Translations under genes and position numbers: made by a program
Shown: positions 1 to 64,000 of the stretch, one piece after another
Layout of the letters: each line of letters opens with the position of its first letter
Numbering within the stretch: position 1 is the first letter of the stretch
Notes under the pieces: model-generated
The model's database searches: none
What the model was told of the DNA's origin: nothing
Seen by the model: only the letters and a program-made list of their open reading frames with translations
DNA from: an uncultured virus (IMG/VR IMGVR_UViG_2706794926_000001)
Taxonomy: Duplodnaviria > Heunggongvirae > Uroviricota > Caudoviricetes
Direction: 5' to 3' (one strand)
IMG/VR virus record: IMGVR_UViG_2706794926_000001
Length of the DNA: 64,000 nt

Positions 1-55
1 TAACTGATGCTAAAGAGATATTGTTAATAAAGAAATAGGATTTTAAATTAAGCTG

Positions 56-83
56 AGCAGGGTATTTTCATAATGACCCTGCT
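56..83 (+). terminator. Probable intrinsic terminator of the upstream gene
   Basis: AGCAGGGT...ACCCTGCT inverted repeat followed by a T-rich tract. Confidence 0.55.
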
Positions 84-135
84 TATTTTACTCTTTAGGG
101 ACTGCTCATGAAGGAATGAAAAAGTAGTCTTTTAT

Positions 136-176
136 AACTGTAAACTGTAAATTGTAAACTGTAAAGGCGTAGCCTT
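136..176. repeat. Heptamer tandem repeat (AACTGTA x4) followed by a small AAGGC-GTA-GCCTT hairpin
   Basis: aactgta aactgta aattgta aactgta aaggcgtagcctt read directly. Confidence 0.7.
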
Positions 177-201
177 TTATTTTAGGGGGAAATGGGTAAT
201 A

Positions 202-1536
202 GTGTTTGATTTTAGTAAAGTTGATGAAGAAGCAAAGGTTGATGTATTAGATATTAACAAAAGAAAGAAAAAAGTAGAAAAGTTTAATCCCAAAGGTGAA
301 GTTTCAAAACGTGTGAATACGTCGATAGTGAAAGCTGTAGAAGGCACTATTAATGATATTTTAAAGATTGAAGAGGAATTAAATGAGCTCTTTATAGAAA
401 GAGAAAATGAAATAAGAATGCTTACCTTAGCATTTATAACAGGCTCTAATGGATTTTTTCATGGACCTGCAGGAACAGGGAAATCTGCTTTAGTAGAAGA
501 GTATAGAAATAGAATAGAGGATTGTAGCTATTTTAGAATACTTATGGGAAAGACTACAGAGCCTAGTGAAATCTTTGGCCCTGTAAGTATTAATGCAATG
601 AAAAATGATATTTATAAAGTAAATACTAAAAATAAACTTCCTGAAGCAAATATAAGCTTTGTGGATGAGATTTTTAAGGCTAATAGTGCAGTATTAAATA
701 ATTTACTTACTATTATGAATGAAAAATTATTTTTTAATGAAGAAATTCAAAAAGTACCATTAATATCTTTAATAGGTGCCAGTAATGAATATTATGAAGA
801 GGACAACCTTATAGCTCTATATGACAGGTTTTTGCTAAGATGGAATATAGATTATATTAATGAACCTTCAAATAGGATAACTCTATTTAAGAATTATTTA
901 GATAGAAGAAGAGAAAGCTCTTTATTACAGGAAAATGAAACAGTGAAAATGCCTGTTTGTAAGATAAATATTAAGGATTTAATGGTTATTAATGAGAAAG
1001 TTAAGGAAATTACAATTAGCATAAAAGTGCTAAATACATATAATAAACTTTTAAATACGTTACTTAGGAAAAATATTGTAATTTCAGATAGAAGAAAAAA
1101 TGAAAGTTTAAAAATAGTGCAGGCAGCGGCGCTTTTAGATGGCAGGGACGAAGCTGAAATTCAAGATTTAGAGGTATTAAAATATACTTTATGGACGTAT
1201 GAAGAAGATCTAGCAGCAATTTTAGAAGAGGTAGAAAAATTAGCTAATCCAAATAAAAATAAATTGAGAAATTTAAAAGCGACCTTTGAAGCTTATAAAA
1301 AGCAGCTTCTTGATTTAGAAGATAACAAAGGTTCTGATCAGTATGTGTTCAATAAAACTATGGCAGTAACTGAAATAATAAAGAATATTAATTATGGCGT
1401 GAATACCATAAATGGGATTCTTAGTTCAATGAAAAAAGAAGGCAGAGATAATAGCAAGGAATTTAATGATTTTATGAAGCTCTTAAACGATATGGAAGAG
1501 TATGCAGAAAATATTAAAAAGGATATTGTGCTATAA
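202..1536 (+). CDS. MoxR-family AAA+ ATPase (RavA-like)
   Basis: Walker A GPAGTGKS, Walker B FVDEIFKAN, TTEPSEIFGP, GASNE, ALYDRF and ISDRR motifs; adjacent VWA gene. Confidence 0.9.
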   Translation: MFDFSKVDEEAKVDVLDINKRKKKVEKFNPKGEVSKRVNTSIVKAVEGTINDILKIEEELNELFIERENEIRMLTLAFITGSNGFFHGPAGTGKSALVEEYRNRIEDCSYFRILMGKTTEPSEIFGPVSINAMKNDIYKVNTKNKLPEANISFVDEIFKANSAVLNNLLTIMNEKLFFNEEIQKVPLISLIGASNEYYEEDNLIALYDRFLLRWNIDYINEPSNRITLFKNYLDRRRESSLLQENETVKMPVCKINIKDLMVINEKVKEITISIKVLNTYNKLLNTLLRKNIVISDRRKNESLKIVQAAALLDGRDEAEIQDLEVLKYTLWTYEEDLAAILEEVEKLANPNKNKLRNLKATFEAYKKQLLDLEDNKGSDQYVFNKTMAVTEIIKNINYGVNTINGILSSMKKEGRDNSKEFNDFMKLLNDMEEYAENIKKDIVL

Positions 1537-1572
1537 ATAAGCTGATTTATAGCTAAGGGAGGATTTGTTATT

Positions 1573-3120
1573 ATGCTTTCAGCCAATGTTGAGTTTTTAG
1601 ATGTAATAGATGATAAAATTCATTTTAGCTCCGTCAAATTGGATTATATAGATAAGGAAATATTTAAAGATGCCTTAAGGGACGCAGAAAAACTTAGGGA
1701 AACCATAGAAGAAAACAACGAGAGAACTCCATTTTTTGAGAAGTTGAGTGAAGATTTATTTAATGCTTTATATAAGGTTGCACCAAAAGTTTATAATGAG
1801 GAAAATGTAGCTGTTTCTCTAAAGCTTGAAAATAAAATATTAAAAAGATTAATTGATAACGACAATTTTAATAAGCTTAGGAAAAATACAGCTTGTGATT
1901 TGTTTAATTCAACTTATGCCTTAAGCATGTTTTTAGATAAAGCTCGTGAAATCCTTGAAAATTTGGCTAAGCAGTCAGAAGCACATCAATTTTTGATGGA
2001 CAATATAAATACAGCTATTGCCTGCCAGGAGCAGCTTATAGAAGTCGAGCAGCAGTTAATATATGATCCTGAGGATGATGATTTAAAGGGACAAGCGTGC
2101 AATTTGAAAAAATTAATAGATAAGGCTGATAGCAATATTTTAAAGGCACAGAAAAAAGGGACAGATATTGTAGATATAAAGAAAATAAGTGACTCATTAA
2201 AGGATGTTTTAGCAGAGGTTCAAAAAAAGCTAAGTAAAGACTGGGGGTTAATGAAAAGTTTTGTCACTCTTCCTAAGGCTCCTGGAGATGAAAATGGAAA
2301 ATTACAAAAGGTTAGTTATGAAGAAAAACTTGAACTTGCAAAAGCTTTAACTAAAAGCAGTATTATTAAGCATATTTCAAAAAGACTTGGCAAGATGAGA
2401 ACTTATATAGAGGATATTAACAAAAATCCAGGAAAGTATGGGCTTACAATTTCAGGAGTTGGAGTTGGAAACAGCATAAATAGAATTTTAAGCTGTGAAA
2501 AACTCCTTTTAGCAGATAAAGACTTAGAAAATCAATTTTATAAAAAATATTTAAATAAAACCCTTCTTCAATATGAAGTGCATGGCGAAGATGAAATAAA
2601 CGGTCCCCTTATAGCATGTATAGATAATTCAGAGTCTATGAAGGGGAAAAAAGAGTATTTTGCAAAGGCTATAGCCATTTCAATGTTTCAAATAGCGACT
2701 AAAGCTAAAAGGGCTTATAGATGCGTATTGTTTGATAACACCGTAAACAAAGTGATAGATTCAAAAAAGAATGAATATAATTTGAAAAAAATAATAGAAA
2801 TTGCAGAGACCTTTTATGGTGGCGGTACAGAATTTGAGCCTCCGTTAGAAAAAGCGTTAGAAACTCTCTCCAATCATAAATTTAAAAAGGCAGATATACT
2901 TTTTATTACAGATGGAGAACCAGTTAAATTTTTATCTATGGAATTTAGAAAAAAATTAGAGGCTTTAAAGAAAAAAAGAAAATTTATAATACATGGAATC
3001 ATAATTGGGGCAGCAAATGAAAAGTATATGATGGAATTTTGTGATTACATAATAAGATTTGATGACTTGGCAGATGAAAAAGCCTTGATCAATATTTTTA
3101 ACAATATAAGTTCCAATTAA
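1573..3120 (+). CDS. VWA-domain protein (ViaA-like partner of the MoxR ATPase)
   Basis: MIDAS-like CIDNSESM, FYGGGTEF, ADILFITDG; directly downstream of the RavA-like gene. Confidence 0.88.
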   Translation: MLSANVEFLDVIDDKIHFSSVKLDYIDKEIFKDALRDAEKLRETIEENNERTPFFEKLSEDLFNALYKVAPKVYNEENVAVSLKLENKILKRLIDNDNFNKLRKNTACDLFNSTYALSMFLDKAREILENLAKQSEAHQFLMDNINTAIACQEQLIEVEQQLIYDPEDDDLKGQACNLKKLIDKADSNILKAQKKGTDIVDIKKISDSLKDVLAEVQKKLSKDWGLMKSFVTLPKAPGDENGKLQKVSYEEKLELAKALTKSSIIKHISKRLGKMRTYIEDINKNPGKYGLTISGVGVGNSINRILSCEKLLLADKDLENQFYKKYLNKTLLQYEVHGEDEINGPLIACIDNSESMKGKKEYFAKAIAISMFQIATKAKRAYRCVLFDNTVNKVIDSKKNEYNLKKIIEIAETFYGGGTEFEPPLEKALETLSNHKFKKADILFITDGEPVKFLSMEFRKKLEALKKKRKFIIHGIIIGAANEKYMMEFCDYIIRFDDLADEKALINIFNNISSN

Positions 3121-3143
3121 GAGTGTACTTCTCAAAACTTACC

Positions 3144-3333
3144 GAAATCAGATACATATTTATTACAGCGGACTAATGAAATTTTCGCTGGATGGGTTCT
3201 AAGTGGAAGGTTGCACCCATTTCTGGATGTTCCTAAAGTAAATTTATGACAAGCAGAAAGTGGAACAACCTTCCACTAATAACCATCACAGCTTAATTTC
3301 ATATGCCGCTTGCACAAATATGTATCTAATTTC
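3144..3333. repeat. ~190-bp imperfect long inverted repeat (MITE/REP-like intergenic element)
   Basis: Nested arms: GAAATCAGATACATATTT/AAATATGTATCTAATTTC, AGCGG/CCGCT, ATGAAATT/AATTTCAT, AGTGGAAGGTTG/CAACCTTCCACT; GC-richer than its flanks. Confidence 0.75.
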
Positions 3334-3452
3334 TAGTGTAGTGTTGTGATTATAATTTCTCAATGATGTATGTATATTACATTTATAAGTTTTATTATTA
3401 ATTTGGATATCTATAATGAAATACAAAATTTGTAGAAGAGGGGAAATGAAAG

Positions 3453-3932
3453 TTGACTATTAGAAAATTAGATGAAAATAGTGCTGAGGTTTTAGCGGAA
3501 ATATGTATAAATCCAAAGAGAAAAATATTTTTATGTATAGGAACGCCAGAGCATGTTTGGGATAGCTATGGTCCTATGGTTGGCTCTCTTCTTGCAGAAA
3601 AAGATATATTATGTTTTGGGACAATGAATGATAGAGTTGATTCTTATAATGTTGAAAGCATTGAAGAGAAAATAAGGAATGAATATAAAGATGCTTTAAT
3701 TATAGCAATAGATAGCGCAGTTACAAGATCTGAGGCTAAAACAGGAAAGCTAGCCATAATAAGAGATGGTGTAAAGCCAGGAGAAGCTTTTACCAAGAAT
3801 TTAAGGAAGGTTGGAGATTATTCAATTCTTTTTGGGGTAAATTCAGAGGATATAAATAATAAGCTAATAGCGCTCCCGTTTAGTGCTGCTCTTGAAACTT
3901 ATAATGTGATAATTACTTCGATGTTTAGTTAA
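3453..3932 (+). CDS. yyaC: YyaC-like spore protease (DUF1256 family)
   Basis: FLCIGT...DSYGPMVGSLL, IIAIDS, GVKPG and VGDYSI match the YyaC pattern; TTG start after GAGGGG. Confidence 0.8.
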   Translation: MTIRKLDENSAEVLAEICINPKRKIFLCIGTPEHVWDSYGPMVGSLLAEKDILCFGTMNDRVDSYNVESIEEKIRNEYKDALIIAIDSAVTRSEAKTGKLAIIRDGVKPGEAFTKNLRKVGDYSILFGVNSEDINNKLIALPFSAALETYNVIITSMFS

Positions 3933-4027
3933 TTTATGAGTGATTTTTTATTATAATAATTAGGCATTATTTTTGTTGTATATATTGATATATATGCAGT
4001 AATTATAATATTTATATAAATATATTT

Positions 4028-4115
4028 GTTACGTTTAATGATACAAACAATATAACATTTAAAGTAACATATTATGTAACTTTAAATGTTATATTATTTG
4101 TACTTTTTTTGTACT
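4028..4115. repeat. Array A of GTWAC-type repeats with 12-bp period (candidate centromere or operator array)
   Basis: Cores start at 4028, 4040, 4052, 4064, 4076, 4088, 4100 (and 4111); contains a 59-bp near-perfect palindrome at 4043-4101. Confidence 0.7.
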
Positions 4116-4290
4116 TAAAATTATATGGGAGATTACCATTTATATTAAGCATTGATATCTTTATAATAAATATAGATTTTTGAATTGAAAGAATATATTT
4201 GCTAATTATATAAATACTGTTAAATATTAATGCAATTTGTTATAATTACTATGTTGAAATTATAACTATTAAAACTAAGGGGAAAATAAG

Positions 4291-5073
4291 ATGGGTAAGA
4301 ATGTGTTAATTTTAGGAGTGACAAGTGCAGTGGTAGTTATTGCATGCGGAGCAGGAGGTGCTATATATGCATTAAATGCATCAAGCGATAGTACTCCAAG
4401 TAAAGCTACTGCAAATTATGAACTTAAGAAAGAACAAGCAAAACAAAATGGATGGAATCAAAAAGATGGCGATTGGTATTATTATAAAGATGATAAAGTT
4501 CAAACAGGCTGGGTTCAAGATAATGGTTCCTGGTATTATTGTGATGATTCAGGAAAAATGAAATTAAACTGGCTTCAGGATAAAAGTAAGTGGTACTATT
4601 TAGGATCAGATGGAAAGCTTAGAACAGGTTGGATAAAGGATAGTGACAAATGGTATTACATGAATAATGATGGAACAATGGCAGTAAATACAACAATTGA
4701 TGGATGTTATTTAAATCAAGACGGAATTATTGTGGAGACACCGGCAAAGAAAAAAGAGAACGATAGTGAAGCAAGTTCTAATAACAGAAATGCTCCTATT
4801 GTAATAACTTATACTACTAATTCTAATGGTGATATATTGACCTCAAGTTATCCTAATGGTTCAAGCATACAGGTAAAGCTAGGACAGGTTATTAAACTTG
4901 TTGAAAAAGATTATAAAACTAATCCAAGAATTCTAGCAAATCTAACTTGCATGAAATGGGAAAACTCAAAAGAAGTTAAAGCAATAGCTGTAGGTGGAGG
5001 GGATATACGAATTGTCCCTCGTTATTGTGATTGGGATAAACAATATATATATCACATTATTGTAAGTAATTGA
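4291..5073 (+). CDS. Secreted or membrane-anchored protein with cell-wall (choline-binding-type) repeats
   Basis: Hydrophobic N-terminus; repeated GW.QD..KWYY...DG.M units. Confidence 0.85.
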   Translation: MGKNVLILGVTSAVVVIACGAGGAIYALNASSDSTPSKATANYELKKEQAKQNGWNQKDGDWYYYKDDKVQTGWVQDNGSWYYCDDSGKMKLNWLQDKSKWYYLGSDGKLRTGWIKDSDKWYYMNNDGTMAVNTTIDGCYLNQDGIIVETPAKKKENDSEASSNNRNAPIVITYTTNSNGDILTSSYPNGSSIQVKLGQVIKLVEKDYKTNPRILANLTCMKWENSKEVKAIAVGGGDIRIVPRYCDWDKQYIYHIIVSN

Positions 5074-5110
5074 TAAAAAGATACAAAGAATATAATAATA
5101 TTTCTAATTG

Positions 5111-5520
5111 AAAAGGGGCCGTCGCACTAAATTAGTGTGCGGCTCATTTTCGTGGAAAAAAGATTATACAATTAATCAGAAGTTTTATCAATTAAAGCTT
5201 CCATTAAATATTAATTATATTATACCAGCTAATGATTCAGTGCGATTACTAAGTCAATTTGTAGAGGAGATGGATTTAAAAGATTTATATTAGACTTATT
5301 TTCTAGTAAGAGAAAATCAAGTATCGCCAAGAAAAATGCTGGAGATTATGATTTAGGGTTAGATGAATAAACTATATTCATATTGGGACATTGAAAAAGC
5401 ATGTCTTAGAGATATTAAATTTATGTTTTTACTTGAGGAGGCGACTGCTCCAGATTATGCAACATTTGCAAGATTTAGAAGTTTGCATTTTGCCACATGT
5501 GCAGAACAAATATTTAGATT
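5111..5520 (+). pseudogene. Degenerate IS1182-family transposase fragment (N-terminal DUF772-like region)
   Basis: Reads YQLKLPLN...DSVRLLSQFVEEMDL, SPRKML, DIEKACLRDIKFMFLL, PDYATFARFR through several in-frame stops; DDE domain missing; hairpin at 5111-5150. Confidence 0.8.
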
Positions 5521-5629
5521 GAATAATTGGAATACATTAGGCTATAGAATATGTTTACATAATTAGACTTATTAATACAGACATGATAAAATATAGAAAT
5601 AGTATATTTTGACAAAAGGGGTAGACAAT

Positions 5630-8600
5630 ATGTTAAAAAGAAATAAAAAACTGATTAGTAAAATATTAGTATTAAGCATGTGCGTAAGTATGGAGGCAAC
5701 TACACAGGTATCTGCAGCAGCTAATGAAACTGGAGGAAACAAGACAGTAGAAGTATGGAATAATAAGTCGGTTAATGCAGTTATTAAGAATTCAGGGTTC
5801 CAATTTGATACTGCTACAGGCATGATAATAAAATATGTTGGTAGTGATTCTGATGTAATAATACCAAGTACAATAGATGGCGTTTCAGTAACAAGTATAG
5901 GAAATAGCGCATTTAAAAATTGTACTAGTTTAACTAGTGTAAAAATTCCAGATACTGTGATAAGTATAGGACTTGGCGCATTTGAAAGCTGTACTAGTTT
6001 AACAAGTATAACAATTCCGGAAGGTGTAGCAACAATAGAAAATAATTCATTTGCTGGATGTAGTAACTTAAAAGAGGTGAACCTACCTGATACTATAACA
6101 GAAATAAAAGATGCTGCATTTGAAGAGTGTGATAAATTGCAAAATATAACTATACCTAATGGAGTAAAGTCTATAGGTGACGTCGCTTTTATGGATAGTG
6201 GATTAAGAAATATAACTATACCTGGTAGTGTTAGTAGCATTGGTGAAGGAGCATTTTTTCAATGTATTGGATTACTTAAGGCGACTATATCTAGTGGAGT
6301 AACACAAATAGGGAAATCAGCATTCGCTAACTGCACACAACTTTCAGAGATAAATATACCAGGTACAGTATCAAGTATAGGTGCTCAGGCATTTTCGAAT
6401 TGTGGTTTAAGAGGTGTAATTATTTCAGAGGGTGTAAAAACCATAGGAGATGATGCGTTTAGTGAATGTACTATTTTAAAAATAGTAAATATTCCAGATA
6501 GCATAGTAACTTTAGGAGATAATATATTTTATAAATGTGAACATCCTAAATTTTATGTGAAGAGTGAAGCTACAAAAAATCTTCTACATAATAGTTCTAA
6601 TAGAATATGGGAAAGTATAATTTACATTGTAAGTAATTCGGATTATGAATTTGATAAAGATACAGGGACAATAACTAAATATAACGGTAACCAGGTAGAT
6701 GTGGAAGTACCAAGTGAAATTGATGGTGTAAAAGTAAAAAGTGTCGGGGATAATGCTTTTGCATATTGTATGAATTTAAAAAGTGTAAAATTAGACGATG
6801 GTATAACAGACATAGGACCTTATGCATTTGAAGGATGTATGAACTTGACTAATATAGATGTACCTGAAAGTGTAAATAGTATAGGGGGGTGGGCATTTTA
6901 TAATTGTAATAGCTTAACAAGCATAAAAATACCAGATGGTGTAGTATCACTATCAAAAAATACTTTTTACTGTTGTACGAGCCTGACAAGTATAATAATT
7001 CCTAAAAGTATGAAATCTATAGAATTTAGTACATTTTTTAAATGTGATAATGCTACATATTATGTTCCCAATAATGCAGTTAGACAACTTTTAATTAATT
7101 CAGGTCTTTCTGAACATGATACTAAGATACAAGTTGATGGTAGAACATTAAATGAATTGGACTTTAAATTTGATGCAACTAATCAAAAGATAGTAGGTTA
7201 TAATATTTTGCGAGATGATATGAATATACCTAGTGAAATTAATGGAATTAAGGTAAAAAGTATAGGTGATAATGCATTTGCTGAATGTTCAACTATGAAA
7301 AGTACAGAAATTCCTGATGGTGTAACAAGTATAGGAATTAAGGCATTTTGCAATTGTTATGACCTAGAAGGTATAACAATACCTGAAAGTGTGACGAGTA
7401 TTGGTGGAGGAGCATTTTTGATGTGCGATAACTTGAAAAGTATAACTTTACCAAGCAATTTAACAAGTATAGAGCCTAGCACATTTGTTGGATGTGATAA
7501 ATTAACGAGTATAAATTTGCCTAAAAATTTAAAGAGTATTGGAAATGGAGCATTTGCTGAATGTAATAGTTTAGACAATATAACTATACCAGAAGGTACG
7601 AAGAGTATCGATAAATTTGCATTTGATAATTGTACATTGCTAAAGAGTGTATTTATCCCAAACAGTGTGACATATATAGGAGAAAATGCATTTGATGGTT
7701 GTAATGATGCAATATTTTATGTAAATAGTGGAGAACAAAAACAGCGTTTAATAGATAGTGGTGTTAATGGAAGTAAGATTGTAGTAGCTAATCAACCTCA
7801 AAAATTACAAGTAACAAACATATCGTTAAGTTTAAATAATTTAGATTGTGTAATAGGAGATAAAAAAACATTAACAGAAACAGTAACACCAAGTGGTGCA
7901 ACTGATCAAACAGTAACATGGAGCAGTAGTAATAATAATGTCGTAGCGGTAGATCAAAATGGAAATATAAATGCGGTAGGAGCAGGAAGTGCCACAATAA
8001 CGTGTACAGCCAATGATGGAAGTGGAATAAGTGCAACATGTGCTGTAACTGTAATTGGGCAAAGTAGTACAGGCAGCACTGGAGGAAACAGTGGTATTGG
8101 TAATACAGGAGGCACAGGTAACACTGGTGGAAACGGAAGTAGTGGAAATACAGGAGGTACAGGTAACACTGGAGGAAACAGCAGTAGTGGAAATACAGGA
8201 AGTACAGGTAACACCGGAGGAAATAGTGGAATCATTAATCTAACAAATGTTAAAGTAGCTGGGATAACTATTGGCGGAAATAGCAGCATCGGTGCAAAAG
8301 GCGGAACTTTAATACTTACGCCAAATATAACTCCAAGTAATGCTACAAATAAAAATGTAACATGGACATCAAATAATCCAAGTGTAGCCACTGTTAATGC
8401 TCAAGGCGTTGTTACAGCTATAGCTAATGGAACTGCTGCGATTATAGCTACTGCTACTGACGGAAGTGGAATTACAGTAAATACACTTATCACTGTAACA
8501 GGACAAACTGCATCTAGCACTGGCTCTGATTCAATTTTAGAATCAGTTTCAATAAGTGGAACAGAAGAAGTAAGCCATAGATTGAAAGCTAACGTAAGAT

Positions 8601-9175
8601 ATACAGGAACAGAGCCAAGTTTGGATTATAAATGGCAAAGAGCTGATACAAGAGATGGAGAGTACACAGATATAAGTGGTGCTGATGAAAAAGAATATAG
8701 ATTAAAAAGCAGTGATAGAAATAAATATATTAAAGTAATTGTTACGGCAACAATAAATGGTACTAATTATACTGTAAATGATACAGCAGGAAAAATCGAT
8801 AGAAATACCTCAAATGACGATAATAATTCAGATTCAAGCAACAATAGCACTAATAATGATAATAATAACAATATTGTAGTATTGAGACCAACAACTACAA
8901 CTAATTATTCGCCAAGTGGGACAATATATAACGCAACAACTTCAAGTGGTTTTTCCCCTTCAGTTAGTAGGGCGTTTACAAACCCATCAGGTCATCCAGT
9001 AAGTGGATGGATAAAAGTAAATAATAATTGGTATTACATAAATAGTAATGGAATGCCAAAGGTTGGCTGGATAAATGATAATGGCAAATGGTATTATTTA
9101 GATCAAACAGGAGTTATGATAAGCAATTCTTCTATAGATGGATACTGGCTAGGTGCAGATGGAGCAATGGTTTAA
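5630..9175 (+). CDS. BspA-type leucine-rich-repeat surface protein with two Ig-like (Big_2) domains, a Gly/Asn/Thr linker and C-terminal cell-wall-binding repeats
   Basis: Many IP..V.SIG..AF..C..L repeats; two PS.AT...VTW.S.N..V.V...G Ig units; GW.....WYY C-terminus; ATG at 5630 follows an AGGGGG RBS (track start 5609). Confidence 0.9.
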   Translation: MLKRNKKLISKILVLSMCVSMEATTQVSAAANETGGNKTVEVWNNKSVNAVIKNSGFQFDTATGMIIKYVGSDSDVIIPSTIDGVSVTSIGNSAFKNCTSLTSVKIPDTVISIGLGAFESCTSLTSITIPEGVATIENNSFAGCSNLKEVNLPDTITEIKDAAFEECDKLQNITIPNGVKSIGDVAFMDSGLRNITIPGSVSSIGEGAFFQCIGLLKATISSGVTQIGKSAFANCTQLSEINIPGTVSSIGAQAFSNCGLRGVIISEGVKTIGDDAFSECTILKIVNIPDSIVTLGDNIFYKCEHPKFYVKSEATKNLLHNSSNRIWESIIYIVSNSDYEFDKDTGTITKYNGNQVDVEVPSEIDGVKVKSVGDNAFAYCMNLKSVKLDDGITDIGPYAFEGCMNLTNIDVPESVNSIGGWAFYNCNSLTSIKIPDGVVSLSKNTFYCCTSLTSIIIPKSMKSIEFSTFFKCDNATYYVPNNAVRQLLINSGLSEHDTKIQVDGRTLNELDFKFDATNQKIVGYNILRDDMNIPSEINGIKVKSIGDNAFAECSTMKSTEIPDGVTSIGIKAFCNCYDLEGITIPESVTSIGGGAFLMCDNLKSITLPSNLTSIEPSTFVGCDKLTSINLPKNLKSIGNGAFAECNSLDNITIPEGTKSIDKFAFDNCTLLKSVFIPNSVTYIGENAFDGCNDAIFYVNSGEQKQRLIDSGVNGSKIVVANQPQKLQVTNISLSLNNLDCVIGDKKTLTETVTPSGATDQTVTWSSSNNNVVAVDQNGNINAVGAGSATITCTANDGSGISATCAVTVIGQSSTGSTGGNSGIGNTGGTGNTGGNGSSGNTGGTGNTGGNSSSGNTGSTGNTGGNSGIINLTNVKVAGITIGGNSSIGAKGGTLILTPNITPSNATNKNVTWTSNNPSVATVNAQGVVTAIANGTAAIIATATDGSGITVNTLITVTGQTASSTGSDSILESVSISGTEEVSHRLKANVRYTGTEPSLDYKWQRADTRDGEYTDISGADEKEYRLKSSDRNKYIKVIVTATINGTNYTVNDTAGKIDRNTSNDDNNSDSSNNSTNNDNNNNIVVLRPTTTTNYSPSGTIYNATTSSGFSPSVSRAFTNPSGHPVSGWIKVNNNWYYINSNGMPKVGWINDNGKWYYLDQTGVMISNSSIDGYWLGADGAMV
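8068..8230 (+). repeat. In-frame low-complexity linker repeat (GNTGGTGNTGGN)
   Basis: Three to four imperfect tandem copies of ggaaatacaggaggtacaggtaacactggagga. Confidence 0.75.
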
Positions 9176-9197
9176 TTACCAAAATATCAGTAAAGGA

Positions 9198-9322
9198 GTC
9201 ACAAAATATGTAACTAATTATGATACATATTTTATGACTTTTTTTGTTACAACTAGTGTAACTATATTAGTTTCATATACTGTATCAAAATAAGTACTTA
9301 ATATTGTTACATTTTATGTTAC
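9198..9322. repeat. Array B of GTWAC-type repeats with 12-bp period
   Basis: Eleven cores at 9198, 9210, 9222, 9234, 9246, 9258, 9270, 9282, 9294, 9306, 9318; the first four also form a terminator-like hairpin (9197-9239) followed by a T-run. Confidence 0.75.
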
Positions 9323-9447
9323 TTAAATTTTTTATCAAACTTATATTATCAAAAGCAAATCCATTTGATATAATAAAATAAATATAGATTAATATTTAAG
9401 TTATATATTTGGAGAGCTGACAATAATAGAAGGAGGCAGTATTTTTT

Positions 9448-10359
9448 ATGTGCAAAATCTGTAAAGCATGTGGTCAAAGTAACTTTGGAGTAATAGTTAA
9501 AAAAATTGAAAAAAGAGCTGCTAAAATTGTTAATGGAAAAATAACAGAGTACTTTAAAGGTTATGCGGAAGTAGAAGAAATAAGGGAAATTAATTATTGT
9601 TTTACCTGTAGAAAGAATGTCACTGAGGAAGATCTAAGTGAAGTTCATATATGCAAAGTATGTAAAAGGGAAGCTTTAGAGGTAAATAAAAATGGAATAT
9701 GTTTAGAGTGTAGTAAAGAAGCTGAAAAGCTGATAGACATATCAAAGGAAGAGTTAATCTTAATGATTTTGAAGCAGAATAAAAAGGTTGAAACTGAGTT
9801 AAGTGATATAGGTAATTTTAATGAATCCTTGGAAATATCTGAAGAAAAAAAACTAATTGATTCAAAAGAATCCTCTACATCCCAAGAGCTTTGTAAGTTG
9901 GGGGTACATGATGAATTAGATAAAGTGACTGAGTCACATGAAATAGTTGAAGAAAATCAAAAGAAAGCTCAAAGTAAAAAAAGAAAAATTGAAGAAAAAT
10001 TAGTTAAAAATAGCAGAAAAAGTGTTACAATAGAAAAAGAAAACAAAATAGCTAAACTTAATCATGAGCAAAAAGTCGAAATCGACGTCGAAAAAAATAT
10101 GTCTTCAAGGAAGAAAAATAGAATTAAAACAAATGGTACTAATAAAAGTATTTCAAAAAATGAAGGTATTGGTATTAGCCAAGAAGTTAATGATATAGCC
10201 GTAGTAGGTACTGTTAAAGATGAAATGGATATTTTTAATATAGAGAAAAAAGCTTATTACAAAGAAGTGGTTAATAGCACATTAATCGAAATTGAAGACA
10301 TTATAAAAAGCATGGACAATAAAAATATTATTGATGATGGTATAGGTATATCTTATTAA
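9448..10359 (+). CDS. Hypothetical protein with an N-terminal Cys-rich (CxxC) putative zinc-binding region and charged low-complexity C-terminus
   Basis: CKICKAC, CFTC, CKVC, CLEC; strong AGGAGG RBS. Confidence 0.7.
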   Translation: MCKICKACGQSNFGVIVKKIEKRAAKIVNGKITEYFKGYAEVEEIREINYCFTCRKNVTEEDLSEVHICKVCKREALEVNKNGICLECSKEAEKLIDISKEELILMILKQNKKVETELSDIGNFNESLEISEEKKLIDSKESSTSQELCKLGVHDELDKVTESHEIVEENQKKAQSKKRKIEEKLVKNSRKSVTIEKENKIAKLNHEQKVEIDVEKNMSSRKKNRIKTNGTNKSISKNEGIGISQEVNDIAVVGTVKDEMDIFNIEKKAYYKEVVNSTLIEIEDIIKSMDNKNIIDDGIGISY

Positions 10360-10411
10360 GTTTAGCAAGGATAAGAAATTAGTATTTTAAAATTATAAGG
10401 AGGAAATAGTA

Positions 10412-10696
10412 ATGAAGGTTTTTGGAGCAAGATGCATCGTAAAGGAAGAAAAGCAAGGGGAGGAAACTGTTTCTGGAATCATAATTCCAGGTAAGGATAA
10501 AGAACCTACTTATGTTGGAAGAGTTATAGCTGTTGGTGATGGGGCTCTTCTTGAAAATGGTGAAAGAGTTTCTATGCAGGTTAAAGAAGGAGATAGAATT
10601 GCATATACTACCTTTTCAGGTTCTCCAATAAAAAATGGAGATGATGAATTTATAATATTAAATGAAAGAGATATACTTTGTGTACTAGAAGATTAG
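10412..10696 (+). CDS. groES: GroES/Cpn10 co-chaperonin (no adjacent groEL)
   Basis: ETVSGIIIPG mobile loop, GRVIAVGDG, VKEGDRI, ILNERDIL; 94 aa. Confidence 0.93.
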   Translation: MKVFGARCIVKEEKQGEETVSGIIIPGKDKEPTYVGRVIAVGDGALLENGERVSMQVKEGDRIAYTTFSGSPIKNGDDEFIILNERDILCVLED

Positions 10697-10771
10697 ATTA
10701 AGTTTATGTTAGAGGATTGAATTTATTTTATGTTAGAAAATTAGATTAATTTATTATTAGGAGAGGATGAC

Positions 10772-13700
10772 ATGAGATACGCATTGCTTCACAATCATAC
10801 TAAGTTTTCAATAAAGGATTCTCTAACTCCTCCAGTAGAGTATGTTAAGGCTATTAATGAATATAATAATTCCAATGGAGAGCATGAAATAGTGGCCTTT
10901 GCTTTAACTGATAATTCAAATATGTATGGATTAATAGATTATCATAAGGCCTGCATAGAACAAGTGGAGAATAATATTTGTAAAAAATTGAAGCCTATTT
11001 ATGGAAATGAAATCTATCATATTGATAGTTACATTGACATAGCAAAATTAAAATATGAAGAAATATATCATTTGGTTCTTCTTGCAGCAAATGAGGAAGG
11101 GTTAGAAAATTTGTATGCAATAACCACAGAGGCAGGAATACATAAAGTAAAACTTCCTTCTTATGAAATGCCATCAGCTGAGGAAGGTTATTTGGAGGAG
11201 CATGGAAGAGGGATTATAGCCTTAAGTGGTGGATTATACAGCAAAATAGGGCATTTTATTATAAATGATCAATATGAAGAAGCAAAGGATTTAGCCTTAT
11301 ATTTTCAAAATATTTTTGATGAATTTTACTTAGAAATATTGCCTTATGATGATTGTGATGAAGTAATGTGCATAAATAGAGCTCTATTAAAAATTCATAA
11401 GGAAACTGGTTTGCCTTTGGTGATTACGGGAGACACTCATTATATTTATAAAGAAGATAAAGAATATCAGGATATTTTAAAATCTATAAATAATATGGAA
11501 GTTTCTAAGGTAAATAGCCATATGAGAACTCCTGAAGAGATGATAAGCTGGTGCAAAGGAAATGATATCCCCCTCGAAGCAGTTGAAAATACAGGAAAGA
11601 TTGCTGATAAGTGCAATGTGGATATTACTCCAAAGGGTACAAAAAGCCTTATGCCATCCTTTAAGTGTCCAAAGGGATATACTCCTAATAGTTATTTAAA
11701 AAAGGAAATGTTTTTAGGGTTTAAAAAGAAATTTTTATTAGGAAAGAAGACAAGCTCCATAAAAAAATATATTAAAAGACTAAATTATGAATATACAATA
11801 ATTACATCTATGGGATACAGTAGTTATTTTTTAATATTGTGGGATTGGTGTCGATATTGTAAAAATAATGATATTCTTTTAGGACCAGGAAGAGGTTCTT
11901 GTACTGGAAGTTTAATTGCTTACTGTTTAGATATAACAAATATTGATCCTGTTAAAAATAATCTTATTTTTGAAAGGTTTTTAAATCCTGAAAGAATGGA
12001 TGAGCCAGATATAGACACAGATGTATCTAGTGTAGACAGGAAAGAGGCTATTGAATATTTTCAAAACAAATATGGAATTGAATATGTCTGCCAGATTGCA
12101 GCTTTTAATAAGTATAAAATAAAAAGTGCAATCAAAGCAGTTTTGGCAAGAAACAATGGCTATGATAATAAATTTAAGAATGATATTACAAGGAATATCC
12201 CAGATTTTTTAGGCGGGGAAAGTGTGACCTATGAGCTCTTAGAAGATATTAAAAAAAATCCCTATAATCATAACAAGTTATCACAAAGAGAAATTAATCA
12301 AGCAGCTATTATTTATGATAAGCTTCAAAAGTTATTTGCTAGAGACAGGAAGCTTGAAAGGGCTGTAAAAAAGCTATGCGGTGGAATAAGCAAAGTGAGT
12401 ATTCACGCAGGAGGAGTTGTTATTTCATCTCAAAAAATAAAAAAGCACATGCCTCTTATGGTTGGTAGTGAATCTGCTGTTTTATTGGTATCTCAATTTA
12501 ATATGGAAGGAATTCATTATCTTCATGGCTTGAAGATTGATGTTCTTGGATTAAAGTCGTTGAGCATTATAAAAGAAGCTATGAAGACTATAGGACTTGA
12601 AAGAAGATGGTTTCAAAGTGATGATACAAATGACGAAAAAGTTTACCGCTTTTTAAGGAATGGAAATACAAAGAATATATTTCAAATGTCTAAATATGTG
12701 GCAACACAAATGATAAGAGACTTTAAGGTATCGGATTTAGATGGACTCAGTACAGTAAATGCCTGCAATCGCCCAGGGCCTTTAGCTAAAGGTGTTGATG
12801 GAAAATCAATGGTTGATAAATATAAGGCTGCAGTTATGGGAAGAGATATAGAAAATAATTTAATAGATTCTGTAGGCAAAGACACGAAAGGTGTTTTGAT
12901 TTATCAGGAACAACTTATAAAACTTGGACAAGTTATGGCTGGTTACAGTCTTGGAAATGCAGACTTGAGAATAAGAAAGACCATAGCCAAAAAGGATAAG
13001 GGAAGGATAGCAGAAATTAGAAATGAATTTGTTTATGGAAAACAGTCCTTATTTAATGAAAAAGGAGAGGTATGCGGAATTTCAAAGGAACCTTCAAAGT
13101 ATTGCGTTGGCGCATTAAGGCTTGGTTTTTCGGAAGAAGAAGCTTTAAGGGTTTTTAAAAATATAGAAACTTCTGCAGCATACTGTTTTAATAAATCCCA
13201 TTCTTATGCCTATGCATTTTTAGCCTATAAGACAGCTTGGCTTAGTTTATATTATCCAGCAGAATATGCAGCAGCATGTATGAATTTTTATGCTATGGAT
13301 GGAAAAACAGAAGAGATTACAAAAACCTTAGGAGAGGTTAAACAGAGACATATTAAAATTTTTCCTCCTGATATAAATGAATCTAAGGCAGATTTTAATG
13401 TTGGTTTAAACAATGGAGATAAAAGTATAAGGTTTGGTCTTCTTGGAATAAAAGAAATTGGAAAAACTGTACTTGATTCAGTTAGAGTTTTAATAAAAAT
13501 TGATGGACCTTTTACTTCTTTTGATGATTTTTTAAAAAGGACTTTAGATGATGTAAATAATGGTACCTTAAGAAAAGAACTTAGTAAAAACTATGCTAAT
13601 GTCACACGAAAGCGTGATAAAAATGGAAAAATAGTGATAAATGTGAGAAATCCATTCTCTAAAAGAAATGTGACAGCACTTATTAAAGCTGGAGCTTTTG

Positions 13701-13873
13701 ATAGGTTTGAACTTAACAGATACAAATTATTTAACGATTTTATAAAGTTTAGAAATAAAAAGAAGGAATTAGAAAGTGAGTTATTAGAAGAAAAAAACTT
13801 TAATAGAGAGAAAAAATTACAATGGGAGTTAGAAACTTTGGGATATAATGCTTCAGGAGACGTAAGATCATGA
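10772..13873 (+). CDS. dnaE: DNA polymerase III alpha subunit (DnaE type), ending before the OB-fold and C-terminal domain
   Basis: PHP HNHTKFS, GPGRGS, FERFLNPER, PDIDTD, SIHAGGVVI, KIDVLGL, YCFNKSHSYAY, IRFGL..IK.IG. Confidence 0.95.
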   Translation: MRYALLHNHTKFSIKDSLTPPVEYVKAINEYNNSNGEHEIVAFALTDNSNMYGLIDYHKACIEQVENNICKKLKPIYGNEIYHIDSYIDIAKLKYEEIYHLVLLAANEEGLENLYAITTEAGIHKVKLPSYEMPSAEEGYLEEHGRGIIALSGGLYSKIGHFIINDQYEEAKDLALYFQNIFDEFYLEILPYDDCDEVMCINRALLKIHKETGLPLVITGDTHYIYKEDKEYQDILKSINNMEVSKVNSHMRTPEEMISWCKGNDIPLEAVENTGKIADKCNVDITPKGTKSLMPSFKCPKGYTPNSYLKKEMFLGFKKKFLLGKKTSSIKKYIKRLNYEYTIITSMGYSSYFLILWDWCRYCKNNDILLGPGRGSCTGSLIAYCLDITNIDPVKNNLIFERFLNPERMDEPDIDTDVSSVDRKEAIEYFQNKYGIEYVCQIAAFNKYKIKSAIKAVLARNNGYDNKFKNDITRNIPDFLGGESVTYELLEDIKKNPYNHNKLSQREINQAAIIYDKLQKLFARDRKLERAVKKLCGGISKVSIHAGGVVISSQKIKKHMPLMVGSESAVLLVSQFNMEGIHYLHGLKIDVLGLKSLSIIKEAMKTIGLERRWFQSDDTNDEKVYRFLRNGNTKNIFQMSKYVATQMIRDFKVSDLDGLSTVNACNRPGPLAKGVDGKSMVDKYKAAVMGRDIENNLIDSVGKDTKGVLIYQEQLIKLGQVMAGYSLGNADLRIRKTIAKKDKGRIAEIRNEFVYGKQSLFNEKGEVCGISKEPSKYCVGALRLGFSEEEALRVFKNIETSAAYCFNKSHSYAYAFLAYKTAWLSLYYPAEYAAACMNFYAMDGKTEEITKTLGEVKQRHIKIFPPDINESKADFNVGLNNGDKSIRFGLLGIKEIGKTVLDSVRVLIKIDGPFTSFDDFLKRTLDDVNNGTLRKELSKNYANVTRKRDKNGKIVINVRNPFSKRNVTALIKAGAFDRFELNRYKLFNDFIKFRNKKKELESELLEEKNFNREKKLQWELETLGYNASGDVRS

Positions 13874-13921
13874 GGAACTGAAGCTTTTGATAAAATAAAA
13901 TTTTAGGAGAGGTTTTATAAA

Positions 13922-14188
13922 ATGAAGGATTATTTTAAAAGTGCAGTGGCCTATTATTTTAAATATCTTGTTGGAGAGGGCTATAATGATCCTGTTCAAG
14001 TAATAATATATGATTTTCTTGAAACAATTAAAATTACAAAAGAGCAGCAAGATTTTATGATAAATAGTTTTGATATAAACAAAAAAGATATTTTCAATTT
14101 ATTAATTTTAATAGAAAAGATGAAATCAGATAAAAAAATAGATGAGGAGTCTTTGGATCTAATTGCTGATTATATAAAGCATTTGTAA
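13922..14188 (+). CDS. Hypothetical protein
   Basis: 88-aa ORF with AGGAGAGG RBS, in operon after dnaE. Confidence 0.65.
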   Translation: MKDYFKSAVAYYFKYLVGEGYNDPVQVIIYDFLETIKITKEQQDFMINSFDINKKDIFNLLILIEKMKSDKKIDEESLDLIADYIKHL

Positions 14189-14248
14189 AACTTCTCTAAA
14201 ACGAAAATTTGGGATATTTTTTGCTTTAAGAAAGGAATAGATGTAATA

Positions 14249-14779
14249 ATGAAGAACAACGAGGAAAATTTCAATTCTTTACATATTGTGAATAAAGGAA
14301 TTGAAGATAAATATTTTGCTAATGGTGAAATTATACAAAAGATTTTTGATGTTGTAAGGAAGAATTTTATACTCAAGGATTCATTATTTGGCAATTATGC
14401 AGCTGATACAATAATTGCTATTAACTTGAATGAATCTAAACTCAGTATTATAGAAGAAAGAATAAAGGAATTTTACGATAGAAATGGTGCAGATTTTTAT
14501 GATATATACTTAACGCTTTATGAAAAGACAAATGATGACATGATAAATAATAAGTTACTTGAAAAGGAAATTCAAATAATTAAACCGAGAAAAATTATAT
14601 ATCTTGGATTTGATAATTGCTCTGGACCAGCTTTATCTGAGAAAGAATTAGAAATATTAGTTTCTGGAATAAGTGATTTCAATAAAAAAGACACACCAGA
14701 ATATAAATATGTTAATGATAAATTTAAGCTTCTAATGGAATATGCTGCTTTAGAAAATAAAATGGGTAATATAAGTTAA
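14249..14779 (+). CDS. Hypothetical protein, possibly a degenerate uracil-DNA-glycosylase-like fold
   Basis: LEKEIQIIKPRKIIYLG resembles the family-4 UDG L..EI..I.P..I..LG motif; AAGGA RBS. Confidence 0.55.
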   Translation: MKNNEENFNSLHIVNKGIEDKYFANGEIIQKIFDVVRKNFILKDSLFGNYAADTIIAINLNESKLSIIEERIKEFYDRNGADFYDIYLTLYEKTNDDMINNKLLEKEIQIIKPRKIIYLGFDNCSGPALSEKELEILVSGISDFNKKDTPEYKYVNDKFKLLMEYAALENKMGNIS

Positions 14780-14791
14780 TGGAGGACTATT

Positions 14792-15268
14792 ATGATTCAG
14801 TCAACTTATACAAATAAAGAATGGGAAGATAAAGAAAATGAATATCTTTTAAAAATTAATTCCATAGTCATTCCATTAAAGCCAACACCAATTGAAGTTA
14901 TGGGAATTGTAAGCAGGCTGGACAACCTTCACACAGAAGCAAGCTTTGATTATTCAAATTTTAAACGAAAGCTGGAGCTTGCTAATATGGATTTAAGGAA
15001 TGCAGAAATTGAATACTTTTCTATAATTAAGCATCAGCAACAAAACTTAGGGTATAAGGTTACAGAGAATGATATAAAAGGGTTAGTTAAAAGTTATATT
15101 TCTAATAATATTATTAATGGATATTCCTCTGATTTATATACTTTAGTAAAATATTATATTTTCAGAACGACATTTATGGATCAGGTACTTAAATCCATAT
15201 TGGAAAAGAAACAAAGCATAAATATTATAAAGACAATGATGGAAACATACAATAATAAGAAAAATTAG
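14792..15268 (+). CDS. Hypothetical helical protein (weak resemblance to UvsY-like recombination mediators)
   Basis: GGAGG RBS; coiled-coil character and KVTENDIK segment; function speculative. Confidence 0.6.
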   Translation: MIQSTYTNKEWEDKENEYLLKINSIVIPLKPTPIEVMGIVSRLDNLHTEASFDYSNFKRKLELANMDLRNAEIEYFSIIKHQQQNLGYKVTENDIKGLVKSYISNNIINGYSSDLYTLVKYYIFRTTFMDQVLKSILEKKQSINIIKTMMETYNNKKN

Positions 15269-15289
15269 AAAAAAATATATAAAATGTTA

Positions 15290-15318
15290 TTGTAATACAA
15301 AAATATAAGTGTTATAAT
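15290..15318 (+). promoter_or_regulatory. Sigma-A-type promoter with extended -10
   Basis: TTGTAA (15290-15295), 17-bp spacer, TG.TATAAT (15313-15318). Confidence 0.7.
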
Positions 15319-15324
15319 AAATAT

Positions 15325-15724
15325 GCAATACACCATAAAGCCCATTAACGGGCACCGTATCCCTATAAGTATAGATGATGAAGTTTTTGAAGTTTAAAGT
15401 CGATTTCGACATATAGTTTTTCAATTTTAAACTCTATAGAAACGTTGAATCTCATCCATTTTTATTCGTTATCTATAATATACCTTGAAAGCTAAAGTAA
15501 ATGTATTAATAATATGTTCTTTGGCTTTCATCTCCCACAAAAATTGAATTTATGCTGCTAATATTTAATTATGTATTCTATCCATAAATTTAAACGCATT
15601 AAACTCCTATTAAGTAAGCACATAATGTTAATAATCTCTCTTTCTATAAATATAGCAGCTAAATATATAAATAAGTATCACAGAATAGCCAAAAAATAAA
15701 TTGTTTTGTGATGCTTATTTTATT
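15325..15724 (+). ncRNA. Candidate ~400-nt structured non-coding RNA
   Basis: Lies between the promoter and a terminator with no substantial ORF; at least five stems whose deviations are mostly G-U pairs on the + strand. Confidence 0.55.
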
Positions 15725-15726
15725 TT
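15669..15726 (+). terminator. Intrinsic terminator closing the candidate ncRNA
   Basis: 20-bp stem 15669-15688/15701-15720 (4 G-U pairs) followed by TATTTT. Confidence 0.65.
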
Positions 15727-16443
15727 ATAATATATGTTAATTTAAAAAATATAGTTAATTGTTCCATATTTCAACAAATTAAACAAATAATTTTATTTAT
15801 TTATTTAATTTAATATTATAAATCTCAAAAAAACAAAATTATCACCCTATATTATTTACAAAAAAGGAAAAAATATTACATTGTGAAAGCCGAATTATTA
15901 TATAGGGATATATTTGTTGTGAGAAAGAATTGTATTCAAGAGTAAAATAAATCTAGTTTGAATTTTGATGAAACAGGTAAAAATAGCGTTACTAAAAAGT
16001 GTGTTTTCGGGAAATGTAAATTTCCCGAAATAAAAAAATGGTATTTTTCAATGGTTTGAGCGGAATTATAAAAAATTAAATAAAGAGGTTTTTTTTTCGA
16101 AATCGACTATGCATAGATTGTGGCAAATTTTTGGATTTGAAAATTAAATAAAACTAGTATAAATCTGATTTGAAAAAATATAAATTTGAAAATATTTCTA
16201 TTTCGTTATAGAGAAAGTTCAATATATATATAGCTAAATATGTATATATATTAAATCAATTAAATTATATAGAAGAAATTACTTTCAATATAAAATTTGA
16301 CAGAAATAACTATATTATTCTATATAAATGTAATATAATAAAAATACAGGTATGCAAAAAGCATATGAATAGATAACAATTCCAGGGCGGAACAGATTCG
16401 TCTGATTACGAAGAGTTACTAAAATTAATAGAAGGTGAATATT

Positions 16444-19404
16444 GTGGCTGATAACAGCACTATATTACAAGAAGAACAAACATCAAAGGTACTTACAAAT
16501 AATTTATTGCTACGCGATAGTTTTGATAATAGCGGAGCTTTAATGGCTATTAAATTTGGAGGAGATATTCAAGAGTCAGATGGAGAGGATGCTAATTTTA
16601 CTTTAAGGTTTAAAGCAACTGAGGCTCAGGGTAATTTTGCTATTGATAGACATTTGCTAAACTTTGTATGTACAGCAGATGATAGTGGCGCAGTTCCTGC
16701 CATTACTTTTAATGATTATAAAATATGGAACGAAACAAATGATGGTCCAAATTCAGGACTAAATGCAGATTTACTTGATGGTAGACATGCTACTGAATTT
16801 AAAGATAGGTATGGTTATCATCATTTTCTTCATCAAGTTAATAAAGATCCTAAAACAACTGATGAAAAGAATTGGGTAAAAATAGCTACCTTTACTACAA
16901 GAAGAATTATGGGTAATAGATCAGATTTAGACTATACTCATGAGGGAAAACCAGCTTATGGAGGCGTATTTGAATATAGTGGAAATGGTGTCTTTGGAGT
17001 AGATCCTAAAGATGTTGTAGTTCCAGGAGGAAATGTAACTATTCCTGCAAAAAATATAAATTCTTTAAATCAAGCTCTTGCAACACTTGATATAAGAGAT
17101 CAATTTAAGGCAAATACCCCACAATTCTTAGACGAATACGACCCAGATGTATTTCATACAACTAACCTTTTAACAGAAGGTGTGTATAATGGAGCTTTAA
17201 GGGGCTGCGTTACTTTACTTAAAAATGATAATGCAACAACTTTTGATTTCCATGTTGGATTATTTGAAGATCCATTATATACAAAAGATACTACAATGAA
17301 TGATGCTTGGAATGGTATAAGAAAATATTTTTATGTAAGTTTACATGATGAAACCTTGCCATTTTTATCAGAAAAAGATGTCTATACTACTCCTAGTTAT
17401 GAGGATATGGACTCTAATTTAAACAAAGGCTATACCAAGGATGATAAAAGAAATTGGGATACAGATGATGAAAATGGAGATAAAGATGCTTCGGGTGCAG
17501 TTATTGATGGATATTCTGCAAGCTATCCTAATTTCCCGCAATATAGCTGGAGTTATAGCGGTAATACAGGAACAAAAAATTATCAAAATGATGTTACAAA
17601 TGAATTATCTGGTGGTACTAAAAGTGCAATGGCAAACTTGTATTTTACAAAACCTGATGTGGAAAAAGCTAAAAGGTTAAGAGAACTAAAGTTAGCTTAT
17701 GGAAATGATTATAAACTAGCTTTAGAAAGTGAACTTGCACGTTTGAAGGAATTAGGTCTTGCTATGGCAGATGGAGATTCGGATCCAAGTGGAGGTTCAG
17801 GACCAGGAGGTTCGAGCTCATCTGATGGTGAGGGCGGAAAGTCTTCAGATAAAGATTCTAGTAATGCAAACTTCAATTTTACTGAGTTAAGTCAGTTAGA
17901 CCCTCTTATTGAACAAGGAAGTGAAAGAAGACATGATTTTAAAGATGATCCTATTCCTCACTTGGAATATAGAGACGAAGATGTTGAAGCGATTACAGAT
18001 GTGCATACTGGTCCATTATCAAGAATAGATCTAGAAACTAAAATTCGTGGTAATTACCAAGAGTTACCAAAAACTATTCAAGAAGCTGAGCCATATAATG
18101 AAACAAAGAGAATGAGAAAGCCATTCCCAAAGAATAATGATGCAGATCAAGGGGATAAATATCAAACTTATATTGATATTATGAGATTATATCATGTAAA
18201 TACAATAGTGGAACCACTAGATGGGCTTCAAGTAGTAACTCATATATTTGAATTATATATGGCAATAGATGAAAAAACAGAAATAAGAATTCAGCCATAT
18301 ATGTCAAGTGCATGCCTTATGTATAATTTTAATGAATGTGTACCAACAGGAGAAATGCCAGCTGCAACACGTTATATAAGACCAAAATCTATATATGATA
18401 ATAGATATGCAAGTGTTCGACACAGGCATTATGACTATGAAAGAAGAATTTGGGAACTTACCTTAGAAGCAGATCAAATCTGGAAGAACTTTAAGAATTA
18501 TGTAGCAATTGATCAAGGTATGGATAATGCAAATAAAGTAATGCTTACAGATAAAGAAGGAAAAGTTTATGCTGCTGATGATAATATGGTAAGGCATTGT
18601 GAGCCAACAGATATAAATCCAGACACAGGAGAAGCGCCAAGAAGAAAAGGTTCAAGGGTTCTTGTAACAGGTGTTCCTGAAAATAGAACAATAGAAAATT
18701 GTAAAAGTTCTATAGGCACTTCTTGCGTTGAAGAAAGTGGTATTACAATAACAGAACTAAATAGCTTGAAAGGTATTCGGGGAAATATTCAAGATCAAAT
18801 AAACGATTTATTGGCTGCAGTAAATGATGAAGTTGAGAAAATATGGACAGACATTGGAGATGTATGGGAGGTATTGAAAAAAATAAAGGGATTGCTTGAA
18901 GATTTAGTTAAGGCATTAAATGCAGCATTAGGTAATTTCGTAAAGAAAACTGGAGATACTATGAATGGGTCTTTGTGGATTCAATATGATGGGAAGGCAT
19001 TAAAAAATGGAGCACCTAAAGGATTTGAGGAAAAAAATAAAGATGGAGGAGGAGAAACTTTCTGTGGAGTAAAATTCTATAGTACTGCTTCTGATGCAAA
19101 ACATGGTGGATATTTATATGGTGCAACTAATAAGACAAGTGTAGGGCTAGGGGTTCAAAGAAAAAATGGAGAAGATAGAGATGCAGATTGGGCTATAGCA
19201 CTTATAGCAGAAGAGAAGGTAGATGGCAAATACTTACCTCTTAGGTGCAATTTTAATTTTAATAGAATAACTTTTGCAATAGATGGTAGAGATGATACGA
19301 AATTAGATGCAAATGGTAAAGAGATTCCTGCTAATACTTTTTCAATAGATTTTAAAAAGCTTTATGATTGGTATAATAGCACTCATACGGAAACATTAGA
19401 TTAG
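16444..19404 (+). CDS. Large putative virion fibre or structural protein
   Basis: Tail-fibre-type motifs GPNSGLNADLLDGRHATEF and FVKKTGDTMNG; coiled-coil segments; GTG at 16444 follows GAAGGTG (track start 16435). Confidence 0.6.
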   Translation: MADNSTILQEEQTSKVLTNNLLLRDSFDNSGALMAIKFGGDIQESDGEDANFTLRFKATEAQGNFAIDRHLLNFVCTADDSGAVPAITFNDYKIWNETNDGPNSGLNADLLDGRHATEFKDRYGYHHFLHQVNKDPKTTDEKNWVKIATFTTRRIMGNRSDLDYTHEGKPAYGGVFEYSGNGVFGVDPKDVVVPGGNVTIPAKNINSLNQALATLDIRDQFKANTPQFLDEYDPDVFHTTNLLTEGVYNGALRGCVTLLKNDNATTFDFHVGLFEDPLYTKDTTMNDAWNGIRKYFYVSLHDETLPFLSEKDVYTTPSYEDMDSNLNKGYTKDDKRNWDTDDENGDKDASGAVIDGYSASYPNFPQYSWSYSGNTGTKNYQNDVTNELSGGTKSAMANLYFTKPDVEKAKRLRELKLAYGNDYKLALESELARLKELGLAMADGDSDPSGGSGPGGSSSSDGEGGKSSDKDSSNANFNFTELSQLDPLIEQGSERRHDFKDDPIPHLEYRDEDVEAITDVHTGPLSRIDLETKIRGNYQELPKTIQEAEPYNETKRMRKPFPKNNDADQGDKYQTYIDIMRLYHVNTIVEPLDGLQVVTHIFELYMAIDEKTEIRIQPYMSSACLMYNFNECVPTGEMPAATRYIRPKSIYDNRYASVRHRHYDYERRIWELTLEADQIWKNFKNYVAIDQGMDNANKVMLTDKEGKVYAADDNMVRHCEPTDINPDTGEAPRRKGSRVLVTGVPENRTIENCKSSIGTSCVEESGITITELNSLKGIRGNIQDQINDLLAAVNDEVEKIWTDIGDVWEVLKKIKGLLEDLVKALNAALGNFVKKTGDTMNGSLWIQYDGKALKNGAPKGFEEKNKDGGGETFCGVKFYSTASDAKHGGYLYGATNKTSVGLGVQRKNGEDRDADWAIALIAEEKVDGKYLPLRCNFNFNRITFAIDGRDDTKLDANGKEIPANTFSIDFKKLYDWYNSTHTETLD

Positions 19405-19468
19405 TTTCTTCAATTGTTCTTTGCAATAGAAGAGACGCTATTGCAAAGAATTTAATATTTTTAGGGAG

Positions 19469-20131
19469 ATGATAGGGATGAAAAAAAGAATTATAGGGTG
19501 TATATTGCTTGGATTAATGGTGTGTACAAGTTCTACTACAGTTTTTGCAGGAATCTGGGAACAAAGTGGACCTTCATATGATCGTTATTGGAAGTATTTA
19601 AAAGATGATGGAAGTTATGCAACAAATGAATGGCTTTATTATAATAACGCATGGTATTATTTCGGTAAATATGGTCAAATGGCTGATAATAGACAAAACT
19701 GGGAAATGCCAGGTAGTAAATACACTTATTACTTTTATGCTTCAGGAAAAATGGCAACTGGTTTTATAAGAGATACTGAATCAAATTATTTTTCTGATGT
19801 TTGGATGTTTGCTGATAAAGATGGACACTGTATAGATGGACCACTTATTATTGATGGCCAACTATATTATATAGATGTAAAAAGCGGTTTTGCTAGCGCA
19901 AATTCTACTTATAATAATGATTACTTATATCTTTATAATGATGTTACTAAAGAGAATGACAAAATTCCTTGTATAAATGATAAAGGAAAAATATTTGATA
20001 GAAATGGTAAGCCTTTTACAGCTAATTCTAAAGTCTTTACTAGGGCAAAATATATACCAGAGTATGATTCTAATGGTAATTTAGTTGGAGAAATCAAAAA
20101 TTCAACTGATTGGAGAATTATGAATTGGTAA
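19469..20131 (+). CDS. Secreted protein with cell-wall-binding repeats
   Basis: Signal peptide MKKRIIGCILLG...VFA; WKYLKDDGSYATNEW....WYYF and YYFYASGKMATG. Confidence 0.8.
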   Translation: MIGMKKRIIGCILLGLMVCTSSTTVFAGIWEQSGPSYDRYWKYLKDDGSYATNEWLYYNNAWYYFGKYGQMADNRQNWEMPGSKYTYYFYASGKMATGFIRDTESNYFSDVWMFADKDGHCIDGPLIIDGQLYYIDVKSGFASANSTYNNDYLYLYNDVTKENDKIPCINDKGKIFDRNGKPFTANSKVFTRAKYIPEYDSNGNLVGEIKNSTDWRIMNW

Positions 20132-20216
20132 TCAATAGATAGTGTTTAAAGTTAGTTAGAATAGTATAACTATAATAGAAATACAAATAATTGATTATAT
20201 AATATAATATGAATCA

Positions 20217-20264
20217 AAAAACATACAGCTAGTTAATCAATAACATAGCTGTATGTTTTTATTT
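20217..20264 (+). terminator. Probable terminator
   Basis: AAAAACATACAGCTA...TAGCTGTATGTTTTT. Confidence 0.6.
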
Positions 20265-20352
20265 ACATATTAATTTTCTTAAAAAAATTTGATCCTCTCC
20301 CCTCACCTTCTACTAAATAAAAAACTTCACGCATAAAAATTAACAACATAAT

Positions 20353-20465
20353 CCTAAGAATATAAGAATATATATTTTTTAGAATATATATTCTTATATT
20401 CTTGGCTTCTAAACGCCTATTTTAGGTATGTTCCTTATTCTTATATTCGTATATTCTTATATTTC
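20353..20465. repeat. Octamer (AAGAATAT/ATATTCTT) repeat cluster in inverted and direct arrangement
   Basis: CCTAAGAATATAAGAATATATA...TATATATTCTTATATTCTTGG, then TATTCTTATATTCGTATATTCTTATATTTC. Confidence 0.7.
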
Positions 20466-20622
20466 TGAGAATCTTATTAAAGTTTTCGTATGTTATGAAA
20501 ATAAAGTGAATATTATCTCAGTGAATAGCAACGTAAATTTAAATTTACGGCAAATTTTCTTTAAATGGTTTTGCTATAAAAAAAATGATATAATTATTAA
20601 GTATAATTAAATTTTGAGTATA

Positions 20623-20651
20623 TTGACTTAATTACTAATGTAAGCTATGCT
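20623..20651 (+). promoter_or_regulatory. Sigma-A-type promoter upstream of the PadR gene
   Basis: TTGACT, 17 bp, TATGCT. Confidence 0.55.
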
Positions 20652-20828
20652 AAGGTTTAGTTAAAAGTAGTTAAAAATGTATGTAAAAAGGGGTGGGGTA
20701 TAAAATTAAATGAATTTAAATATTTATTTAATTTTGTATATAATTTAATGACTTATTGTAGGTCGAATTCGTGGTAGAAAAATGTAGAATGTAGAAGTTA
20801 AATCTAAGGAATGGAGGGTCTTGTTTAA

Positions 20829-21173
20829 GTGGAACAAAAAAAAATAACCAAAATTACGCCTGGCAATTTATTAGAACTATTTACACTGGGATATATAATG
20901 AAAAAAGATTCAGAAGTATATTTTAAAGAAGTTCTAGACGAAATAAAGCGTTTTGACATTACATGGGATATATCTCATGGAACTTATTATCCTGTAATTA
21001 ATTCTATGATTAAAAATGGGTATATCAATTACATGTATGATTACAACCAAAAGAAGTATTACGAAATAACACCTGTAGGCAGAGACTATTATAATTCTAA
21101 TTCTGAACATTATAAAAAATTACTTAGCAAAACATCTAAATTTTATAAAGATGTTGCAAAAGTTTTACCTTAA
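20829..21173 (+). CDS. PadR-family winged-helix transcriptional regulator
   Basis: ISHGTYYPVINSMIKNGYI and KKYYEITPVGR motifs. Confidence 0.85.
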   Translation: MEQKKITKITPGNLLELFTLGYIMKKDSEVYFKEVLDEIKRFDITWDISHGTYYPVINSMIKNGYINYMYDYNQKKYYEITPVGRDYYNSNSEHYKKLLSKTSKFYKDVAKVLP

Positions 21174-21198
21174 AATCTAGCTTATGCTAGATTTTTTT
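21172..21198 (+). terminator. Intrinsic terminator after the PadR gene
   Basis: AAAATCTAGC-TTAT-GCTAGATTTT followed by T-run. Confidence 0.75.
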
Positions 21199-21428
21199 GT
21201 TTTATCTCATATTGACAAAATATCCAATATAGGGTTAAGATGATATTAGGTTAGGAAATAAAATTATTTCACGTACAAGACTTAAAACTATATAATTTAC
21301 ATTTTAACTACGAAAAAGGAGCTTTTGCATTAACTGATAAAAATCTGTTAGCGATAGCTCATTTTTAATTTTAAAAATGTTGTAAGTTTAAAAAATAGCA
21401 TCAAATAAATATGAAATAAAGTTTAATG

Positions 21429-21457
21429 TTGACGTACTAAATTTTAAAATATATCAT
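21429..21457 (+). promoter_or_regulatory. Sigma-A-type promoter upstream of yhcG
   Basis: TTGACG, 17 bp, TATCAT. Confidence 0.55.
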
Positions 21458-21608
21458 GAATATATTAAGAAATTCGAGGATTTTGATTTAGAAAAAGTAA
21501 AGCTGCAAGAGGTAGCTGAGGTTTTAGAGGCAAATCCATTTTAAAGAAGGATACAACAGTTTGAAGCATTTCGGTATCTTAAATTTATCATAGCAGAAAT
21601 GGAGGGAT

Positions 21609-22643
21609 ATGATGCTTATTAATGAAAATGATTATTTGCAAACCATTCAGAAAATAAAGGAAGAAATAAAAGCTTCACAATATAGAGCTATAAAAACTGT
21701 GAATAAAGAACTTATACTATTATATTGGAATATAGGTAATGTGATTCTTAATAATAGCAAATGGGGCAATAAGTTTATAGATAGCCTTGCAAAGGATATT
21801 AAAATGGAATTCCCTGAAATAAAAGGTTTCTCTATTAGGAATTTAAAATACATGCGTAAATTTGCAGAATTATATACAGATTTTGAATTTGTGCAGACAG
21901 TGTCTGCACAAATAACATGGTCACATAATATTGAGATTATGGATAAGGTAAAATCACAGGATGAAAGAAAATGGTATATTGAAAAGGCTATAGAAAATGG
22001 ATGGTCTTTAAATGTATTGGCTACTCAGATAAAAACAAATCTATATAAAAGGCAAGTACTTGTAGAAAAAACCACTAATTACGAAAAAAATTTACCTAAG
22101 ACACAAAGTACAATTGCAAAGGGAATTTTAAAAGATCCCTACAATTTTGATTTTATTACATTTAGGGAAGATATGTTAGAAGTTCAATTAGAAAAAGAAC
22201 TTGTAAAGCAGGTTACAAAGTTACTTTTAGAACTAGGTTCAGGCTTTGCATTTGTAGGAAATCAGTATCACATAGAAGTGGCTGGAGAAGATTTCTATAT
22301 TGATTTATTATTTTATCATTTAAAACTAAAATGCTATGTAGTCATTGAGCTGAAAACAGGAAAATTTGTACCTGAATATGCAGGTAAATTAAATTTTTAT
22401 CTTTCTGCTGTTGATGATATCTTAAAAACAGAACAGGATAATCCAACTATTGGGCTTTTATTATGCAGAGAGAAAAATAAGTTAATTGCAGAATATGCCC
22501 TTAAAGATATGACAAAACCAATTGGAATAAGTGAATACAAACTATTTGGAGAATTACCAGATGAATTTGAAGATGCATTGCCAACTATTGAAGATTTAGA
22601 AAAACGCATTAATTTCTTTGATGGGGAAATATCTGATGATTAA
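21609..22643 (+). CDS. yhcG: YhcG/DUF1016 family PD-(D/E)xK nuclease-domain protein
   Basis: VNKELILLYWNIG, GFSIRNLKYMR, KDPYNFDF, LLELGSGFAFVG, YIDLLFYH, VIELK, GKLNFY. Confidence 0.93.
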   Translation: MMLINENDYLQTIQKIKEEIKASQYRAIKTVNKELILLYWNIGNVILNNSKWGNKFIDSLAKDIKMEFPEIKGFSIRNLKYMRKFAELYTDFEFVQTVSAQITWSHNIEIMDKVKSQDERKWYIEKAIENGWSLNVLATQIKTNLYKRQVLVEKTTNYEKNLPKTQSTIAKGILKDPYNFDFITFREDMLEVQLEKELVKQVTKLLLELGSGFAFVGNQYHIEVAGEDFYIDLLFYHLKLKCYVVIELKTGKFVPEYAGKLNFYLSAVDDILKTEQDNPTIGLLLCREKNKLIAEYALKDMTKPIGISEYKLFGELPDEFEDALPTIEDLEKRINFFDGEISDD

Positions 22644-22672
22644 AGATCAGAGAAAATCAATCAGGTAAAATT

Positions 22673-22747
22673 CTTAAATTGTGCAGACAGTGTCTGCACA
22701 ATTTAAGTTGAACTGCTATAAATGTAAAAATCACATTTATAACAGTT
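22673..22747. terminator. Two hairpins at the convergence point of the two arms (possible bidirectional terminators)
   Basis: 35-bp palindrome at 22673-22707; AACTGCTATAAATGT...ACATTTATAACAGTT at 22711-22747. Confidence 0.6.
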
Positions 22748-22778
22748 TTTGTGTACCAAGTATTTGTATTAACTAATA

Positions 22779-23684
22779 TTACTCCACTTTTCTATATTTC
22801 AAATACTCCCCTATCTTTGTCTTGGCAATATTTCTTCTTTTATTTATGCTGCCTCTACAGATGCCAAATTTATCACCTATTTCTTTGTCGGTAAGATTAT
22901 CTATATACCATAATTTAATAATTTTACGTTCTAAAGGAGTAAGGATCTTAAAGGCTGTGCTGCAAGTAATACCATTTATCCAGTTGGTATTTAAAAAAGT
23001 ATTATTATATGTATCACTATTTTCTTCCCCGTAAGCCACTGGGATAGAGGAAGTTTTAATATCGTAATATACAGTTATCTTATTTAAAGTATAGTCGTTT
23101 TCGACTTTTGATTGCACATCTTCCAATATATCTGCAAAGGTAAGATTGGTATCTTCTACAAACTTAATTGATTTAATTGGTGTAGAAATACTTACAGAGC
23201 TTCCACGTCCAATGGGATCTCGTATAGTTTTCTCCCAGTACCTATAGGCATAATAGTGGAAATTTTTATCTATATAGGTATGAAAACTAGGCCTTACATC
23301 CTTGTATTTCTGACACATATTAAAAAATATTATTTTCAAATCTTGTTTTATATCTTCAGAGCTTGACTCATGAAAAATATTCATGATTGTATTAATTGTT
23401 GAGAATACTACATTCTTCCCTGCATATTGATTATAAAAATGAGAATTTAATAATTTTCTATCTTTAGGATCTTCAACAAATAGCTTTATAAAGCTTCTTA
23501 CAGAATAGTAATTTAAATTGTATTTACCATACTTTATTAGTACTGCATAATTGGATAAGAATTTTGCAAAGGACTCCAATAATTTATCTGCAGCATCCAT
23601 TGAACCATTTTTATATTCATATACTAAGTCATGTACTCTTTGATAATCTTTGCTATAATCAACTTCATATTGTTTATTTCTCAT
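22779..23684 (-). CDS. Divergent RNA polymerase sigma-70-like factor
   Basis: Region-4 HTH LTPLERKIIKLWYIDNLTDKEIGDKFGICRGSINKRR; region-2-like EDIKQDL..IF.....KY.....SFHTYI. Confidence 0.7.
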   Translation of the reverse strand: MRNKQYEVDYSKDYQRVHDLVYEYKNGSMDAADKLLESFAKFLSNYAVLIKYGKYNLNYYSVRSFIKLFVEDPKDRKLLNSHFYNQYAGKNVVFSTINTIMNIFHESSSEDIKQDLKIIFFNMCQKYKDVRPSFHTYIDKNFHYYAYRYWEKTIRDPIGRGSSVSISTPIKSIKFVEDTNLTFADILEDVQSKVENDYTLNKITVYYDIKTSSIPVAYGEENSDTYNNTFLNTNWINGITCSTAFKILTPLERKIIKLWYIDNLTDKEIGDKFGICRGSINKRRNIAKTKIGEYLKYRKVE

Positions 23685-23821
23685 AAAAGCTACCTGAATA
23701 ATTTAGTGATGGGATTAAGACTAACATTATTCTCCCTCTCTTCTTAGATCTTTTCTCCAAACCGCCTTGTTCTTACTAAATTTTTAGAAGTGGCAGTTTT
23801 ATCAGTAGTATCTGAATTTAT

Positions 23822-24103
23822 TTATTCCTCTTCAAGGCGTCTTGCAGCCTTTTTTCTTTCATCTATAAGCCCTGGAGTTCCCCTGTCAGCTTGATTTAAC
23901 ATAGCTTCCTTACACCAAGGATGCAAATGCCATTTAAATTCAAATTTTCTTTGAAAAGAATCTTTTGAAAATTCACTTGGATATATTATTTCGTTGCAAT
24001 ACTGGCAAATAATAGGCTGACCTGGTTCAGGCTTTTTAGGTATATTTTGCCCATTTCTTGTATAATCCTCAGCATTCATATTATTATCTAGCACTATTTT
24101 CAT
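23822..24103 (-). CDS. Small hypothetical protein, possibly zinc-binding
   Basis: CQYC...HPWC; overlaps the upstream gene end; AGGTGA RBS. Confidence 0.6.
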   Translation of the reverse strand: MKIVLDNNMNAEDYTRNGQNIPKKPEPGQPIICQYCNEIIYPSEFSKDSFQRKFEFKWHLHPWCKEAMLNQADRGTPGLIDERKKAARRLEEE

Positions 24104-24467
24104 TGTTTATCACCTGCTCTCTCTTAGCTGCAATAGCTTTTAGCTTATCAATAGTTTCTCTTGAAACCTGTATAGTATTGTTTTCTCTTTTTATCATGTG
24201 CTGTCTATCCATATATTTATGGGTGCACATTGGTATTTGGCAAAGTTCACATTTAATATATAAATGGCTTGCCTTATTCTCACATTTACTGCATATAGGA
24301 CATGGATTGTATCGAGGACATGAAGTGAAGCATTCCTTATCCTCTTCAAATATTTCTTTAGTTGTCTGATGCTTATGCATATTATCTTTAATTTTTGTAA
24401 CCAGCTTTTTCTCTGCTGCTGCTTGCTGCATCTTAATAAATTCTTTATTCATACTATTCTCCACCAC
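24084..24467 (-). CDS. Cys-rich hypothetical protein
   Basis: CPRYNPCPICSKC...CELC..PMC; operon position. Confidence 0.65.
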   Translation of the reverse strand: MVENSMNKEFIKMQQAAAEKKLVTKIKDNMHKHQTTKEIFEEDKECFTSCPRYNPCPICSKCENKASHLYIKCELCQIPMCTHKYMDRQHMIKRENNTIQVSRETIDKLKAIAAKREQVINNENSAR

Positions 24468-24468
24468 T

Positions 24469-24807
24469 TTATATAGTTACTATTGTATTTGTATTATAAA
24501 TGAGTTCCTTTGATTTCTTGTATAAAATTATAGTATCTTCATCTATAAAATTCATAACAGAAAAGATATCTGCACATTTTTTTAACAATTGAGGAAGAGT
24601 ATATATCTTTTTAACAATACATTTTGTATTGGAATTGAATACGGAAAATATTATATCTGAGTTTTTGCTTAACTCAAAATTGATGTAAATACTGTCATAT
24701 TCAGAGCTTGGAACATTGTTGATTAATTTTTGAGCACAAACTTGCTCCAGGGTGCTTAATAAATAATTTAAATTTTTCATTATATTCAGTATTCTGTCTT
24801 CGGACAC
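24469..24807 (-). CDS. Hypothetical protein
   Basis: 112-aa ORF, GTG start, tightly spaced with the next gene. Confidence 0.6.
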   Translation of the reverse strand: MSEDRILNIMKNLNYLLSTLEQVCAQKLINNVPSSEYDSIYINFELSKNSDIIFSVFNSNTKCIVKKIYTLPQLLKKCADIFSVMNFIDEDTIILYKKSKELIYNTNTIVTI

Positions 24808-24957
24808 TATAAATCGCCTGCCTTTAATGTAATTTAGTAAAAGTACTTATGAATCTTCTTAAATATATATAGTCGAAATAGACTTGAAACTACATAAGAG
24901 AATCCATTGATTCATAAGCCCTTTACATATTTAGAATCAATATCCTTTATATATAAA

Positions 24958-24985
24958 TTATAGCAAATTACAATAATATTACAAT
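24958..24985 (-). promoter_or_regulatory. Sigma-A-type promoter for the small-gene and sigma-factor operon
   Basis: On the - strand: TTGTAA, 16 bp, TG.TATAAT. Confidence 0.5.
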
Positions 24986-24991
24986 CTAATA

Positions 24992-26221
24992 TTAGCTATT
25001 TTTTTTATATATAATTTCTATTTTTCTAATATTCATTTCGTCATAACTTTCACCAAAAATACATTTTACCTTGATATTGCTAGTAGCAGGCGTAAATGGG
25101 AAGGTATCTGTTATCTTATGATATTCATCATTATTGTCTTTATAAAAGAAATCATAATTGAAATCTTCATAATACATGCTTGAATCGCTGCCATTGTTAA
25201 AGTATGGCTTAATACCTGTTATTTCATAGCCATCTGTATCAGGAATCTTGGTTTCAAATTCAAAGGAAGAAGTTTCATAATCGCTATAATAATTAATAAA
25301 GCCAGTTACTTCTTTAAGTCCATATAAAAAAGTCCTGTAATTACTTTCGACTTCTGTATATCTGCTTGCTTCAACGGTTATTTTTATTTGATTTATTTTT
25401 CTGCTTTCAAAATTTAATTTAAAAGGTCTTATGGATTCTATATCACTATCTTGTGAGTTAATGCCTGCATTAGCTGTAGCAGGATTATAGTTTAATCCAT
25501 CAATAAGATCCCAGGCAGCAGAATCTCCATATCTGCAATATACTTTAGTAACTTTGCAAAGGAATGGATTAATGTATAATTCATTCATTAAAGGGGTTGT
25601 CATTATTTCTTCAGGCAGAGTTATTACATAGTTTGTTGTTAATTTTTCTACTGAATTATCAGTAACTACCCTTCGTGTCCAGTATAAATTTTCGTCTTTA
25701 TAAAATGGAGAATATATATCATTATCGCTTTCAGTTATTATGCCATTAGAATCTTCATTTATTATTGTGACATTTAAGGTGTCTGGAAGATATACAGAAT
25801 CAGCTGCTTCATCAAAAATAACAAATTTAGATACTTTTAAAGTTGGTCTTTTGGTGATACTTGAAGTCTTTGTTTCTATGACTGCCCCATAGTTTCTGTC
25901 ATCTGTAGTGCAGGAAGATGGAGTTATTAGCAGTCTTCTTTCTGTAGCACTATTTTTAAAGTCTTCATATTGAGTGAGCAAATCATTATATTTTTGAAGC
26001 ATAATTTTGTTTAAGGAAGTTAAATACGTATTTTCTTCTTTAATAAAGTCCATATTTCTGTTTAATAATCTTTCAATTGCATTGGTTTTGTTATAAAGGT
26101 CAAGAATATCAGCTAATATTTCATTTTGATTTTCATTATGTTCATCACTTCTGTTAATTGATTTATAACCAAAGTTTTTTCTATTTGCACTTGGTATATT
26201 ATTAATTATTACGTTCTTCAT
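24992..26221 (-). CDS. Putative virion structural protein
   Basis: N-terminal coiled coil then beta-rich region; last gene of a tightly coupled five-gene block next to lysis and fibre genes. Confidence 0.55.
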   Translation of the reverse strand: MKNVIINNIPSANRKNFGYKSINRSDEHNENQNEILADILDLYNKTNAIERLLNRNMDFIKEENTYLTSLNKIMLQKYNDLLTQYEDFKNSATERRLLITPSSCTTDDRNYGAVIETKTSSITKRPTLKVSKFVIFDEAADSVYLPDTLNVTIINEDSNGIITESDNDIYSPFYKDENLYWTRRVVTDNSVEKLTTNYVITLPEEIMTTPLMNELYINPFLCKVTKVYCRYGDSAAWDLIDGLNYNPATANAGINSQDSDIESIRPFKLNFESRKINQIKITVEASRYTEVESNYRTFLYGLKEVTGFINYYSDYETSSFEFETKIPDTDGYEITGIKPYFNNGSDSSMYYEDFNYDFFYKDNNDEYHKITDTFPFTPATSNIKVKCIFGESYDEMNIRKIEIIYKKNS

Positions 26222-27050
26222 ATTTTAATTCCTTTCTTATATCCTCCATGCTACTTTCTATGGTTTCTAGTAAGTTTGTAAGCTGTACATTAATGGTTTC
26301 AGGTTTATCTAAAAAGCCTTTTTTGTAGTTTTGTAAGTATGAAACTCTCTTTTTTAGCTTATTTATATTATTTTTGATTTCCATTATGGCAAAGTCTTTT
26401 TTCTTTGACTCATGAGGGCCTCTATATCTATTGTTGTATCTTATTGCATTTGGCACATCTAAATGCTCTTCTTTTTTGAAGATAGTATTATCTATTACAA
26501 ATCTAGCACTAACTTTATCAGTTTTTATATCACCAAGCTGAGCATATAAATAAATTATATATTTACCATTGTCCATATTAGTGAATTCTGCAAAGTTAGC
26601 TGTTGTTTCTGTGAATTTATCTTGCTTATTTAAAGGCATATCAGCTTTTTTAATTAGGTAGAAATATTTGTCTGGAACCTTTTTAATATATATCTGCACT
26701 TGGTTTGAAGCAGATAGCAGATTATCATTTACATCATAGATATAGACAGAATACACATAATTTCTGATATTATCTGGATTATTTACAAAGGATATTTTAA
26801 TTTTCCCAACTTCTCTTTGAAGATCTATTGATATTTGAGGAACCTTCATATTTTTTGTTACTAACACACTATTATCTAAATAGGATGTAGTCTTTTGATC
26901 TTGTATTTTATTAGAGGCTGCATCTGTTTCTAAGATTCTTCTGTAGATCTTATAATGGTCAGCCCCTATATCGGTTGTTGTCCAATTTAAAGCAACTGCA
27001 TCATCCTTGTCAGGATAGTTATATGTTAAAGTTGTAGCCATTTTATTCAC
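26202..27050 (-). CDS. Putative structural protein (Fn3-like N-terminus, C-terminal coiled coil)
   Basis: LNW......HYKIYRR Fn3-like pattern; RYRGPHESKK before the coiled coil. Confidence 0.55.
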   Translation of the reverse strand: MNKMATTLTYNYPDKDDAVALNWTTTDIGADHYKIYRRILETDAASNKIQDQKTTSYLDNSVLVTKNMKVPQISIDLQREVGKIKISFVNNPDNIRNYVYSVYIYDVNDNLLSASNQVQIYIKKVPDKYFYLIKKADMPLNKQDKFTETTANFAEFTNMDNGKYIIYLYAQLGDIKTDKVSARFVIDNTIFKKEEHLDVPNAIRYNNRYRGPHESKKKDFAIMEIKNNINKLKKRVSYLQNYKKGFLDKPETINVQLTNLLETIESSMEDIRKELKYEERNN

Positions 27051-29460
27051 CTACTATCTTTATAGAATTAATTGCTGGAGATACTGTGTAATCAGCAGTA
27101 GATAATTTTGCCATGATTCTAAGTCTCACGTTTGAATTTCCTTTTGCATTTTTAAGGTATTCCTTAGTTGAATTAAGCATATGCTTATAAGTAATATACA
27201 TTCTAAAGTATGGAGTATTGTTCATATAAACTTCTTGAGAATGATATGGAGGATAATGTCCATCATCTGATGGTTTAAGCACATCATTGTTTTCATCATA
27301 TATAGGGCCATCACCAGGGCCGTCATCCATAGCTTTTTCTTTAGTGTTATAATCCATATCTCCCATAGCCATCGGTACGTCTGGGACGTTTACTTCTAGG
27401 TTTAGGTTATCATAGTAATGAGGATCTTTAATCTTTTCAGCTTTATTTTTTAAATCAAAAACAGTTACTATGACATTTTTAAATTCTTTTACACGAGGAG
27501 CTTCATTTTTGGGATGGCTGCTTATATCTTCTTTTTTTACAGAATAGTATTTTAAGGACTGATTACTTATGTTTTTTATAAGGCTATTGTAATTTATTCT
27601 CTGCATTTCAGGGCCAGCATATAGTTCCTTGCAATAAGCTAATAAATTAAAATTGTGCTTTATTTTTTTCACATCCTTAGTTTTATCCTCATTATCTAAG
27701 TTTGTTAAGTCATGATTAATTAATAAAACCATTATTTGTATTAGATTTTCTCCAGCATTTAACTTAAAGCTGTATTTATTATTTTTAGGGAAGATTTGCC
27801 TTCCATTTATCAATACCATTGCATTAAAGGTTTCAGTTGTAACATCATAGGTAATATATCTATTTTCAATTATGGTTTCTTGTTCACATATGGCATATTG
27901 ACTCATGATAAAATAGTTATTGACCCTTTCACATCTTATATCCATAACTGTAGAATCTAACGGTGCTATATCTGTAACCCTTGCCTTTGAGTAATCATCA
28001 GTATGACATACTTTATCTGCTGGAACAGCATCATGTATTATGTGCTTATCCTCAGGAATTCCTTTATTAGGATCAGCTTTAATATCTTCTATAGACTTAT
28101 TTTTATATCTATCATTTACATCAAGTCTTTCAATGAGCCATTGGGAATGACCAGCTCTTAGATAAATAGAATTTAAATTTGTATTATCTGGCAAGGGGTA
28201 AACCTTAAAGTAATATTGTTTATTTACTTTGTCATATCTAGCTAGTTCAGAAAACTCAAATTTTTGTGTTTCATAGGTTAATATTTCTTTTTCATTGGTA
28301 AGAAGGCCTAAATCAACATTGCTTCCAGCTTCAACATTCTTCCATTCTACATCATCGTTTTTGTTTTCAAAGCCTACAAAATAAGCTATATCAGTATGTG
28401 GAGGCAGTTCATGAATTGGATCTACTGTAATATTTGATACTGGCTGCTCCATTTCTATGGTTTTACTTGTAAATACACTGGATTTCTTGTATTTATCATT
28501 ATAAACAGATAAATTGGAAAACATATAATAGCAATAAAATTCGTTATTATCATTATCCATGTAATCAAAACTTGTTTTTTCAAAGATAATTCTAAAGGCT
28601 TTCATATTCATAGCATTAAATCTCCAAGACATACTTGAATCCCCAGCAATATTGCTTTTTTCAAGAAAGTTAGTGCCATCCTCTGAGATAAATAATTTAA
28701 CGTTAGTGTTGTATAAGCTACAGCCATTTAAACATATTCTTGAAGCCTCATGATTTTCTGCAAAATCAATTTGAAGGGTTAAGGTTCCAGGCTCTTTATT
28801 TGAAGTTACTGTAGATATTGTAAGCATATCAGTTATTATTTCACTTAGAATTGAAGTTATATCTTTGTTTAAAATGACTTTAGCATTACTGCTATCAACA
28901 CTTATGGTTCCAGTTGTGCTTATATCAACTTTATCACTTGGAGTAGACCTTAGCTCATTTCTTAAAATTGATATATCATAATCTATTTCACTTGTACTTT
29001 GAGGAATATTATGAGTAATTAGATTTCGTGTACTAACCATAGATAAATCATTGAACTTTATTATATAAGGTTCATAAGCAGTTTTAGTTTCTGTATATTT
29101 TTTTAAGAGCTCTGTTTGAAGAATTAATTTATCTAAGGAATGGTTAGCTTCCTCCATTTGCATATCATAATCCCCATTAATAAGCACTTCATAATTAGTT
29201 TGAGTATTGTATACCTGAAAGGCATTTTTCAAGTCCTGTTCTATGTTTTTAAACATATTATTATAATCTTTTTTATCAGATCTAACATATTTCTTTAATG
29301 TAATTGGCTTAAAATAAGGAAGTCCTGGAGTTTTGTTTTCAAAGAATTCAGTTATTCTCTTATTAACTTGATAATTTGTTGCTCCATGACCTTCTTTTAA
29401 AAGTTCTAGGGAATACTGTTCATCTTTTTGCCTAAGTTGATATTCTTGCATATTAATCAT
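27043..29460 (-). CDS. Putative structural protein, 805 aa
   Basis: Shares architecture with the 600- and 727-aa neighbours (helical N-terminus, F.SK motif, I.Y motif, C-terminal SP.I..I). Confidence 0.55.
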   Translation of the reverse strand: MINMQEYQLRQKDEQYSLELLKEGHGATNYQVNKRITEFFENKTPGLPYFKPITLKKYVRSDKKDYNNMFKNIEQDLKNAFQVYNTQTNYEVLINGDYDMQMEEANHSLDKLILQTELLKKYTETKTAYEPYIIKFNDLSMVSTRNLITHNIPQSTSEIDYDISILRNELRSTPSDKVDISTTGTISVDSSNAKVILNKDITSILSEIITDMLTISTVTSNKEPGTLTLQIDFAENHEASRICLNGCSLYNTNVKLFISEDGTNFLEKSNIAGDSSMSWRFNAMNMKAFRIIFEKTSFDYMDNDNNEFYCYYMFSNLSVYNDKYKKSSVFTSKTIEMEQPVSNITVDPIHELPPHTDIAYFVGFENKNDDVEWKNVEAGSNVDLGLLTNEKEILTYETQKFEFSELARYDKVNKQYYFKVYPLPDNTNLNSIYLRAGHSQWLIERLDVNDRYKNKSIEDIKADPNKGIPEDKHIIHDAVPADKVCHTDDYSKARVTDIAPLDSTVMDIRCERVNNYFIMSQYAICEQETIIENRYITYDVTTETFNAMVLINGRQIFPKNNKYSFKLNAGENLIQIMVLLINHDLTNLDNEDKTKDVKKIKHNFNLLAYCKELYAGPEMQRINYNSLIKNISNQSLKYYSVKKEDISSHPKNEAPRVKEFKNVIVTVFDLKNKAEKIKDPHYYDNLNLEVNVPDVPMAMGDMDYNTKEKAMDDGPGDGPIYDENNDVLKPSDDGHYPPYHSQEVYMNNTPYFRMYITYKHMLNSTKEYLKNAKGNSNVRLRIMAKLSTADYTVSPAINSIKIVGE

Positions 29461-29461
29461 A

Positions 29462-31264
29462 TTAAAAGCTCTCCTTCCCGCTTATATCTAAATTGTAATT
29501 GTAGACTATTGGTGTCTCATCAATAATATCTTCAGGTCTCGAAAGCTCTATTTTTATTATGAAGCTGCTTGGTGAAGTCAGCATATCTACATAAGTAATG
29601 TTTGGATTACGGTTTAATACTGCTGAGTCGGAATTTACAATAATAGTACATGATCCACTTGAAGCCTTATGACGTGGATATATACGATGCCATTCCCCTC
29701 CATTATCAAAGCTTATGGAATATTGAATAAAGTCATTTATATTTCCTGTAGCAGGGACATAATTATTAAAGGAATTAGGAATATAATCTTCTGAATTAAA
29801 TATTAGCTGTTTTATTGGATTTGAAGCAGTAAAGGTCTTAGAAATATAAGTTCCAATTTTTACATATTTTCTATATCTAACATCAACTGCACTTATTCCT
29901 ATGCTGTATCTATTAGCATTTACAGGTTCTCTTTTTATTAAGTTTCCATCAGAACTTATAGTGTTATAAAAAAGCTGTGCTTTTACATAGGCATCATCCA
30001 AAAAGTTTTCCGTATCAGCAGTAGTTGGATAAATTGTGCGTCTATTTCTTTTATCATATTTAAGGCCTAGGAGTTCAATACTTTGAAGTGGAGCTTCAAC
30101 TTCTACATAGCCTTGTAAATCATCGCTATCATATTTTGATACCCTGGTTGGATCAATGTTGATTCCGTATTGCCTGCATACTTGAGTGCTTACAAATTCT
30201 GTTTGAATAAGTTCTAAAGTTACATATTTAACCTTTTGGCTGGAAAATGGGATTACAAGTGTACCAACTAACTCTCTATTTAATTCTATAATTTGAAGTA
30301 ACCCTAGGTCATCTGAAACTATTACCTTATGTAATATTGGATTAGCAGTTTCATTGGTTTTAGGTGCACCTTTTATTACCACGTAATTAGAGTTGTTTTC
30401 TGATTTTAAGGTTAACTTTAAATTTAAATAAAGAGTGTCATCATCTGTTACCCATCTTATTCCCTCAGTATAAGAAAAACCTATCATGGATGTGTCTTCT
30501 TTAATAGAGTCTGAAATATTATACATTTCAAATTCAAACCAGTTTGTAGAGGTATATGAAGAAGCAGTATTATTATTTACATTATTCTCTTTTATAGCAG
30601 ATAACTTAATGTGAGTGTTGTTTTCACCTTTAAAAGTGAACTTATTATTTATAGTTCCAACAGTGTTATATACCTCATGAGTGTTACCTGGAAAGCCATT
30701 TGAGGTATTTAGGATTTCTATGTCTATATTGTTATCTGAAATAGACTGACTGTTAACAATTCCTAGCATTAAGGCATTTGAGGAAGTATCAATAAAAGAA
30801 TTCTGTGCTTTATAGCCTGTACCATCACTAAAATCATCTGAAATAATAATATCTGAGGCTTTTCTTATGGCAGTAATTTTATTTTTTATAAAATCAGTTG
30901 TTGCAGCTATTTGGTCAATTCTATTTACAAGTATATCTATAGAGTCTTCTGTTTTCTGCCTGCTGGAATTTAAAGTTTCATAATTGCTGCTACACCCTTG
31001 AATTACTGTATTCATATCATTTATTGCATTTTCAATCATAGCTGTGTATTCCTCATAAAAAGGAACTGAAGCTGCAGGTATGAATTTCATAGTAGGCTTT
31101 CCAAGCTGTTTATAGAACTCTAAAATGGCATTTTTTAACTCATAAGCATAATCTGTTTGGGTTTTTATCTGTCCATTTTGGTATTTAAATTGTATTTTTG
31201 CTACTTCCTGTTTAAGTCTTGAATCTAAAGCAGAATTATTTTGTCTATACTCATATCCATTCAT
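29462..31264 (-). CDS. Putative structural protein, 600 aa
   Basis: GTYISK, IQYSISFDNG, C-terminal TPIVYNY; paralog-like architecture. Confidence 0.55.
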   Translation of the reverse strand: MNGYEYRQNNSALDSRLKQEVAKIQFKYQNGQIKTQTDYAYELKNAILEFYKQLGKPTMKFIPAASVPFYEEYTAMIENAINDMNTVIQGCSSNYETLNSSRQKTEDSIDILVNRIDQIAATTDFIKNKITAIRKASDIIISDDFSDGTGYKAQNSFIDTSSNALMLGIVNSQSISDNNIDIEILNTSNGFPGNTHEVYNTVGTINNKFTFKGENNTHIKLSAIKENNVNNNTASSYTSTNWFEFEMYNISDSIKEDTSMIGFSYTEGIRWVTDDDTLYLNLKLTLKSENNSNYVVIKGAPKTNETANPILHKVIVSDDLGLLQIIELNRELVGTLVIPFSSQKVKYVTLELIQTEFVSTQVCRQYGINIDPTRVSKYDSDDLQGYVEVEAPLQSIELLGLKYDKRNRRTIYPTTADTENFLDDAYVKAQLFYNTISSDGNLIKREPVNANRYSIGISAVDVRYRKYVKIGTYISKTFTASNPIKQLIFNSEDYIPNSFNNYVPATGNINDFIQYSISFDNGGEWHRIYPRHKASSGSCTIIVNSDSAVLNRNPNITYVDMLTSPSSFIIKIELSRPEDIIDETPIVYNYNLDISGKESF

Positions 31265-31275
31265 TTTATTGCCTC

Positions 31276-33459
31276 CTAATAAGTTTCAATATCATACTTT
31301 ATCTCATTTAAAATTGGAGTAAGCCATCCATCCTTTGAGGAATTTCTTCTAAATATAGCTTTAGTTCTAAATTTAGAAATCAAATGCCTATAAGAAATAT
31401 CTACTATATAATTTTTAGGAATAGGCTTGTTAAAATATATTATGTTCTTATAAACATAGTATTGATAAGTTCCATCTCCTATAAAATTCTTGTAGCTAAT
31501 GCTTTGATTTGCGGCTTCTGTTATATTTTTAACTTCTATTTCTGTACCTGTAGTATTTTTACTAAGATCAGTAAGCTTTACACTACAGTAGTTATCTGTG
31601 TCATCTATATAAGGTTCATCATTAAGTTTAAAAAAGGTCTTATTGTTGCCATCAAAACTTTCAATGGAAGTTGCTAGCTTTTGACTTAAATCTAATATAT
31701 TAGAACCATCAATAGGCTTATAATTTACACTATAAACAGCATCAAAATCGTAATTATTTATTCTAATTGCATAATAGTGACCAGCAGAATCTTTAGAACA
31801 ATCTTTTTCAAAGACTATAGTATTATCCTTTTTTAAATTAATAGGCACACCATTCTTCATAACATTTAAAATTTCATCTGTTTGGAAGCGCAAATAAGCA
31901 TAATTTCCCCCAGTAATTTCTAAAAGCTCTGACTTTATTTCTGTAACTCCTTGAGGAAGTATTGGAAGCCAATCCTCCATAGTTGGATTTTCTGAACCAG
32001 CTATATAATATTCAATGTCAGTAATATAATGATTCAGGCTATCCCTTTGATGAATTTCATCAGTATAAAGCTTAATTGTTCTTATGTTATTGCCAAGATT
32101 AATCATTTTAGATACATAAAAACCTGCTCTGTCATAATGGTTGTTATAGCAGCTTATATAGTAAAAACCATAGTTATAATCATATTTAATGACCTTTCTA
32201 TTATCTTTTTCATCCCCTATTATAATGGCTGCAAGATCCTTGTTTTCATTTTTTACTATCCTATCATTTACATTGTCCCAAATAGTCGAATTCAACTCTC
32301 TATCGCCATAAGTAGGTTGAAATTCAGCTTCTAAAACCTTTGGTTTAACACTATTTTTACTATCAAACCATAAAGAATTTTTGTATACATCCTGAGGATT
32401 GTACAAATAAGTTTTTCTTAAATAATGCTCCTGTACAAATAAAATATAAATTTTCTTACATAGAATATCTGGAAATTTAAAACTCACTTGTGATTTTGTA
32501 AATTTATCTTGAAGCATTTTTTGCTCATTCTCAGGCCATACTAATTCTGTAAGTGGCTCGTCTTCATCATCTGTTTGCTTATATCTTACAGCAACTATTC
32601 TAATTGGATAATTACAGCAAGGATTTAATACTAATTCATTTACTGTATTTACACTTTCAAAGTTAATTTCAAGCTCGCATACAGCCCCATTGTCAATGTC
32701 ATAGTAATAACCATCTCCAGCAAAAAGTACACTAGGTTTTTTGTCTATAAAGCTTACCTCTAATTTACTATCTGAAAGGATACTTGTATTCCAAAAGTCA
32801 GTTTCACTGTCATCTAAGCAGTTTTCAATATTAGTTTCGTCATTTTTTAAATTAGTAAACCCTCTGCCAAGCTGGAAAAAAGGTGTAATATACGCTGTTT
32901 CAACCTTGTCATCATAACGCAAGGAATTATCCTGCCTTAATAAGGGCAAGGTAAGCCTATGTTCTTTATTTTCATAATTGCAGTAACAATAGCTTGGAAA
33001 GTATCCATCATACCTTGTTTTTTGTAGACTCCTTGTCGTATCAAAACTATCTGCTGTTCTAAATCTTTCAATGTGATAGGCAGGCATATAGATACTTGTT
33101 AAGGAGTGTCTGCAAGCTTCTAAAGCATCGCTGATTTCATTTATACGTGAATTCACATAGTTTATATAGGAAGAGTAACTTACATTGTATTTTGATAAAT
33201 CTTCCCCTATATTATTTAGCACCCCATAAGTTGTAAGAAGATCAATATATAATTTATTCATTACATTATTTATTGAATCTGCATCAATTGTTATATCTCC
33301 AGAAGGTGCATTTGATATTAAAGTATTGGCCTTTATTTTGGAAGTTAAAGCCTGTTTTAGTGCTTCTTTTTCATTTTCAGTTCTTGCATTACTGCTTAAA
33401 GTGTCTACTACATTATCGATAATGCTATTTTTTATGGTATCTAAATTTAAAAAAGTCAA
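31276..33459 (-). CDS. Putative structural protein, 727 aa
   Basis: GFYVSK, IEYYI, C-terminal TPILNEI; TTG start after AAGGAG. Confidence 0.55.
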   Translation of the reverse strand: MTFLNLDTIKNSIIDNVVDTLSSNARTENEKEALKQALTSKIKANTLISNAPSGDITIDADSINNVMNKLYIDLLTTYGVLNNIGEDLSKYNVSYSSYINYVNSRINEISDALEACRHSLTSIYMPAYHIERFRTADSFDTTRSLQKTRYDGYFPSYCYCNYENKEHRLTLPLLRQDNSLRYDDKVETAYITPFFQLGRGFTNLKNDETNIENCLDDSETDFWNTSILSDSKLEVSFIDKKPSVLFAGDGYYYDIDNGAVCELEINFESVNTVNELVLNPCCNYPIRIVAVRYKQTDDEDEPLTELVWPENEQKMLQDKFTKSQVSFKFPDILCKKIYILFVQEHYLRKTYLYNPQDVYKNSLWFDSKNSVKPKVLEAEFQPTYGDRELNSTIWDNVNDRIVKNENKDLAAIIIGDEKDNRKVIKYDYNYGFYYISCYNNHYDRAGFYVSKMINLGNNIRTIKLYTDEIHQRDSLNHYITDIEYYIAGSENPTMEDWLPILPQGVTEIKSELLEITGGNYAYLRFQTDEILNVMKNGVPINLKKDNTIVFEKDCSKDSAGHYYAIRINNYDFDAVYSVNYKPIDGSNILDLSQKLATSIESFDGNNKTFFKLNDEPYIDDTDNYCSVKLTDLSKNTTGTEIEVKNITEAANQSISYKNFIGDGTYQYYVYKNIIYFNKPIPKNYIVDISYRHLISKFRTKAIFRRNSSKDGWLTPILNEIKYDIETY

Positions 33460-33483
33460 AATAATTCTCCTTTCGAATAATAA

Positions 33484-33511
33484 AAGGCAGCTAGAGGTTT
33501 TCTAGCTGCCT
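33484..33511 (-). terminator. Intrinsic terminator after the endolysin
   Basis: AAGGCAGCTAGA...TCTAGCTGCCTT; T-rich tail on the - strand. Confidence 0.7.
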
Positions 33512-33591
33512 TGTAGCTACTAGATAGCTACTTCTCTTTATATTATTTTAACATGTCGAATTCGACTATGCAATAAATATTAAATATGAAT

Positions 33592-34710
33592 TTATTTTTC
33601 TAAAGTATTTTTAGTTGCAACTCCACTTGAATCTATTATGTAATCATAGATTACAGTATCATGTGCCATTTCACCTGTGCTGTATAATAAATAATCTTTT
33701 CCATCTAAATTAATCCAGCCAGTTCTCATTTCACCTTTGACATAGGAAGTATTAGTAGTAGAATCTGTAAAATTATCTACTTGTAAGTAGTACCATTTAT
33801 CATTGATTTTTTGCCAGCCTGTCTGCATAGCTCCAGAGTCATCAAAATAGAACCATCTTTTATAATTACTATCAAATACCCAGCCGGTTTTCATAGCTCC
33901 ATCATTGCTTCCACCTAAGTAATACCAGTTACCATCTTTTTGCTGCCAAGAATAAAGCATATATCCATTTTCATTAAACAAAAACCAAGCAACATTATCA
34001 GCATCATTATTTTTTATAGGAAGCTTAGCCCAAGAATTTTTAGGATAAGTTCCATCTTCATATTCAAACCACCAGCCTTTAGAATCAAGCTTCCAAGTTC
34101 CTTTAGAAGTTTGAAATTCTAAGCTTATTACACCATCTGTAAAGACATTTAAATCTCCAGAAAAAACACCCAAAGTACCATTTTCAGTATACTGATGTCC
34201 AACAATTTCAATACCAGCTGAAGCTAATGCATCATTTGCAACACTATCTAAATCTTCACGATTATTGTAATTGGCCATCCATGCTTTCCTGAACATGCTT
34301 AAAGACGTATTATTTAAGCTTGATAAAAAGCCTGTATAAGTATAAAGTAATAATTCCTTGTTTGAATACATTGAAAAAGCAGCCACAAATCTTTGAACGT
34401 AATCATTAAGATTATCAAAATTTGTTTCTACATCTAAGCAAGGCATAAGTTCAAATTCGTAGCCTTGAATTTTTTCAGCAAAGTTTTTAGCTTGGTCTTC
34501 AGGATCGCTTGTACTTACTAGGAAATGATAAGCTCCTGATTTAGCTCCTACAGCCTTACACTGATTATAAAATCCATCCATATAAGAGTCTTTAAAAGTT
34601 CTTCCTTCTGTAGCCTTTAAGTAAATATACTCAGCCCCGCTATTATAGGCTCCATTTATATCTACATTTCCATTATTATTTGAAATATCTATTCCAGTAA
34701 TTAATGACAT
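33592..34710 (-). CDS. GH25 muramidase endolysin with C-terminal cell-wall-binding repeats
   Basis: GIDISNNNG, YLKATEG, GAYHF, LDVE, GHQYT; GW....WYY repeats. Confidence 0.92.
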   Translation of the reverse strand: MSLITGIDISNNNGNVDINGAYNSGAEYIYLKATEGRTFKDSYMDGFYNQCKAVGAKSGAYHFLVSTSDPEDQAKNFAEKIQGYEFELMPCLDVETNFDNLNDYVQRFVAAFSMYSNKELLLYTYTGFLSSLNNTSLSMFRKAWMANYNNREDLDSVANDALASAGIEIVGHQYTENGTLGVFSGDLNVFTDGVISLEFQTSKGTWKLDSKGWWFEYEDGTYPKNSWAKLPIKNNDADNVAWFLFNENGYMLYSWQQKDGNWYYLGGSNDGAMKTGWVFDSNYKRWFYFDDSGAMQTGWQKINDKWYYLQVDNFTDSTTNTSYVKGEMRTGWINLDGKDYLLYSTGEMAHDTVIYDYIIDSSGVATKNTLEK

Positions 34711-34736
34711 ATAAAAATCCTCCCTTGATTTTATTG

Positions 34737-35225
34737 CTAAGCTTGTACAGATTCAGATTCAGTTTGAATTTTTGTTCCGTCGATTTCAGCAGCTGCAGCT
34801 GATTTATCGTCTTCTTGTAATTTATCAGCTTGAGTTTGTGAATTAGCAGTTGTTGTTTTAACTGAATTTTCATTTCCAGCAATTACTTGTCTTATATAAT
34901 CTATTTCCCCTTGAGTAAGTGAAGGAAACTTTTGCAAAAGAAGATTATCAAAATAATCAGCCTTATTTTCAAATTCCTTTGTAATATCAGCGCCTATGCG
35001 GAAATTTTCATCTACAAGTTTCCAAATATCACAAGCTTTTTTAAATTGATCCTCATATTGACTAGACTCAATTTGAAGTAAAACATATTGAAAAAGATTA
35101 TCTAATAGATCTTTTACATAAGGTCTAACTTTTGCAATTAAAGTACCTAGAGCTGCAATAACAACTGTTGTTATGATTTCACCAAAGTTAATGTTTGAAA
35201 TAGCATTATTAATTATATCTAACAT
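34737..35225 (-). CDS. Probable holin
   Basis: Single N-terminal hydrophobic segment, helical body, acidic tail; immediately upstream of the endolysin. Confidence 0.65.
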   Translation of the reverse strand: MLDIINNAISNINFGEIITTVVIAALGTLIAKVRPYVKDLLDNLFQYVLLQIESSQYEDQFKKACDIWKLVDENFRIGADITKEFENKADYFDNLLLQKFPSLTQGEIDYIRQVIAGNENSVKTTTANSQTQADKLQEDDKSAAAAEIDGTKIQTESESVQA

Positions 35226-35376
35226 ATTATCTCTTCTTTCTAAAATATTTTATGCGTGGCTTAGCCACTATTAGCTTTAAGACCAATAATAAGCAGCTGG
35301 ATAATTCCAACTGCTTATTTTACACTCTTGCCTTAACATTGTTAATGTTGTTTTAATTTCCAGCTTTGTTAGAATC

Positions 35377-35727
35377 TTAACCGTTAGTGCTGCTAGAATC
35401 AGTTGTACTAGTAGTAGCAGTAGGATCAGTTGTAACTCCACCAGTAGTATTACCAGCTTCATTTGAATGAACATGGGCATCAAATTTTGCTTGTAATGCA
35501 TCTAATCCCTTTTGTAAAGCTGCTACATTACCTGAAATATCAGATAGAGCTTTAATTTGATCTTCTGTTAAGTTAAGACCAGTAAACGCCTTTGTTAGAT
35601 CTGCTACTGCATTATCAAGAGTAACAATTCCAGCTTCAATATGGTTTAAATTTTCAGCATTAAGCTTTGTTCCAGGTATGTCTTTAGATTTATCTCTATC
35701 AACCCATTTAAGTGCTTGATATGACAT
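35377..35727 (-). CDS. Small fibre-associated phage protein
   Basis: W.D......GTKLNAENLNHIEAGI motif common at fibre N-termini; coiled coil; HVH. Confidence 0.6.
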   Translation of the reverse strand: MSYQALKWVDRDKSKDIPGTKLNAENLNHIEAGIVTLDNAVADLTKAFTGLNLTEDQIKALSDISGNVAALQKGLDALQAKFDAHVHSNEAGNTTGGVTTDPTATTSTTDSSSTNG

Positions 35728-35779
35728 AAAATCACCTCTTTGATTATAAAATTAGATTCCGTTTATATTCAGCATGGTT

Positions 35780-36154
35780 TTATGCATCCTCAGAATCTAT
35801 GTCTCCGCAATAACTTGCACCACATTCTGCATTTCCACAATATGCTCTAGGTGCGTCAGAATAATCAGAAAGTGAGTCCAAAATTTCTTGGAGAGTTTTT
35901 TCACCATTGTCTGTTTCGACTATGATATTCGACGCTTTAATGTTAATCAAATCGCCTTCTGTACATAATATACTGCCATTATATAATAGTTTGTCATTAC
36001 TATTTTTAGAAAGATTTTTTATTATATCCTTCTTATCATATATATCTATTAACTGCTCTTTGGTATAAAATCTAGTGATTAATGATTTGCTAAAACTTTT
36101 AAGATATTTTTCTACTACATTAACTATTGCATCTTTTATATTTATTTGAGCCAT
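35780..36154 (-). CDS. Short fibre-family protein with the shared N-terminal motif only
   Basis: MAQINIKDAIVNVVEKYLKSFSKSLITRFYTK is paralogous to the N-termini of the three upstream genes; ATG at 36154 follows GAGGTG. Confidence 0.7.
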   Translation of the reverse strand: MAQINIKDAIVNVVEKYLKSFSKSLITRFYTKEQLIDIYDKKDIIKNLSKNSNDKLLYNGSILCTEGDLINIKASNIIVETDNGEKTLQEILDSLSDYSDAPRAYCGNAECGASYCGDIDSEDA

Positions 36155-36155
36155 T

Positions 36156-37670
36156 TTACATTCCCACCTCATTCCATATCTCTGCAACTCCATTATCAGC
36201 TTCGGCATCTGTAATATTAAAAGCTTCTACATTCATAGAACCAGATTTTACCCCTACTATTTTGCTTATCCTAGCGTTATATGAAGTCCAAGCAGAACCA
36301 ATTGTAGAATCAATATAAGTAAGCTTTTTTTCTCCAATTGTGAATCTGATATTATAATAACCATTCACATATTGAAAATAACTAAGTGTTTCAGTGGGAC
36401 TTATTTCAGAAACATCAATTACAGTCATGCTTTTATCCAAACCATTGTTTATATCTCCATATACATATAAAAACTGATAGTTGTTTATATAATCACTTAA
36501 GACATAATCTCCAACGCTATTTGCTGTACCTTCAAATAAAGTCTTGGTATCAAAGCCAGCATATTGTGGTGAATAATTCATAAAATAAGTTGGTTCAAAC
36601 TTTATACAAAATAATACACCAATTTGTTTTCCATGTGTGGTGTTAGTTGTATCTGTTCTAGTAACCAATGATGAATCAAGATCAAATCCTCCACCAGATG
36701 AACCAAAACCACCACTCCCCCAAGTGTAAGTTCCAGTATTCTTCTTTGTAACTGCACCTGAAGCACTTCCATCACTTTTAAGTATACCAACATAACTACC
36801 AGTTACTTTTTGCATTTGGTCATCTTTGAATTGACCGGCTGTATAAACATCATGTGAAGCAATAGTCTTTGTTGTATTTTGTTCAGCTCCCACTGGAACA
36901 AGTTCTCTCATATCTGGTACAGCCAATGTCGTTACGCCATCACCACCAAAGTAATTTATACTTCCAAATTCGTTTAAAAAATAATTAGCAAGTTTTTGAT
37001 AATCAACTATATTATATACGCTACCATCACAAGCTAGATAATGTGGCGGAGCCTTTAATCCCATAACTGACATTATGTGACCTACTGGGGTATCCTGTAT
37101 TCCAGATTCTTTATCTATTTGCTGTGCTGGATCTATTAATACTGTTCTACCTATTTCTATTACTTCCAGGAAAGCACCTATGCCTACAGCACTACTTGAG
37201 TTTGTTGTTCTGTCAACTCTTGCAGCTATTTGCATATCTGTATCACAATGTATAACTGCTGTACAAGTTGTATTCCAAACAGAATCGCCTCTAGCACCTG
37301 TTGCAACTTCTTTTGAATTTGTTATATCATAAAAAAACTTCCAAGCACCACTACTTTCATGCAATGAATATTTAAGAGAATATGTCTTTCCTTTTTTTAA
37401 AGTAACAATTCCGTTTTTTATAGACAATCCTTTAGCATCACCAGCTTGAACGAAAGGTATATTTTGTCCTACCGTAAATGAGGCATCAGCTGAAAGTTTA
37501 CAATATATATAATCTAGATCTTCTCCTATAATACTTCTAGTGTCTATATTAGCCATTTTTTTATCTATTTCAGCTTTATTATAGAATCTTGAAACTAATG
37601 ATTTACTAAAATTAGTTAAATATTTTTTAACTACATTTGTGATATTAGTATTTATATCTATTCTGTTCAT
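36156..37670 (-). CDS. Tail fibre protein with phage tail-collar domain
   Basis: TPVGHIM......PPHYLACDGS.Y....Y..L...GGDGVTTLAVPDMR; ATG at 37670. Confidence 0.8.
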   Translation of the reverse strand: MNRIDINTNITNVVKKYLTNFSKSLVSRFYNKAEIDKKMANIDTRSIIGEDLDYIYCKLSADASFTVGQNIPFVQAGDAKGLSIKNGIVTLKKGKTYSLKYSLHESSGAWKFFYDITNSKEVATGARGDSVWNTTCTAVIHCDTDMQIAARVDRTTNSSSAVGIGAFLEVIEIGRTVLIDPAQQIDKESGIQDTPVGHIMSVMGLKAPPHYLACDGSVYNIVDYQKLANYFLNEFGSINYFGGDGVTTLAVPDMRELVPVGAEQNTTKTIASHDVYTAGQFKDDQMQKVTGSYVGILKSDGSASGAVTKKNTGTYTWGSGGFGSSGGGFDLDSSLVTRTDTTNTTHGKQIGVLFCIKFEPTYFMNYSPQYAGFDTKTLFEGTANSVGDYVLSDYINNYQFLYVYGDINNGLDKSMTVIDVSEISPTETLSYFQYVNGYYNIRFTIGEKKLTYIDSTIGSAWTSYNARISKIVGVKSGSMNVEAFNITDAEADNGVAEIWNEVGM

Positions 37671-39133
37671 TATAATCCCACCCCACTCCATATTGATGTA
37701 ATATCAGAATCTACTGCTGAATCTGTTAACGCTGCATCTGGTGCTGTTGTTATTATGTCTTGGTAAGGATTATCGTAATCAAAGCCTGTGGCTGTTATTT
37801 TAAATACTCTATTTGAAGTATAATATTTATTTGATAGACTTACAGTAAATGTTGTATTTGTTTTAAATATAACATCAGCTTTGTGAAATGCCCCACTACT
37901 TTCCCAATAAAATATTGAGTAAACTTTCCCTAATACTGGCTTATATATTTTTTCTGATATGCTGTTGGTATTAGCACCATTATATAAAGCGTCAGCTTCT
38001 ATTAATACATAATCAAAATTATCTAAGCTATCAGTTAAATTATATACAGTTCCAGCAGTATTTGCTGAACCATCAAACAATACACTTGTCTTTACACTAT
38101 CTTTAAAGTAATTAAAGTAATAAGGCTGAGCCATTTCTTTTATTTTGAATGAACATAAATCTTTACTTATAGCAGTTATTCCAGCAGATGAATTTATTCT
38201 AAGGGACACATAAATATCTTTTTGAGGGTTAAAGATTGTACTTAAGTAAGGCTGAGAAATATATCCAGCACCATAGGTTGTAGAGACTCCTTCACATATT
38301 CTCAAATAACAACCATCTGTTTCGTTATATAAACCGAATAAAATATATCCAGTAGATGTACATGGCGCATAAATTGATGCTTCTATTTCATATATCTTTC
38401 CAGATTTTAAAAGAACTTTATTGTTATTTATTTGCATATTTCCTATATTCAATTTATCAAATGTTATTATAGATCCAGATGAATTTGATGACTGATCAGC
38501 TGACATTAAGAAATCCCCATATTCAAAGTTTATATTCTTACCATTTTCACAAGGATCTATTATTGTATTTCTTCCAATCTCTTGTATTGTAAGCTCACAA
38601 TAATCTGTAAATACCATAGTTCCTTCCCTATAACTTACCATAACTGTAATATAGATATCTTTGGTAACTTCTATTGAATAAGAACCACTTCCACTTATAG
38701 TTGACCCACTTATAATTGTTTTTCCAACACTAACTGAATCTGTAACATTAAAGAATTGAAAGTCAAATCGCGCATTGCTTGTTGCAAAAAAATTAAGGTT
38801 ATAGCTTTTTCCTTTTTCCAATTTAATATAACCATTTGAATCCACTATAAGATTGCCACTTTTAATTTTAAAGGGTATCTTATAATTTGCAGATAGCGTA
38901 GGATTGACCCCTGTTTTTGATGTATCTATATCAAAAGATCCAAAACTTAATTTTGATCCAATAATGCTTCTTGTATTTAAATTATCTATATCTGTTTGAA
39001 TTGCTGGGATAGGTAATATCATAGTATCTACTTGCTTTTTTGTGTAAAATTTAGAAGCTAATGATTTACCAAAACTGACTAGATATCTTTTTATTATTTT
39101 AGTAACAGCATCTTCAAAATTAATTTTTGCCAT
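37670..39133 (-). CDS. Tail fibre or receptor-binding paralog
   Basis: N-terminal 51 aa identical to the upstream gene; two beta-sandwich-like repeats and an LF.G...LTDSLDNFDYVLIE domain. Confidence 0.7.
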   Translation of the reverse strand: MAKINFEDAVTKIIKRYLVSFGKSLASKFYTKKQVDTMILPIPAIQTDIDNLNTRSIIGSKLSFGSFDIDTSKTGVNPTLSANYKIPFKIKSGNLIVDSNGYIKLEKGKSYNLNFFATSNARFDFQFFNVTDSVSVGKTIISGSTISGSGSYSIEVTKDIYITVMVSYREGTMVFTDYCELTIQEIGRNTIIDPCENGKNINFEYGDFLMSADQSSNSSGSIITFDKLNIGNMQINNNKVLLKSGKIYEIEASIYAPCTSTGYILFGLYNETDGCYLRICEGVSTTYGAGYISQPYLSTIFNPQKDIYVSLRINSSAGITAISKDLCSFKIKEMAQPYYFNYFKDSVKTSVLFDGSANTAGTVYNLTDSLDNFDYVLIEADALYNGANTNSISEKIYKPVLGKVYSIFYWESSGAFHKADVIFKTNTTFTVSLSNKYYTSNRVFKITATGFDYDNPYQDIITTAPDAALTDSAVDSDITSIWSGVGL

Positions 39134-40676
39134 TAGATTCCCACCTCACTCCATAATGAATTTATGTCTGTGTCTACAGCTGAATCTGTAAGTACAAATT
39201 CATCAACTGTTGTAATAACATCTTGGTAAGGATTTTCATAAGTATAACCTATACCTTCTATTCTAGTTACAACAGGATTTGTCCAAGGACTTGATGCTGT
39301 CCCAAAACCATATGTCATTATTTTTGAACTTTTAAAGAACAATAACAAAACTGATTTTAATGTTGTATCGTTAAGCATATCAAACCATAATCTTTTATTA
39401 TTAGTGTCACCTATTGCTATTGTATCAACAGGAATCATATCTGTTTTAGTTTGAGTTATGGCTGTAGTTCCAGATGCACTATTGCCTGTTTGCCATGATA
39501 TTAATAGATATTTATACTTAGTTATATCATCGCTCAAAGTATAATCTCCGACACTTGCAGCATTTCCACTAAACAATACATTTGAAGCTATACTATCCTT
39601 GTAATAATTAAAGTAATATGGTTGTGCTATCTCTTTAATGATTAAATGTGTAGTTGCACTAAATAAAACTGCAGCGCCACTTAATGTATTTATTTTTATT
39701 GATATATAGGTGTCCTCAGTAGCCTTAAATATTGCATTAGAATTTTGGTTTGATATATATGCTCCACCAGATACAACCCCAACCCCAAAACCTAGATTAA
39801 TCCAGTTACTATCTGATTCATTATATATACCATAGGATAAGGAGTTACTGCATTCACCACACACTTCTGCTGATATTTCGTATGTTTTGCCGGCTTTTAA
39901 TAATACTTTATTATTAAGTAAAGCCATATTTCCACTATATACTGTATCAAAAGCTATAATTCCACCAGCTACAAGATTGCTTCTTTGATCAGCTGATAAT
40001 CTAAAGTCTCCATATTCAAAATTTATATTTTTTCCATCTTCGCAAGGGTCTATAATGGTTGTCCTATTGACTTCTTGTATATCAAGAAAAGTAAATCCGT
40101 CAGTTATTTCAGCACCTGTTGCACTATTTACGCCAGTAATATATATGCCTACGTTTATGTCTTTTTGTGCTGCATCTATATATGCAATAGCTTCTTGTTG
40201 TCCTTCCCAATATGAATAGCTATTTATAGTTGCTGCTACTCCAACATTCACTGAATCCGTAAAGTTCCTTATCATATAGGAAGCAAAACCAGTATTTGTG
40301 ACTGTTGCGAATCTTATAGATCCTCTCACTTTATAATAAGAACCTTTTGGAAGAGTTATAGTTCCATCTGCATTAAGCGTAAAATCACCAGATATTTTTG
40401 CACCCATTTTTACTATACCTGTAGTAACACCACCAGTAATTTTTGTTGCCGGCTTATATAATCCTGTCTTCAATTTACTTCCTATAACACTTCTTGTCTT
40501 TAAATTATCTATATCTGTTTGAATTGCTGGGATAGGTAATATCATAGTATCTACTTGCTTTTTTGTGTAAAATTTAGAAGCTAATGATTTACCAAAACTG
40601 ACTAGATATCTTTTTATTATTTTAGTAACAGCATCTTCAAAATTAATTTTTGCCATTAGATTCCCACCTCACTCCA
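38976..40676. repeat. 178-bp perfect direct repeat spanning gene junctions (38976-39153 and 40499-40676)
   Basis: Base-by-base identity covering the last codons of one gene and the first ~52 codons of the next; offset 1523 bp. Confidence 0.9.
39133..40656 (-). CDS. Tail fibre or receptor-binding paralog
   Basis: Same layout: RSVIGS, IIDPCE..KNINFEYG, EIAQPYYFNYYKDS, YENPYQDVITT linkers around variable domains. Confidence 0.7.
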   Translation of the reverse strand: MAKINFEDAVTKIIKRYLVSFGKSLASKFYTKKQVDTMILPIPAIQTDIDNLKTRSVIGSKLKTGLYKPATKITGGVTTGIVKMGAKISGDFTLNADGTITLPKGSYYKVRGSIRFATVTNTGFASYMIRNFTDSVNVGVAATINSYSYWEGQQEAIAYIDAAQKDINVGIYITGVNSATGAEITDGFTFLDIQEVNRTTIIDPCEDGKNINFEYGDFRLSADQRSNLVAGGIIAFDTVYSGNMALLNNKVLLKAGKTYEISAEVCGECSNSLSYGIYNESDSNWINLGFGVGVVSGGAYISNQNSNAIFKATEDTYISIKINTLSGAAVLFSATTHLIIKEIAQPYYFNYYKDSIASNVLFSGNAASVGDYTLSDDITKYKYLLISWQTGNSASGTTAITQTKTDMIPVDTIAIGDTNNKRLWFDMLNDTTLKSVLLLFFKSSKIMTYGFGTASSPWTNPVVTRIEGIGYTYENPYQDVITTVDEFVLTDSAVDTDINSLWSEVGI

Positions 40677-42512
40677 AACTGAATTTATATCTGCGTCTAC
40701 AATTGAATCTTGAACTATAAATTCATCAACCGTTGTAATAACATCTTGATAAGGATTTTCATAAGTATAGCCAATCCCTTCTATTTTGTATATTTTTACA
40801 CCTGTCCAACCATTTAAGAATATAGACGTCAAATTCATAGTTTTATTATTTTTAAAATAGTAGAATAGTCCATATCCTGAACCATTTCCAGGTGCATAAG
40901 CTGAATTACAAAATTGATTACTAGCAGTATAATCTATATCAGATACTTTTATTATATTTGAAGCTGTTCCATGATTAGGTGTTAAAGTATTTTTAGAATA
41001 AACTATCAAATGATCATATTTAGTTATATCATCTAACAATATATAATCTCCTACTTCATTTGCACTACCTTCAAACAAAGTTGTAGAACTTATGCTATCT
41101 TTATAATAATTAAAGTAATAAGGTTGAGCTATTTCTTCTATAACAAGGTAAGCACCTACCCAATGTGAAGCGTTTGCAGCTATTTTAAAATTTATTACAG
41201 TATCAATTGTAGGCTCTAAAATAAATGTTGAGACTGGTGATGATTGTGAATCACCAGTGTACGTTGTAGGATACGCATATGGTAAATCTTCTAATACATT
41301 TCCATTAGAATCACATACATTGAAATCTATAATACCATTAGTTGAATTTCCAGCATTAGAATAAGAAAAATCAAACTTATATTTTTTATTGGCATGTAAT
41401 GTTATTAATCCCTTTTCCTGATTTGAACCAGTAGAAGCACTCATGTTTCCTTTTATCATATCCAGTTCTAAATGATTTTCAGGTGCTAAATTTGATGATT
41501 GGTTTGCTTTAAAATAACCATATTCAAATTGTATCTTTTTAGCATCCTCTGCAGGATCTATTATTACTTGTCGATTTATTTCCTGGACTTCGATATAACA
41601 TTCATAACTTGGAAGAGTCACAGGATTTGTAGAACTATACCAAGTTATATACATCCCTATTTCACAATCATTTGTTGGAACATAATAGCTTTTCCCAGGA
41701 TGACTTGCATTAACAGATATAGTAGAATGACTATCAGAAACGATCGTTAATCCCTTTGAGTTAGTATAATCATAAAGTCCAAAATCCAAACCACTTGTAA
41801 GATTTATTGTTCTTGCTCCAAATTCTATTTTGTATTTTTTCCCGGCTTTAAGAAGTATTCTTCCGTTTGAATTTAATGTCATATTAGAGCCATTAGCTAA
41901 GTTCATTGGAATCATTGCTCCATTTGCATTAACAACAAAATCAGAATCTCTTGTAAATAGACCATAATCTAATGAACTCCCAATAACACTTCTATTTTTT
42001 AAATCGGTAATTTCAGCTTCTATACCAGAAGTATCAAAATCAGCTACAATCTTTTTACCATTAAATAAAGGATTATCATCTTTATCAACACTAAATTTAT
42101 CAAGTACCTCTCGATTATCATGAGTAGCCAAAGTCGTATTCGACTCTACTTTGGTCTTTAAATTGTCAAAATCCTCTGTTGTCACATAACCTGAAAATTT
42201 AAGAGACAATGCATCAACTGCATCATTAAGGGTTTTAATATCCTTAGAATTTTTGCTATCTAAATCGCTTATTTTATCAGATATATTATTATCTAGTTCT
42301 TTAAGTTTTTGATTTACTTCATCAAAAGTTATACCTGAATTTATTGATTTAAATTCTAAATATCCACCTTTACCATCTGTTAAAAAAAACTTTAAATCCC
42401 TTGTGACTAAAAGCTGCTCTTCGCCTTTAGTAAGACTTCCCGAATAGCTTGCCACTCTTTCATAATCGCCAATCTTAACAGGACTTTTCAAAATTATATA
42501 TTTATTTTGCAT
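40656..42512 (-). CDS. Tail fibre or receptor-binding paralog with a distinct coiled-coil N-terminus
   Basis: HDNREVLDKFS......LFNG fibre motif; same linkers and WSEVGI C-terminus as downstream paralogs. Confidence 0.7.
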   Translation of the reverse strand: MQNKYIILKSPVKIGDYERVASYSGSLTKGEEQLLVTRDLKFFLTDGKGGYLEFKSINSGITFDEVNQKLKELDNNISDKISDLDSKNSKDIKTLNDAVDALSLKFSGYVTTEDFDNLKTKVESNTTLATHDNREVLDKFSVDKDDNPLFNGKKIVADFDTSGIEAEITDLKNRSVIGSSLDYGLFTRDSDFVVNANGAMIPMNLANGSNMTLNSNGRILLKAGKKYKIEFGARTINLTSGLDFGLYDYTNSKGLTIVSDSHSTISVNASHPGKSYYVPTNDCEIGMYITWYSSTNPVTLPSYECYIEVQEINRQVIIDPAEDAKKIQFEYGYFKANQSSNLAPENHLELDMIKGNMSASTGSNQEKGLITLHANKKYKFDFSYSNAGNSTNGIIDFNVCDSNGNVLEDLPYAYPTTYTGDSQSSPVSTFILEPTIDTVINFKIAANASHWVGAYLVIEEIAQPYYFNYYKDSISSTTLFEGSANEVGDYILLDDITKYDHLIVYSKNTLTPNHGTASNIIKVSDIDYTASNQFCNSAYAPGNGSGYGLFYYFKNNKTMNLTSIFLNGWTGVKIYKIEGIGYTYENPYQDVITTVDEFIVQDSIVDADINSVWSEVGI

Positions 42513-42524
42513 TTCTTCACATCC

Positions 42525-44009
42525 TTAAAATTTATCCAATGTGTTGATTGTATAAGCAGCGCTTTCACTTGATAATTTATTTACAAATACTGCATCATAG
42601 TCTTTATGAAATACTATATATGCTTTATCAATAAAATCATCATATACATCAATACTATAATCTTTTATCTTCGTATACTTATCATTTCTTCCAAATAGCT
42701 TTATTGTTTGCAATTTAGCATCAGTTGCATCAAATTTGAAATTTAAAAAGAAGTCATATTTTAGTATCTCTTTATTTAATATACCACAGCTTTTCCGTAA
42801 ATTATCTTGATCGTCTCTATTATAATCAATAAAATAATCTAATTTATTTTTATCTGGAGAGGTTATATCAATAAATGTATGATCCAAATTACTAGTTAAT
42901 GAAGTAAATTTGTCTTTTACTTTTATAGTTGTTTTAGCTAATGATATATTAGATGGTTCATATATCATTTTTAATTCTCTGTCATCTAAACTGGCTTGTG
43001 TAAATGCACAGATCTGACATTTAGAGAAATCAAGTATATCTGATGGATATAACGTTTTTCCATTCATTACAAATGGTTTATTCAGATCATCAGGCTTTGT
43101 AATTGTATAGTTATTTAATATATATTCTATAGTTACACTATTAAATTTTTTATTGTGTATATCAAAAAAAGCTTTTTGTGGAATATAATATGCCCCATCT
43201 TTTTTTAATAGATAAAACATTTCATAGTCCTCATATGTTATAATTGCTTTTCCATTACCATTGTTAACTCCAGCTATAGCGGTGGGATTTAATAATGAAC
43301 CATAATATGATGAGCCACCACCAGCACCTCCATGACCACTACCAGCACCTCCGTACCAGCCACCGCCACCACCACTTTGAGTGTTAGCACCACCTACTCC
43401 AAATCCTCCATTTATACTATCACTTTTGAGTATTCCGTTTTGATACCATCTGTAACTTCCGGCACTTGTTTGAGTTCCTCCAGTACCATAACCATATCCA
43501 TAAGACATACCACCAGAGTTTTGTCCCGCAGTTGTTCCGTCTGTACCAACTAATCCTCCCCCGTCTCCACCAGAACCATAACCATATCCATCATCCCTAG
43601 AATTTGCTCCACCACCACCTCCAGCCACTAATACTCTACTTTGCAATCCAGTTAAGGTATCCCAAGCTCCAGAGCTGGTTCTAAAATCTGTTGCACCTCC
43701 ACCTGGCGCTCCATATAATGATTGACCACTAAGTAAGCTTCCTCCTCCATTATATCCTCCAGCATCAGAAGTTGAATCAGCTGCATTAGTATCTCCACCT
43801 TGACCACCTACATATATATATATAGTTTGTCCAGCTAACAATTTTATATCTCCAGAAGCATATCCACCTTTTCCACCTCGCTGACTTGTAGATCTAGCCG
43901 AATTACCTCCACTTGCACCATATGCTTCAAGTGAATACCTTCCATTTAACGGAGCTGTAAAAGATTGTACTCCACCAGTATAATTAAATATTAATGTTTT
44001 TAAAGCCAT
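42525..44009 (-). CDS. Glycine-rich cassette protein G9 (intact)
   Basis: FNYTGGVQSF..P..G.Y.LEAYGASGG, GGGATDFR, VAGGGGG, GGGWYGG, GGGGSSY; C-terminus TINTLDKF. Confidence 0.8.
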   Translation of the reverse strand: MALKTLIFNYTGGVQSFTAPLNGRYSLEAYGASGGNSARSTSQRGGKGGYASGDIKLLAGQTIYIYVGGQGGDTNAADSTSDAGGYNGGGSLLSGQSLYGAPGGGATDFRTSSGAWDTLTGLQSRVLVAGGGGGANSRDDGYGYGSGGDGGGLVGTDGTTAGQNSGGMSYGYGYGTGGTQTSAGSYRWYQNGILKSDSINGGFGVGGANTQSGGGGGWYGGAGSGHGGAGGGSSYYGSLLNPTAIAGVNNGNGKAIITYEDYEMFYLLKKDGAYYIPQKAFFDIHNKKFNSVTIEYILNNYTITKPDDLNKPFVMNGKTLYPSDILDFSKCQICAFTQASLDDRELKMIYEPSNISLAKTTIKVKDKFTSLTSNLDHTFIDITSPDKNKLDYFIDYNRDDQDNLRKSCGILNKEILKYDFFLNFKFDATDAKLQTIKLFGRNDKYTKIKDYSIDVYDDFIDKAYIVFHKDYDAVFVNKLSSESAAYTINTLDKF

Positions 44010-45331
44010 TAAAATCCCCCCATGGTATCTTTAATAATATTTTCTTTTCCACAAGTAAGTTTTTTAACAACTAAATTAGTAACATGCTCAGGAACTACAA
44101 TAGTAGCTTTGCTTTCAGAACCACATTGAATATTTACTGGAATATCTACTTTCTTATATTGAGGAATAATTTGCTCTGTAAATCCATTAAATATTTCATT
44201 ATCCTCTATGTGAATATATATATATTTATATGCTGTATCAATTTCATCTATATATTTGCAATTATTAATAACATAGTCTCTAATAAAATAATTATCTATA
44301 TTATCAATATATACTTTATTGTAATTCTTATTATCATAGTAATTGAACCATGTTTTTAAATCATTAGAAAATAACATCTTGTGTTTCCCTGCTGTTTTTA
44401 TATTTTCATACGTATAGCCTAAAACATTTAATAATAGAAAAGCATTGCTGCTTATTGGAATATTAGCTGACGAATATTCTCTTAAAGTAAGAAATACAAT
44501 TTTAAATGGAGAAAGACTATGCAGATCATTTATAAATTCAAAGTCTTCTATATTGAATCCATTTTCATATTTCATTTCTGTTTTTATTAATGTTCCATTA
44601 TAACATGAGTAGCATATACCATCATCAGATAGTACGAACATTTTAGTACCATTCCAAGGATTACTTCCAGAATAAACTCCATATAAGCTATTATCTCCAG
44701 TAATAAGTAAAAATTCAAAGCCATATGTTTGATTATATAAAGAATTTGTTTCTATATTATTTGGAACAGATGAAATTCCAAGGTAATTAGTAGTGCATTT
44801 ATTTAAAGTACATGCTCCTAAAACTATGGGATAACCGCGATCAAAAAAAAATGAGCAGGAATTAAATGACTTATTGCATACAAACATAGCTGTGTTGTTA
44901 TGAAAATAAAACAGTACTTCTGTTGGAAATACCCCGCTAGGGGATTTTGTAAAAAATACATTATTAAATACAACTGCCTTTGTATCACTTGTATATATTA
45001 CTGCTCTTACATCTCCATTATAATTATTACACGGCCTAACTACACATTTGTTTATAGTCATTTCATTTTTAAAACCAGCATTACAATAGCAATATTGAAA
45101 TTCTATAACTGTAGAAAATCCATTTCCATAATAATTTATTACATTGGTAGTCAAACTCATATCAACAGCAGCATACATTTTATGTACACCTCTACTTAAA
45201 TATATATCAATTTCACCCATTGATGCTGTAATCATTGTTAGTGCAAAAGATATCGTTGCAAAAGGGTTAGCTTTGCTTCCATCTCCAGTAGTATCACTTC
45301 CACTTAAGCTAACATAAAATTTTTTATTCAT
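44009..45331 (-). CDS. Module B protein 3, with an extra N-terminal beta-helix-like passenger
   Basis: FYVSLSGSDTTGDGSKANPFATI; C-terminal half paralogous to 55246-55902 (SSNAF, KHKML.SNDLK.W); ends KDTMGGF. Confidence 0.7.
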   Translation of the reverse strand: MNKKFYVSLSGSDTTGDGSKANPFATISFALTMITASMGEIDIYLSRGVHKMYAAVDMSLTTNVINYYGNGFSTVIEFQYCYCNAGFKNEMTINKCVVRPCNNYNGDVRAVIYTSDTKAVVFNNVFFTKSPSGVFPTEVLFYFHNNTAMFVCNKSFNSCSFFFDRGYPIVLGACTLNKCTTNYLGISSVPNNIETNSLYNQTYGFEFLLITGDNSLYGVYSGSNPWNGTKMFVLSDDGICYSCYNGTLIKTEMKYENGFNIEDFEFINDLHSLSPFKIVFLTLREYSSANIPISSNAFLLLNVLGYTYENIKTAGKHKMLFSNDLKTWFNYYDNKNYNKVYIDNIDNYFIRDYVINNCKYIDEIDTAYKYIYIHIEDNEIFNGFTEQIIPQYKKVDIPVNIQCGSESKATIVVPEHVTNLVVKKLTCGKENIIKDTMGGF

Positions 45332-46001
45332 TAAGGAGTGTCATCCAATACAAATCATAATCCTTTAATGTTGTAATATTATCTACTAATTCTACTGGAA
45401 GATAATCAGTTACATATACATTATATCCATTTACTGTATTTTCTTTTTGAAGTGTTAAAGAAACGGAGGTTTTTGGTACAGCACCATCATCAGTTATTTC
45501 TACATATCTAGGATCATATTCTAATAAATCCTTTGTTGTTGTATTTATATTTATAACTTTATGCTCAATAGGAGTCCCTTGCTCCGTTTGTACATAACAT
45601 TGAATCAAAAAGTCACTTCCATCACCTTTAAGTGGAATAGTCACAGCTTGACCAGCCACAACATCTTTAAAAACAAATTGCTCCACATTATTTATATAAA
45701 TAGAATCCCCTGTTGGTCTCATATCTGCAGAATTAAAATCGGTCTTAAGCTCATCATAATTATTATCAACCTTAGCTGATAAATTACTGATAATGCTATT
45801 TGCAGTTTTTATATCTGAAGTATTCTGACTTATAATTTGATTATTATTTTCTATTTTAGTACTTAATTCTTTATTGTCGAAATCGACTTTTACCTCTAAA
45901 TTAGAGATCTTAGAATTTAATGCAGTAAGTTTGTTTTTAAGATAATCATATAATTTAGTAGAATAATAAGTTAATCCACTATTATCCAAATATTTTTTCA
46001 T
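45324..46001 (-). CDS. Module A protein 3 (YLD..GL.YY fibre adaptor-like coiled coil)
   Basis: First ~110 aa near-identical to 55909-56565. Confidence 0.75.
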   Translation of the reverse strand: MKKYLDNSGLTYYSTKLYDYLKNKLTALNSKISNLEVKVDFDNKELSTKIENNNQIISQNTSDIKTANSIISNLSAKVDNNYDELKTDFNSADMRPTGDSIYINNVEQFVFKDVVAGQAVTIPLKGDGSDFLIQCYVQTEQGTPIEHKVININTTTKDLLEYDPRYVEITDDGAVPKTSVSLTLQKENTVNGYNVYVTDYLPVELVDNITTLKDYDLYWMTLLNE

Positions 46002-46264
46002 TAAAGAACCACTCCTTTACTTTTCAAATAAGTATGAAGATACAAATTTAGCTCACTTGATATTTTTTTAGTAGAATCAATGCTCTAATTTTCAACAGCA
46101 TCTGAACTGATTGAATAATAATTTATTAATTTTCACTTGTTTTATCTGTATTTAATATACTGCAATTCTTATATGATTTGGTTTCATCATAATCAAAAAA
46201 ATAATCTATTTTTGTTTATTGGGATCATAGATGCAATTGTTTTAAGTATTTTTAAAAATTTCCT
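46002..46264 (-). pseudogene. Deletion scar with fragments of a glycine-cassette C-terminus and of a 608-aa-like gene
   Basis: Encodes KIDYFFDYDETKSYKNCSILN; contains gagcattgattctactaaaaaa and ttatttgaaaagtaaaggagtg matching the 3' end of 56565-58382. Confidence 0.7.
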
Positions 46265-47456
46265 CTAAAATTTATCTAATGTATCAATTGTATAATCCAA
46301 TGATTGTTTTTCAATCATATTTACAATTACTTCCTCATAGTTTTCTTTGAAACTTATGAGCATTTCAAAATTAAATTTACTATATACATCAACATTAGTG
46401 CTTTTTAGTTTAATATATTTATCATTATTTTTACCATATAATGTTATTGAATTAAATAATCCATCATATGAATTAAATTTAATATTTAAGTAAAAATTAT
46501 TAATTGCAATATCATCATGTAATACACTACAATTTTTATATATTACGCTTTTATCACTATCATTCTCAATATAGTAGTCCAACTTAGTTTTATCCAAAGT
46601 ACCTATGTCTAAATAAGAAATATAATCGTTAGGACTAAGTTTATATAAATTTGGCTCATATTTTATTTTTATGTTTGTTTTTGATAGTGCAGTTTCTGAT
46701 GGAATATATGATAAGGATATCTTGCTTAGAAGTGCATCATTTAAAGGCATTAAACACAATTGATACTGCATTAAATCTATAAGTTTGAATGGTGTGTATA
46801 TTTTAGTATCTATAGAAAATGTATTATTTAAGTGATTGTATTCTATTAGACTAGGATCTTCATTTATCTGATTCATAACATCAACTAATGTTACTGGCAA
46901 AAATGTATTTGTGCTGGGATTGAAATATTTAGCAATTGGCATGTAATATTCCTCATTCTTCTTTAAAAACGATATATAACTTATTTCTTCATATGTTATT
47001 ACTACTTTTCCATTACCAGAATTTATGCCAACTGTTGTTTGAGGTTCTAGCAATTTTCCATAGTATGATGAACCTCCACCGCCATAGTAACCACTACCAC
47101 CTCCGCCAGAATCGTAGTTATTTCCATTACCACCGTAACCAAATCCACCATAATTGGGGCCAGCACTTGATATTTGAGATGCACCACCACCACATCCACA
47201 TCCCGTACCAGCATTTCCACTAAGTCCACCTCCGTTACCTCCACAAGCGCCTTGCAATCCATCATCTGACCCACCACCGCCAGCCCCAACTATAATTCTC
47301 GAGCTTAATGACGATATGTCATTCCAATTACCGCCTATAGTACGAACATCAGAAGCACCTCCTCCTCCAGCATCTCCAGGATTATCTGCACCATTCTATT
47401 TTTATTTTTTATGTACCTACTGGTGGAATCAAAGTCTGTACTGCTCCTGTATAATT
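46265..47456 (-). pseudogene. Glycine-rich cassette G8, 5'-truncated and internally deleted
   Basis: 47411-47456 matches the start of G6 (NYTGAVQT..PP.GT) but lacks ATG/RBS and hits a stop; downstream frame 46265-47257 ends TIDTLDKF. Confidence 0.75.
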
Positions 47457-47470
47457 ATGCTTAGTTTAAA

Positions 47471-48457
47471 CTAGCCTTCTTCAACTAAAAATCCACCAAT
47501 TATAATTTTATTTCCACTGCTCTCAGGATTTCTGTTCTCACTAAGTTTCATTAAAAGATTATGATTCCCATCTTCAATATCTTTTAAATTAATTAATGTA
47601 GAAAAATATTCTTCGTTATTCATGTACAAATCTAATTTAAAAGTAAATTTATCATCCAATATACACTCCAAAATCCCTGATGCTTTTGATAGCAAAGCCA
47701 TTACACTTAAATATCTTCCTTTAAAATTAATTTCAATACAATCCCCTATATTCTCTGTCATAGCACCAACACTAAATTTATTATTCAAATTTACTTCTTT
47801 TTCAATCCAATTACCATAAAAAGTACATTCTTCATAAGATTTTATTCCCGGATTCCTTAATATATAGTTAGTAGTTGGCTTCTTATCCCCCCAACATTCT
47901 ATCTCTCCAAAATTTAAATTCTTTAATACTTCAATTATAATTTGACAATAGGTTTTATGCCCCATATCATTAGGATGGAGGTTATCTATAGATATATCAT
48001 TCCATGTATATTTATCACTACCTATTTCTTTCCAAACACTATCTTGAACATCTATAACTGGTATATTATAATGATAAGCTATTTTCTTATGTGCTGTAGA
48101 ACACGAATCACTCATTCCAGTTGGCATTTCTAATGAAACTATCTTAACTTCTTTATTCCATTTGAATATTTCTATAATTAAATTTTCATAATAGATATTT
48201 ATATCTTCCAAGGGAAAAATTCTATCATTAACTGCAAATTCTAAGAAAACAACATCTGGCCTCTTTTCCTTGAAATACTGACTAATTCTAAATACTCCAA
48301 AGTTAGACCCAGTACCGCCTGCGCCTAAATTTATTATATTTAAATTTTCCTTATATTCATCCTTTAAATACTTACTAACCAAGGCTGCATAGCTATTCTC
48401 ATACTTACTAGCACCTGCTCCCTCTGTTATAGATCCTCCTACAAAATAAATATTCAT
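47471..48457 (-). CDS. SGNH/GDSL-family hydrolase
   Basis: GGSITEG, NLGAGGTGS, EFAVND, DNLHPND.GH. Confidence 0.9.
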   Translation of the reverse strand: MNIYFVGGSITEGAGASKYENSYAALVSKYLKDEYKENLNIINLGAGGTGSNFGVFRISQYFKEKRPDVVFLEFAVNDRIFPLEDINIYYENLIIEIFKWNKEVKIVSLEMPTGMSDSCSTAHKKIAYHYNIPVIDVQDSVWKEIGSDKYTWNDISIDNLHPNDMGHKTYCQIIIEVLKNLNFGEIECWGDKKPTTNYILRNPGIKSYEECTFYGNWIEKEVNLNNKFSVGAMTENIGDCIEINFKGRYLSVMALLSKASGILECILDDKFTFKLDLYMNNEEYFSTLINLKDIEDGNHNLLMKLSENRNPESSGNKIIIGGFLVEEG

Positions 48458-48494
48458 ATTTTCTCCTTTATCTATATTTCAAATTTTATACAAT

Positions 48495-48690
48495 CTAGCA
48501 ATACACTTCTAATACTTTTTACTATTGACTTCAATTTCAATATTAGTTATTCTTAATTCACCAAATAATCTCTCAGTTTTTCTAAAATCAAATATAAAAA
48601 AATATCCTTTTTCTAGTTTATATTGTTCCAAATACTCATGTTTCACAAACTCTTGAAACTTAATAAAAATTTTTTTATATCTAAATTAAC
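48495..48690 (-). pseudogene. 3' remnant of an unrelated gene carried in with the SGNH gene
   Basis: Reads EYLEQYKLEKGYFFIFDFRK...EVYC*, resembling C-termini of clostridial AAA-like/nuclease proteins; no start. Confidence 0.4.
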
Positions 48691-48851
48691 ATTATTTGTT
48701 ACATTTATTTTATCACATTATGAGTTTATTTACACATATAACTTATTTTTACTATTTCAATATTGGATAAGATAATGATAACATTCTTTAGCCTTTATGT
48801 TTAGAAACAATATTTTTCATCAATATACATGCTGAATGCCTGTTATAACTA

Positions 48852-50417
48852 CTAAAATTTATCTAAAGTATTAATTGTATACTCCAGTGATTGTTTTGCA
48901 ATACTATTAACTAGTACTTCCTTATAATTATCTTTAAAACTTATGAGCATTTCCGAGTTAAATCTATTATATATATCAATATTAGTACTTTTAAGTTTTG
49001 TATATTTATCATTATTTTTACCATATAATGTTATGGAATTAAGTATTCCATCATATGAATTAAATCTAAGATTTAGATAGAAATCATTAATTATAATATC
49101 ACTATTTAACATATTGCAATTTTTATATAATTCATTTTCACCAAAATCTAAAAAATAATCCATTTTGGACTTATCATTTGAATTTATATTTAAAAATGTG
49201 GGCTCAAGCTCATCATGTACTGGCGTATATTCATTTTTTACTTTTATGTTTGTTTTAGATAAAGCTATGTTTGACGGGATATAATTTAAATTTAATTTAT
49301 CTACAATCTTTTCACATATGACACAAATTTTATATTTAGTTAAATCTATTATTTCTAATGGATTAATATTTTCTCCATTTACTGTTATTTGAGTATTTAA
49401 TCCAGTAATAGAAATTGGCATACGCGTTTTATTTAAAATTTCTGTTTCAAGTTCGGTTAGTGTTAACTTTTTAAAATTCCTAGTATCTATATCAAAAAAA
49501 TCTTTTGTTGGAATATAAAAATTATTTTCATCGCTAAATATAAAACTTGCTGCTACAGATATTCTTGCAAAACCATCACCAAAATTACCCTTCATAGTAG
49601 AATTTTTATCAGTTATTGAGGGCATATCCTCATATCCAGCTTTTGCAAGTTCTATTCCAGTAGTTCCAACATAATAACTACCTCCACCTCCACCAGTATT
49701 ACCATAACCATCTCTAGTAGAGTCACCGCCAGAATAGCCACCACCTCCTCCAGCACCATTATAGTAGTATCCTGGAATTCCACTCATATAACCTATCATT
49801 GCAATAAAGCTCGAGCTACCTCCACCTCCAAATCCCCCTTTAGGTGCTGATCTTAAATCAACAGTATATCCTCCAGCATTTGTAGAGATATTCCCATATC
49901 CACCAGCGCCTCCGTTTTTAAAAGACCAACCACCATAAAGCCAAGCATAAGCATGAGTTGACGGAGTACAGGTCATTCCTGCTCCATTTCCAATATATCC
50001 AGCACCACCGCCTCCTGCATAGGCTGAACCACCATTGCTTATATTTCCATTATATCCAGTTAAATTATAGTTACCTCCCTGCTGCCCTGCTTGCCCATGC
50101 GAATAATTACTTGAAAGTCTGCTGAACATAGAACCTCCTCCGCCTCCTGCACAGCAAAGAAGAGTAGTAGAATTTAATTCTACAAAACTTCCACCACCAC
50201 CACCACCTCTTGAACCATCCCATGCACCTTTTCCAGCTACTAATATTTTTAATACATCACCCTCATGTAAATAATGTGTACTCCTTGAATATGCGCCAAG
50301 ACCACAAGTTGATCTATCTTCACCACCACCAGAAGCCCCCCAGCATTCTATAACATATCTTCCTTCATTTACAATTTTATATGTTTCTATTAATCCACTA
50401 TATTTAAAATTCATCAT
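48852..50417 (-). CDS. Glycine-rich cassette protein G7 (intact)
   Basis: IECWGASGG, GGGGGSFV, GGFGGGG, GGGGGYSGG; ends TINTLDKF; ATG at 50417 follows GGAG. Confidence 0.8.
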   Translation of the reverse strand: MMNFKYSGLIETYKIVNEGRYVIECWGASGGGEDRSTCGLGAYSRSTHYLHEGDVLKILVAGKGAWDGSRGGGGGGSFVELNSTTLLCCAGGGGGSMFSRLSSNYSHGQAGQQGGNYNLTGYNGNISNGGSAYAGGGGAGYIGNGAGMTCTPSTHAYAWLYGGWSFKNGGAGGYGNISTNAGGYTVDLRSAPKGGFGGGGSSSFIAMIGYMSGIPGYYYNGAGGGGGYSGGDSTRDGYGNTGGGGGSYYVGTTGIELAKAGYEDMPSITDKNSTMKGNFGDGFARISVAASFIFSDENNFYIPTKDFFDIDTRNFKKLTLTELETEILNKTRMPISITGLNTQITVNGENINPLEIIDLTKYKICVICEKIVDKLNLNYIPSNIALSKTNIKVKNEYTPVHDELEPTFLNINSNDKSKMDYFLDFGENELYKNCNMLNSDIIINDFYLNLRFNSYDGILNSITLYGKNNDKYTKLKSTNIDIYNRFNSEMLISFKDNYKEVLVNSIAKQSLEYTINTLDKF

Positions 50418-50430
50418 AAAAATTTCTCCA

Positions 50431-51738
50431 TTAGAAAGTATCCAAATTATCATTAAAATACTTAAAATATTGCTTAGTTAACCTATTTATCAATACTTTT
50501 CCATACGCTTTTTCAAAATTTACAAATGTATCAACAAAATCATTACTTATAATTAAATTGTCATTTTCTATTTTAGAATAAGTAACACTATCGTTTTTAG
50601 ATAATGTTATTGTAGTTAACATTGTTGCTGATTTATTAAATATAAAACTTAAATAAAAATCATCTTTTAAAATTTCTGTATCTATAAAATATGCATTATT
50701 ATTTGATGCAGTCTTAAAAGTTTTGTCAAAATCAATTGCATATCCAATGCCAGATTCATTTGTTCCAATAATATATAAATAAGCATTTTTTAAATCCTCT
50801 AAAAAGGGAGTATATTTTTCTTTTATTTTAATAGTCGTTTTAGACAATGAGTATATTGATGGATTATAATTAAAGATAATATTTTTAATATTTAATTTAC
50901 TAATCATACATAGTTTGCACTTTTTAAAATCAAGTACTTTAGATGGAATTATTGTTTCACCATTAATATCGAAAGGTGAATTAATATTATCAATCTTATA
51001 AATTTGAGCGTTATCATTATTGTTAATAATTGAAAAAATATCATCTGCGCTTAATGGCTTAAAAAAATTTCCCCTAACATCATAATATTGTTTTTGGGGA
51101 ATATAATACATATCATCCATTTGTAAAAATAACTTTAATGGAAATTCTTCAAAGGTTATCACTACTTTTCCATTACCATTGTTTATTCCAGCTGTTGTCC
51201 CACTATTTTCTAACAGAGCTATATAAGAGGAACCCCCTCCACCTCCAGCATCCCCATTACCAGATCCGCCTCCATAATAGCCACCACCACCTCCTCCACC
51301 ATCTCCTGGATGACTTCCACCATATCCAAAACCTCCATTTCTAGAACCTGTACCTCCATAAACTTGACTTCCACCTATAGCACCACCACTTCCAGTATTT
51401 CCAGTCAAACCACCTCCTTCACCACCATTTTGATAATATCCACCACCTCCGCCTCCTCCAGAAGAACCAGATGGTCCAGCATTACCTCCACCATTCCATC
51501 CTCCACCACTTCCAGATGCTCCAGAAACTCCAGCTCCTCCTACATAAATGTAAACAGTTGAGATTTTAATTTTAAAAACATATTCCCCATAGCTATATCC
51601 ACCATAACCACCAGAACCTCCACCATCATTTCCACCACCTGCACCATAACATTCTATTTTTATTCTTTCTGTACCTATTGGTGGAGTCCAAGTCTGTACT
51701 GCTCCTGTATAATTAAATATAATTGTTTTTAATGCCAT
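50431..51738 (-). CDS. Glycine-rich cassette protein G6 (in-frame internal deletion likely)
   Basis: FNYTGAVQTW; lacks the ASDIR...RIIVA segment between glycine runs; ends NDNLDTF. Confidence 0.75.
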   Translation of the reverse strand: MALKTIIFNYTGAVQTWTPPIGTERIKIECYGAGGGNDGGGSGGYGGYSYGEYVFKIKISTVYIYVGGAGVSGASGSGGGWNGGGNAGPSGSSGGGGGGGYYQNGGEGGGLTGNTGSGGAIGGSQVYGGTGSRNGGFGYGGSHPGDGGGGGGGYYGGGSGNGDAGGGGGSSYIALLENSGTTAGINNGNGKVVITFEEFPLKLFLQMDDMYYIPQKQYYDVRGNFFKPLSADDIFSIINNNDNAQIYKIDNINSPFDINGETIIPSKVLDFKKCKLCMISKLNIKNIIFNYNPSIYSLSKTTIKIKEKYTPFLEDLKNAYLYIIGTNESGIGYAIDFDKTFKTASNNNAYFIDTEILKDDFYLSFIFNKSATMLTTITLSKNDSVTYSKIENDNLIISNDFVDTFVNFEKAYGKVLINRLTKQYFKYFNDNLDTF

Positions 51739-51750
51739 AAAATCACCTCG

Positions 51751-52908
51751 TTAAAATTTATCTAAAGTGTTAATTGTATAATCAAAAGATTCTTTTGTAA
51801 TTTTATTAACTAACACTTCATTATATGAATTTTTAAAGGTTATAAATTTAGCTTCATTTAAATTTTCATAAACCTCAATTTCATAGTTTTTAATTTTACT
51901 ATACTTGTCATTATTTTTGCCATATAAAGTTACCGAACTTAGTAACGCATTTGGAGTGTCAAACATAAAATTAGCATAGAAATCATCCTTAATTATCTCT
52001 TTACCTAATTCACTACATTCCTTATATAATTTGTTCTCACCATAATCCAAAAAATAACTAAGATCAGATTTAGAATTAGGTGTTATATTTATAAACGCAG
52101 TTTCTTGCTTATCATATTTATCCCTTATTTTTATATTAGTCTTTGCTAAGGCTATAGATGATGGACTATATTTTATATTTAATGTTGATATATTTTCTTT
52201 TACATCAGAATAATCTTGTATGAGACACATTCTACATTTAGATATATCTAAATAATCAAGTGGATTATAAGTAATCGAATTTATTACAAATGGTGTATTT
52301 AAATCATACAAATTGGTAATTAGGTAATTGTTATTATAAATTTCATTCATTAAATCATTTAAACTTATGGGGTCAAATGATTTTTTCGTAGTATTGAAAT
52401 ATTTTCCTATTGGCAAATAATACTCATTATCTTTTTGAAAAAAGAGAGTATAAGTTCCATATAATAGACTTATATTTATAAATGACAATGCTGGAGACAT
52501 ACGACTACAATTACCATTAGTTACAGACCCTGCACCACTGCCTGAACTTGATCCTCTGCCTGAGCCTTCTGTTGTGGTAACAGCTCTTCCAACTCCACCA
52601 TAACCAGGTAAAGTTTGACCATTACCAACAATATTACAACCGTCATCCCCAGCACCACCGCCGCCTACCCAGTCATACCAATCTTTACTTACACATGCTC
52701 CACCAACCAATATATATAAGTTGTTTCCAGCTTTTAAATTAAACTTTCCAGAAATATATGCTCCCTTACCGCCTTCATGTAAATTTGGACGTACTTTACC
52801 TACATTGCCACCCTGCGCACCATAAGCTTCTATTTTATATATTCCATCATAAGGAATCATCCAGGTTTGTATGGTTCCAATATATTTAAAATTAAAGGTT
52901 TTTATCAT
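51751..52908 (-). CDS. Glycine-rich cassette protein G5 (shortened glycine domain)
   Basis: FKYIGTIQTW, IEAYGAQGG; glycine domain much shorter than in paralogs; ends TINTLDKF. Confidence 0.75.
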   Translation of the reverse strand: MIKTFNFKYIGTIQTWMIPYDGIYKIEAYGAQGGNVGKVRPNLHEGGKGAYISGKFNLKAGNNLYILVGGACVSKDWYDWVGGGGAGDDGCNIVGNGQTLPGYGGVGRAVTTTEGSGRGSSSGSGAGSVTNGNCSRMSPALSFINISLLYGTYTLFFQKDNEYYLPIGKYFNTTKKSFDPISLNDLMNEIYNNNYLITNLYDLNTPFVINSITYNPLDYLDISKCRMCLIQDYSDVKENISTLNIKYSPSSIALAKTNIKIRDKYDKQETAFINITPNSKSDLSYFLDYGENKLYKECSELGKEIIKDDFYANFMFDTPNALLSSVTLYGKNNDKYSKIKNYEIEVYENLNEAKFITFKNSYNEVLVNKITKESFDYTINTLDKF

Positions 52909-52935
52909 AAAAATTCCTCCTAAAAAGCTGCTTCA

Positions 52936-54303
52936 TTAGAATGTATCCAAATTATCGTTTAAATACTTAAAATATTGCTTAGTTATTCTATTTATAACTG
53001 TCTCTGAACATTTTTTTTCAAAAGTAATTTGAGTATTTATATAATCATTACTTATATTTAAATCATCATCTTCTATTTTAAAATAATTAATATCTCTACT
53101 GCATAATGATACTGATTTTAACAAACTCATTACATCATTTAATTTAAAGCTTAAATAAAAATTATCTTTTAATAACTTTTTATCTATCGAACTGCAATCG
53201 TCATTTACGATGTCATATATATTTTCATAATTTATAATATAACTAATATTAGCTTTATTGGCTGCTTCTATGTTCAGAAAGGGATTTTGAATATTATTTT
53301 TATACGGAGTGTACATATCTTTAATTTTAATGTTAGCTTTAGATATGGCTTTAGTTGTAGGAATATAGTTTATATCTAATTCTTTAACATATTCATTAGT
53401 CCTAGAACTATTAGGTATAACACATATTTTGCATTTAGATATATCTAGATAATCAAGTGGATTATATACAATTGAATCTATCACAAATGGTTCATTTATA
53501 TTATATATACTGATATTTCCATAGTTGTTATTATTAATTTCGTACCTTAAATCATTTAAACTAACAGCTTTAAATTTCTTTGCATCAGTATCAAAGTACT
53601 TTTCTATTGGTAAGTAATATTCTTCACCTTTCTTAAAAAAGAAAGCAACTTCGTCGTAAATTAGAGATATAACTACTTTTCCATCTCCAGTATTAATTCC
53701 TGAAACTGTAGAAGCGTTTTCTAGTAGACCTAAATAAGATGAACCGCCTCCACCACAGCCACCAGTTGAACCTATCGCACCATATCCACCGTAGTATCCA
53801 CCGCCACCTCCAGCATTGTCGCCATTACTAGAATTTCCTCCAATACCAAAAGACGCTCCTGATGTTTGATTAGCAACTCGTCCATTATCACTAGGACCAC
53901 CAATAAGACCACCTCCATAACCACCGTTGCCAAGAGGAGTATCTCCAGATGCTCCTCCTCCACCTCCAGCAACAATTATTCTATTTTTTAAATCTGTTGC
54001 ATTAACTCTTATATCTGATGACCCACCTCCACTAGCACCACATGTGTCACTAGCTCCATATCCGCCACCATTAAAAGCATATGCTGGATATCCACCATCT
54101 GTACCCTTTTGCCCAACATATATGTATATTTTTTGTCCTTTTATTAAATTTATATCTCCTTTGGCATATCCACCATATCCACCAATATACCCTCCTGTGT
54201 TGCCACCCTGAGCACCCCAACATTCTAATCTATATTTCCCACTATAAGGAGTAATCCATGTTTGTGCTTGCCCAGTATAATTAAAAGTAAAAATTTTTTG
54301 CAT
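52936..54303 (-). CDS. Glycine-rich cassette protein G4 (intact)
   Basis: FNYTGQAQTW, LECWGAQGG, SSDIR...RIIVAGGGGG; ends NDNLDTF; ATG at 54303 follows AGGAGG. Confidence 0.8.
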   Translation of the reverse strand: MQKIFTFNYTGQAQTWITPYSGKYRLECWGAQGGNTGGYIGGYGGYAKGDINLIKGQKIYIYVGQKGTDGGYPAYAFNGGGYGASDTCGASGGGSSDIRVNATDLKNRIIVAGGGGGASGDTPLGNGGYGGGLIGGPSDNGRVANQTSGASFGIGGNSSNGDNAGGGGGYYGGYGAIGSTGGCGGGGSSYLGLLENASTVSGINTGDGKVVISLIYDEVAFFFKKGEEYYLPIEKYFDTDAKKFKAVSLNDLRYEINNNNYGNISIYNINEPFVIDSIVYNPLDYLDISKCKICVIPNSSRTNEYVKELDINYIPTTKAISKANIKIKDMYTPYKNNIQNPFLNIEAANKANISYIINYENIYDIVNDDCSSIDKKLLKDNFYLSFKLNDVMSLLKSVSLCSRDINYFKIEDDDLNISNDYINTQITFEKKCSETVINRITKQYFKYLNDNLDTF

Positions 54304-54394
54304 AATAAACCCTCCTAAAAAGCACATATGCCATATTGCAAAATGATGTAGTTTTTCCCCTATTCAACCAATTCTATAGAGCCTTGTATAATTG

Positions 54395-55233
54395 CTAAAA
54401 CTTATCTAAAGTATCAATTGTATAATCAAATGATTGTTTTGCAATCATATTAACTATCAATTCCTCATACTTATCTTTGAAACATACTAACATTTCCGAA
54501 TTAAAGTTATTATATACTTCTCTATCAATGCCCTTAAGTTTAGTATATCTATCATTATTTTTCCCATATAATGTTATAGAATTAAGTATTCCATCATATA
54601 AATTAAATTTAAGATTTAGATAAAAATCGTTAATTATAATATCCTTATTTAGCATACTACAATTTTTATATGATTTATCTTCACTAAAATCTAAAAATAA
54701 TCTACTTTTAATTTATCATTTGAATTTATATCTAAAAATGTATGCTCAAATTCATAATGTACTGGCGTATATTTATTTTTTACTTTTATATTTGTTTTAG
54801 ATAAAGCTATGTTTGATGGGATATAATTCATATCTAATTTAGAATCTTTATTAATATCAATAATACATATTTTTGAATTAGCATAATCCAATATATCATT
54901 AGGAAAATAATAAACTCCATCTATCATAAATGGCTTATATAAATTAATTAATGGATATACAGCAGAAGTATATCCGCCATACCAGCCACCTCCGCCTTGT
55001 CCAATATTCCCACCATTTCCATCCCACACAACACTCCATGCATCTTGACCTCTTCCGAATGCATATCCACTGGTTTGAGTTGCTGGGGAGCTTGTATTAT
55101 TAGCACCCATTCCCCCAGTTAATCCCCCACCTTTAGCACCATAACACTCTATTTTTATCCTATATACACCCTCTGGTGGAATCCAAGTCTGCATTATCCC
55201 TGTGTAATTAAATGTGACTGTTTTTACTCCCAT
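54395..55233 (-). pseudogene. Glycine-rich cassette G3, internally deleted and frameshifted
   Basis: ORFs 54691-55233 and 54395-54655 join into one paralog of G7; A5 at 54693-54697 versus A6 in G7; ends TIDTLDKF. Confidence 0.8.
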
Positions 55234-55245
55234 AGTAAATTCCTC

Positions 55246-55902
55246 CTAAAAAACAGCTATACTATCCTTTATAATTGTGTTCCTCTCTACAGATTTTGTT
55301 TTTTTGATTAATACTTGACTATATTTTTCTGGAAAAGTTACAGTCACTTGATTTATTGCTCCTGTATTAAAATTTGTATCATAATCAATCCTCTTATATT
55401 CTCCTAATATATTTTCAAATAATTTATTTAGCAATTCTCCATCATTCAATTTTAATAAAATATAGCTATAATTTTTGCTAATATAGTTAATATATTTACA
55501 TTTACTATTTACATAATCTTTGATGTATCTATCAGAATAGTTCTCAAAATATCTAGAGTCACAATTATTAGAATCATAGTAGTTATCCCAATTTTTTAAA
55601 TCATTTGATACGAGCATCTTATGCTTGTTTTCAAATTGAATGTTCTCATGCTTTATATTAGTTAAATTTATAAGAATAAAAGCATTGGAACTATTTATTT
55701 TATAGACCATGCTCTTATTCTTATTAGCATTAAATAATACAATTTTAAAAGGTGCATATGCTTTTAACTCATCCCTTAAAGAATCTAAAAGGGATGAGTC
55801 AAAAGCATTTTCAATATTTAATGTAGTTTCAGCTAATTCATTATTTTCAATACCAAAGTATTTATTTCCTGAATATATAAGGCAATTCATTTTAAGCACC
55901 AC
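55246..55902 (-). CDS. Module B protein 2
   Basis: Paralog of the C-half of 44009-45331; ends KDSIAVF. Confidence 0.72.
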   Translation of the reverse strand: MVLKMNCLIYSGNKYFGIENNELAETTLNIENAFDSSLLDSLRDELKAYAPFKIVLFNANKNKSMVYKINSSNAFILINLTNIKHENIQFENKHKMLVSNDLKNWDNYYDSNNCDSRYFENYSDRYIKDYVNSKCKYINYISKNYSYILLKLNDGELLNKLFENILGEYKRIDYDTNFNTGAINQVTVTFPEKYSQVLIKKTKSVERNTIIKDSIAVF

Positions 55903-55908
55903 TTTCGT

Positions 55909-56565
55909 CTAAGATAATTTATAATCTGTTAAATTATTTATACTATCTACCAGTTCTACTGGAAGTAAATCAGTAGTGTAGATATTATATTCACCAATTG
56001 TGCCTTGCAAAGTTAAATCTAAGGTTACATTATCTTTAGGCTTTGCTCCATAATCTGTTATTTCAACATATCTATCATCATATTCTAATAAATCTTTTGT
56101 AGAAGTATTAATATTCAAGCTCTTATGGACAAGTGGTGTTCCAGTTTCTGTTTTTACAAAACACTCTATAAGAAAGTCACTTCCATCTCCTGAATTTGGG
56201 ATTGTAACTGTTTCTCCAGCGCCTATATCCTTAAATACAAATTGCTCCACATTATTTATAAAAATAGAATCACCCGTTGGTCTCATATCTGCAGAATTAA
56301 AATCCGCCTTAAGCTCATCATAATTATTATCAACCTTAATTGATAGATTACTGATATTGCTATTTGCAGTTTTTATATCAGAAGTATTCTGATTTATACT
56401 TTGATTATTATTTTCTATTTTAGTGATTAATTCCTTATTGTCGGAATCGACCTTTACTTCCAAATTAGAAATCTTAGAATTTAGTGCAGTAAGTTTATTT
56501 TTAAGATAATCATATAATTTAGTAGAATAATAAGTTAATCCACTATTGTCCAAATATTTTTTCAT
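55909..56565 (-). CDS. Module A protein 2
   Basis: MKKYLDNSGLTYYSTKL; INNVEQFVFK; paralog of 45324-46001 and 62337-62993. Confidence 0.75.
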   Translation of the reverse strand: MKKYLDNSGLTYYSTKLYDYLKNKLTALNSKISNLEVKVDSDNKELITKIENNNQSINQNTSDIKTANSNISNLSIKVDNNYDELKADFNSADMRPTGDSIFINNVEQFVFKDIGAGETVTIPNSGDGSDFLIECFVKTETGTPLVHKSLNINTSTKDLLEYDDRYVEITDYGAKPKDNVTLDLTLQGTIGEYNIYTTDLLPVELVDSINNLTDYKLS

Positions 56566-58382
56566 TAACTAATCACTCCTTTACTTTTCAAATAATTATC
56601 AAGATAAGAATTTAATTCACTTTTTTTAATGTAATCGCTATTAAAAGATATTATATTATCAGAATCATTAATATAATATAGCTTTTTAGTTACTTCATTA
56701 AATACAAACTTACCAATCCCTAGTTCACTGGATACTTTTTTAGAAGAGTCAATGCTCCAATTTCCAGCTACATCTACCATCCAAGTTGAATTTGTTCTTG
56801 AATCATAAATATATTTATTATCTTTATCAAATTTTATATCGGAAAAACTAGAATACATTTGAGATAGACAAGAATATCCATATTGACATGGTCCTTTAAA
56901 TTTACTTAGTAACTCATTAGAATTTAAATCAATGTCAATTTTATTATAAGCAGAAACTGTAGTTGAATTCATATCAGAACTATAAGTTGTTATCTTATCA
57001 CCGTCTCTTATTATCTTCAATCTTATACCATTTGGTATATCTGCCCAATTACCGACAGTATCTGAGCTGATTGAATAATAACTTATTAATTTTTCATCAC
57101 TTCTATTATAGTTATATACAATTGCATATTGAGTTGATATATTTTCTACTAAAACATGAGACTCAAAGCTCCTCATTCTTACAACAGAAAGAGTATATTC
57201 TCTTCCAGCTGCATCTTTTGTAAATGCTATTACAGATCCTATGGCATCATTATCCATGTCTGTTGATGATATAGTAACTTCAAGATTATAATTATCATAT
57301 TTTTCTGGACTTATAAAACCAATATAACTGATAGAATTATTTTGACATATTATCTTTTTCTTATCCGAATCATATACCCAACCAGTAGTTTCTGATGTTA
57401 CCGCTGGCTGACTTTCGCTACTATCATGTGAAAATCTATACCAAGTATTATAAATTACTGAAGGATCTATTAAGGTTACTTTTGCATCCTCAAGTTCCTT
57501 ATCTGTTTCAATTATAGTTGCTTTATATAAAATATATCCTGGAGTTATTTCACTTGAACTATTGCCTTTTATATAATATACTTGCCCATTATTTCCACAT
57601 GGTTTTGATTTCCACTGTGCATCTCCATCAGCTTTCCATTCTAATATTTGGTCAGAATTACCTCCTGACGGAATATGGTTATATCCAGAACCCGTTGGAT
57701 GAATATAATTCTTTACATTTGCTTCTATTCCATCTAATTTTATCTTATCTTCTTTTGACATTATTCCGTCAGCTGTTTCTGTCACTTTATTTAAGGCAAC
57801 ATCTGCCCACTCTGCTTCTCCATCACTGTGCCATTTTAAATATTGTCCGCTAGCTCCTCCAACAGGAATATGGTTATATCCTCGTCCTATGGGATGTATG
57901 TAAAAATTTGCATTTGCTTCTATTCCATCTAACTTAATCTTATCAAGTTTATCCATATACCCATCTTCAGTGTGCGTCACAAGCTCCGATTTTCGGTAAT
58001 ATAAATCATTATGGTTATGAGGCAGTGGAATCCTTGCATCTGATAATCTTGGATCATTCCCTTCACATACTGTACCACTATCAGTTCCAAAAGGCCTGTT
58101 AAATGCTGAATATTTTGTTGGAATCTTAGGCTCACCATTTAAATCATCCAATGTTAATTTAACAACTCCGGACATATTGTTTATGCTCAACACTCCTGAA
58201 GCTTTCTCAAATATAATTTCTTTTTTTGCTCTCTTAACAGCTTCTGTAATTATTGACTCAACAGATTTATCTAAAAACCCAGGATCATTTTCAATAAATC
58301 TTTTAAACATATTTAGGAAATATTTTTCCATTTCATCTAATTCTTTTGTATATGTTGCATCATTTTTTTTATCTATTCTCAT
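56565..58382 (-). CDS. Module C protein: tail-fibre-like with lectin-like C-terminal beta domain
   Basis: EGNDPRLSDAR.P.PH.H, two DG.M.K.DKIKLDGIEAN repeats, HIP.GG...Q.L.W; ATG at 58382 follows GGGTGA (track start 58391). Confidence 0.75.
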   Translation of the reverse strand: MRIDKKNDATYTKELDEMEKYFLNMFKRFIENDPGFLDKSVESIITEAVKRAKKEIIFEKASGVLSINNMSGVVKLTLDDLNGEPKIPTKYSAFNRPFGTDSGTVCEGNDPRLSDARIPLPHNHNDLYYRKSELVTHTEDGYMDKLDKIKLDGIEANANFYIHPIGRGYNHIPVGGASGQYLKWHSDGEAEWADVALNKVTETADGIMSKEDKIKLDGIEANVKNYIHPTGSGYNHIPSGGNSDQILEWKADGDAQWKSKPCGNNGQVYYIKGNSSSEITPGYILYKATIIETDKELEDAKVTLIDPSVIYNTWYRFSHDSSESQPAVTSETTGWVYDSDKKKIICQNNSISYIGFISPEKYDNYNLEVTISSTDMDNDAIGSVIAFTKDAAGREYTLSVVRMRSFESHVLVENISTQYAIVYNYNRSDEKLISYYSISSDTVGNWADIPNGIRLKIIRDGDKITTYSSDMNSTTVSAYNKIDIDLNSNELLSKFKGPCQYGYSCLSQMYSSFSDIKFDKDNKYIYDSRTNSTWMVDVAGNWSIDSSKKVSSELGIGKFVFNEVTKKLYYINDSDNIISFNSDYIKKSELNSYLDNYLKSKGVIS

Positions 58383-58506
58383 ATTTATCACCCTTAATAT
58401 TAAATTTGAAATATTATTTCATTAATTTTATACTTAAATATAAATTCTAATAATTAATATACTTCTTAAAATTAGTAAATTTCTTATTATTTTAATTCTT
58501 ATATAT

Positions 58507-59901
58507 TTAAAATTTGTCTAAAGTATCATTTAAATACTCAAAATATTGTTTCGTAATTCTATTTATTAAAACTTGTTTATAATTACTATTAAAAGTTATA
58601 TAAGTATTAATATAATCATTTTCAATATTAAAATAATCAATACTCTGTTTGTAATTAATGTTCTCTTCACTATATAAGCTTATTGAATTTAAAATACTTG
58701 TTTTGCTATCTAATTTAAAACTTAAATAAAAATCATCTTTAAGGATCTCCTCATACAACACGTCGCACGTATTATTTATATAATTTTTATAGTAATAATC
58801 GAGACTATAACTTATATTTCTTTTGTCTGCGGCTATTATATTCAAATATGGATTAAATATATTATCATTAAATGGTGTGTATTTATCTTTAATTTTAATA
58901 ATTGTTTTTGATAATGCACAAGAGGAAGGATTATAATCTAAAGTAATACTATTGAAATTTTTAAATTCAATTACAACTAATTTATACAAAGTAAAATTTA
59001 TAATATCTGCTGGATAGAAACTTTCTCCATTTACCATAAAAGGAGCATTTAAATTTGGTATATTACTGGTATATATAAACTCCTTAGTACGAGCTATTAT
59101 TTCATCTATAGTAGCTTCCTTAAAAGTTTTCGTCGTAATGTCAAAATGCTCTTTATCAGGTATATATAGTTTAGTATCCTTTTCAAGAGCTACTATATTA
59201 GTTGAACAAAGTGATATTATTATTTTTCCATTGCCAGTTTGAACACCAGCAGTAGTACTTCCATCCCATAATCCGCTAATATAAGATGAGCCACCACCAC
59301 CTCCACCATCATCATTACCTCCACATTCACCACAGCCTCCACCATACCAGCCGCCACCTCCGCCGCCGCCATATGAGTTCCCTACAGAATTTCCACCTTG
59401 TCCGAAACTTCCATCTTGGTTATACCAACCACTATCTACTTGATTCCCCCTAGTACCACCACTTGTTTGAGTTCCACCATGGCCCAAATAGTATGATGGG
59501 CCAACACCATCTCCACCGACAAGCCCACCTCCAGCACCACCTATATAATTCCATGTAGCGTTGGGGCCATAGCCAGTTCCGCCACCACCTCCAGCGACAA
59601 TAACTCTATTTGATAGCGAAGTCCCACCAATTCTAATATCACTAGCATCTCCACCAGAATATACTGAATAACCTCCTCCATTCCATATATTATTATAATT
59701 AGGACAAGCTCCTACATATATATATATTTTTTGTCCTTTAGTTAAATATATAAACCCTTTTGAATATCCACCTTTCGCTCCATTATTATTTCTACTTCCA
59801 CCTTGAGCTCCCCATACTTCAAATTTATAAAATGATGTATATGGTATGATAAACTCCTGTATACTTCCAGTATAATCAAAAATATATTGACTTATAATCA
59901 T
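58507..59901 (-). CDS. Glycine-rich cassette protein G2 (intact)
   Basis: FDYTGSIQEF, FEVWGAQGG, ASDIR...RVIVAGGGGG; ends NDTLDKF. Confidence 0.8.
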   Translation of the reverse strand: MIISQYIFDYTGSIQEFIIPYTSFYKFEVWGAQGGSRNNNGAKGGYSKGFIYLTKGQKIYIYVGACPNYNNIWNGGGYSVYSGGDASDIRIGGTSLSNRVIVAGGGGGTGYGPNATWNYIGGAGGGLVGGDGVGPSYYLGHGGTQTSGGTRGNQVDSGWYNQDGSFGQGGNSVGNSYGGGGGGGWYGGGCGECGGNDDGGGGGGSSYISGLWDGSTTAGVQTGNGKIIISLCSTNIVALEKDTKLYIPDKEHFDITTKTFKEATIDEIIARTKEFIYTSNIPNLNAPFMVNGESFYPADIINFTLYKLVVIEFKNFNSITLDYNPSSCALSKTIIKIKDKYTPFNDNIFNPYLNIIAADKRNISYSLDYYYKNYINNTCDVLYEEILKDDFYLSFKLDSKTSILNSISLYSEENINYKQSIDYFNIENDYINTYITFNSNYKQVLINRITKQYFEYLNDTLDKF

Positions 59902-59990
59902 TAGAACACATCCATTCTATATAAAAAGCTTATTCGAATTTTAAAATTATATATCATTTTTTTATTTACTCTCATATTTATCACCTTCAC
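59901..59990 (-). pseudogene. Deletion scar: start of a module-C-like gene fused to the end of a module-B-like gene
   Basis: aaggtgataaatATGAGAGTAAATAAAAAATGA matches the RBS and start of 56565-58382; ends atggatgtgttcTAAtg (MDVF*) overlapping the G2 start. Confidence 0.6.
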
Positions 59991-60050
59991 TTATTTAGAG
60001 TGAAAGTTGATTAAACTTTCTAATATTTCAACTACATTTAAAATTTCATT

Positions 60051-61667
60051 TTAAAATTCTTCTAAAGTCTCTATTTCTCTACAGATTATATCTTTTGAGA
60101 ATTTATTTATAATAAGTTCAGAATGAGGAGCTTTTAATTTTATATATATTTTATCTTTATTGCTATATATATCTGCATCTTCTTTCCATAACTTTCTATA
60201 ACTATTGCTGGTTTTTGCAATAAGTTTTATTTGCTTAAGTTTATCATTAGAATTATAAACATTATCAATAAAACCTATTGATAAATTAATTATATTGGAT
60301 TTTATAAAATACGATGACAAATCACCAGCCTTTATTCCAGCTTTGAATATATTATAAATAGAGTCCTTTTGCTGCTCATTATTATAATAATCCTCATATT
60401 CTTTAATCATTACCTTCATATTTTTAGTAGTATTTATTGTAAAATATATATCAGAAAGTTCATCATATATAATTGCATCATCTTTTAATTTTATTTGAGA
60501 TTTCAATCTGACTTCTTCATTTATTTTGTAAACAAGTTTTAGTTGATTATAATCTTCAAAATTAGAATAATCACTACTGCACACTTTGATTATTTTGTCT
60601 TTTTCTAAGTCAAAATAATGTAATGGGTTTATTGTTTTTACATCAGTCCCATTAGCTACAGTAAATGGATTAAATAATTCTATAGCATTATAAATACATT
60701 GATCAAACACAATAATTGAATTATCAGAATATATCATATCATTATATACTTTAGATGCATCTTCTTCAGTTAACGGAATAAATTTACCATAGTATTCTGA
60801 AAAAAAGTACTTATTGGGAATATATAATTTTTCATCATGCTTAATAAAATATAATGCCTGAGGGATATATGATATTTTCACCTTGCCAATTCCAGGATTA
60901 CCAACTACTGTTTCCGCTTGTATTGCATTACTTTGAGAATCATAATTTGGATTTGGCATTGTTAAATTTCCAGCTATTAGCATTGGTGTGTCTATACAAT
61001 AATAATAGCTATCATCTATATATCCACTTGGTTTATATGAAGTTCCAGATAATACATATCCAGCACCTCCTCCACCTCCAGAATCATCATCTGCACTACT
61101 ATCTACAGATCCACCGCCACCACCATACCAGCCGCCACCGCCGCCGCCACTATAACCTCCCCATGCAGCCATTCCGTATCCGCCATATCCAAATCCTCCT
61201 GGTACTCCACCTCCAGAACCGCTTTGTGTACCACCTAGTCCTGGGCTACCACATCTAGAAATTCCATTTCCTCCAGATAGCCCTCCTCCATATCCGTAAT
61301 AGTCCACAGAAGTATTATATCCACAAGTACCACCGCCACCAGCTACAATGATTCTATTATTTAAGGTATCTGCTCCAACTCTTACATCAGAAGCTCCTCC
61401 ACCATAACCTCCCCATCCGGCTCTACCGCCACCATTAACTCCATTATTATCTCCAACTTTAACAAATATTTTATCTCCAATTTTAAATCTAAAAACAGCA
61501 CATGCATATCCACCTCGACCACCCAATCCAGTTGAACTTCTTGCTGCAGCAGCAGACCCCCAGCATTCAATTTTATATATTCCAGGTCTTGCTTGAAATG
61601 AATATGCTCCAGATGTATTATATTCTGCTAAAACTCTAAACAAATTATAATTAATAGTGACAGCCAT
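60051..61667 (-). CDS. Glycine-rich cassette protein G1 (intact, most divergent)
   Basis: YKIECWG, GGGASDVR...RIIVAGGGG, GGGWYGGG; ends ETLEEF; ATG at 61667. Confidence 0.8.
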   Translation of the reverse strand: MAVTINYNLFRVLAEYNTSGAYSFQARPGIYKIECWGSAAAARSSTGLGGRGGYACAVFRFKIGDKIFVKVGDNNGVNGGGRAGWGGYGGGASDVRVGADTLNNRIIVAGGGGTCGYNTSVDYYGYGGGLSGGNGISRCGSPGLGGTQSGSGGGVPGGFGYGGYGMAAWGGYSGGGGGGWYGGGGGSVDSSADDDSGGGGGAGYVLSGTSYKPSGYIDDSYYYCIDTPMLIAGNLTMPNPNYDSQSNAIQAETVVGNPGIGKVKISYIPQALYFIKHDEKLYIPNKYFFSEYYGKFIPLTEEDASKVYNDMIYSDNSIIVFDQCIYNAIELFNPFTVANGTDVKTINPLHYFDLEKDKIIKVCSSDYSNFEDYNQLKLVYKINEEVRLKSQIKLKDDAIIYDELSDIYFTINTTKNMKVMIKEYEDYYNNEQQKDSIYNIFKAGIKAGDLSSYFIKSNIINLSIGFIDNVYNSNDKLKQIKLIAKTSNSYRKLWKEDADIYSNKDKIYIKLKAPHSELIINKFSKDIICREIETLEEF

Positions 61668-61668
61668 A

Positions 61669-62340
61669 TTAAAATTCCTCCAATGAATCCTTTTTATACT
61701 CATTTACATTTGTTACATTAACACATAAGTTACTAAAGTCTGTTGATGTTAAATTTTTTATTTTTATGGAGTTCTTACTTATCTCTGTATACATATCTAT
61801 GTTTTTAACTGTTGTTTCATCCAAATAATTTCGATAATAAATTCTATCCAGCTTATTATTAAGTTTCATAAAAATATATTTTATTTTATTGTTATTTATA
61901 AAACTTATTTCCTTTGTATTATTATTAATATATTCCTTCATTTTCAACAATTCTGATTTTTGAAGATTTGTAATACTAGTGAAGGAATTTAAGGAAACAT
62001 TAAATTCGGTTACTATATAATTATCTTCATCAAGATAATTTAACCATATAACTCCATCTTCACTTACAAGTACATTTTGTTTAATCTCAAAACACACATT
62101 TGTAAATGGACTGTTTACTTTAATTAATAAAAAACCATAACTATTTTTTATATGAAATATACTTTGACTTACATTATTTATACTAACAAGTTTTTTATTT
62201 TTAATTAACTCTTTATCTGCCCTTAACAAATCTGATATTTCAAATCCATATTTACTTATATTCTTTAATGCATCTATCTCAAATACCTGACCAGATAAAT
62301 TATAATATAGTCCTTTAACATCTTTTAATAAGTAACTCAT
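61669..62340 (-). CDS. Module B protein 1
   Basis: Positional and weak sequence paralog of B2 and B3 (FLLI, LVS.D...W.NY.D); ends KDSLEEF. Confidence 0.68.
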   Translation of the reverse strand: MSYLLKDVKGLYYNLSGQVFEIDALKNISKYGFEISDLLRADKELIKNKKLVSINNVSQSIFHIKNSYGFLLIKVNSPFTNVCFEIKQNVLVSEDGVIWLNYLDEDNYIVTEFNVSLNSFTSITNLQKSELLKMKEYINNNTKEISFINNNKIKYIFMKLNNKLDRIYYRNYLDETTVKNIDMYTEISKNSIKIKNLTSTDFSNLCVNVTNVNEYKKDSLEEF

Positions 62341-62993
62341 AACACACCTATTTGTTCCTCTATTGATATGATACTTTCAAATCTTTCAACTATTTCACTT
62401 GGAATAACTTCTGACTCATACACATTAATTGTTTCATTATTATATTTAAATTGTTTTTTATTAAACTTCAATAATATAGTATCTTTTGGTTTTGCCCCAT
62501 CTAAATCTATATCTATATAATTTTCATCATAGACTAACTTATCTTTATTATTTTCATTTACATCTATTGAAACACATTCTACTTGAGTTCCTGCATCTAT
62601 TTCCGTATAACATTCAATTAAATAGTTAGTATCTCTACCATTATTAGGTATTTCAATCACATCATTTATTTTTACATTTTTATATACAAATTGCTCCACA
62701 TTATTTATATTTGTTATTGGATAAGTGGGTTTATCATCTACTTCTGTTTTTAGATTTTTTATCTTAACATCCAGCTCATTGATATCCGCATTTGTTTCTT
62801 GTATACTTTGAATACTCTGATTTATTATATTAGTATTATTACTTATCTTATATTCCAGTTCAGTTTTATCGTAATCGACTTTTGATTTTAAAGAATTTAT
62901 ATCATCTTGAACTTTAGAGACTTTACTCACTAAATAATCCTTTAACTTATTTGAATAATAAACCAAACCACCTTGATCTAAGTATTTTCTCAT
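62337..62993 (-). CDS. Module A protein 1
   Basis: MRKYLDQGGLVYYSNKL; INNVEQFVYK; YLIECY; GAKPKD. Confidence 0.75.
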   Translation of the reverse strand: MRKYLDQGGLVYYSNKLKDYLVSKVSKVQDDINSLKSKVDYDKTELEYKISNNTNIINQSIQSIQETNADINELDVKIKNLKTEVDDKPTYPITNINNVEQFVYKNVKINDVIEIPNNGRDTNYLIECYTEIDAGTQVECVSIDVNENNKDKLVYDENYIDIDLDGAKPKDTILLKFNKKQFKYNNETINVYESEVIPSEIVERFESIISIEEQIGVL

Positions 62994-63023
62994 TCAATCA
63001 ACTCCTTGCAGTTTGATTAAAAT

Positions 63024-63875
63024 TTAATATTTGTTAGTAATAATCTTAGTTAATACTTCCTCTGTTACACCAGAGCTATCTGTGTAATTTAAATATACCA
63101 TGTCACTTTCTTCTACTAATAAGGAAGTCTGCAACTCATAGGTTTCAACACTTGCTAATCTCTTATCCTTTTCATCATCATAGGTAAGTTCTATTTTTGT
63201 GTTATCCGTTAATACTCTAACTAACTTGTCTTCGTAATCTCTATCTCTAACAAGAGTTATAGTATCACTATTATCCTCATCCTTACTTAAATCTACATTT
63301 ATTAATCTGTATGCTTTTTGAACATAATCATCATAATATAGTACAGCAAAGCCATTAATTACTGGCGTGTTTATCTTATTGCTTAATAAATTTGCCTTAA
63401 GTCTAAAACTATAACATGGAATATTTAAAACTAACGGTACGGTATCATTTGCTTTAATTAAAAAATTTCTATTGTCATCTGTAATAATGTGATAAATAAT
63501 ATCACAACCTGTTGGTATTACTTCATCTACAACCAAGAAGAAATTATTTAACTGGGATTTATAGGTTTCATCAGTGCATTTTTCAGTTGAATAATACACA
63601 CCATTTTTAGTTAAATCCTTAACCTTAAGACTAGATTCTATTGAGTTATAAACCATATTATCTGATAAATAGAAATCAGAGTATTCTCTGTCCTTAACTT
63701 CATTTACGAACATGGAATTTACATATTTATTATTATCAAAAGATATCTTTACAGAATTTAAAAAAGTGTTGTCTCCAAATTCGGCAATATCATGTCTCGT
63801 TATATCATCAGCTATTTTTCTAGTACTTACATCCTGCTCTATATCTGCTTTTGTTATTTTCTTAAAGTCAGCCAT
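63024..63875 (-). CDS. Putative structural protein
   Basis: GVYYS, FRLKANL...TPVINGF resemble motifs in the 27-33 kb block; AGGAGGGG RBS. Confidence 0.55.
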   Translation of the reverse strand: MADFKKITKADIEQDVSTRKIADDITRHDIAEFGDNTFLNSVKISFDNNKYVNSMFVNEVKDREYSDFYLSDNMVYNSIESSLKVKDLTKNGVYYSTEKCTDETYKSQLNNFFLVVDEVIPTGCDIIYHIITDDNRNFLIKANDTVPLVLNIPCYSFRLKANLLSNKINTPVINGFAVLYYDDYVQKAYRLINVDLSKDEDNSDTITLVRDRDYEDKLVRVLTDNTKIELTYDDEKDKRLASVETYELQTSLLVEESDMVYLNYTDSSGVTEEVLTKIITNKY

Positions 63876-63889
63876 AATTATCCCCTCCT

Positions 63890-64000
63890 TTAAAGCTTAG
63901 TATGCTGTCCTATTTTATAATTATTTCTAAATATCGGGTATATATAATAGGTACAGGTTTTTTCGCTGCTATGAGTATATTGCATTTTATCTGTATCGAA
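63890..64000 (-). CDS. 3' end of a gene running off the window
   Basis: Open frame ...YYIYPIFRNNYKIGQHTKL* ending just before the RBS of the next gene. Confidence 0.5.
   Translation of the reverse strand, partial: FDTDKMQYTHSSEKTCTYYIYPIFRNNYKIGQHTKL

What the first reader, a model, noticed from the sequence alone, without database searches (positions are those of the whole stretch)
15290..15726. Candidate novel ~400-nt structured ncRNA with C/U-rich anti-SD-like linkers
A near-consensus promoter and a 20-bp terminator stem enclose an interval without a substantial ORF. Stems: 15340-15353, 15370-15382/15465-15477, 15391-15403/15421-15433, 15486-15497/15519-15530 and 15554-15567/15647-15659. 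Most deviations are G-U compatible only on the + strand, which points to selection on RNA structure. Unpaired stretches carry AUCCCU, UCUCCCA, ACUCCU and UCUCUCUUUC, like the C-rich seeds of Firmicutes sRNAs that pair with ribosome-binding sites. It sits at the end of the replication operon next to an AT-rich gap.
Basis: partly seen in the sequence, partly recalled or inferred. Interest (0 to 1): 0.75.

Follow-up and report, generated by a model that had tools for sequence, protein, structure and literature searches.

The report
New structured small RNA on clostridial phage-plasmid
A 136-kb phage-like plasmid of a Clostridium carries a conserved, expressed, protein-free gene for a folded RNA of about 335-400 bases that probably switches other genes off by pairing with their ribosome-binding sites.

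Summary
The + strand folds far better than shuffles (z -5.5), the - strand does not (z -0.9).

Four related loci were found through the upstream gene. All four carry the same unit: a conserved promoter, conserved helices with compensatory changes, a terminator and no conserved ORF.

RNA-seq contigs from two studies cover 15236/15377-15659, at 30-53x against 0-7x for the upstream gene. Contigs show neither strand nor true ends.

No Rfam family matches, and blastn found nothing in the phage or plasmid collections.

I read it as a new small-RNA family of a small group of clostridial phage-plasmids. Its mechanism is inferred, not shown. The most conserved unpaired motif, UCAUCUCCC, is complementary to the ribosome-binding region GGGAGAUGA of a secreted cell-wall-binding protein gene 3.9 kb downstream. 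The same holds for that gene's three paralogues in the related element. This candidate is not statistically decisive.

One "stem" (GTCGATTTCGAC) is a copy of an element-wide DNA palindrome: 12 copies on the 136-kb element, none in the 6.5-Mb chromosome.

The parts
15269..15289 (+). A-rich tract directly after the upstream stop codon (possible UP element)
   Evidence: AAAAAAATATAT is invariant in 5 of 5 loci. The UP-element function is inferred.
15290..15318 (+). Sigma-70-type promoter: -35 TTGTAA, 17-nt spacer, TG-extended -10 TATAAT. Predicted start near 15324-15326.
   Evidence: 10 of 12 matches, TG. Hexamers, TG and spacing are kept in 5 of 5 loci as TTGTAA/TTGAAA and TATAAT/TATACT.
15324..15659 (+). 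Core of the RNA (about 335 nt) covered by RNA-seq contigs
   Evidence: X3 contig 15236-15659 has depth 53; X7 contig 15377-15659 has depth 30. Both stop at 15659. The upstream gene has depth 3-7 (X3) or none (X7). Strand is not shown by contigs.
15340..15353 (+). 5'-proximal hairpin GCCCAUUAACGGGC
   Evidence: Kept in L010, not in L009, L011 or L012.
15357..15372 (+). Unpaired C-rich motif S1, GUAUCCCUAUAAGUAU
   Evidence: P(unpaired) 0.86. YCCSUAUAA is kept in 4 of 5 loci, CUAUAA in 5 of 5. It is complementary to the upstream half of the candidate target site.
15370..15477 (+). Domain I: outer helix 15370-82/15465-77 enclosing helices 15383-89/15437-43 and 15391-15403/15421-33
   Evidence: Covariation in helices 1 and 3 of the model alignment.
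15399..15410 (.). GTCGATTTCGAC, one copy of an element-wide DNA palindrome
   Evidence: With at most 1 mismatch: 12 copies on the 136-kb element, 0 in the 6.53-Mb chromosome, 7 in the related 66-kb contig. Consensus tA-GTCGATTTCGAC-Ta.
15486..15530 (+). Domain II hairpin, GAAAGCUAAAG...CUUUGGCUUUC
   Evidence: All 11 pairs form in 5 of 5 loci. One pair switches C-G to U-A and one U-G to U-A.
15528..15536 (+). Unpaired seed candidate S2, UCAUCUCCC
   Evidence: Lies in the most conserved block. Exact in 3 of 5 loci; UCAUUUCCC in L010, UCAUUCUCCC in L011. P(unpaired) 0.95.
15548..15664 (+). Domain III: long-range helix 15548-67/15647-64 around a variable interior holding ACUCCU (15603-15608) and UCUCUCUUUCU
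   Evidence: The helix is found in 4 of 5 loci with 3 compensatory positions. Not found in L012.
15669..15730 (+). 20-bp AU-rich hairpin plus U-rich tail (putative terminator)
   Evidence: Kept with compensatory A-U to G-C in L009. L011 and L012 have other hairpin-plus-U-tract terminators at the same place. RNA-seq contigs stop before it.
16096..16107 (-). Second copy of the palindrome (GTCGATTTCGAA) in the same intergenic region
19464..19472 (+). Candidate target site GGGAGAUGA (Shine-Dalgarno plus 4 nt) of gene 19478-20131
   Evidence: It is the only occurrence on the element apart from the RNA gene's own complement. The duplex with S2 is -17 to -18.6 kcal/mol, best of 126 start regions.
19478..20131 (+). 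Candidate target gene: secreted protein with choline-binding-type cell-wall repeats
   Evidence: Signal-peptide-like N-terminus. Pfam Choline_bind_3. PHROG endolysin family, C-terminal part only.

Best explanation
15290-15730 is an independent gene for a structured non-coding RNA, transcribed on the + strand of a phage-like plasmid. A conserved sigma-70-type promoter starts the RNA near 15324. The RNA folds into three domains: helices around 15370-15477, a hairpin at 15486-15530, and a long-range helix 15548-15664. A hairpin-plus-U-tract terminator follows, and it may be trimmed off, leaving about 335 nt ending near 15659.

I infer that it acts in trans as a base-pairing regulator, like the C-rich-motif small RNAs of Firmicutes. 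Unpaired pyrimidine motifs between the domains, above all UCAUCUCCC just 3' of the domain II hairpin, would pair with purine-rich ribosome-binding sites and block translation initiation.

The best candidate target is the secreted cell-wall-binding-repeat protein gene at 19478-20131. Its SD region GGGAGAUGA and the U-rich stretch before it are complementary to the RNA.

Shown: the structure signal, conservation, covariation, absence of a conserved ORF, and presence in RNA-seq assemblies. Inferred: the strand, the ends, the pairing mechanism and the target.
For: Existence of the gene:
- Fold z -5.5.
- All 4 loci that carry a close homologue of the upstream 158-aa gene also carry the unit directly downstream, at 85%, 68%, 61% and 59% DNA identity.
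- The promoter is conserved in 5 of 5 loci.
- In the model alignment 90.5% of cells pair, against 33-52% with slid partners. 7 pairs change on both sides, against 3.4 +/- 1.1 in shuffles (0 of 500 reach it) and 1-3 when slid.
- Three further compensatory positions lie in the domain III helix.
- No ORF is conserved in length or sequence on either strand.
- RNA-seq contigs of two studies cover the locus at 53x and 30x, while the upstream gene has 3-7x or nothing.

Strand:
- The promoter and U-tract terminators are on + in all loci.
- In conserved helices there are 12 G-U cells and 2 A-C cells.
- The + strand z score is better in 4 of 5 loci.

Mechanism:
- The seeds are unpaired (P 0.69-0.98) and positionally conserved.
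- The window RNA contains no SD-like motif (0 found, 0.58 expected).
- S2 against the start region of 19478 gives the best hybrid of 126 genes (-18.6; next best -15.4).
- GGGAGATGA occurs nowhere else on the element.
- In the related element, all three tandem paralogues of that gene carry GGGAGAUGA. With accessibility terms they take ranks 1, 2, 4, 6 and 7 of 320 seed-gene pairs.
- The last 30 nt before the start codon are 73-80% identical between the two elements, although the proteins are only 43-46% identical. Four other gene pairs below 52% protein identity show 45-64%.
- Comparator literature: unpaired UCCC motifs in the most conserved parts of Rsa RNAs and RNAIII bind SD sequences (PMC2790875, passages read).
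Against: - The count of C-rich motifs is not above shuffle expectation (p 0.02-0.32 across the 5 loci).
- With accessibility terms the candidate ranks only 6th of 500 seed-gene pairs on this element.
- 22 of 4493 host start regions reach the same S2 hybrid energy. A hit of this strength among 126 genes is therefore expected by chance about half the time.
- A plain complementarity alignment of the whole RNA does not single out this gene.
- The target could not be checked in the L010, L011 and L012 lineages, whose contigs are too short.
- L009 folds slightly better on the - strand. When the window's own MFE pairs are mapped onto L009, more changed pairs stay valid on - (22) than on + (11). That mapping rests on a crude alignment across indels.
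- Contigs cannot show strand or ends. Run X6 has no contig over the RNA.
- Only 5 sequences from about 3 lineages are in hand, and the structure was derived from the same alignment.
Confidence: 0.4

Rival explanations
1. It is a real structured RNA, but it works by binding a protein or another non-mRNA ligand (chaperone, RNA polymerase, nuclease or defence protein), as a scaffold or decoy. The C-rich stretches would then be incidental linkers.
For: It is long and multi-domain (335-400 nt, 3 domains) compared with typical seed-type small RNAs. The domain II hairpin is conserved in sequence, not only in pairing (9 of 11 pairs never vary). C-motifs are not enriched. There is no decisive target.
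Against: No match to 6S or any other protein-binding RNA family in Rfam. No RNA-binding protein was recognised next to it. The upstream protein's model resembles T4 UvsY, a DNA recombination mediator.
Confidence: 0.2
2. It is a replication or maintenance RNA of the phage-plasmid: a primer, R-loop or copy-number-control transcript acting in cis at an origin in the adjacent AT-rich gap.
For: It sits at the end of the module that holds a DnaE-like polymerase (10772-13873) and a UvsY-like protein. An AT-rich stretch (22.5% GC) follows. It stays linked to this module even where the downstream genes differ (L012).
Against: Cumulative GC skew turns at about 21.5 kb and about 124.5 kb, not here. The gap 15740-16060 is not conserved in L009. 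No promoter-like site for a countertranscript lies inside the gene. In L012 a coding gene follows the terminator directly, with no gap.
Confidence: 0.1
3. The conserved features act mainly as DNA: a regulatory hub with palindromic operator sites and promoters. The transcript would be a by-product.
For: GTCGATTTCGAC inside the RNA gene belongs to a palindrome family. With at most 1 mismatch it has 12 copies on the element, 0 in the chromosome, and a second copy 700 bp downstream. The L011 variant GTCGATTTAGAC breaks the RNA pair but is a variant also used at other sites of the family.
Against: Covariation and G-U pairs in the other helices are RNA-type signals. Promoter and terminator bracket the unit in all loci. 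The transcript accumulates well above the upstream mRNA.
Confidence: 0.1
4. The functional transcript is on the - strand, starting near 15659 and ending at the GCCCGUUAAUGGGC-UUUAUGG hairpin near 15340.
For: Two contigs end at 15659. A terminator-like site lies on the - strand at 15353-15340. The L009 - strand folds with z -6.3.
Against: No - strand promoter was called at 15660-15700. That region is not conserved in L011 or L012. The - strand hairpin is kept only in L010. The window's - strand z score is -0.9. The X3 contig runs on to 15236, past that hairpin.
Confidence: 0.07
5. It is an mRNA for a small peptide, for example the 42-aa ORF at 15571-15699 or the MKxK frame on the - strand.
For: The 42-aa ORF has a hydrophobic core and basic ends. 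The - strand frame has GGGAG before its AUG.
Against: The 42-aa ORF has no SD. It is frameshifted to 29 aa in the closest relative and absent in the others. The - strand frame has zero SD-AUG spacing and lengths of 20, 19, 23, 8 and 6 aa.
Confidence: 0.03

Closest known systems
C-rich (UCCC-motif) regulatory RNAs of Firmicutes: Rsa RNAs including RsaE/RoxS, RNAIII, LhrC
   Same: It has its own promoter, a 5' hairpin and a 3' terminator hairpin. Unpaired UCCC-containing motifs lie in the most conserved parts, and one is complementary to an SD region. The class is described in PMC2790875 (passages read). For LhrC (PMC4132741) I saw only the search listing.
   Different: There is no sequence or structure homology (no Rfam match). 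It is encoded on a phage-plasmid of a Clostridium. The main motif lies in a linker rather than a hairpin loop. At 335-400 nt with long-range helices it is larger than most, with RNAIII the nearest in size (recalled). No target has been shown.
Immunity and anti-immunity small RNAs of phage-plasmids and satellites (P1/P7 c4, N15 CA RNA, P4 CI RNA); recalled, not read here
   Same: It is a small RNA encoded by a plasmid-like prophage that would mask a ribosome-binding site on the same element, on the same strand and downstream.
   Different: Those RNAs are about 70-80 nt. They are processed from the leader of the operon they control, and their targets lie directly downstream. This RNA has its own promoter, is 4-5 times longer, and its nearest complementarity is 3.9 kb away. 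No Rfam family matched.
ColE1-type RNA II / RNA I replication control
   Same: It is a structured RNA of several hundred nucleotides, transcribed towards an AT-rich region next to replication genes.
   Different: No countertranscript promoter was found. There is no skew or conservation signal for an origin. A terminator separates the RNA from the AT-rich gap.
Large structured RNAs of phages and prophages in Rfam (GOLLD, ROOL, HEARO and others)
   Same: It is an ORF-free, highly structured RNA on a phage-like element.
   Different: No match at gathering score, nor up to E = 10 in the locus. It is smaller and is confined to a narrow phage group.

Membership tests
C-rich/UCCC-motif base-pairing sRNAs of Firmicutes (functional class) | Independent non-coding transcription unit (own promoter, terminator, no conserved ORF) | tested here: met
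   Promoter conserved in 5 of 5 loci. Terminator hairpins in all loci. No conserved ORF. RNA-seq contigs cover it.
C-rich/UCCC-motif base-pairing sRNAs of Firmicutes (functional class) | Unpaired C-rich motif located in the most conserved part of the RNA | tested here: met
   UCAUCUCCC has P(unpaired) 0.95 and adjoins the best-conserved block. The number of such motifs is not above chance.
C-rich/UCCC-motif base-pairing sRNAs of Firmicutes (functional class) | Pairs with SD regions of target mRNAs and blocks initiation | tested here: inconclusive
   In silico only. The candidate at 19464-19472 is conserved in the related element but is within chance expectation. A biochemical test is not possible with these tools.
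RsaE/RoxS and other named sRNA families (homology) | Match to the family's covariance model | tested here: not met
   0 matches at gathering score in 64 kb. In 15000-16600 there were only two chance-level microRNA hits up to E = 10.
P1 c4 / P4 CI / N15 CA type immunity RNAs | Short RNA processed from the leader of the operon it controls, with complementary target boxes directly downstream | tested here: not met
   It has its own promoter and terminator. No extended complementarity lies nearby; the nearest 9-nt site is 3.9 kb downstream. No Rfam match.
ColE1-type primer and antisense RNA pair | Overlapping countertranscript and location at the origin | tested here: inconclusive
   No - strand promoter-like site lies within 15320-15700. 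GC-skew extremes are elsewhere. The origin has not been mapped.
Intrinsic terminator | G+C-rich stem, short loop, U tract | tested here: inconclusive
   A 20-bp AU-rich stem with a 12-nt loop and a U-rich tail appears in the fold. It was not called by the pattern scan. RNA-seq contigs end 10 nt before it.

The most novel reading that the evidence does not exclude
The RNA is the centre of a two-layer control hub of a clostridial phage-plasmid. It would be an RNAIII-like multi-seed RNA made in the carrier state. It would silence a family of secreted cell-wall-binding proteins: one gene here and three tandem copies in the related element. Its own gene carries one of the element-specific palindromic operator sites, which would tie the RNA layer to a phage-wide DNA-binding regulator.
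Probability: 0.12. Interest if true: 0.7.

Novelty: new member of a known kind. Interest (0 to 1): 0.5.

Why it matters
Regulatory RNAs of phage-plasmids are known almost only from the E. coli elements P1, P7, N15 and P4 (recalled). My searches of the held literature found none described for clostridial phage-plasmids. No Rfam family covers this RNA.

This locus is a defined, conserved and expressed RNA with a concrete, testable seed-target pair. It sits on an element that can be cured from its host, according to a paper on a Clostridium with a 136-kbp megaplasmid (PMC9402939, passage read). I did not establish that this paper concerns the window's own genome.

If the target is real, it would show how a plasmid prophage keeps a cell-wall-active gene family silent. 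The element-specific palindrome gives a second, independent handle on the same regulatory network.

Tried and rejected
Searches for relatives or known families:
- Rfam, whole window at gathering score and the locus up to E = 10: nothing usable.
- blastn of 15270-15760 against the phage and plasmid collections: no match.
- blastn against 59 scored related genomes: only short AT-rich chance matches.
- Two degenerate patterns of the conserved hairpins in IMG/VR: 0 matches. The upstream protein also has no relative there.
- tblastn of the upstream protein against phages: none. Against plasmids there was one distant hit (33% identity) in a C. baratii plasmid, which has no gap or RNA downstream.
- Covariance model R1: only the locus itself in the own genome. 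1 of 125 other genomes of the genus, which is the same element as L009. 0 of 147 other genomes of the family. An order-level search returned a machine error.
- Earlier findings of this scan: nothing.

Other ideas tested:
- Extended antisense complementarity anywhere in the genome: none beyond chance. A 16-nt sense match at 45875-45890 turned out to be the palindrome.
- Host CRISPR repeat (chromosome, about 5.277-5.281 Mb): by eye I saw no resemblance to the RNA; no alignment was run.
- tRNA or tmRNA in the window: none.
- GC skew as an origin marker: the extremes lie elsewhere.
- C-rich motif enrichment: not significant.

Target prediction and strand tests that did not work:
- The first target-prediction script filtered out most genes and I do not rely on it.
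- An accessibility run timed out and then hit an index error before the working version.
- Whole-RNA complementarity alignment did not single out the candidate.
- Threading each strand's structure onto the other gave inconsistent energies and is not used.

RNA-seq limits:
- Run X1 spans the whole stretch in one deep contig and is uninformative.
- Run X6 has no contig over the RNA. A hole proves nothing.
Full report
Setting

The window is the reverse strand of contig C2:65688-129687 of a two-contig genome: C1 of 6,530,257 bp and C2 of 136,188 bp, both 29% GC.

C2 is a phage-like plasmid:
- From 24 kb to the window's end at 64 kb, the - strand carries virion, tail-fibre-like and endolysin genes (PHROGs).
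- From about 9 to 15 kb, the + strand carries a replication and recombination module. It holds a 303-aa protein, a GroES-like protein, a DnaE-type polymerase (10772-13873) and three small proteins.
- Outside the window there is a ParA ATPase with a small partner ORF.
- The 158-aa protein just upstream of the finding (14792-15268) has no Pfam family. Its AlphaFold model (pLDDT 87) resembles T4 UvsY: the 11 top Foldseek rows are UvsY chains with target TM up to 0.78, but E is only 0.09-0.22.

The finding lies in a 1.17-kb intergenic region (15269-16434) of 22.5% GC.

Observation

The scan finds TTGTAA-17-TATAAT with TG at 15290-15318. The + strand energy is -83.9 kcal/mol against -57.4 +/- 4.8 for shuffles (z -5.5). 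The - strand has z -0.9. The longest ORF is 42 aa. Rfam gives nothing.

Relatives

The DNA has no blastn match in the phage or plasmid collections. It has only chance matches in 59 scored related genomes.

The upstream 158-aa protein has 26 database relatives. Loci encoding it were recovered from one genome assembly (L009, which is G115:C314) and three metagenome contigs (L010-L012). In all four the DNA directly downstream aligns with the window, at 85%, 68%, 61% and 59% identity. Because these loci were found through the neighbouring gene, the linkage is partly by construction. Even so, in L012 the downstream genes differ and the RNA unit is still there.

Three things are conserved in all five loci:
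- an A-rich tract;
- the -35, TG and -10 promoter elements at fixed spacing;
- the blocks AAGUCGAUUUCGAC, GAAAGYUAAAGUA...CUUURRCUUUCAU(C/U)UCCC and AUUUAUGCU.

Each locus ends in a hairpin with a U tract, but the hairpins are not all homologous.

A covariance model of domains I-II finds:
- only this locus in the own genome;
- 1 of 125 other genomes of the genus, which is the element behind L009;
- 0 of 147 other genomes of the family.

IMG/VR holds neither the RNA patterns nor the neighbouring protein. The family is therefore narrow.

Structure

On the model-based alignment of the five sequences:
- 30 pairs in 4 helices are 90.5% paired, against 33-52% when the partner is slid by 1-3 columns.
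- 7 pairs change on both sides, against 3.4 +/- 1.1 in column shuffles (0 of 500 reach 7) and 1-3 in the slid controls.

The structure came from the same alignment, which inflates these figures somewhat.

The domain III helix is found in 4 of 5 loci and has three compensatory positions: GCUGCU/AGCAGC becomes GCUAUU/AAUAGC, and AUAUUUA/UAAAUAU becomes RUACUUA/UAAGUAU. L012 lacks it. All five loci fold better than shuffles on the + strand, with z from -3.7 to -6.8.

Strand

Evidence for the + strand:
- the conserved promoter and the U-tract terminators, unambiguous in L012;
- 12 G-U cells against 2 A-C cells in the conserved helices;
- a better + strand z score in 4 of 5 loci.

Evidence against, or neutral:
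- L009 has z -6.3 on the - strand and -5.4 on +.
- When the window's own MFE pairs are mapped onto L009 by a simple alignment, 11 of 39 changed pairs stay valid on + and 22 on -. For L010 the figures are 6 and 6 of 13. That mapping crosses indels and includes helices that are not conserved.

Coding

No frame is conserved. The 42-aa ORF has no SD and is frameshifted to 29 aa in the closest relative. A frame starting at the conserved AUG of AUUUAUGCU runs 11, 13, 38, 25 and 9 codons in the five loci (read by hand from the sequences). A - strand frame beginning GGGAG-AUG has no SD spacing and runs 20, 19, 23, 8 and 6 codons.

Expression

Fifteen public runs hold part of 14000-17000, and 11 are on record as RNA. 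All are kept only as assembled contigs. I laid four of them:

| Run (study) | Contig over the RNA | Depth | Upstream gene | Downstream gene |
|---|---|---|---|---|
| X3 (P2) | 15236-15659 | 53 | four contigs at 3-7 | 172, from 16393 |
| X7 (P3) | 15377-15659 | 30 | none | 225, from 16425 |
| X6 (same sample as X3) | none | - | covered | - |
| X1 | one deep contig over everything | - | - | - |

X6 leaves a hole, which proves nothing. X1 is uninformative.

Two studies stopping at the same base (15659), with no loose ends, is a weak hint of a real RNA end. That position lies within the 3' arm of the domain III helix, 10 nt before the 20-bp hairpin. The abundant form may therefore lack the terminator hairpin. 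Contigs show neither strand nor true ends.

Mechanism

The RNA has unpaired pyrimidine motifs between its domains:
- S1, GUAUCCCUAUAAGUAU;
- CUCAUCCA inside domain I;
- S2, UCAUCUCCC after domain II;
- ACUCCU and UCUCUCUUUCU inside domain III.

They are predicted unpaired, and S2 lies in the best-conserved block. Their number is not above composition.

No long antisense partner exists anywhere in the genome.

I called genes on C2 (126) and on the syntenic 66-kb contig of G115 (81) with a simple script. I then scored each element's own seeds against all start regions.

Hybrid energy only:
- S2 against gene 19478-20131 is the best of 126 (-18.6 kcal/mol; next best -15.4).
- Its three tandem paralogues in G115 score -21.5, -18.6 and -16.8. 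This is the best conserved pairing among orthologue pairs.

The core is 9 perfect pairs, UCAUCUCCC with GGGAGAUGA. The latter is the SD plus 4 nt, 9 nt before the likely start codon at 19478. Flanking A-U pairs differ between the two elements but are present in both. GGGAGATGA occurs nowhere else on C2 except as the RNA gene's own complement. On the G115 contig it occurs at the three paralogues, at one non-start site and at the RNA gene. S1 is complementary to the adjoining upstream part of the same site.

With accessibility terms:
- The G115 paralogues take ranks 1, 2, 4, 6 and 7 of 320 seed-gene pairs.
- The C2 gene takes rank 6 of 500.

The 30 nt before the start codon are 73-80% identical between the elements, while the proteins are 43-46% identical. 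Four other gene pairs below 52% protein identity show 45-64%.

Against this candidate:
- 22 of 4493 host start regions reach the same S2 energy, so one such hit among 126 genes is unremarkable.
- The chromosome has 31 copies of the 9-mer, about ten of them at plausible start sites.
- A whole-RNA complementarity alignment does not single the gene out.

I hold the pairing mechanism at about 0.4 and this particular target at about 0.2-0.25. A second, weaker conserved candidate is CUCAUCCAUUUUU against the start region of 21612-22643.

The target protein has a signal-peptide-like N-terminus and choline-binding-type repeats. It matches only the wall-binding part of a PHROG endolysin family.

The palindrome

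GTCGATTTCGAC (15399-15410) was read as a small stem. With at most one mismatch, the same 12-mer occurs:
- 12 times on C2, and not once in the 6.53-Mb chromosome;
- 7 times on the 66-kb G115 contig, with six sites at orthologous places, two of them inside coding regions.

The consensus is tA-GTCGATTTCGAC-Ta. Several copies lie 40-180 nt upstream of genes, directly before a TATAAA-like hexamer. A second copy lies at 16096-16107 in the same intergenic region. The L011 variant of the RNA gene (GTCGATTTAGAC) breaks the RNA pair but is a variant used at other sites.

I therefore read this segment as a DNA site for an unknown factor of the element (operator, centromere-like or promoter element). Its invariance should not be counted as RNA-structure evidence. 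For comparison, the phage-plasmid N15 has four separate inverted-repeat centromere sites (PMC7205306, passages read). That they lie dispersed near regulatory regions is recalled, not read.

Comparison and novelty

The RNA works most like the C-rich-motif RNAs of Firmicutes. It has a 5' hairpin, a terminator and an unpaired UCCC motif in the most conserved part that binds SD sequences (PMC2790875). It is homologous to none of them.

It differs from the phage-plasmid immunity RNAs of P1, P4 and N15 (recalled) in size, in having its own promoter, and in having no adjacent target boxes.

My literature searches for small or non-coding RNAs on clostridial megaplasmids or phage-plasmids found no description of it. 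I saw the listings, and passages of one paper. Supplementary files were not consulted.

I class it as a new member (a new family) of a known kind.

Noticed in passing
window 15399-15410, 16096-16107, 10075-10086, 23094-23105, 24872-24883, 33555-33566, 45876-45887, 56440-56451; further copies on C2 outside the window; L017-L020: A palindrome, tA-GTCGATTTCGAC-Ta. With at most 1 mismatch it has 12 copies on the 136-kb element, 0 in the 6.53-Mb chromosome and 7 on the related 66-kb contig. Six sites are at orthologous positions, some inside coding regions. It is probably a binding site for a factor of the element.
   Followed up: partly
window 14792-15268: The 158-aa protein upstream of the RNA has no Pfam family. 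Its AlphaFold model (pLDDT 87) resembles the T4 recombination mediator UvsY (top 11 Foldseek rows, target TM up to 0.78, E 0.09-0.22).
   Followed up: partly
window 15389-15440 versus L010: Three coordinated substitutions separate L010 from the window: U to C in two direct-repeat segments and A to G in the segment that can pair with either. Both of two mutually exclusive helices are thereby kept, which hints at alternative conformations of domain I. This is seen in one lineage only.
   Followed up: no
window 19421-19480; L019 (G115:C314 45200-47900): The candidate target gene is preceded by a hairpin, UUGCAAUAG...CUAUUGCAA, and a conserved start region. The related element has three tandem paralogues, each with the same hairpin and start region.
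   Followed up: partly
window 16393-19404: The 989-aa protein gene has no Pfam family. In RNA-seq contigs it is the most strongly covered gene of the stretch (depth 172-225), and the contigs begin at 16393-16449, just around its GTG start at 16435.
   Followed up: no
window 15967-16124: A low-depth RNA-seq contig (3x, run X3) lies in the AT-rich gap. It covers a hairpin, TTTCGGGAAATGTAAATTTCCCGAAA, at about 16006-16031.
   Followed up: no
window 36156-54327: Two long runs of paralogous genes lie on the - strand: four of phrog_12269, and six with best match to phrog_7388. They show weak tail-fibre similarities, suggesting a diversified receptor-binding arsenal.
   Followed up: no
L021:12211-12705 (C2, outside the window): A 164-aa protein carries a Tad2-like (anti-Thoeris) domain, E 7e-7.
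   Followed up: no
L021:101-1224 (C2, outside the window): A ParA-type ATPase is followed by an overlapping 125-aa ORF. This looks like a plasmid partition pair and supports a plasmid lifestyle for this phage-like element.
   Followed up: no
window 202-3120 and 10412-10696: The element carries a MoxR-type AAA ATPase with a VWA-domain partner, and a GroES-like Cpn10 gene next to the polymerase gene.
   Followed up: no
G000:C1 about 5,277,000-5,280,600: The host chromosome has a CRISPR array with at least 22 copies of a repeat whose exact 20-nt core is CTCATAGTTAATATAAAACT. In the 6 copies printed, the repeat spans about 30 nt and matches type I-B Clostridium repeats (the type is recalled).
   Followed up: no

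Follow-up and report, generated by a model that had tools for sequence, protein, structure and literature searches.

A clostridial plasmid-like contig of 136 kb encodes a contractile tail of the giant-phage type whose fibre region carries nine glycine-rich G genes, whole or as remnants, along with three B genes, all on the minus strand. The G proteins share a C-terminal module on which different N-terminal heads have been swapped, the array sits among homologues of 0305phi8-36 virion genes, the tail genes are under purifying selection, and no phage head genes were found on the contig. We put at about even the chance that the array supplies accessory binding heads, the module likely docking interchangeable glycine-rich heads on an R-type tailocin-like particle with a polarity opposite to that of usual receptor-binding proteins. 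Positions refer to the window, the whole 64,000-nucleotide stretch of DNA that was analysed.

The tail operon (~95 kb), of giant-phage descent, occupies most of the contig, on which ParA is also encoded. Sheath, tube, baseplate, and hub genes are present, the hub protein contains SLT and NlpC/P60 domains, and the tape measure was assigned to an 1859-aa frame by position only. Gene order is colinear with 0305phi8-36 gp128-133, 137-144, 147-151, 162-164, 167, and 171-175. Regarding membership in the 0305phi8-36-like phage-plasmids, the colinear tail and baseplate genes are present and no head and packaging module was found. Queries from 0305phi8-36 and pCBJ together with PF03237 gave no match on the contig for portal, protease, decoration, capsid, or terminase; as a control, the head-gene queries do match between pCBJ and 0305phi8-36 (E 1e-50 to 1e-119). 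Homologues of gp135 and gp136 were not found on the contig with 0305phi8-36 and pCBJ queries, and two terminases sit on the chromosome. In the related element G079, an unbroken 50.6-kb contig covers the head-gene slot and has no head genes there. Sheath family and structural gene order are shared with pCBJ of C. baratii and with 235-kb B. thuringiensis plasmids. Unlike this contig, the 0305phi8-36-like phage-plasmids encode portal and capsid, and a single G-module query found no match in INPHARED, PLSDB, or IMG/VR.

A GH25 endolysin (33592-34710, by family match) lies with homologues of the virion genes gp171-gp175 (24992-34710, minus strand); no family match pointed to a holin. The operon holds a second paralogue array besides G/B, the fibre-like F0-F4 (35780-42512, minus strand), one with a tail collar domain. 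The contig is a predicted source of R-type tailocin-like particles, which would be expected to kill bacteria. Promoter and terminator counts are no different from shuffles, and contigs from RNA runs span the array, being uninformative on level or strand.

The array comes after the gp162-164 region of the colinear order and lies on the minus strand throughout. It is headed by a 283-aa gene (63024-63875), a weak homologue of virion protein gp167 (E 2.4e-4) with 91% identity to its G079 copy (dN/dS 0.08). There follow A1 (62337-62993), a putative adaptor with an N-terminal YLDxxGL motif and a remainder of no known family (39% to A2/A3), the module-only B1 (61669-62340, ending in SLEEF), and the intact G1 (60051-61703), which joins a PF12810 head to a divergent 270-aa module (60054-60863). 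A scar at 59953-59985 is the beginning of a C gene that has been lost (91% to the C start over 34 nt), where G079 has an intact C after G1. G2 (58507-59901), intact and of the alpha (TKQYF) subtype, is missing at this place in G079. C (56565-58391) is a fibre-like protein whose residues 312-537 are homologous to gp163 (E 6e-34), according to its record a tail fibre and virion protein by mass spectrometry; G079 carries a 1003-aa variant of C. After A2 (55909-56565), also a putative adaptor, and the module-only B2 (55246-55902, ending in SIAVF) comes G3 (54395-55233), of the beta (YGKNND) subtype, with a frameshift near 54693 that has identical letters in a contig from RNA run X1, and with its head and first subdomain partly deleted.

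The intact G4 (52936-54327) is a mosaic of an alpha tail and a G5-like first subdomain. G5 (51751-52908, beta) has two in-frame head deletions, of 35 and 69 aa, relative to a 493-aa G079 relative, and G6 (50431-51738, alpha) has one between glycine tracts relative to its L040 orthologue. G7 (48852-50453) is intact and beta. A GDSL-family hydrolase gene (47471-48457), which is not found between G6 and A3 in L040, interrupts the array before G8 (46265-47457, beta), whose 5' end has decayed (remnant 47392-47457, open frame 46265-47257). A further scar (46007-46213) consists of a G-module piece and three fragments from a C gene that was deleted. A3 (45324-46001), a putative adaptor with 79% identity to A2, is followed by B3 (44009-45331), in which a ~228-aa head of no Pfam family precedes a B module ending in TMGGF, and by G9 (42525-44009), the intact last G, next to fibre gene F4. 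Given the decay of G3 and G8 and the head deletions in G5 and G6, five of the nine G genes look intact. The inventory of G and B genes agrees with an earlier sequence-only reading of this DNA. Of the repeated C-A-B-G(n) modules it proposed, three intact A-B pairs and C scars before G2 and A3 are seen, but C and the full unit are each intact only once, at least two C copies having been damaged or deleted.

Phe is the last residue of all 12 G and B frames, and their tails are those quoted in that reading; of 4649 chromosomal ORFs, 166 end in Phe. Terminal Phe as a universal signal is ruled out, since it is missing from a homologous clostridial family and from 5 of 46 database matches. The common segment, taken earlier to be ~50 aa, is in the G proteins ~235 aa long (231-270 aa); conservation is highest in its distal part, and residues 1-90 are variable. 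In a single-chain model of the G7 module (48855-49556), the middle forms a small beta-sandwich and the last 25-50 residues are unfolded (tail pLDDT <50), and no alignment columns are better conserved than those of the tail Asn and Phe. A fold search returned nothing at E<=0.001 in PDB or BFVD and generic beta-sandwich rows only by VIA, the ESM Atlas gave no usable match for the G module or A2, and phmmer of G2 against PDB gave 0 matches. The G module is uncatalogued, with no Pfam family and no clear fold match. It occurs in 59 database clusters. Among 201 relatives a clear match was seen in G079 only, and 3 of 195 scored E<=0.001, counting G000 and one weak match; L041 and L025 are the same contig and do not form independent cases. 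A set of 399 class-level genomes yielded four other matches, to the glycine-rich part only. Profiles of the G, B, and homologous-family modules found nothing convincing among 54 proteins of 0305phi8-36 (best E 0.006).

PF12810 matches the head in eight of the nine G genes, G8 being the exception and G3 matching below the cut-off. It is present in 34 of 45 scanned module proteins, six of which have two copies, and in relatives the same module is joined to a single glycine-rich domain or to two, to other domains, or to no head. The homologous clostridial family, which aligns with the G module over its full length (hhalign 97%, E 1.7e-11, 219 columns), bears RCC1, F5/8, SPRY, and LamG heads. The B3 head recurs on five proteins of that family, on the family's own module. 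The first subdomain of this family is 38% identical to CST109 of phage c-st over 73 aa. These fusions support a modular design of one conserved C-terminal module with exchangeable heads, as the earlier plug-in proposal had it; variable N-termini were confirmed, but the description of the B3 head as beta-helix-like has no Pfam support.

Likeness between G and B modules was not detected by BLASTP, and hmmsearch (E 0.26-3.6) scored it below chance chromosomal ORFs. Profile-profile comparison with hhalign gave 86% and E 5e-6 over 74 columns, and a global profile alignment gave 68% over 208 columns, reached by 0 of 30 shuffles. The B2 model (pLDDT 55) is too poor for structural comparison with the G module. 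That B is a colinear homologue of the G module is weakly supported by these alignments; no longer B homologues were found among 7996 candidates, which is weak evidence.

Array content is not the same in the three related elements G000, G079, and L040. Heads evolve no faster than modules between orthologues (dN/dS, head versus module: G1 0.25 and 0.27, G6 0.22 and 0.25, B3 0.30 and 0.30), and among paralogues module residues 1-90 are as divergent as the heads. In trees, G4 groups with G5 in residues 1-90 (87/92) and with G2/G6 over the remaining residues (100/100). Neither a recombinase nor a reverse transcriptase turned up among the scanned contig frames (those of about 90 aa or more, apart from the 1859-aa frame). 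With all cassettes on one strand and inverted repeats only weak and AT-rich, a shufflon is ruled out, as is a diversity-generating retroelement; a tandem-repeat artefact was also ruled out. The earlier term "stockpile" is overstated, because damage affects four of nine G genes (G3, G5, G6, and G8) and a search for switching machinery found none. The repertoire would shift slowly, probably through tandem duplication, exchange between paralogues by recombination, and deletions between glycine-codon repeats, with no programmed switch.

As had been noted from the sequence, G2 to G7 alternate between the two tail subtypes, and beta/alpha neighbour pairs are seen again in G079 and L040. Such order could reflect a segmented fibre in which the module is a repeating link, each tail docking into the protein encoded next in line (A-B-Gbeta-Galpha...G9-F4); the genes would then be arranged in the order of assembly, with heads hanging off the chain. 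In favour of such a chain, the order is conserved and most intact junctions have gaps of -35 to +30 nt, the module tail is unstructured alone in the model, and in the natural fusion P0042 a G module continues directly as an F4-like N-terminal domain (E 2e-25; a weaker F4-like end is seen in P0117). However, the alternation fits duplication of a two-gene unit, and tandem duplication at the repeat spacing of 2.5-2.9 kb explains it equally; the G7-G8 pair breaks it, P0042 may be a read-through of neighbours, and damaged members would be expected to break the chain. We regard the segmented fibre as unlikely, though worth keeping in view.

The docking reading also has to face the C. difficile tail-associated proteins PtsM/RtbM (PMC9615553), which like G have an N-terminal Pfam glycine-rich domain. 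The variable, cell-binding part of PtsM is C-terminal, whereas in G, with its nine paralogues, the C-terminal part is the common one. There, PtsHN10M is reported to bind cells via its C-terminal part, its glycine-rich domain alone did not bind cells, and this counts against both the favoured reading and the earlier equation of the glycine-rich domain with an adhesin. By analogy, the glycine-rich domain of G would be the particle-side structural part and the module would bind the target, which would agree with the variable residues 1-90 and with the weak likeness of the module middle to carbohydrate-binding folds (best Z 5.8, rmsd 3.3, 85 aligned). Yet the module stays while heads are swapped for unrelated domains or absent, conservation peaks in its distal part, and in the same report the glycine-rich part was also insufficient for baseplate docking. 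This conventional polarity appears improbable here.

Array and tail could also be what remains of a phage-plasmid after loss of its head, a decaying relic from which nothing is built, as the four damaged G genes, the scars, the inserted hydrolase gene, and the RNA contigs, patchy and shallow in three of four runs, might suggest. Against this, the genes of the core tail, the A and B genes, and the other G genes are intact, dN/dS is 0.07-0.29 in all 15 gene pairs, the elements are ~85% identical with a common headless layout, and a capsid query matched 19 of 26 plasmid records with the same sheath and likewise not the other seven; we give the relic a small chance. Very improbable is a common end that acts as loading signal for G/B proteins delivered as cargo through the tube, with the MoxR AAA and vWA pair at 202-3120 on the same contig as possible loader. 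Although the contractile machine is headless and the unstructured tail conserved, the heads are of binding type with no catalytic family found among them, the G/B genes lie in the fibre region, a member of the homologous family is encoded just ahead of a likely lysis gene in a viral contig of 159 kb, and a folded protein of 50 kDa would hardly suit a tail tube.

The fibre-capping adhesin gp38 is present as a single copy, with its glycine-rich part C-terminal. In T2-type phages it is a separate protein with glycine-rich motifs flanking variable segments (PMC12892980), a likeness in description to G. A close parallel is 0305phi8-36 itself, which resembles this contig in lineage, gene order, and a variable slot after gp162-164. 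PMC2147016 describes the gp162-164 region as hyperplastic and as a candidate determinant of host recognition, and it proposes that this phage lineage has paralogous anchor domains, repeated domains that would anchor fused domains to the virion, with some proteins consisting of the domain only, as here. Unlike this contig, 0305phi8-36 has a head, and its family-a anchor is a ~50-residue repeat, unlike the ~235-aa G module. Diffocins and clostocin O (PMC10538166, PMC8285483) are headless contractile tails with a lysis gene, a layout that the predicted tail of this contig resembles. Clostocin O lies in a chromosomal prophage-like region, whereas this tail operon is on a plasmid-like contig, and a diffocin has one main receptor-binding protein against two paralogue arrays here. 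As reported in PMC8285483, deletion of five chromosomal prophage-like regions in a solventogenic Clostridium abolished mitomycin-induced lysis, which counts against the tailocin-like reading. An endogenous megaplasmid of this Clostridium is named in a title cited there.

In the favoured reading, expression of the operon would yield a headless tail that the adjacent endolysin releases. C would be a fibre and B a module-only or differently headed partner, while we infer an adaptor role for A; the last 25-50 module residues would become ordered upon binding A, B, or other G copies. The glycine-rich N-terminal heads would then face outward and bind target envelopes, several types together, after which the SLT and NlpC/P60 domains of the hub would breach peptidoglycan; for this reason the targets are likely other Gram-positive bacteria. 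More tentatively, a plasmid derived from a giant phage may have shed its head and been kept as a mobile tailocin factory, the module serving as a transferable docking unit for any N-terminal domain, with many heads per tail and reversed polarity.

Fibre arrays that vary, anchor domains, and tailocins are already known kinds, and the present evidence is at gene level. Docking by the module would give tailed particles a new means of bearing many binding heads. It would give a function to an unannotated clostridial phage protein family (59 + 48 database matches) and allow a direct test of the proposal, made in 2007, that the 0305phi8-36 lineage has paralogous virion anchors. Headless, plasmid-borne tails of giant myoviruses would widen the known origins of tailocins.

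The nine glycine-rich (G1-G9) and three B (B1-B3) frames were all as the sequence-only reading described, and every one of the 12 ends in Phe (background 166/4649). The related Phe-ending C-termini were seen throughout, but the proposed length of about 50 aa did not hold among the G proteins, where the eight frames with a whole module, as we call the shared C-terminal part, align to G9 over 231-270 aa at 27-44% identity. The N-terminal parts, or heads, of the G proteins are covered by PF12810, presumably polyglycine-II in nature.

Several array genes are damaged: G3 is frameshifted, G8 lacks a start, G5 lacks stretches of 35 and 69 aa and G6 one conserved segment, both judged against relatives. 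Assembly error is unlikely, since contigs of RNA run X1 carry identical letters. Remnants of the fibre-like C gene precede G2 and the putative adaptor gene A3. By eye, the G4-G5 spacer (window 52909-52935) looks like the B2 end together with its ribosome-binding site, which suggests another deleted A-B pair. A GDSL hydrolase gene (47471-48457), inserted between G7 and G8, is covered by the longest and deepest contig in three RNA runs, the rest being patchy, a weak hint of separate transcription.

Fusions to the C-terminal domain were listed, as had been proposed, with a profile of eight G modules, which matched 59 clusters among 1.84 billion, several of them proteins of the source genome or of its relative G079. 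Forty-six matches were kept as full modules (13 partial ones were dropped), of which 41 end in Phe. Among 45 module proteins scanned, PF12810 heads occur in 34 (double in six), two of these with an added weak CE2_N-like domain, and 11 lack any Pfam family, including four module-only members that may be fragments. Starting from P0069, the weakest match, we reached a second family, comprising 48 proteins whose heads are RCC1, F5/8, SPRY or LamG domains; its sources include one named Clostridium butyricum and one Caudoviricetes record. The profile of this family (47 of 48 aligned) aligns with the G module along 219 columns, with a probability of 97%. Most members end in VNILI and have no Phe tail. 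The B3 head, proposed to be beta-helix-like, also occurs on five of them (E 1e-10 to 1e-24). The array proteins are already in PHROGs, in families of unknown function that seem to have been derived from this very sequence; database records are the source of labels such as curly fibre candidate.

Profile comparison of B with G gave 8% when the alignments were shallow, and deeper alignments raised this to 86%, over the last 74 columns; a local rerun gave 30% (0/40 block shuffles reached the score), and a global comparison pooling both families 68% over 208 columns (0/30). On these results B is probably a distant homologue of the whole G module, despite negative hmmsearch and BLASTP results.

Gene content varies between elements. 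G079 reads A1-B1-G1-C(1003 aa)-A2-B2-G(493)-G(455), where its contig stops, and the metagenome contig L040 reads G6-G(407)-A3-B3-G9, with neither G7 nor the GDSL gene. The 2.5-2.9 kb repeat spacing fits duplication of a two-gene unit. Residues 1-90 of G4 are 69% like G(493) of G079, the remainder belonging to the other module subtype. All 15 gene pairs compared have dN/dS of 0.07-0.29, similar for heads and modules, so nothing points to diversifying selection on the heads. An AlphaFold2 model of the G7 module (51 alignment rows; pLDDT 83, pTM 0.56) has an alpha/beta part (1-90), a beta-sandwich (92-183) and a hairpin, with residues 220-234 below pLDDT 50; G3 and G7 share 88% identity in the sandwich and 26% in the preceding part, where G3 is partly deleted.

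The array lies in a long minus-strand gene run extending about 50 kb past the window on C2, a 136,188-bp contig (29% GC) with a ParA gene beside a 6.53-Mb chromosome. The window covers positions 65688-129687 of C2. The top phage match of its 778-aa sheath is Bacillus phage 0305phi8-36, and homologues of gp128-133, 137-144, 147-151, 162-164, 167 and 171-175 follow in the same order; no gp135/136 or packaging gene was found along the tail operon, which takes up window 22779-64000 and continues past it. Portal, protease, decoration and capsid queries from this phage and from pCBJ, a C. baratii plasmid closer to C2 and used as second query source, matched nowhere in the source genome, nor did the pCBJ terminase-position protein; between pCBJ and the phage, by contrast, head proteins are recognisable at E 1e-50 to 1e-119. 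PF03237 matches are confined to the chromosome. A 50.6-kb G079 contig spans the same slot without head genes. Within the genus, the sheath occurs in 3 of the 122 genomes that were scored; the contig of G023 is too short to judge. Among 26 plasmid records bearing it, 19 matched the capsid query; in the first 50 kb of pG9842_140, one of the seven negatives, tail genes are present and head matches absent. Together with C2 and the G079 layout, these seven may represent a class of headless giant-phage plasmids.

Other genes were noted alongside. A sigma-factor-like gene (22779-23684), a candidate regulator, closes the structural operon; a MoxR AAA and vWA pair lies at 202-3120, and a GroES-like frame (by eye) with a DNA polymerase III alpha subunit at 10412-13873. 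No primase or helicase turned up in the C2 frames that were scanned. In L003, a Pfam match of Tad2-like type (Thoeris anti-defence; 6176-6703) that passes the cut-off lies upstream of the tail operon, and pCBJ carries about 40 tiny frames between tail tube and chaperone genes (16296-28333).

Most likely, the operon would build a contractile tail that lacks a head and targets Gram-positive cells; it encodes a hub with SLT and NlpC/P60 domains and a GH25 endolysin. The array would add accessory heads, which the module would dock on the putative A adaptors and the C fibre, a homologue of gp163. We infer docking because the module persists under unrelated heads, module-only members exist, and the conserved tail is predicted to be unfolded alone. 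The main rival is that the proteins form a head-to-tail chain, as favoured by P0042, in which a G7-like protein is naturally fused to an F4-like N-terminal domain. P0042 has no free terminal Phe. F0-F4 form a second paralogue array (35780-42512), with an N-terminus of about 35 aa common to F0-F3, a C-terminal motif common to F1-F4, variable middles and one tail collar domain.

PMC2147016 proposes an anchor domain and describes a hyperplastic region, and PMC9615553 reports that the glycine-rich N-terminal region of PtsHN10M did not bind cells and was not enough for docking. Glycine-rich gp38 adhesins are described in PMC12892980, and clostridial tailocins, among them the chromosomal clostocin O, in PMC10538166 and PMC8285483. 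In a literature search largely confined to freely accessible journals, we found no paper on the G module or on a headless plasmid tail of the 0305phi8-36 lineage; an earlier description is possible. The G/B set is a real modular array, half decayed and with a mechanism that we infer, in an unusual headless context; its shared G module is uncatalogued.
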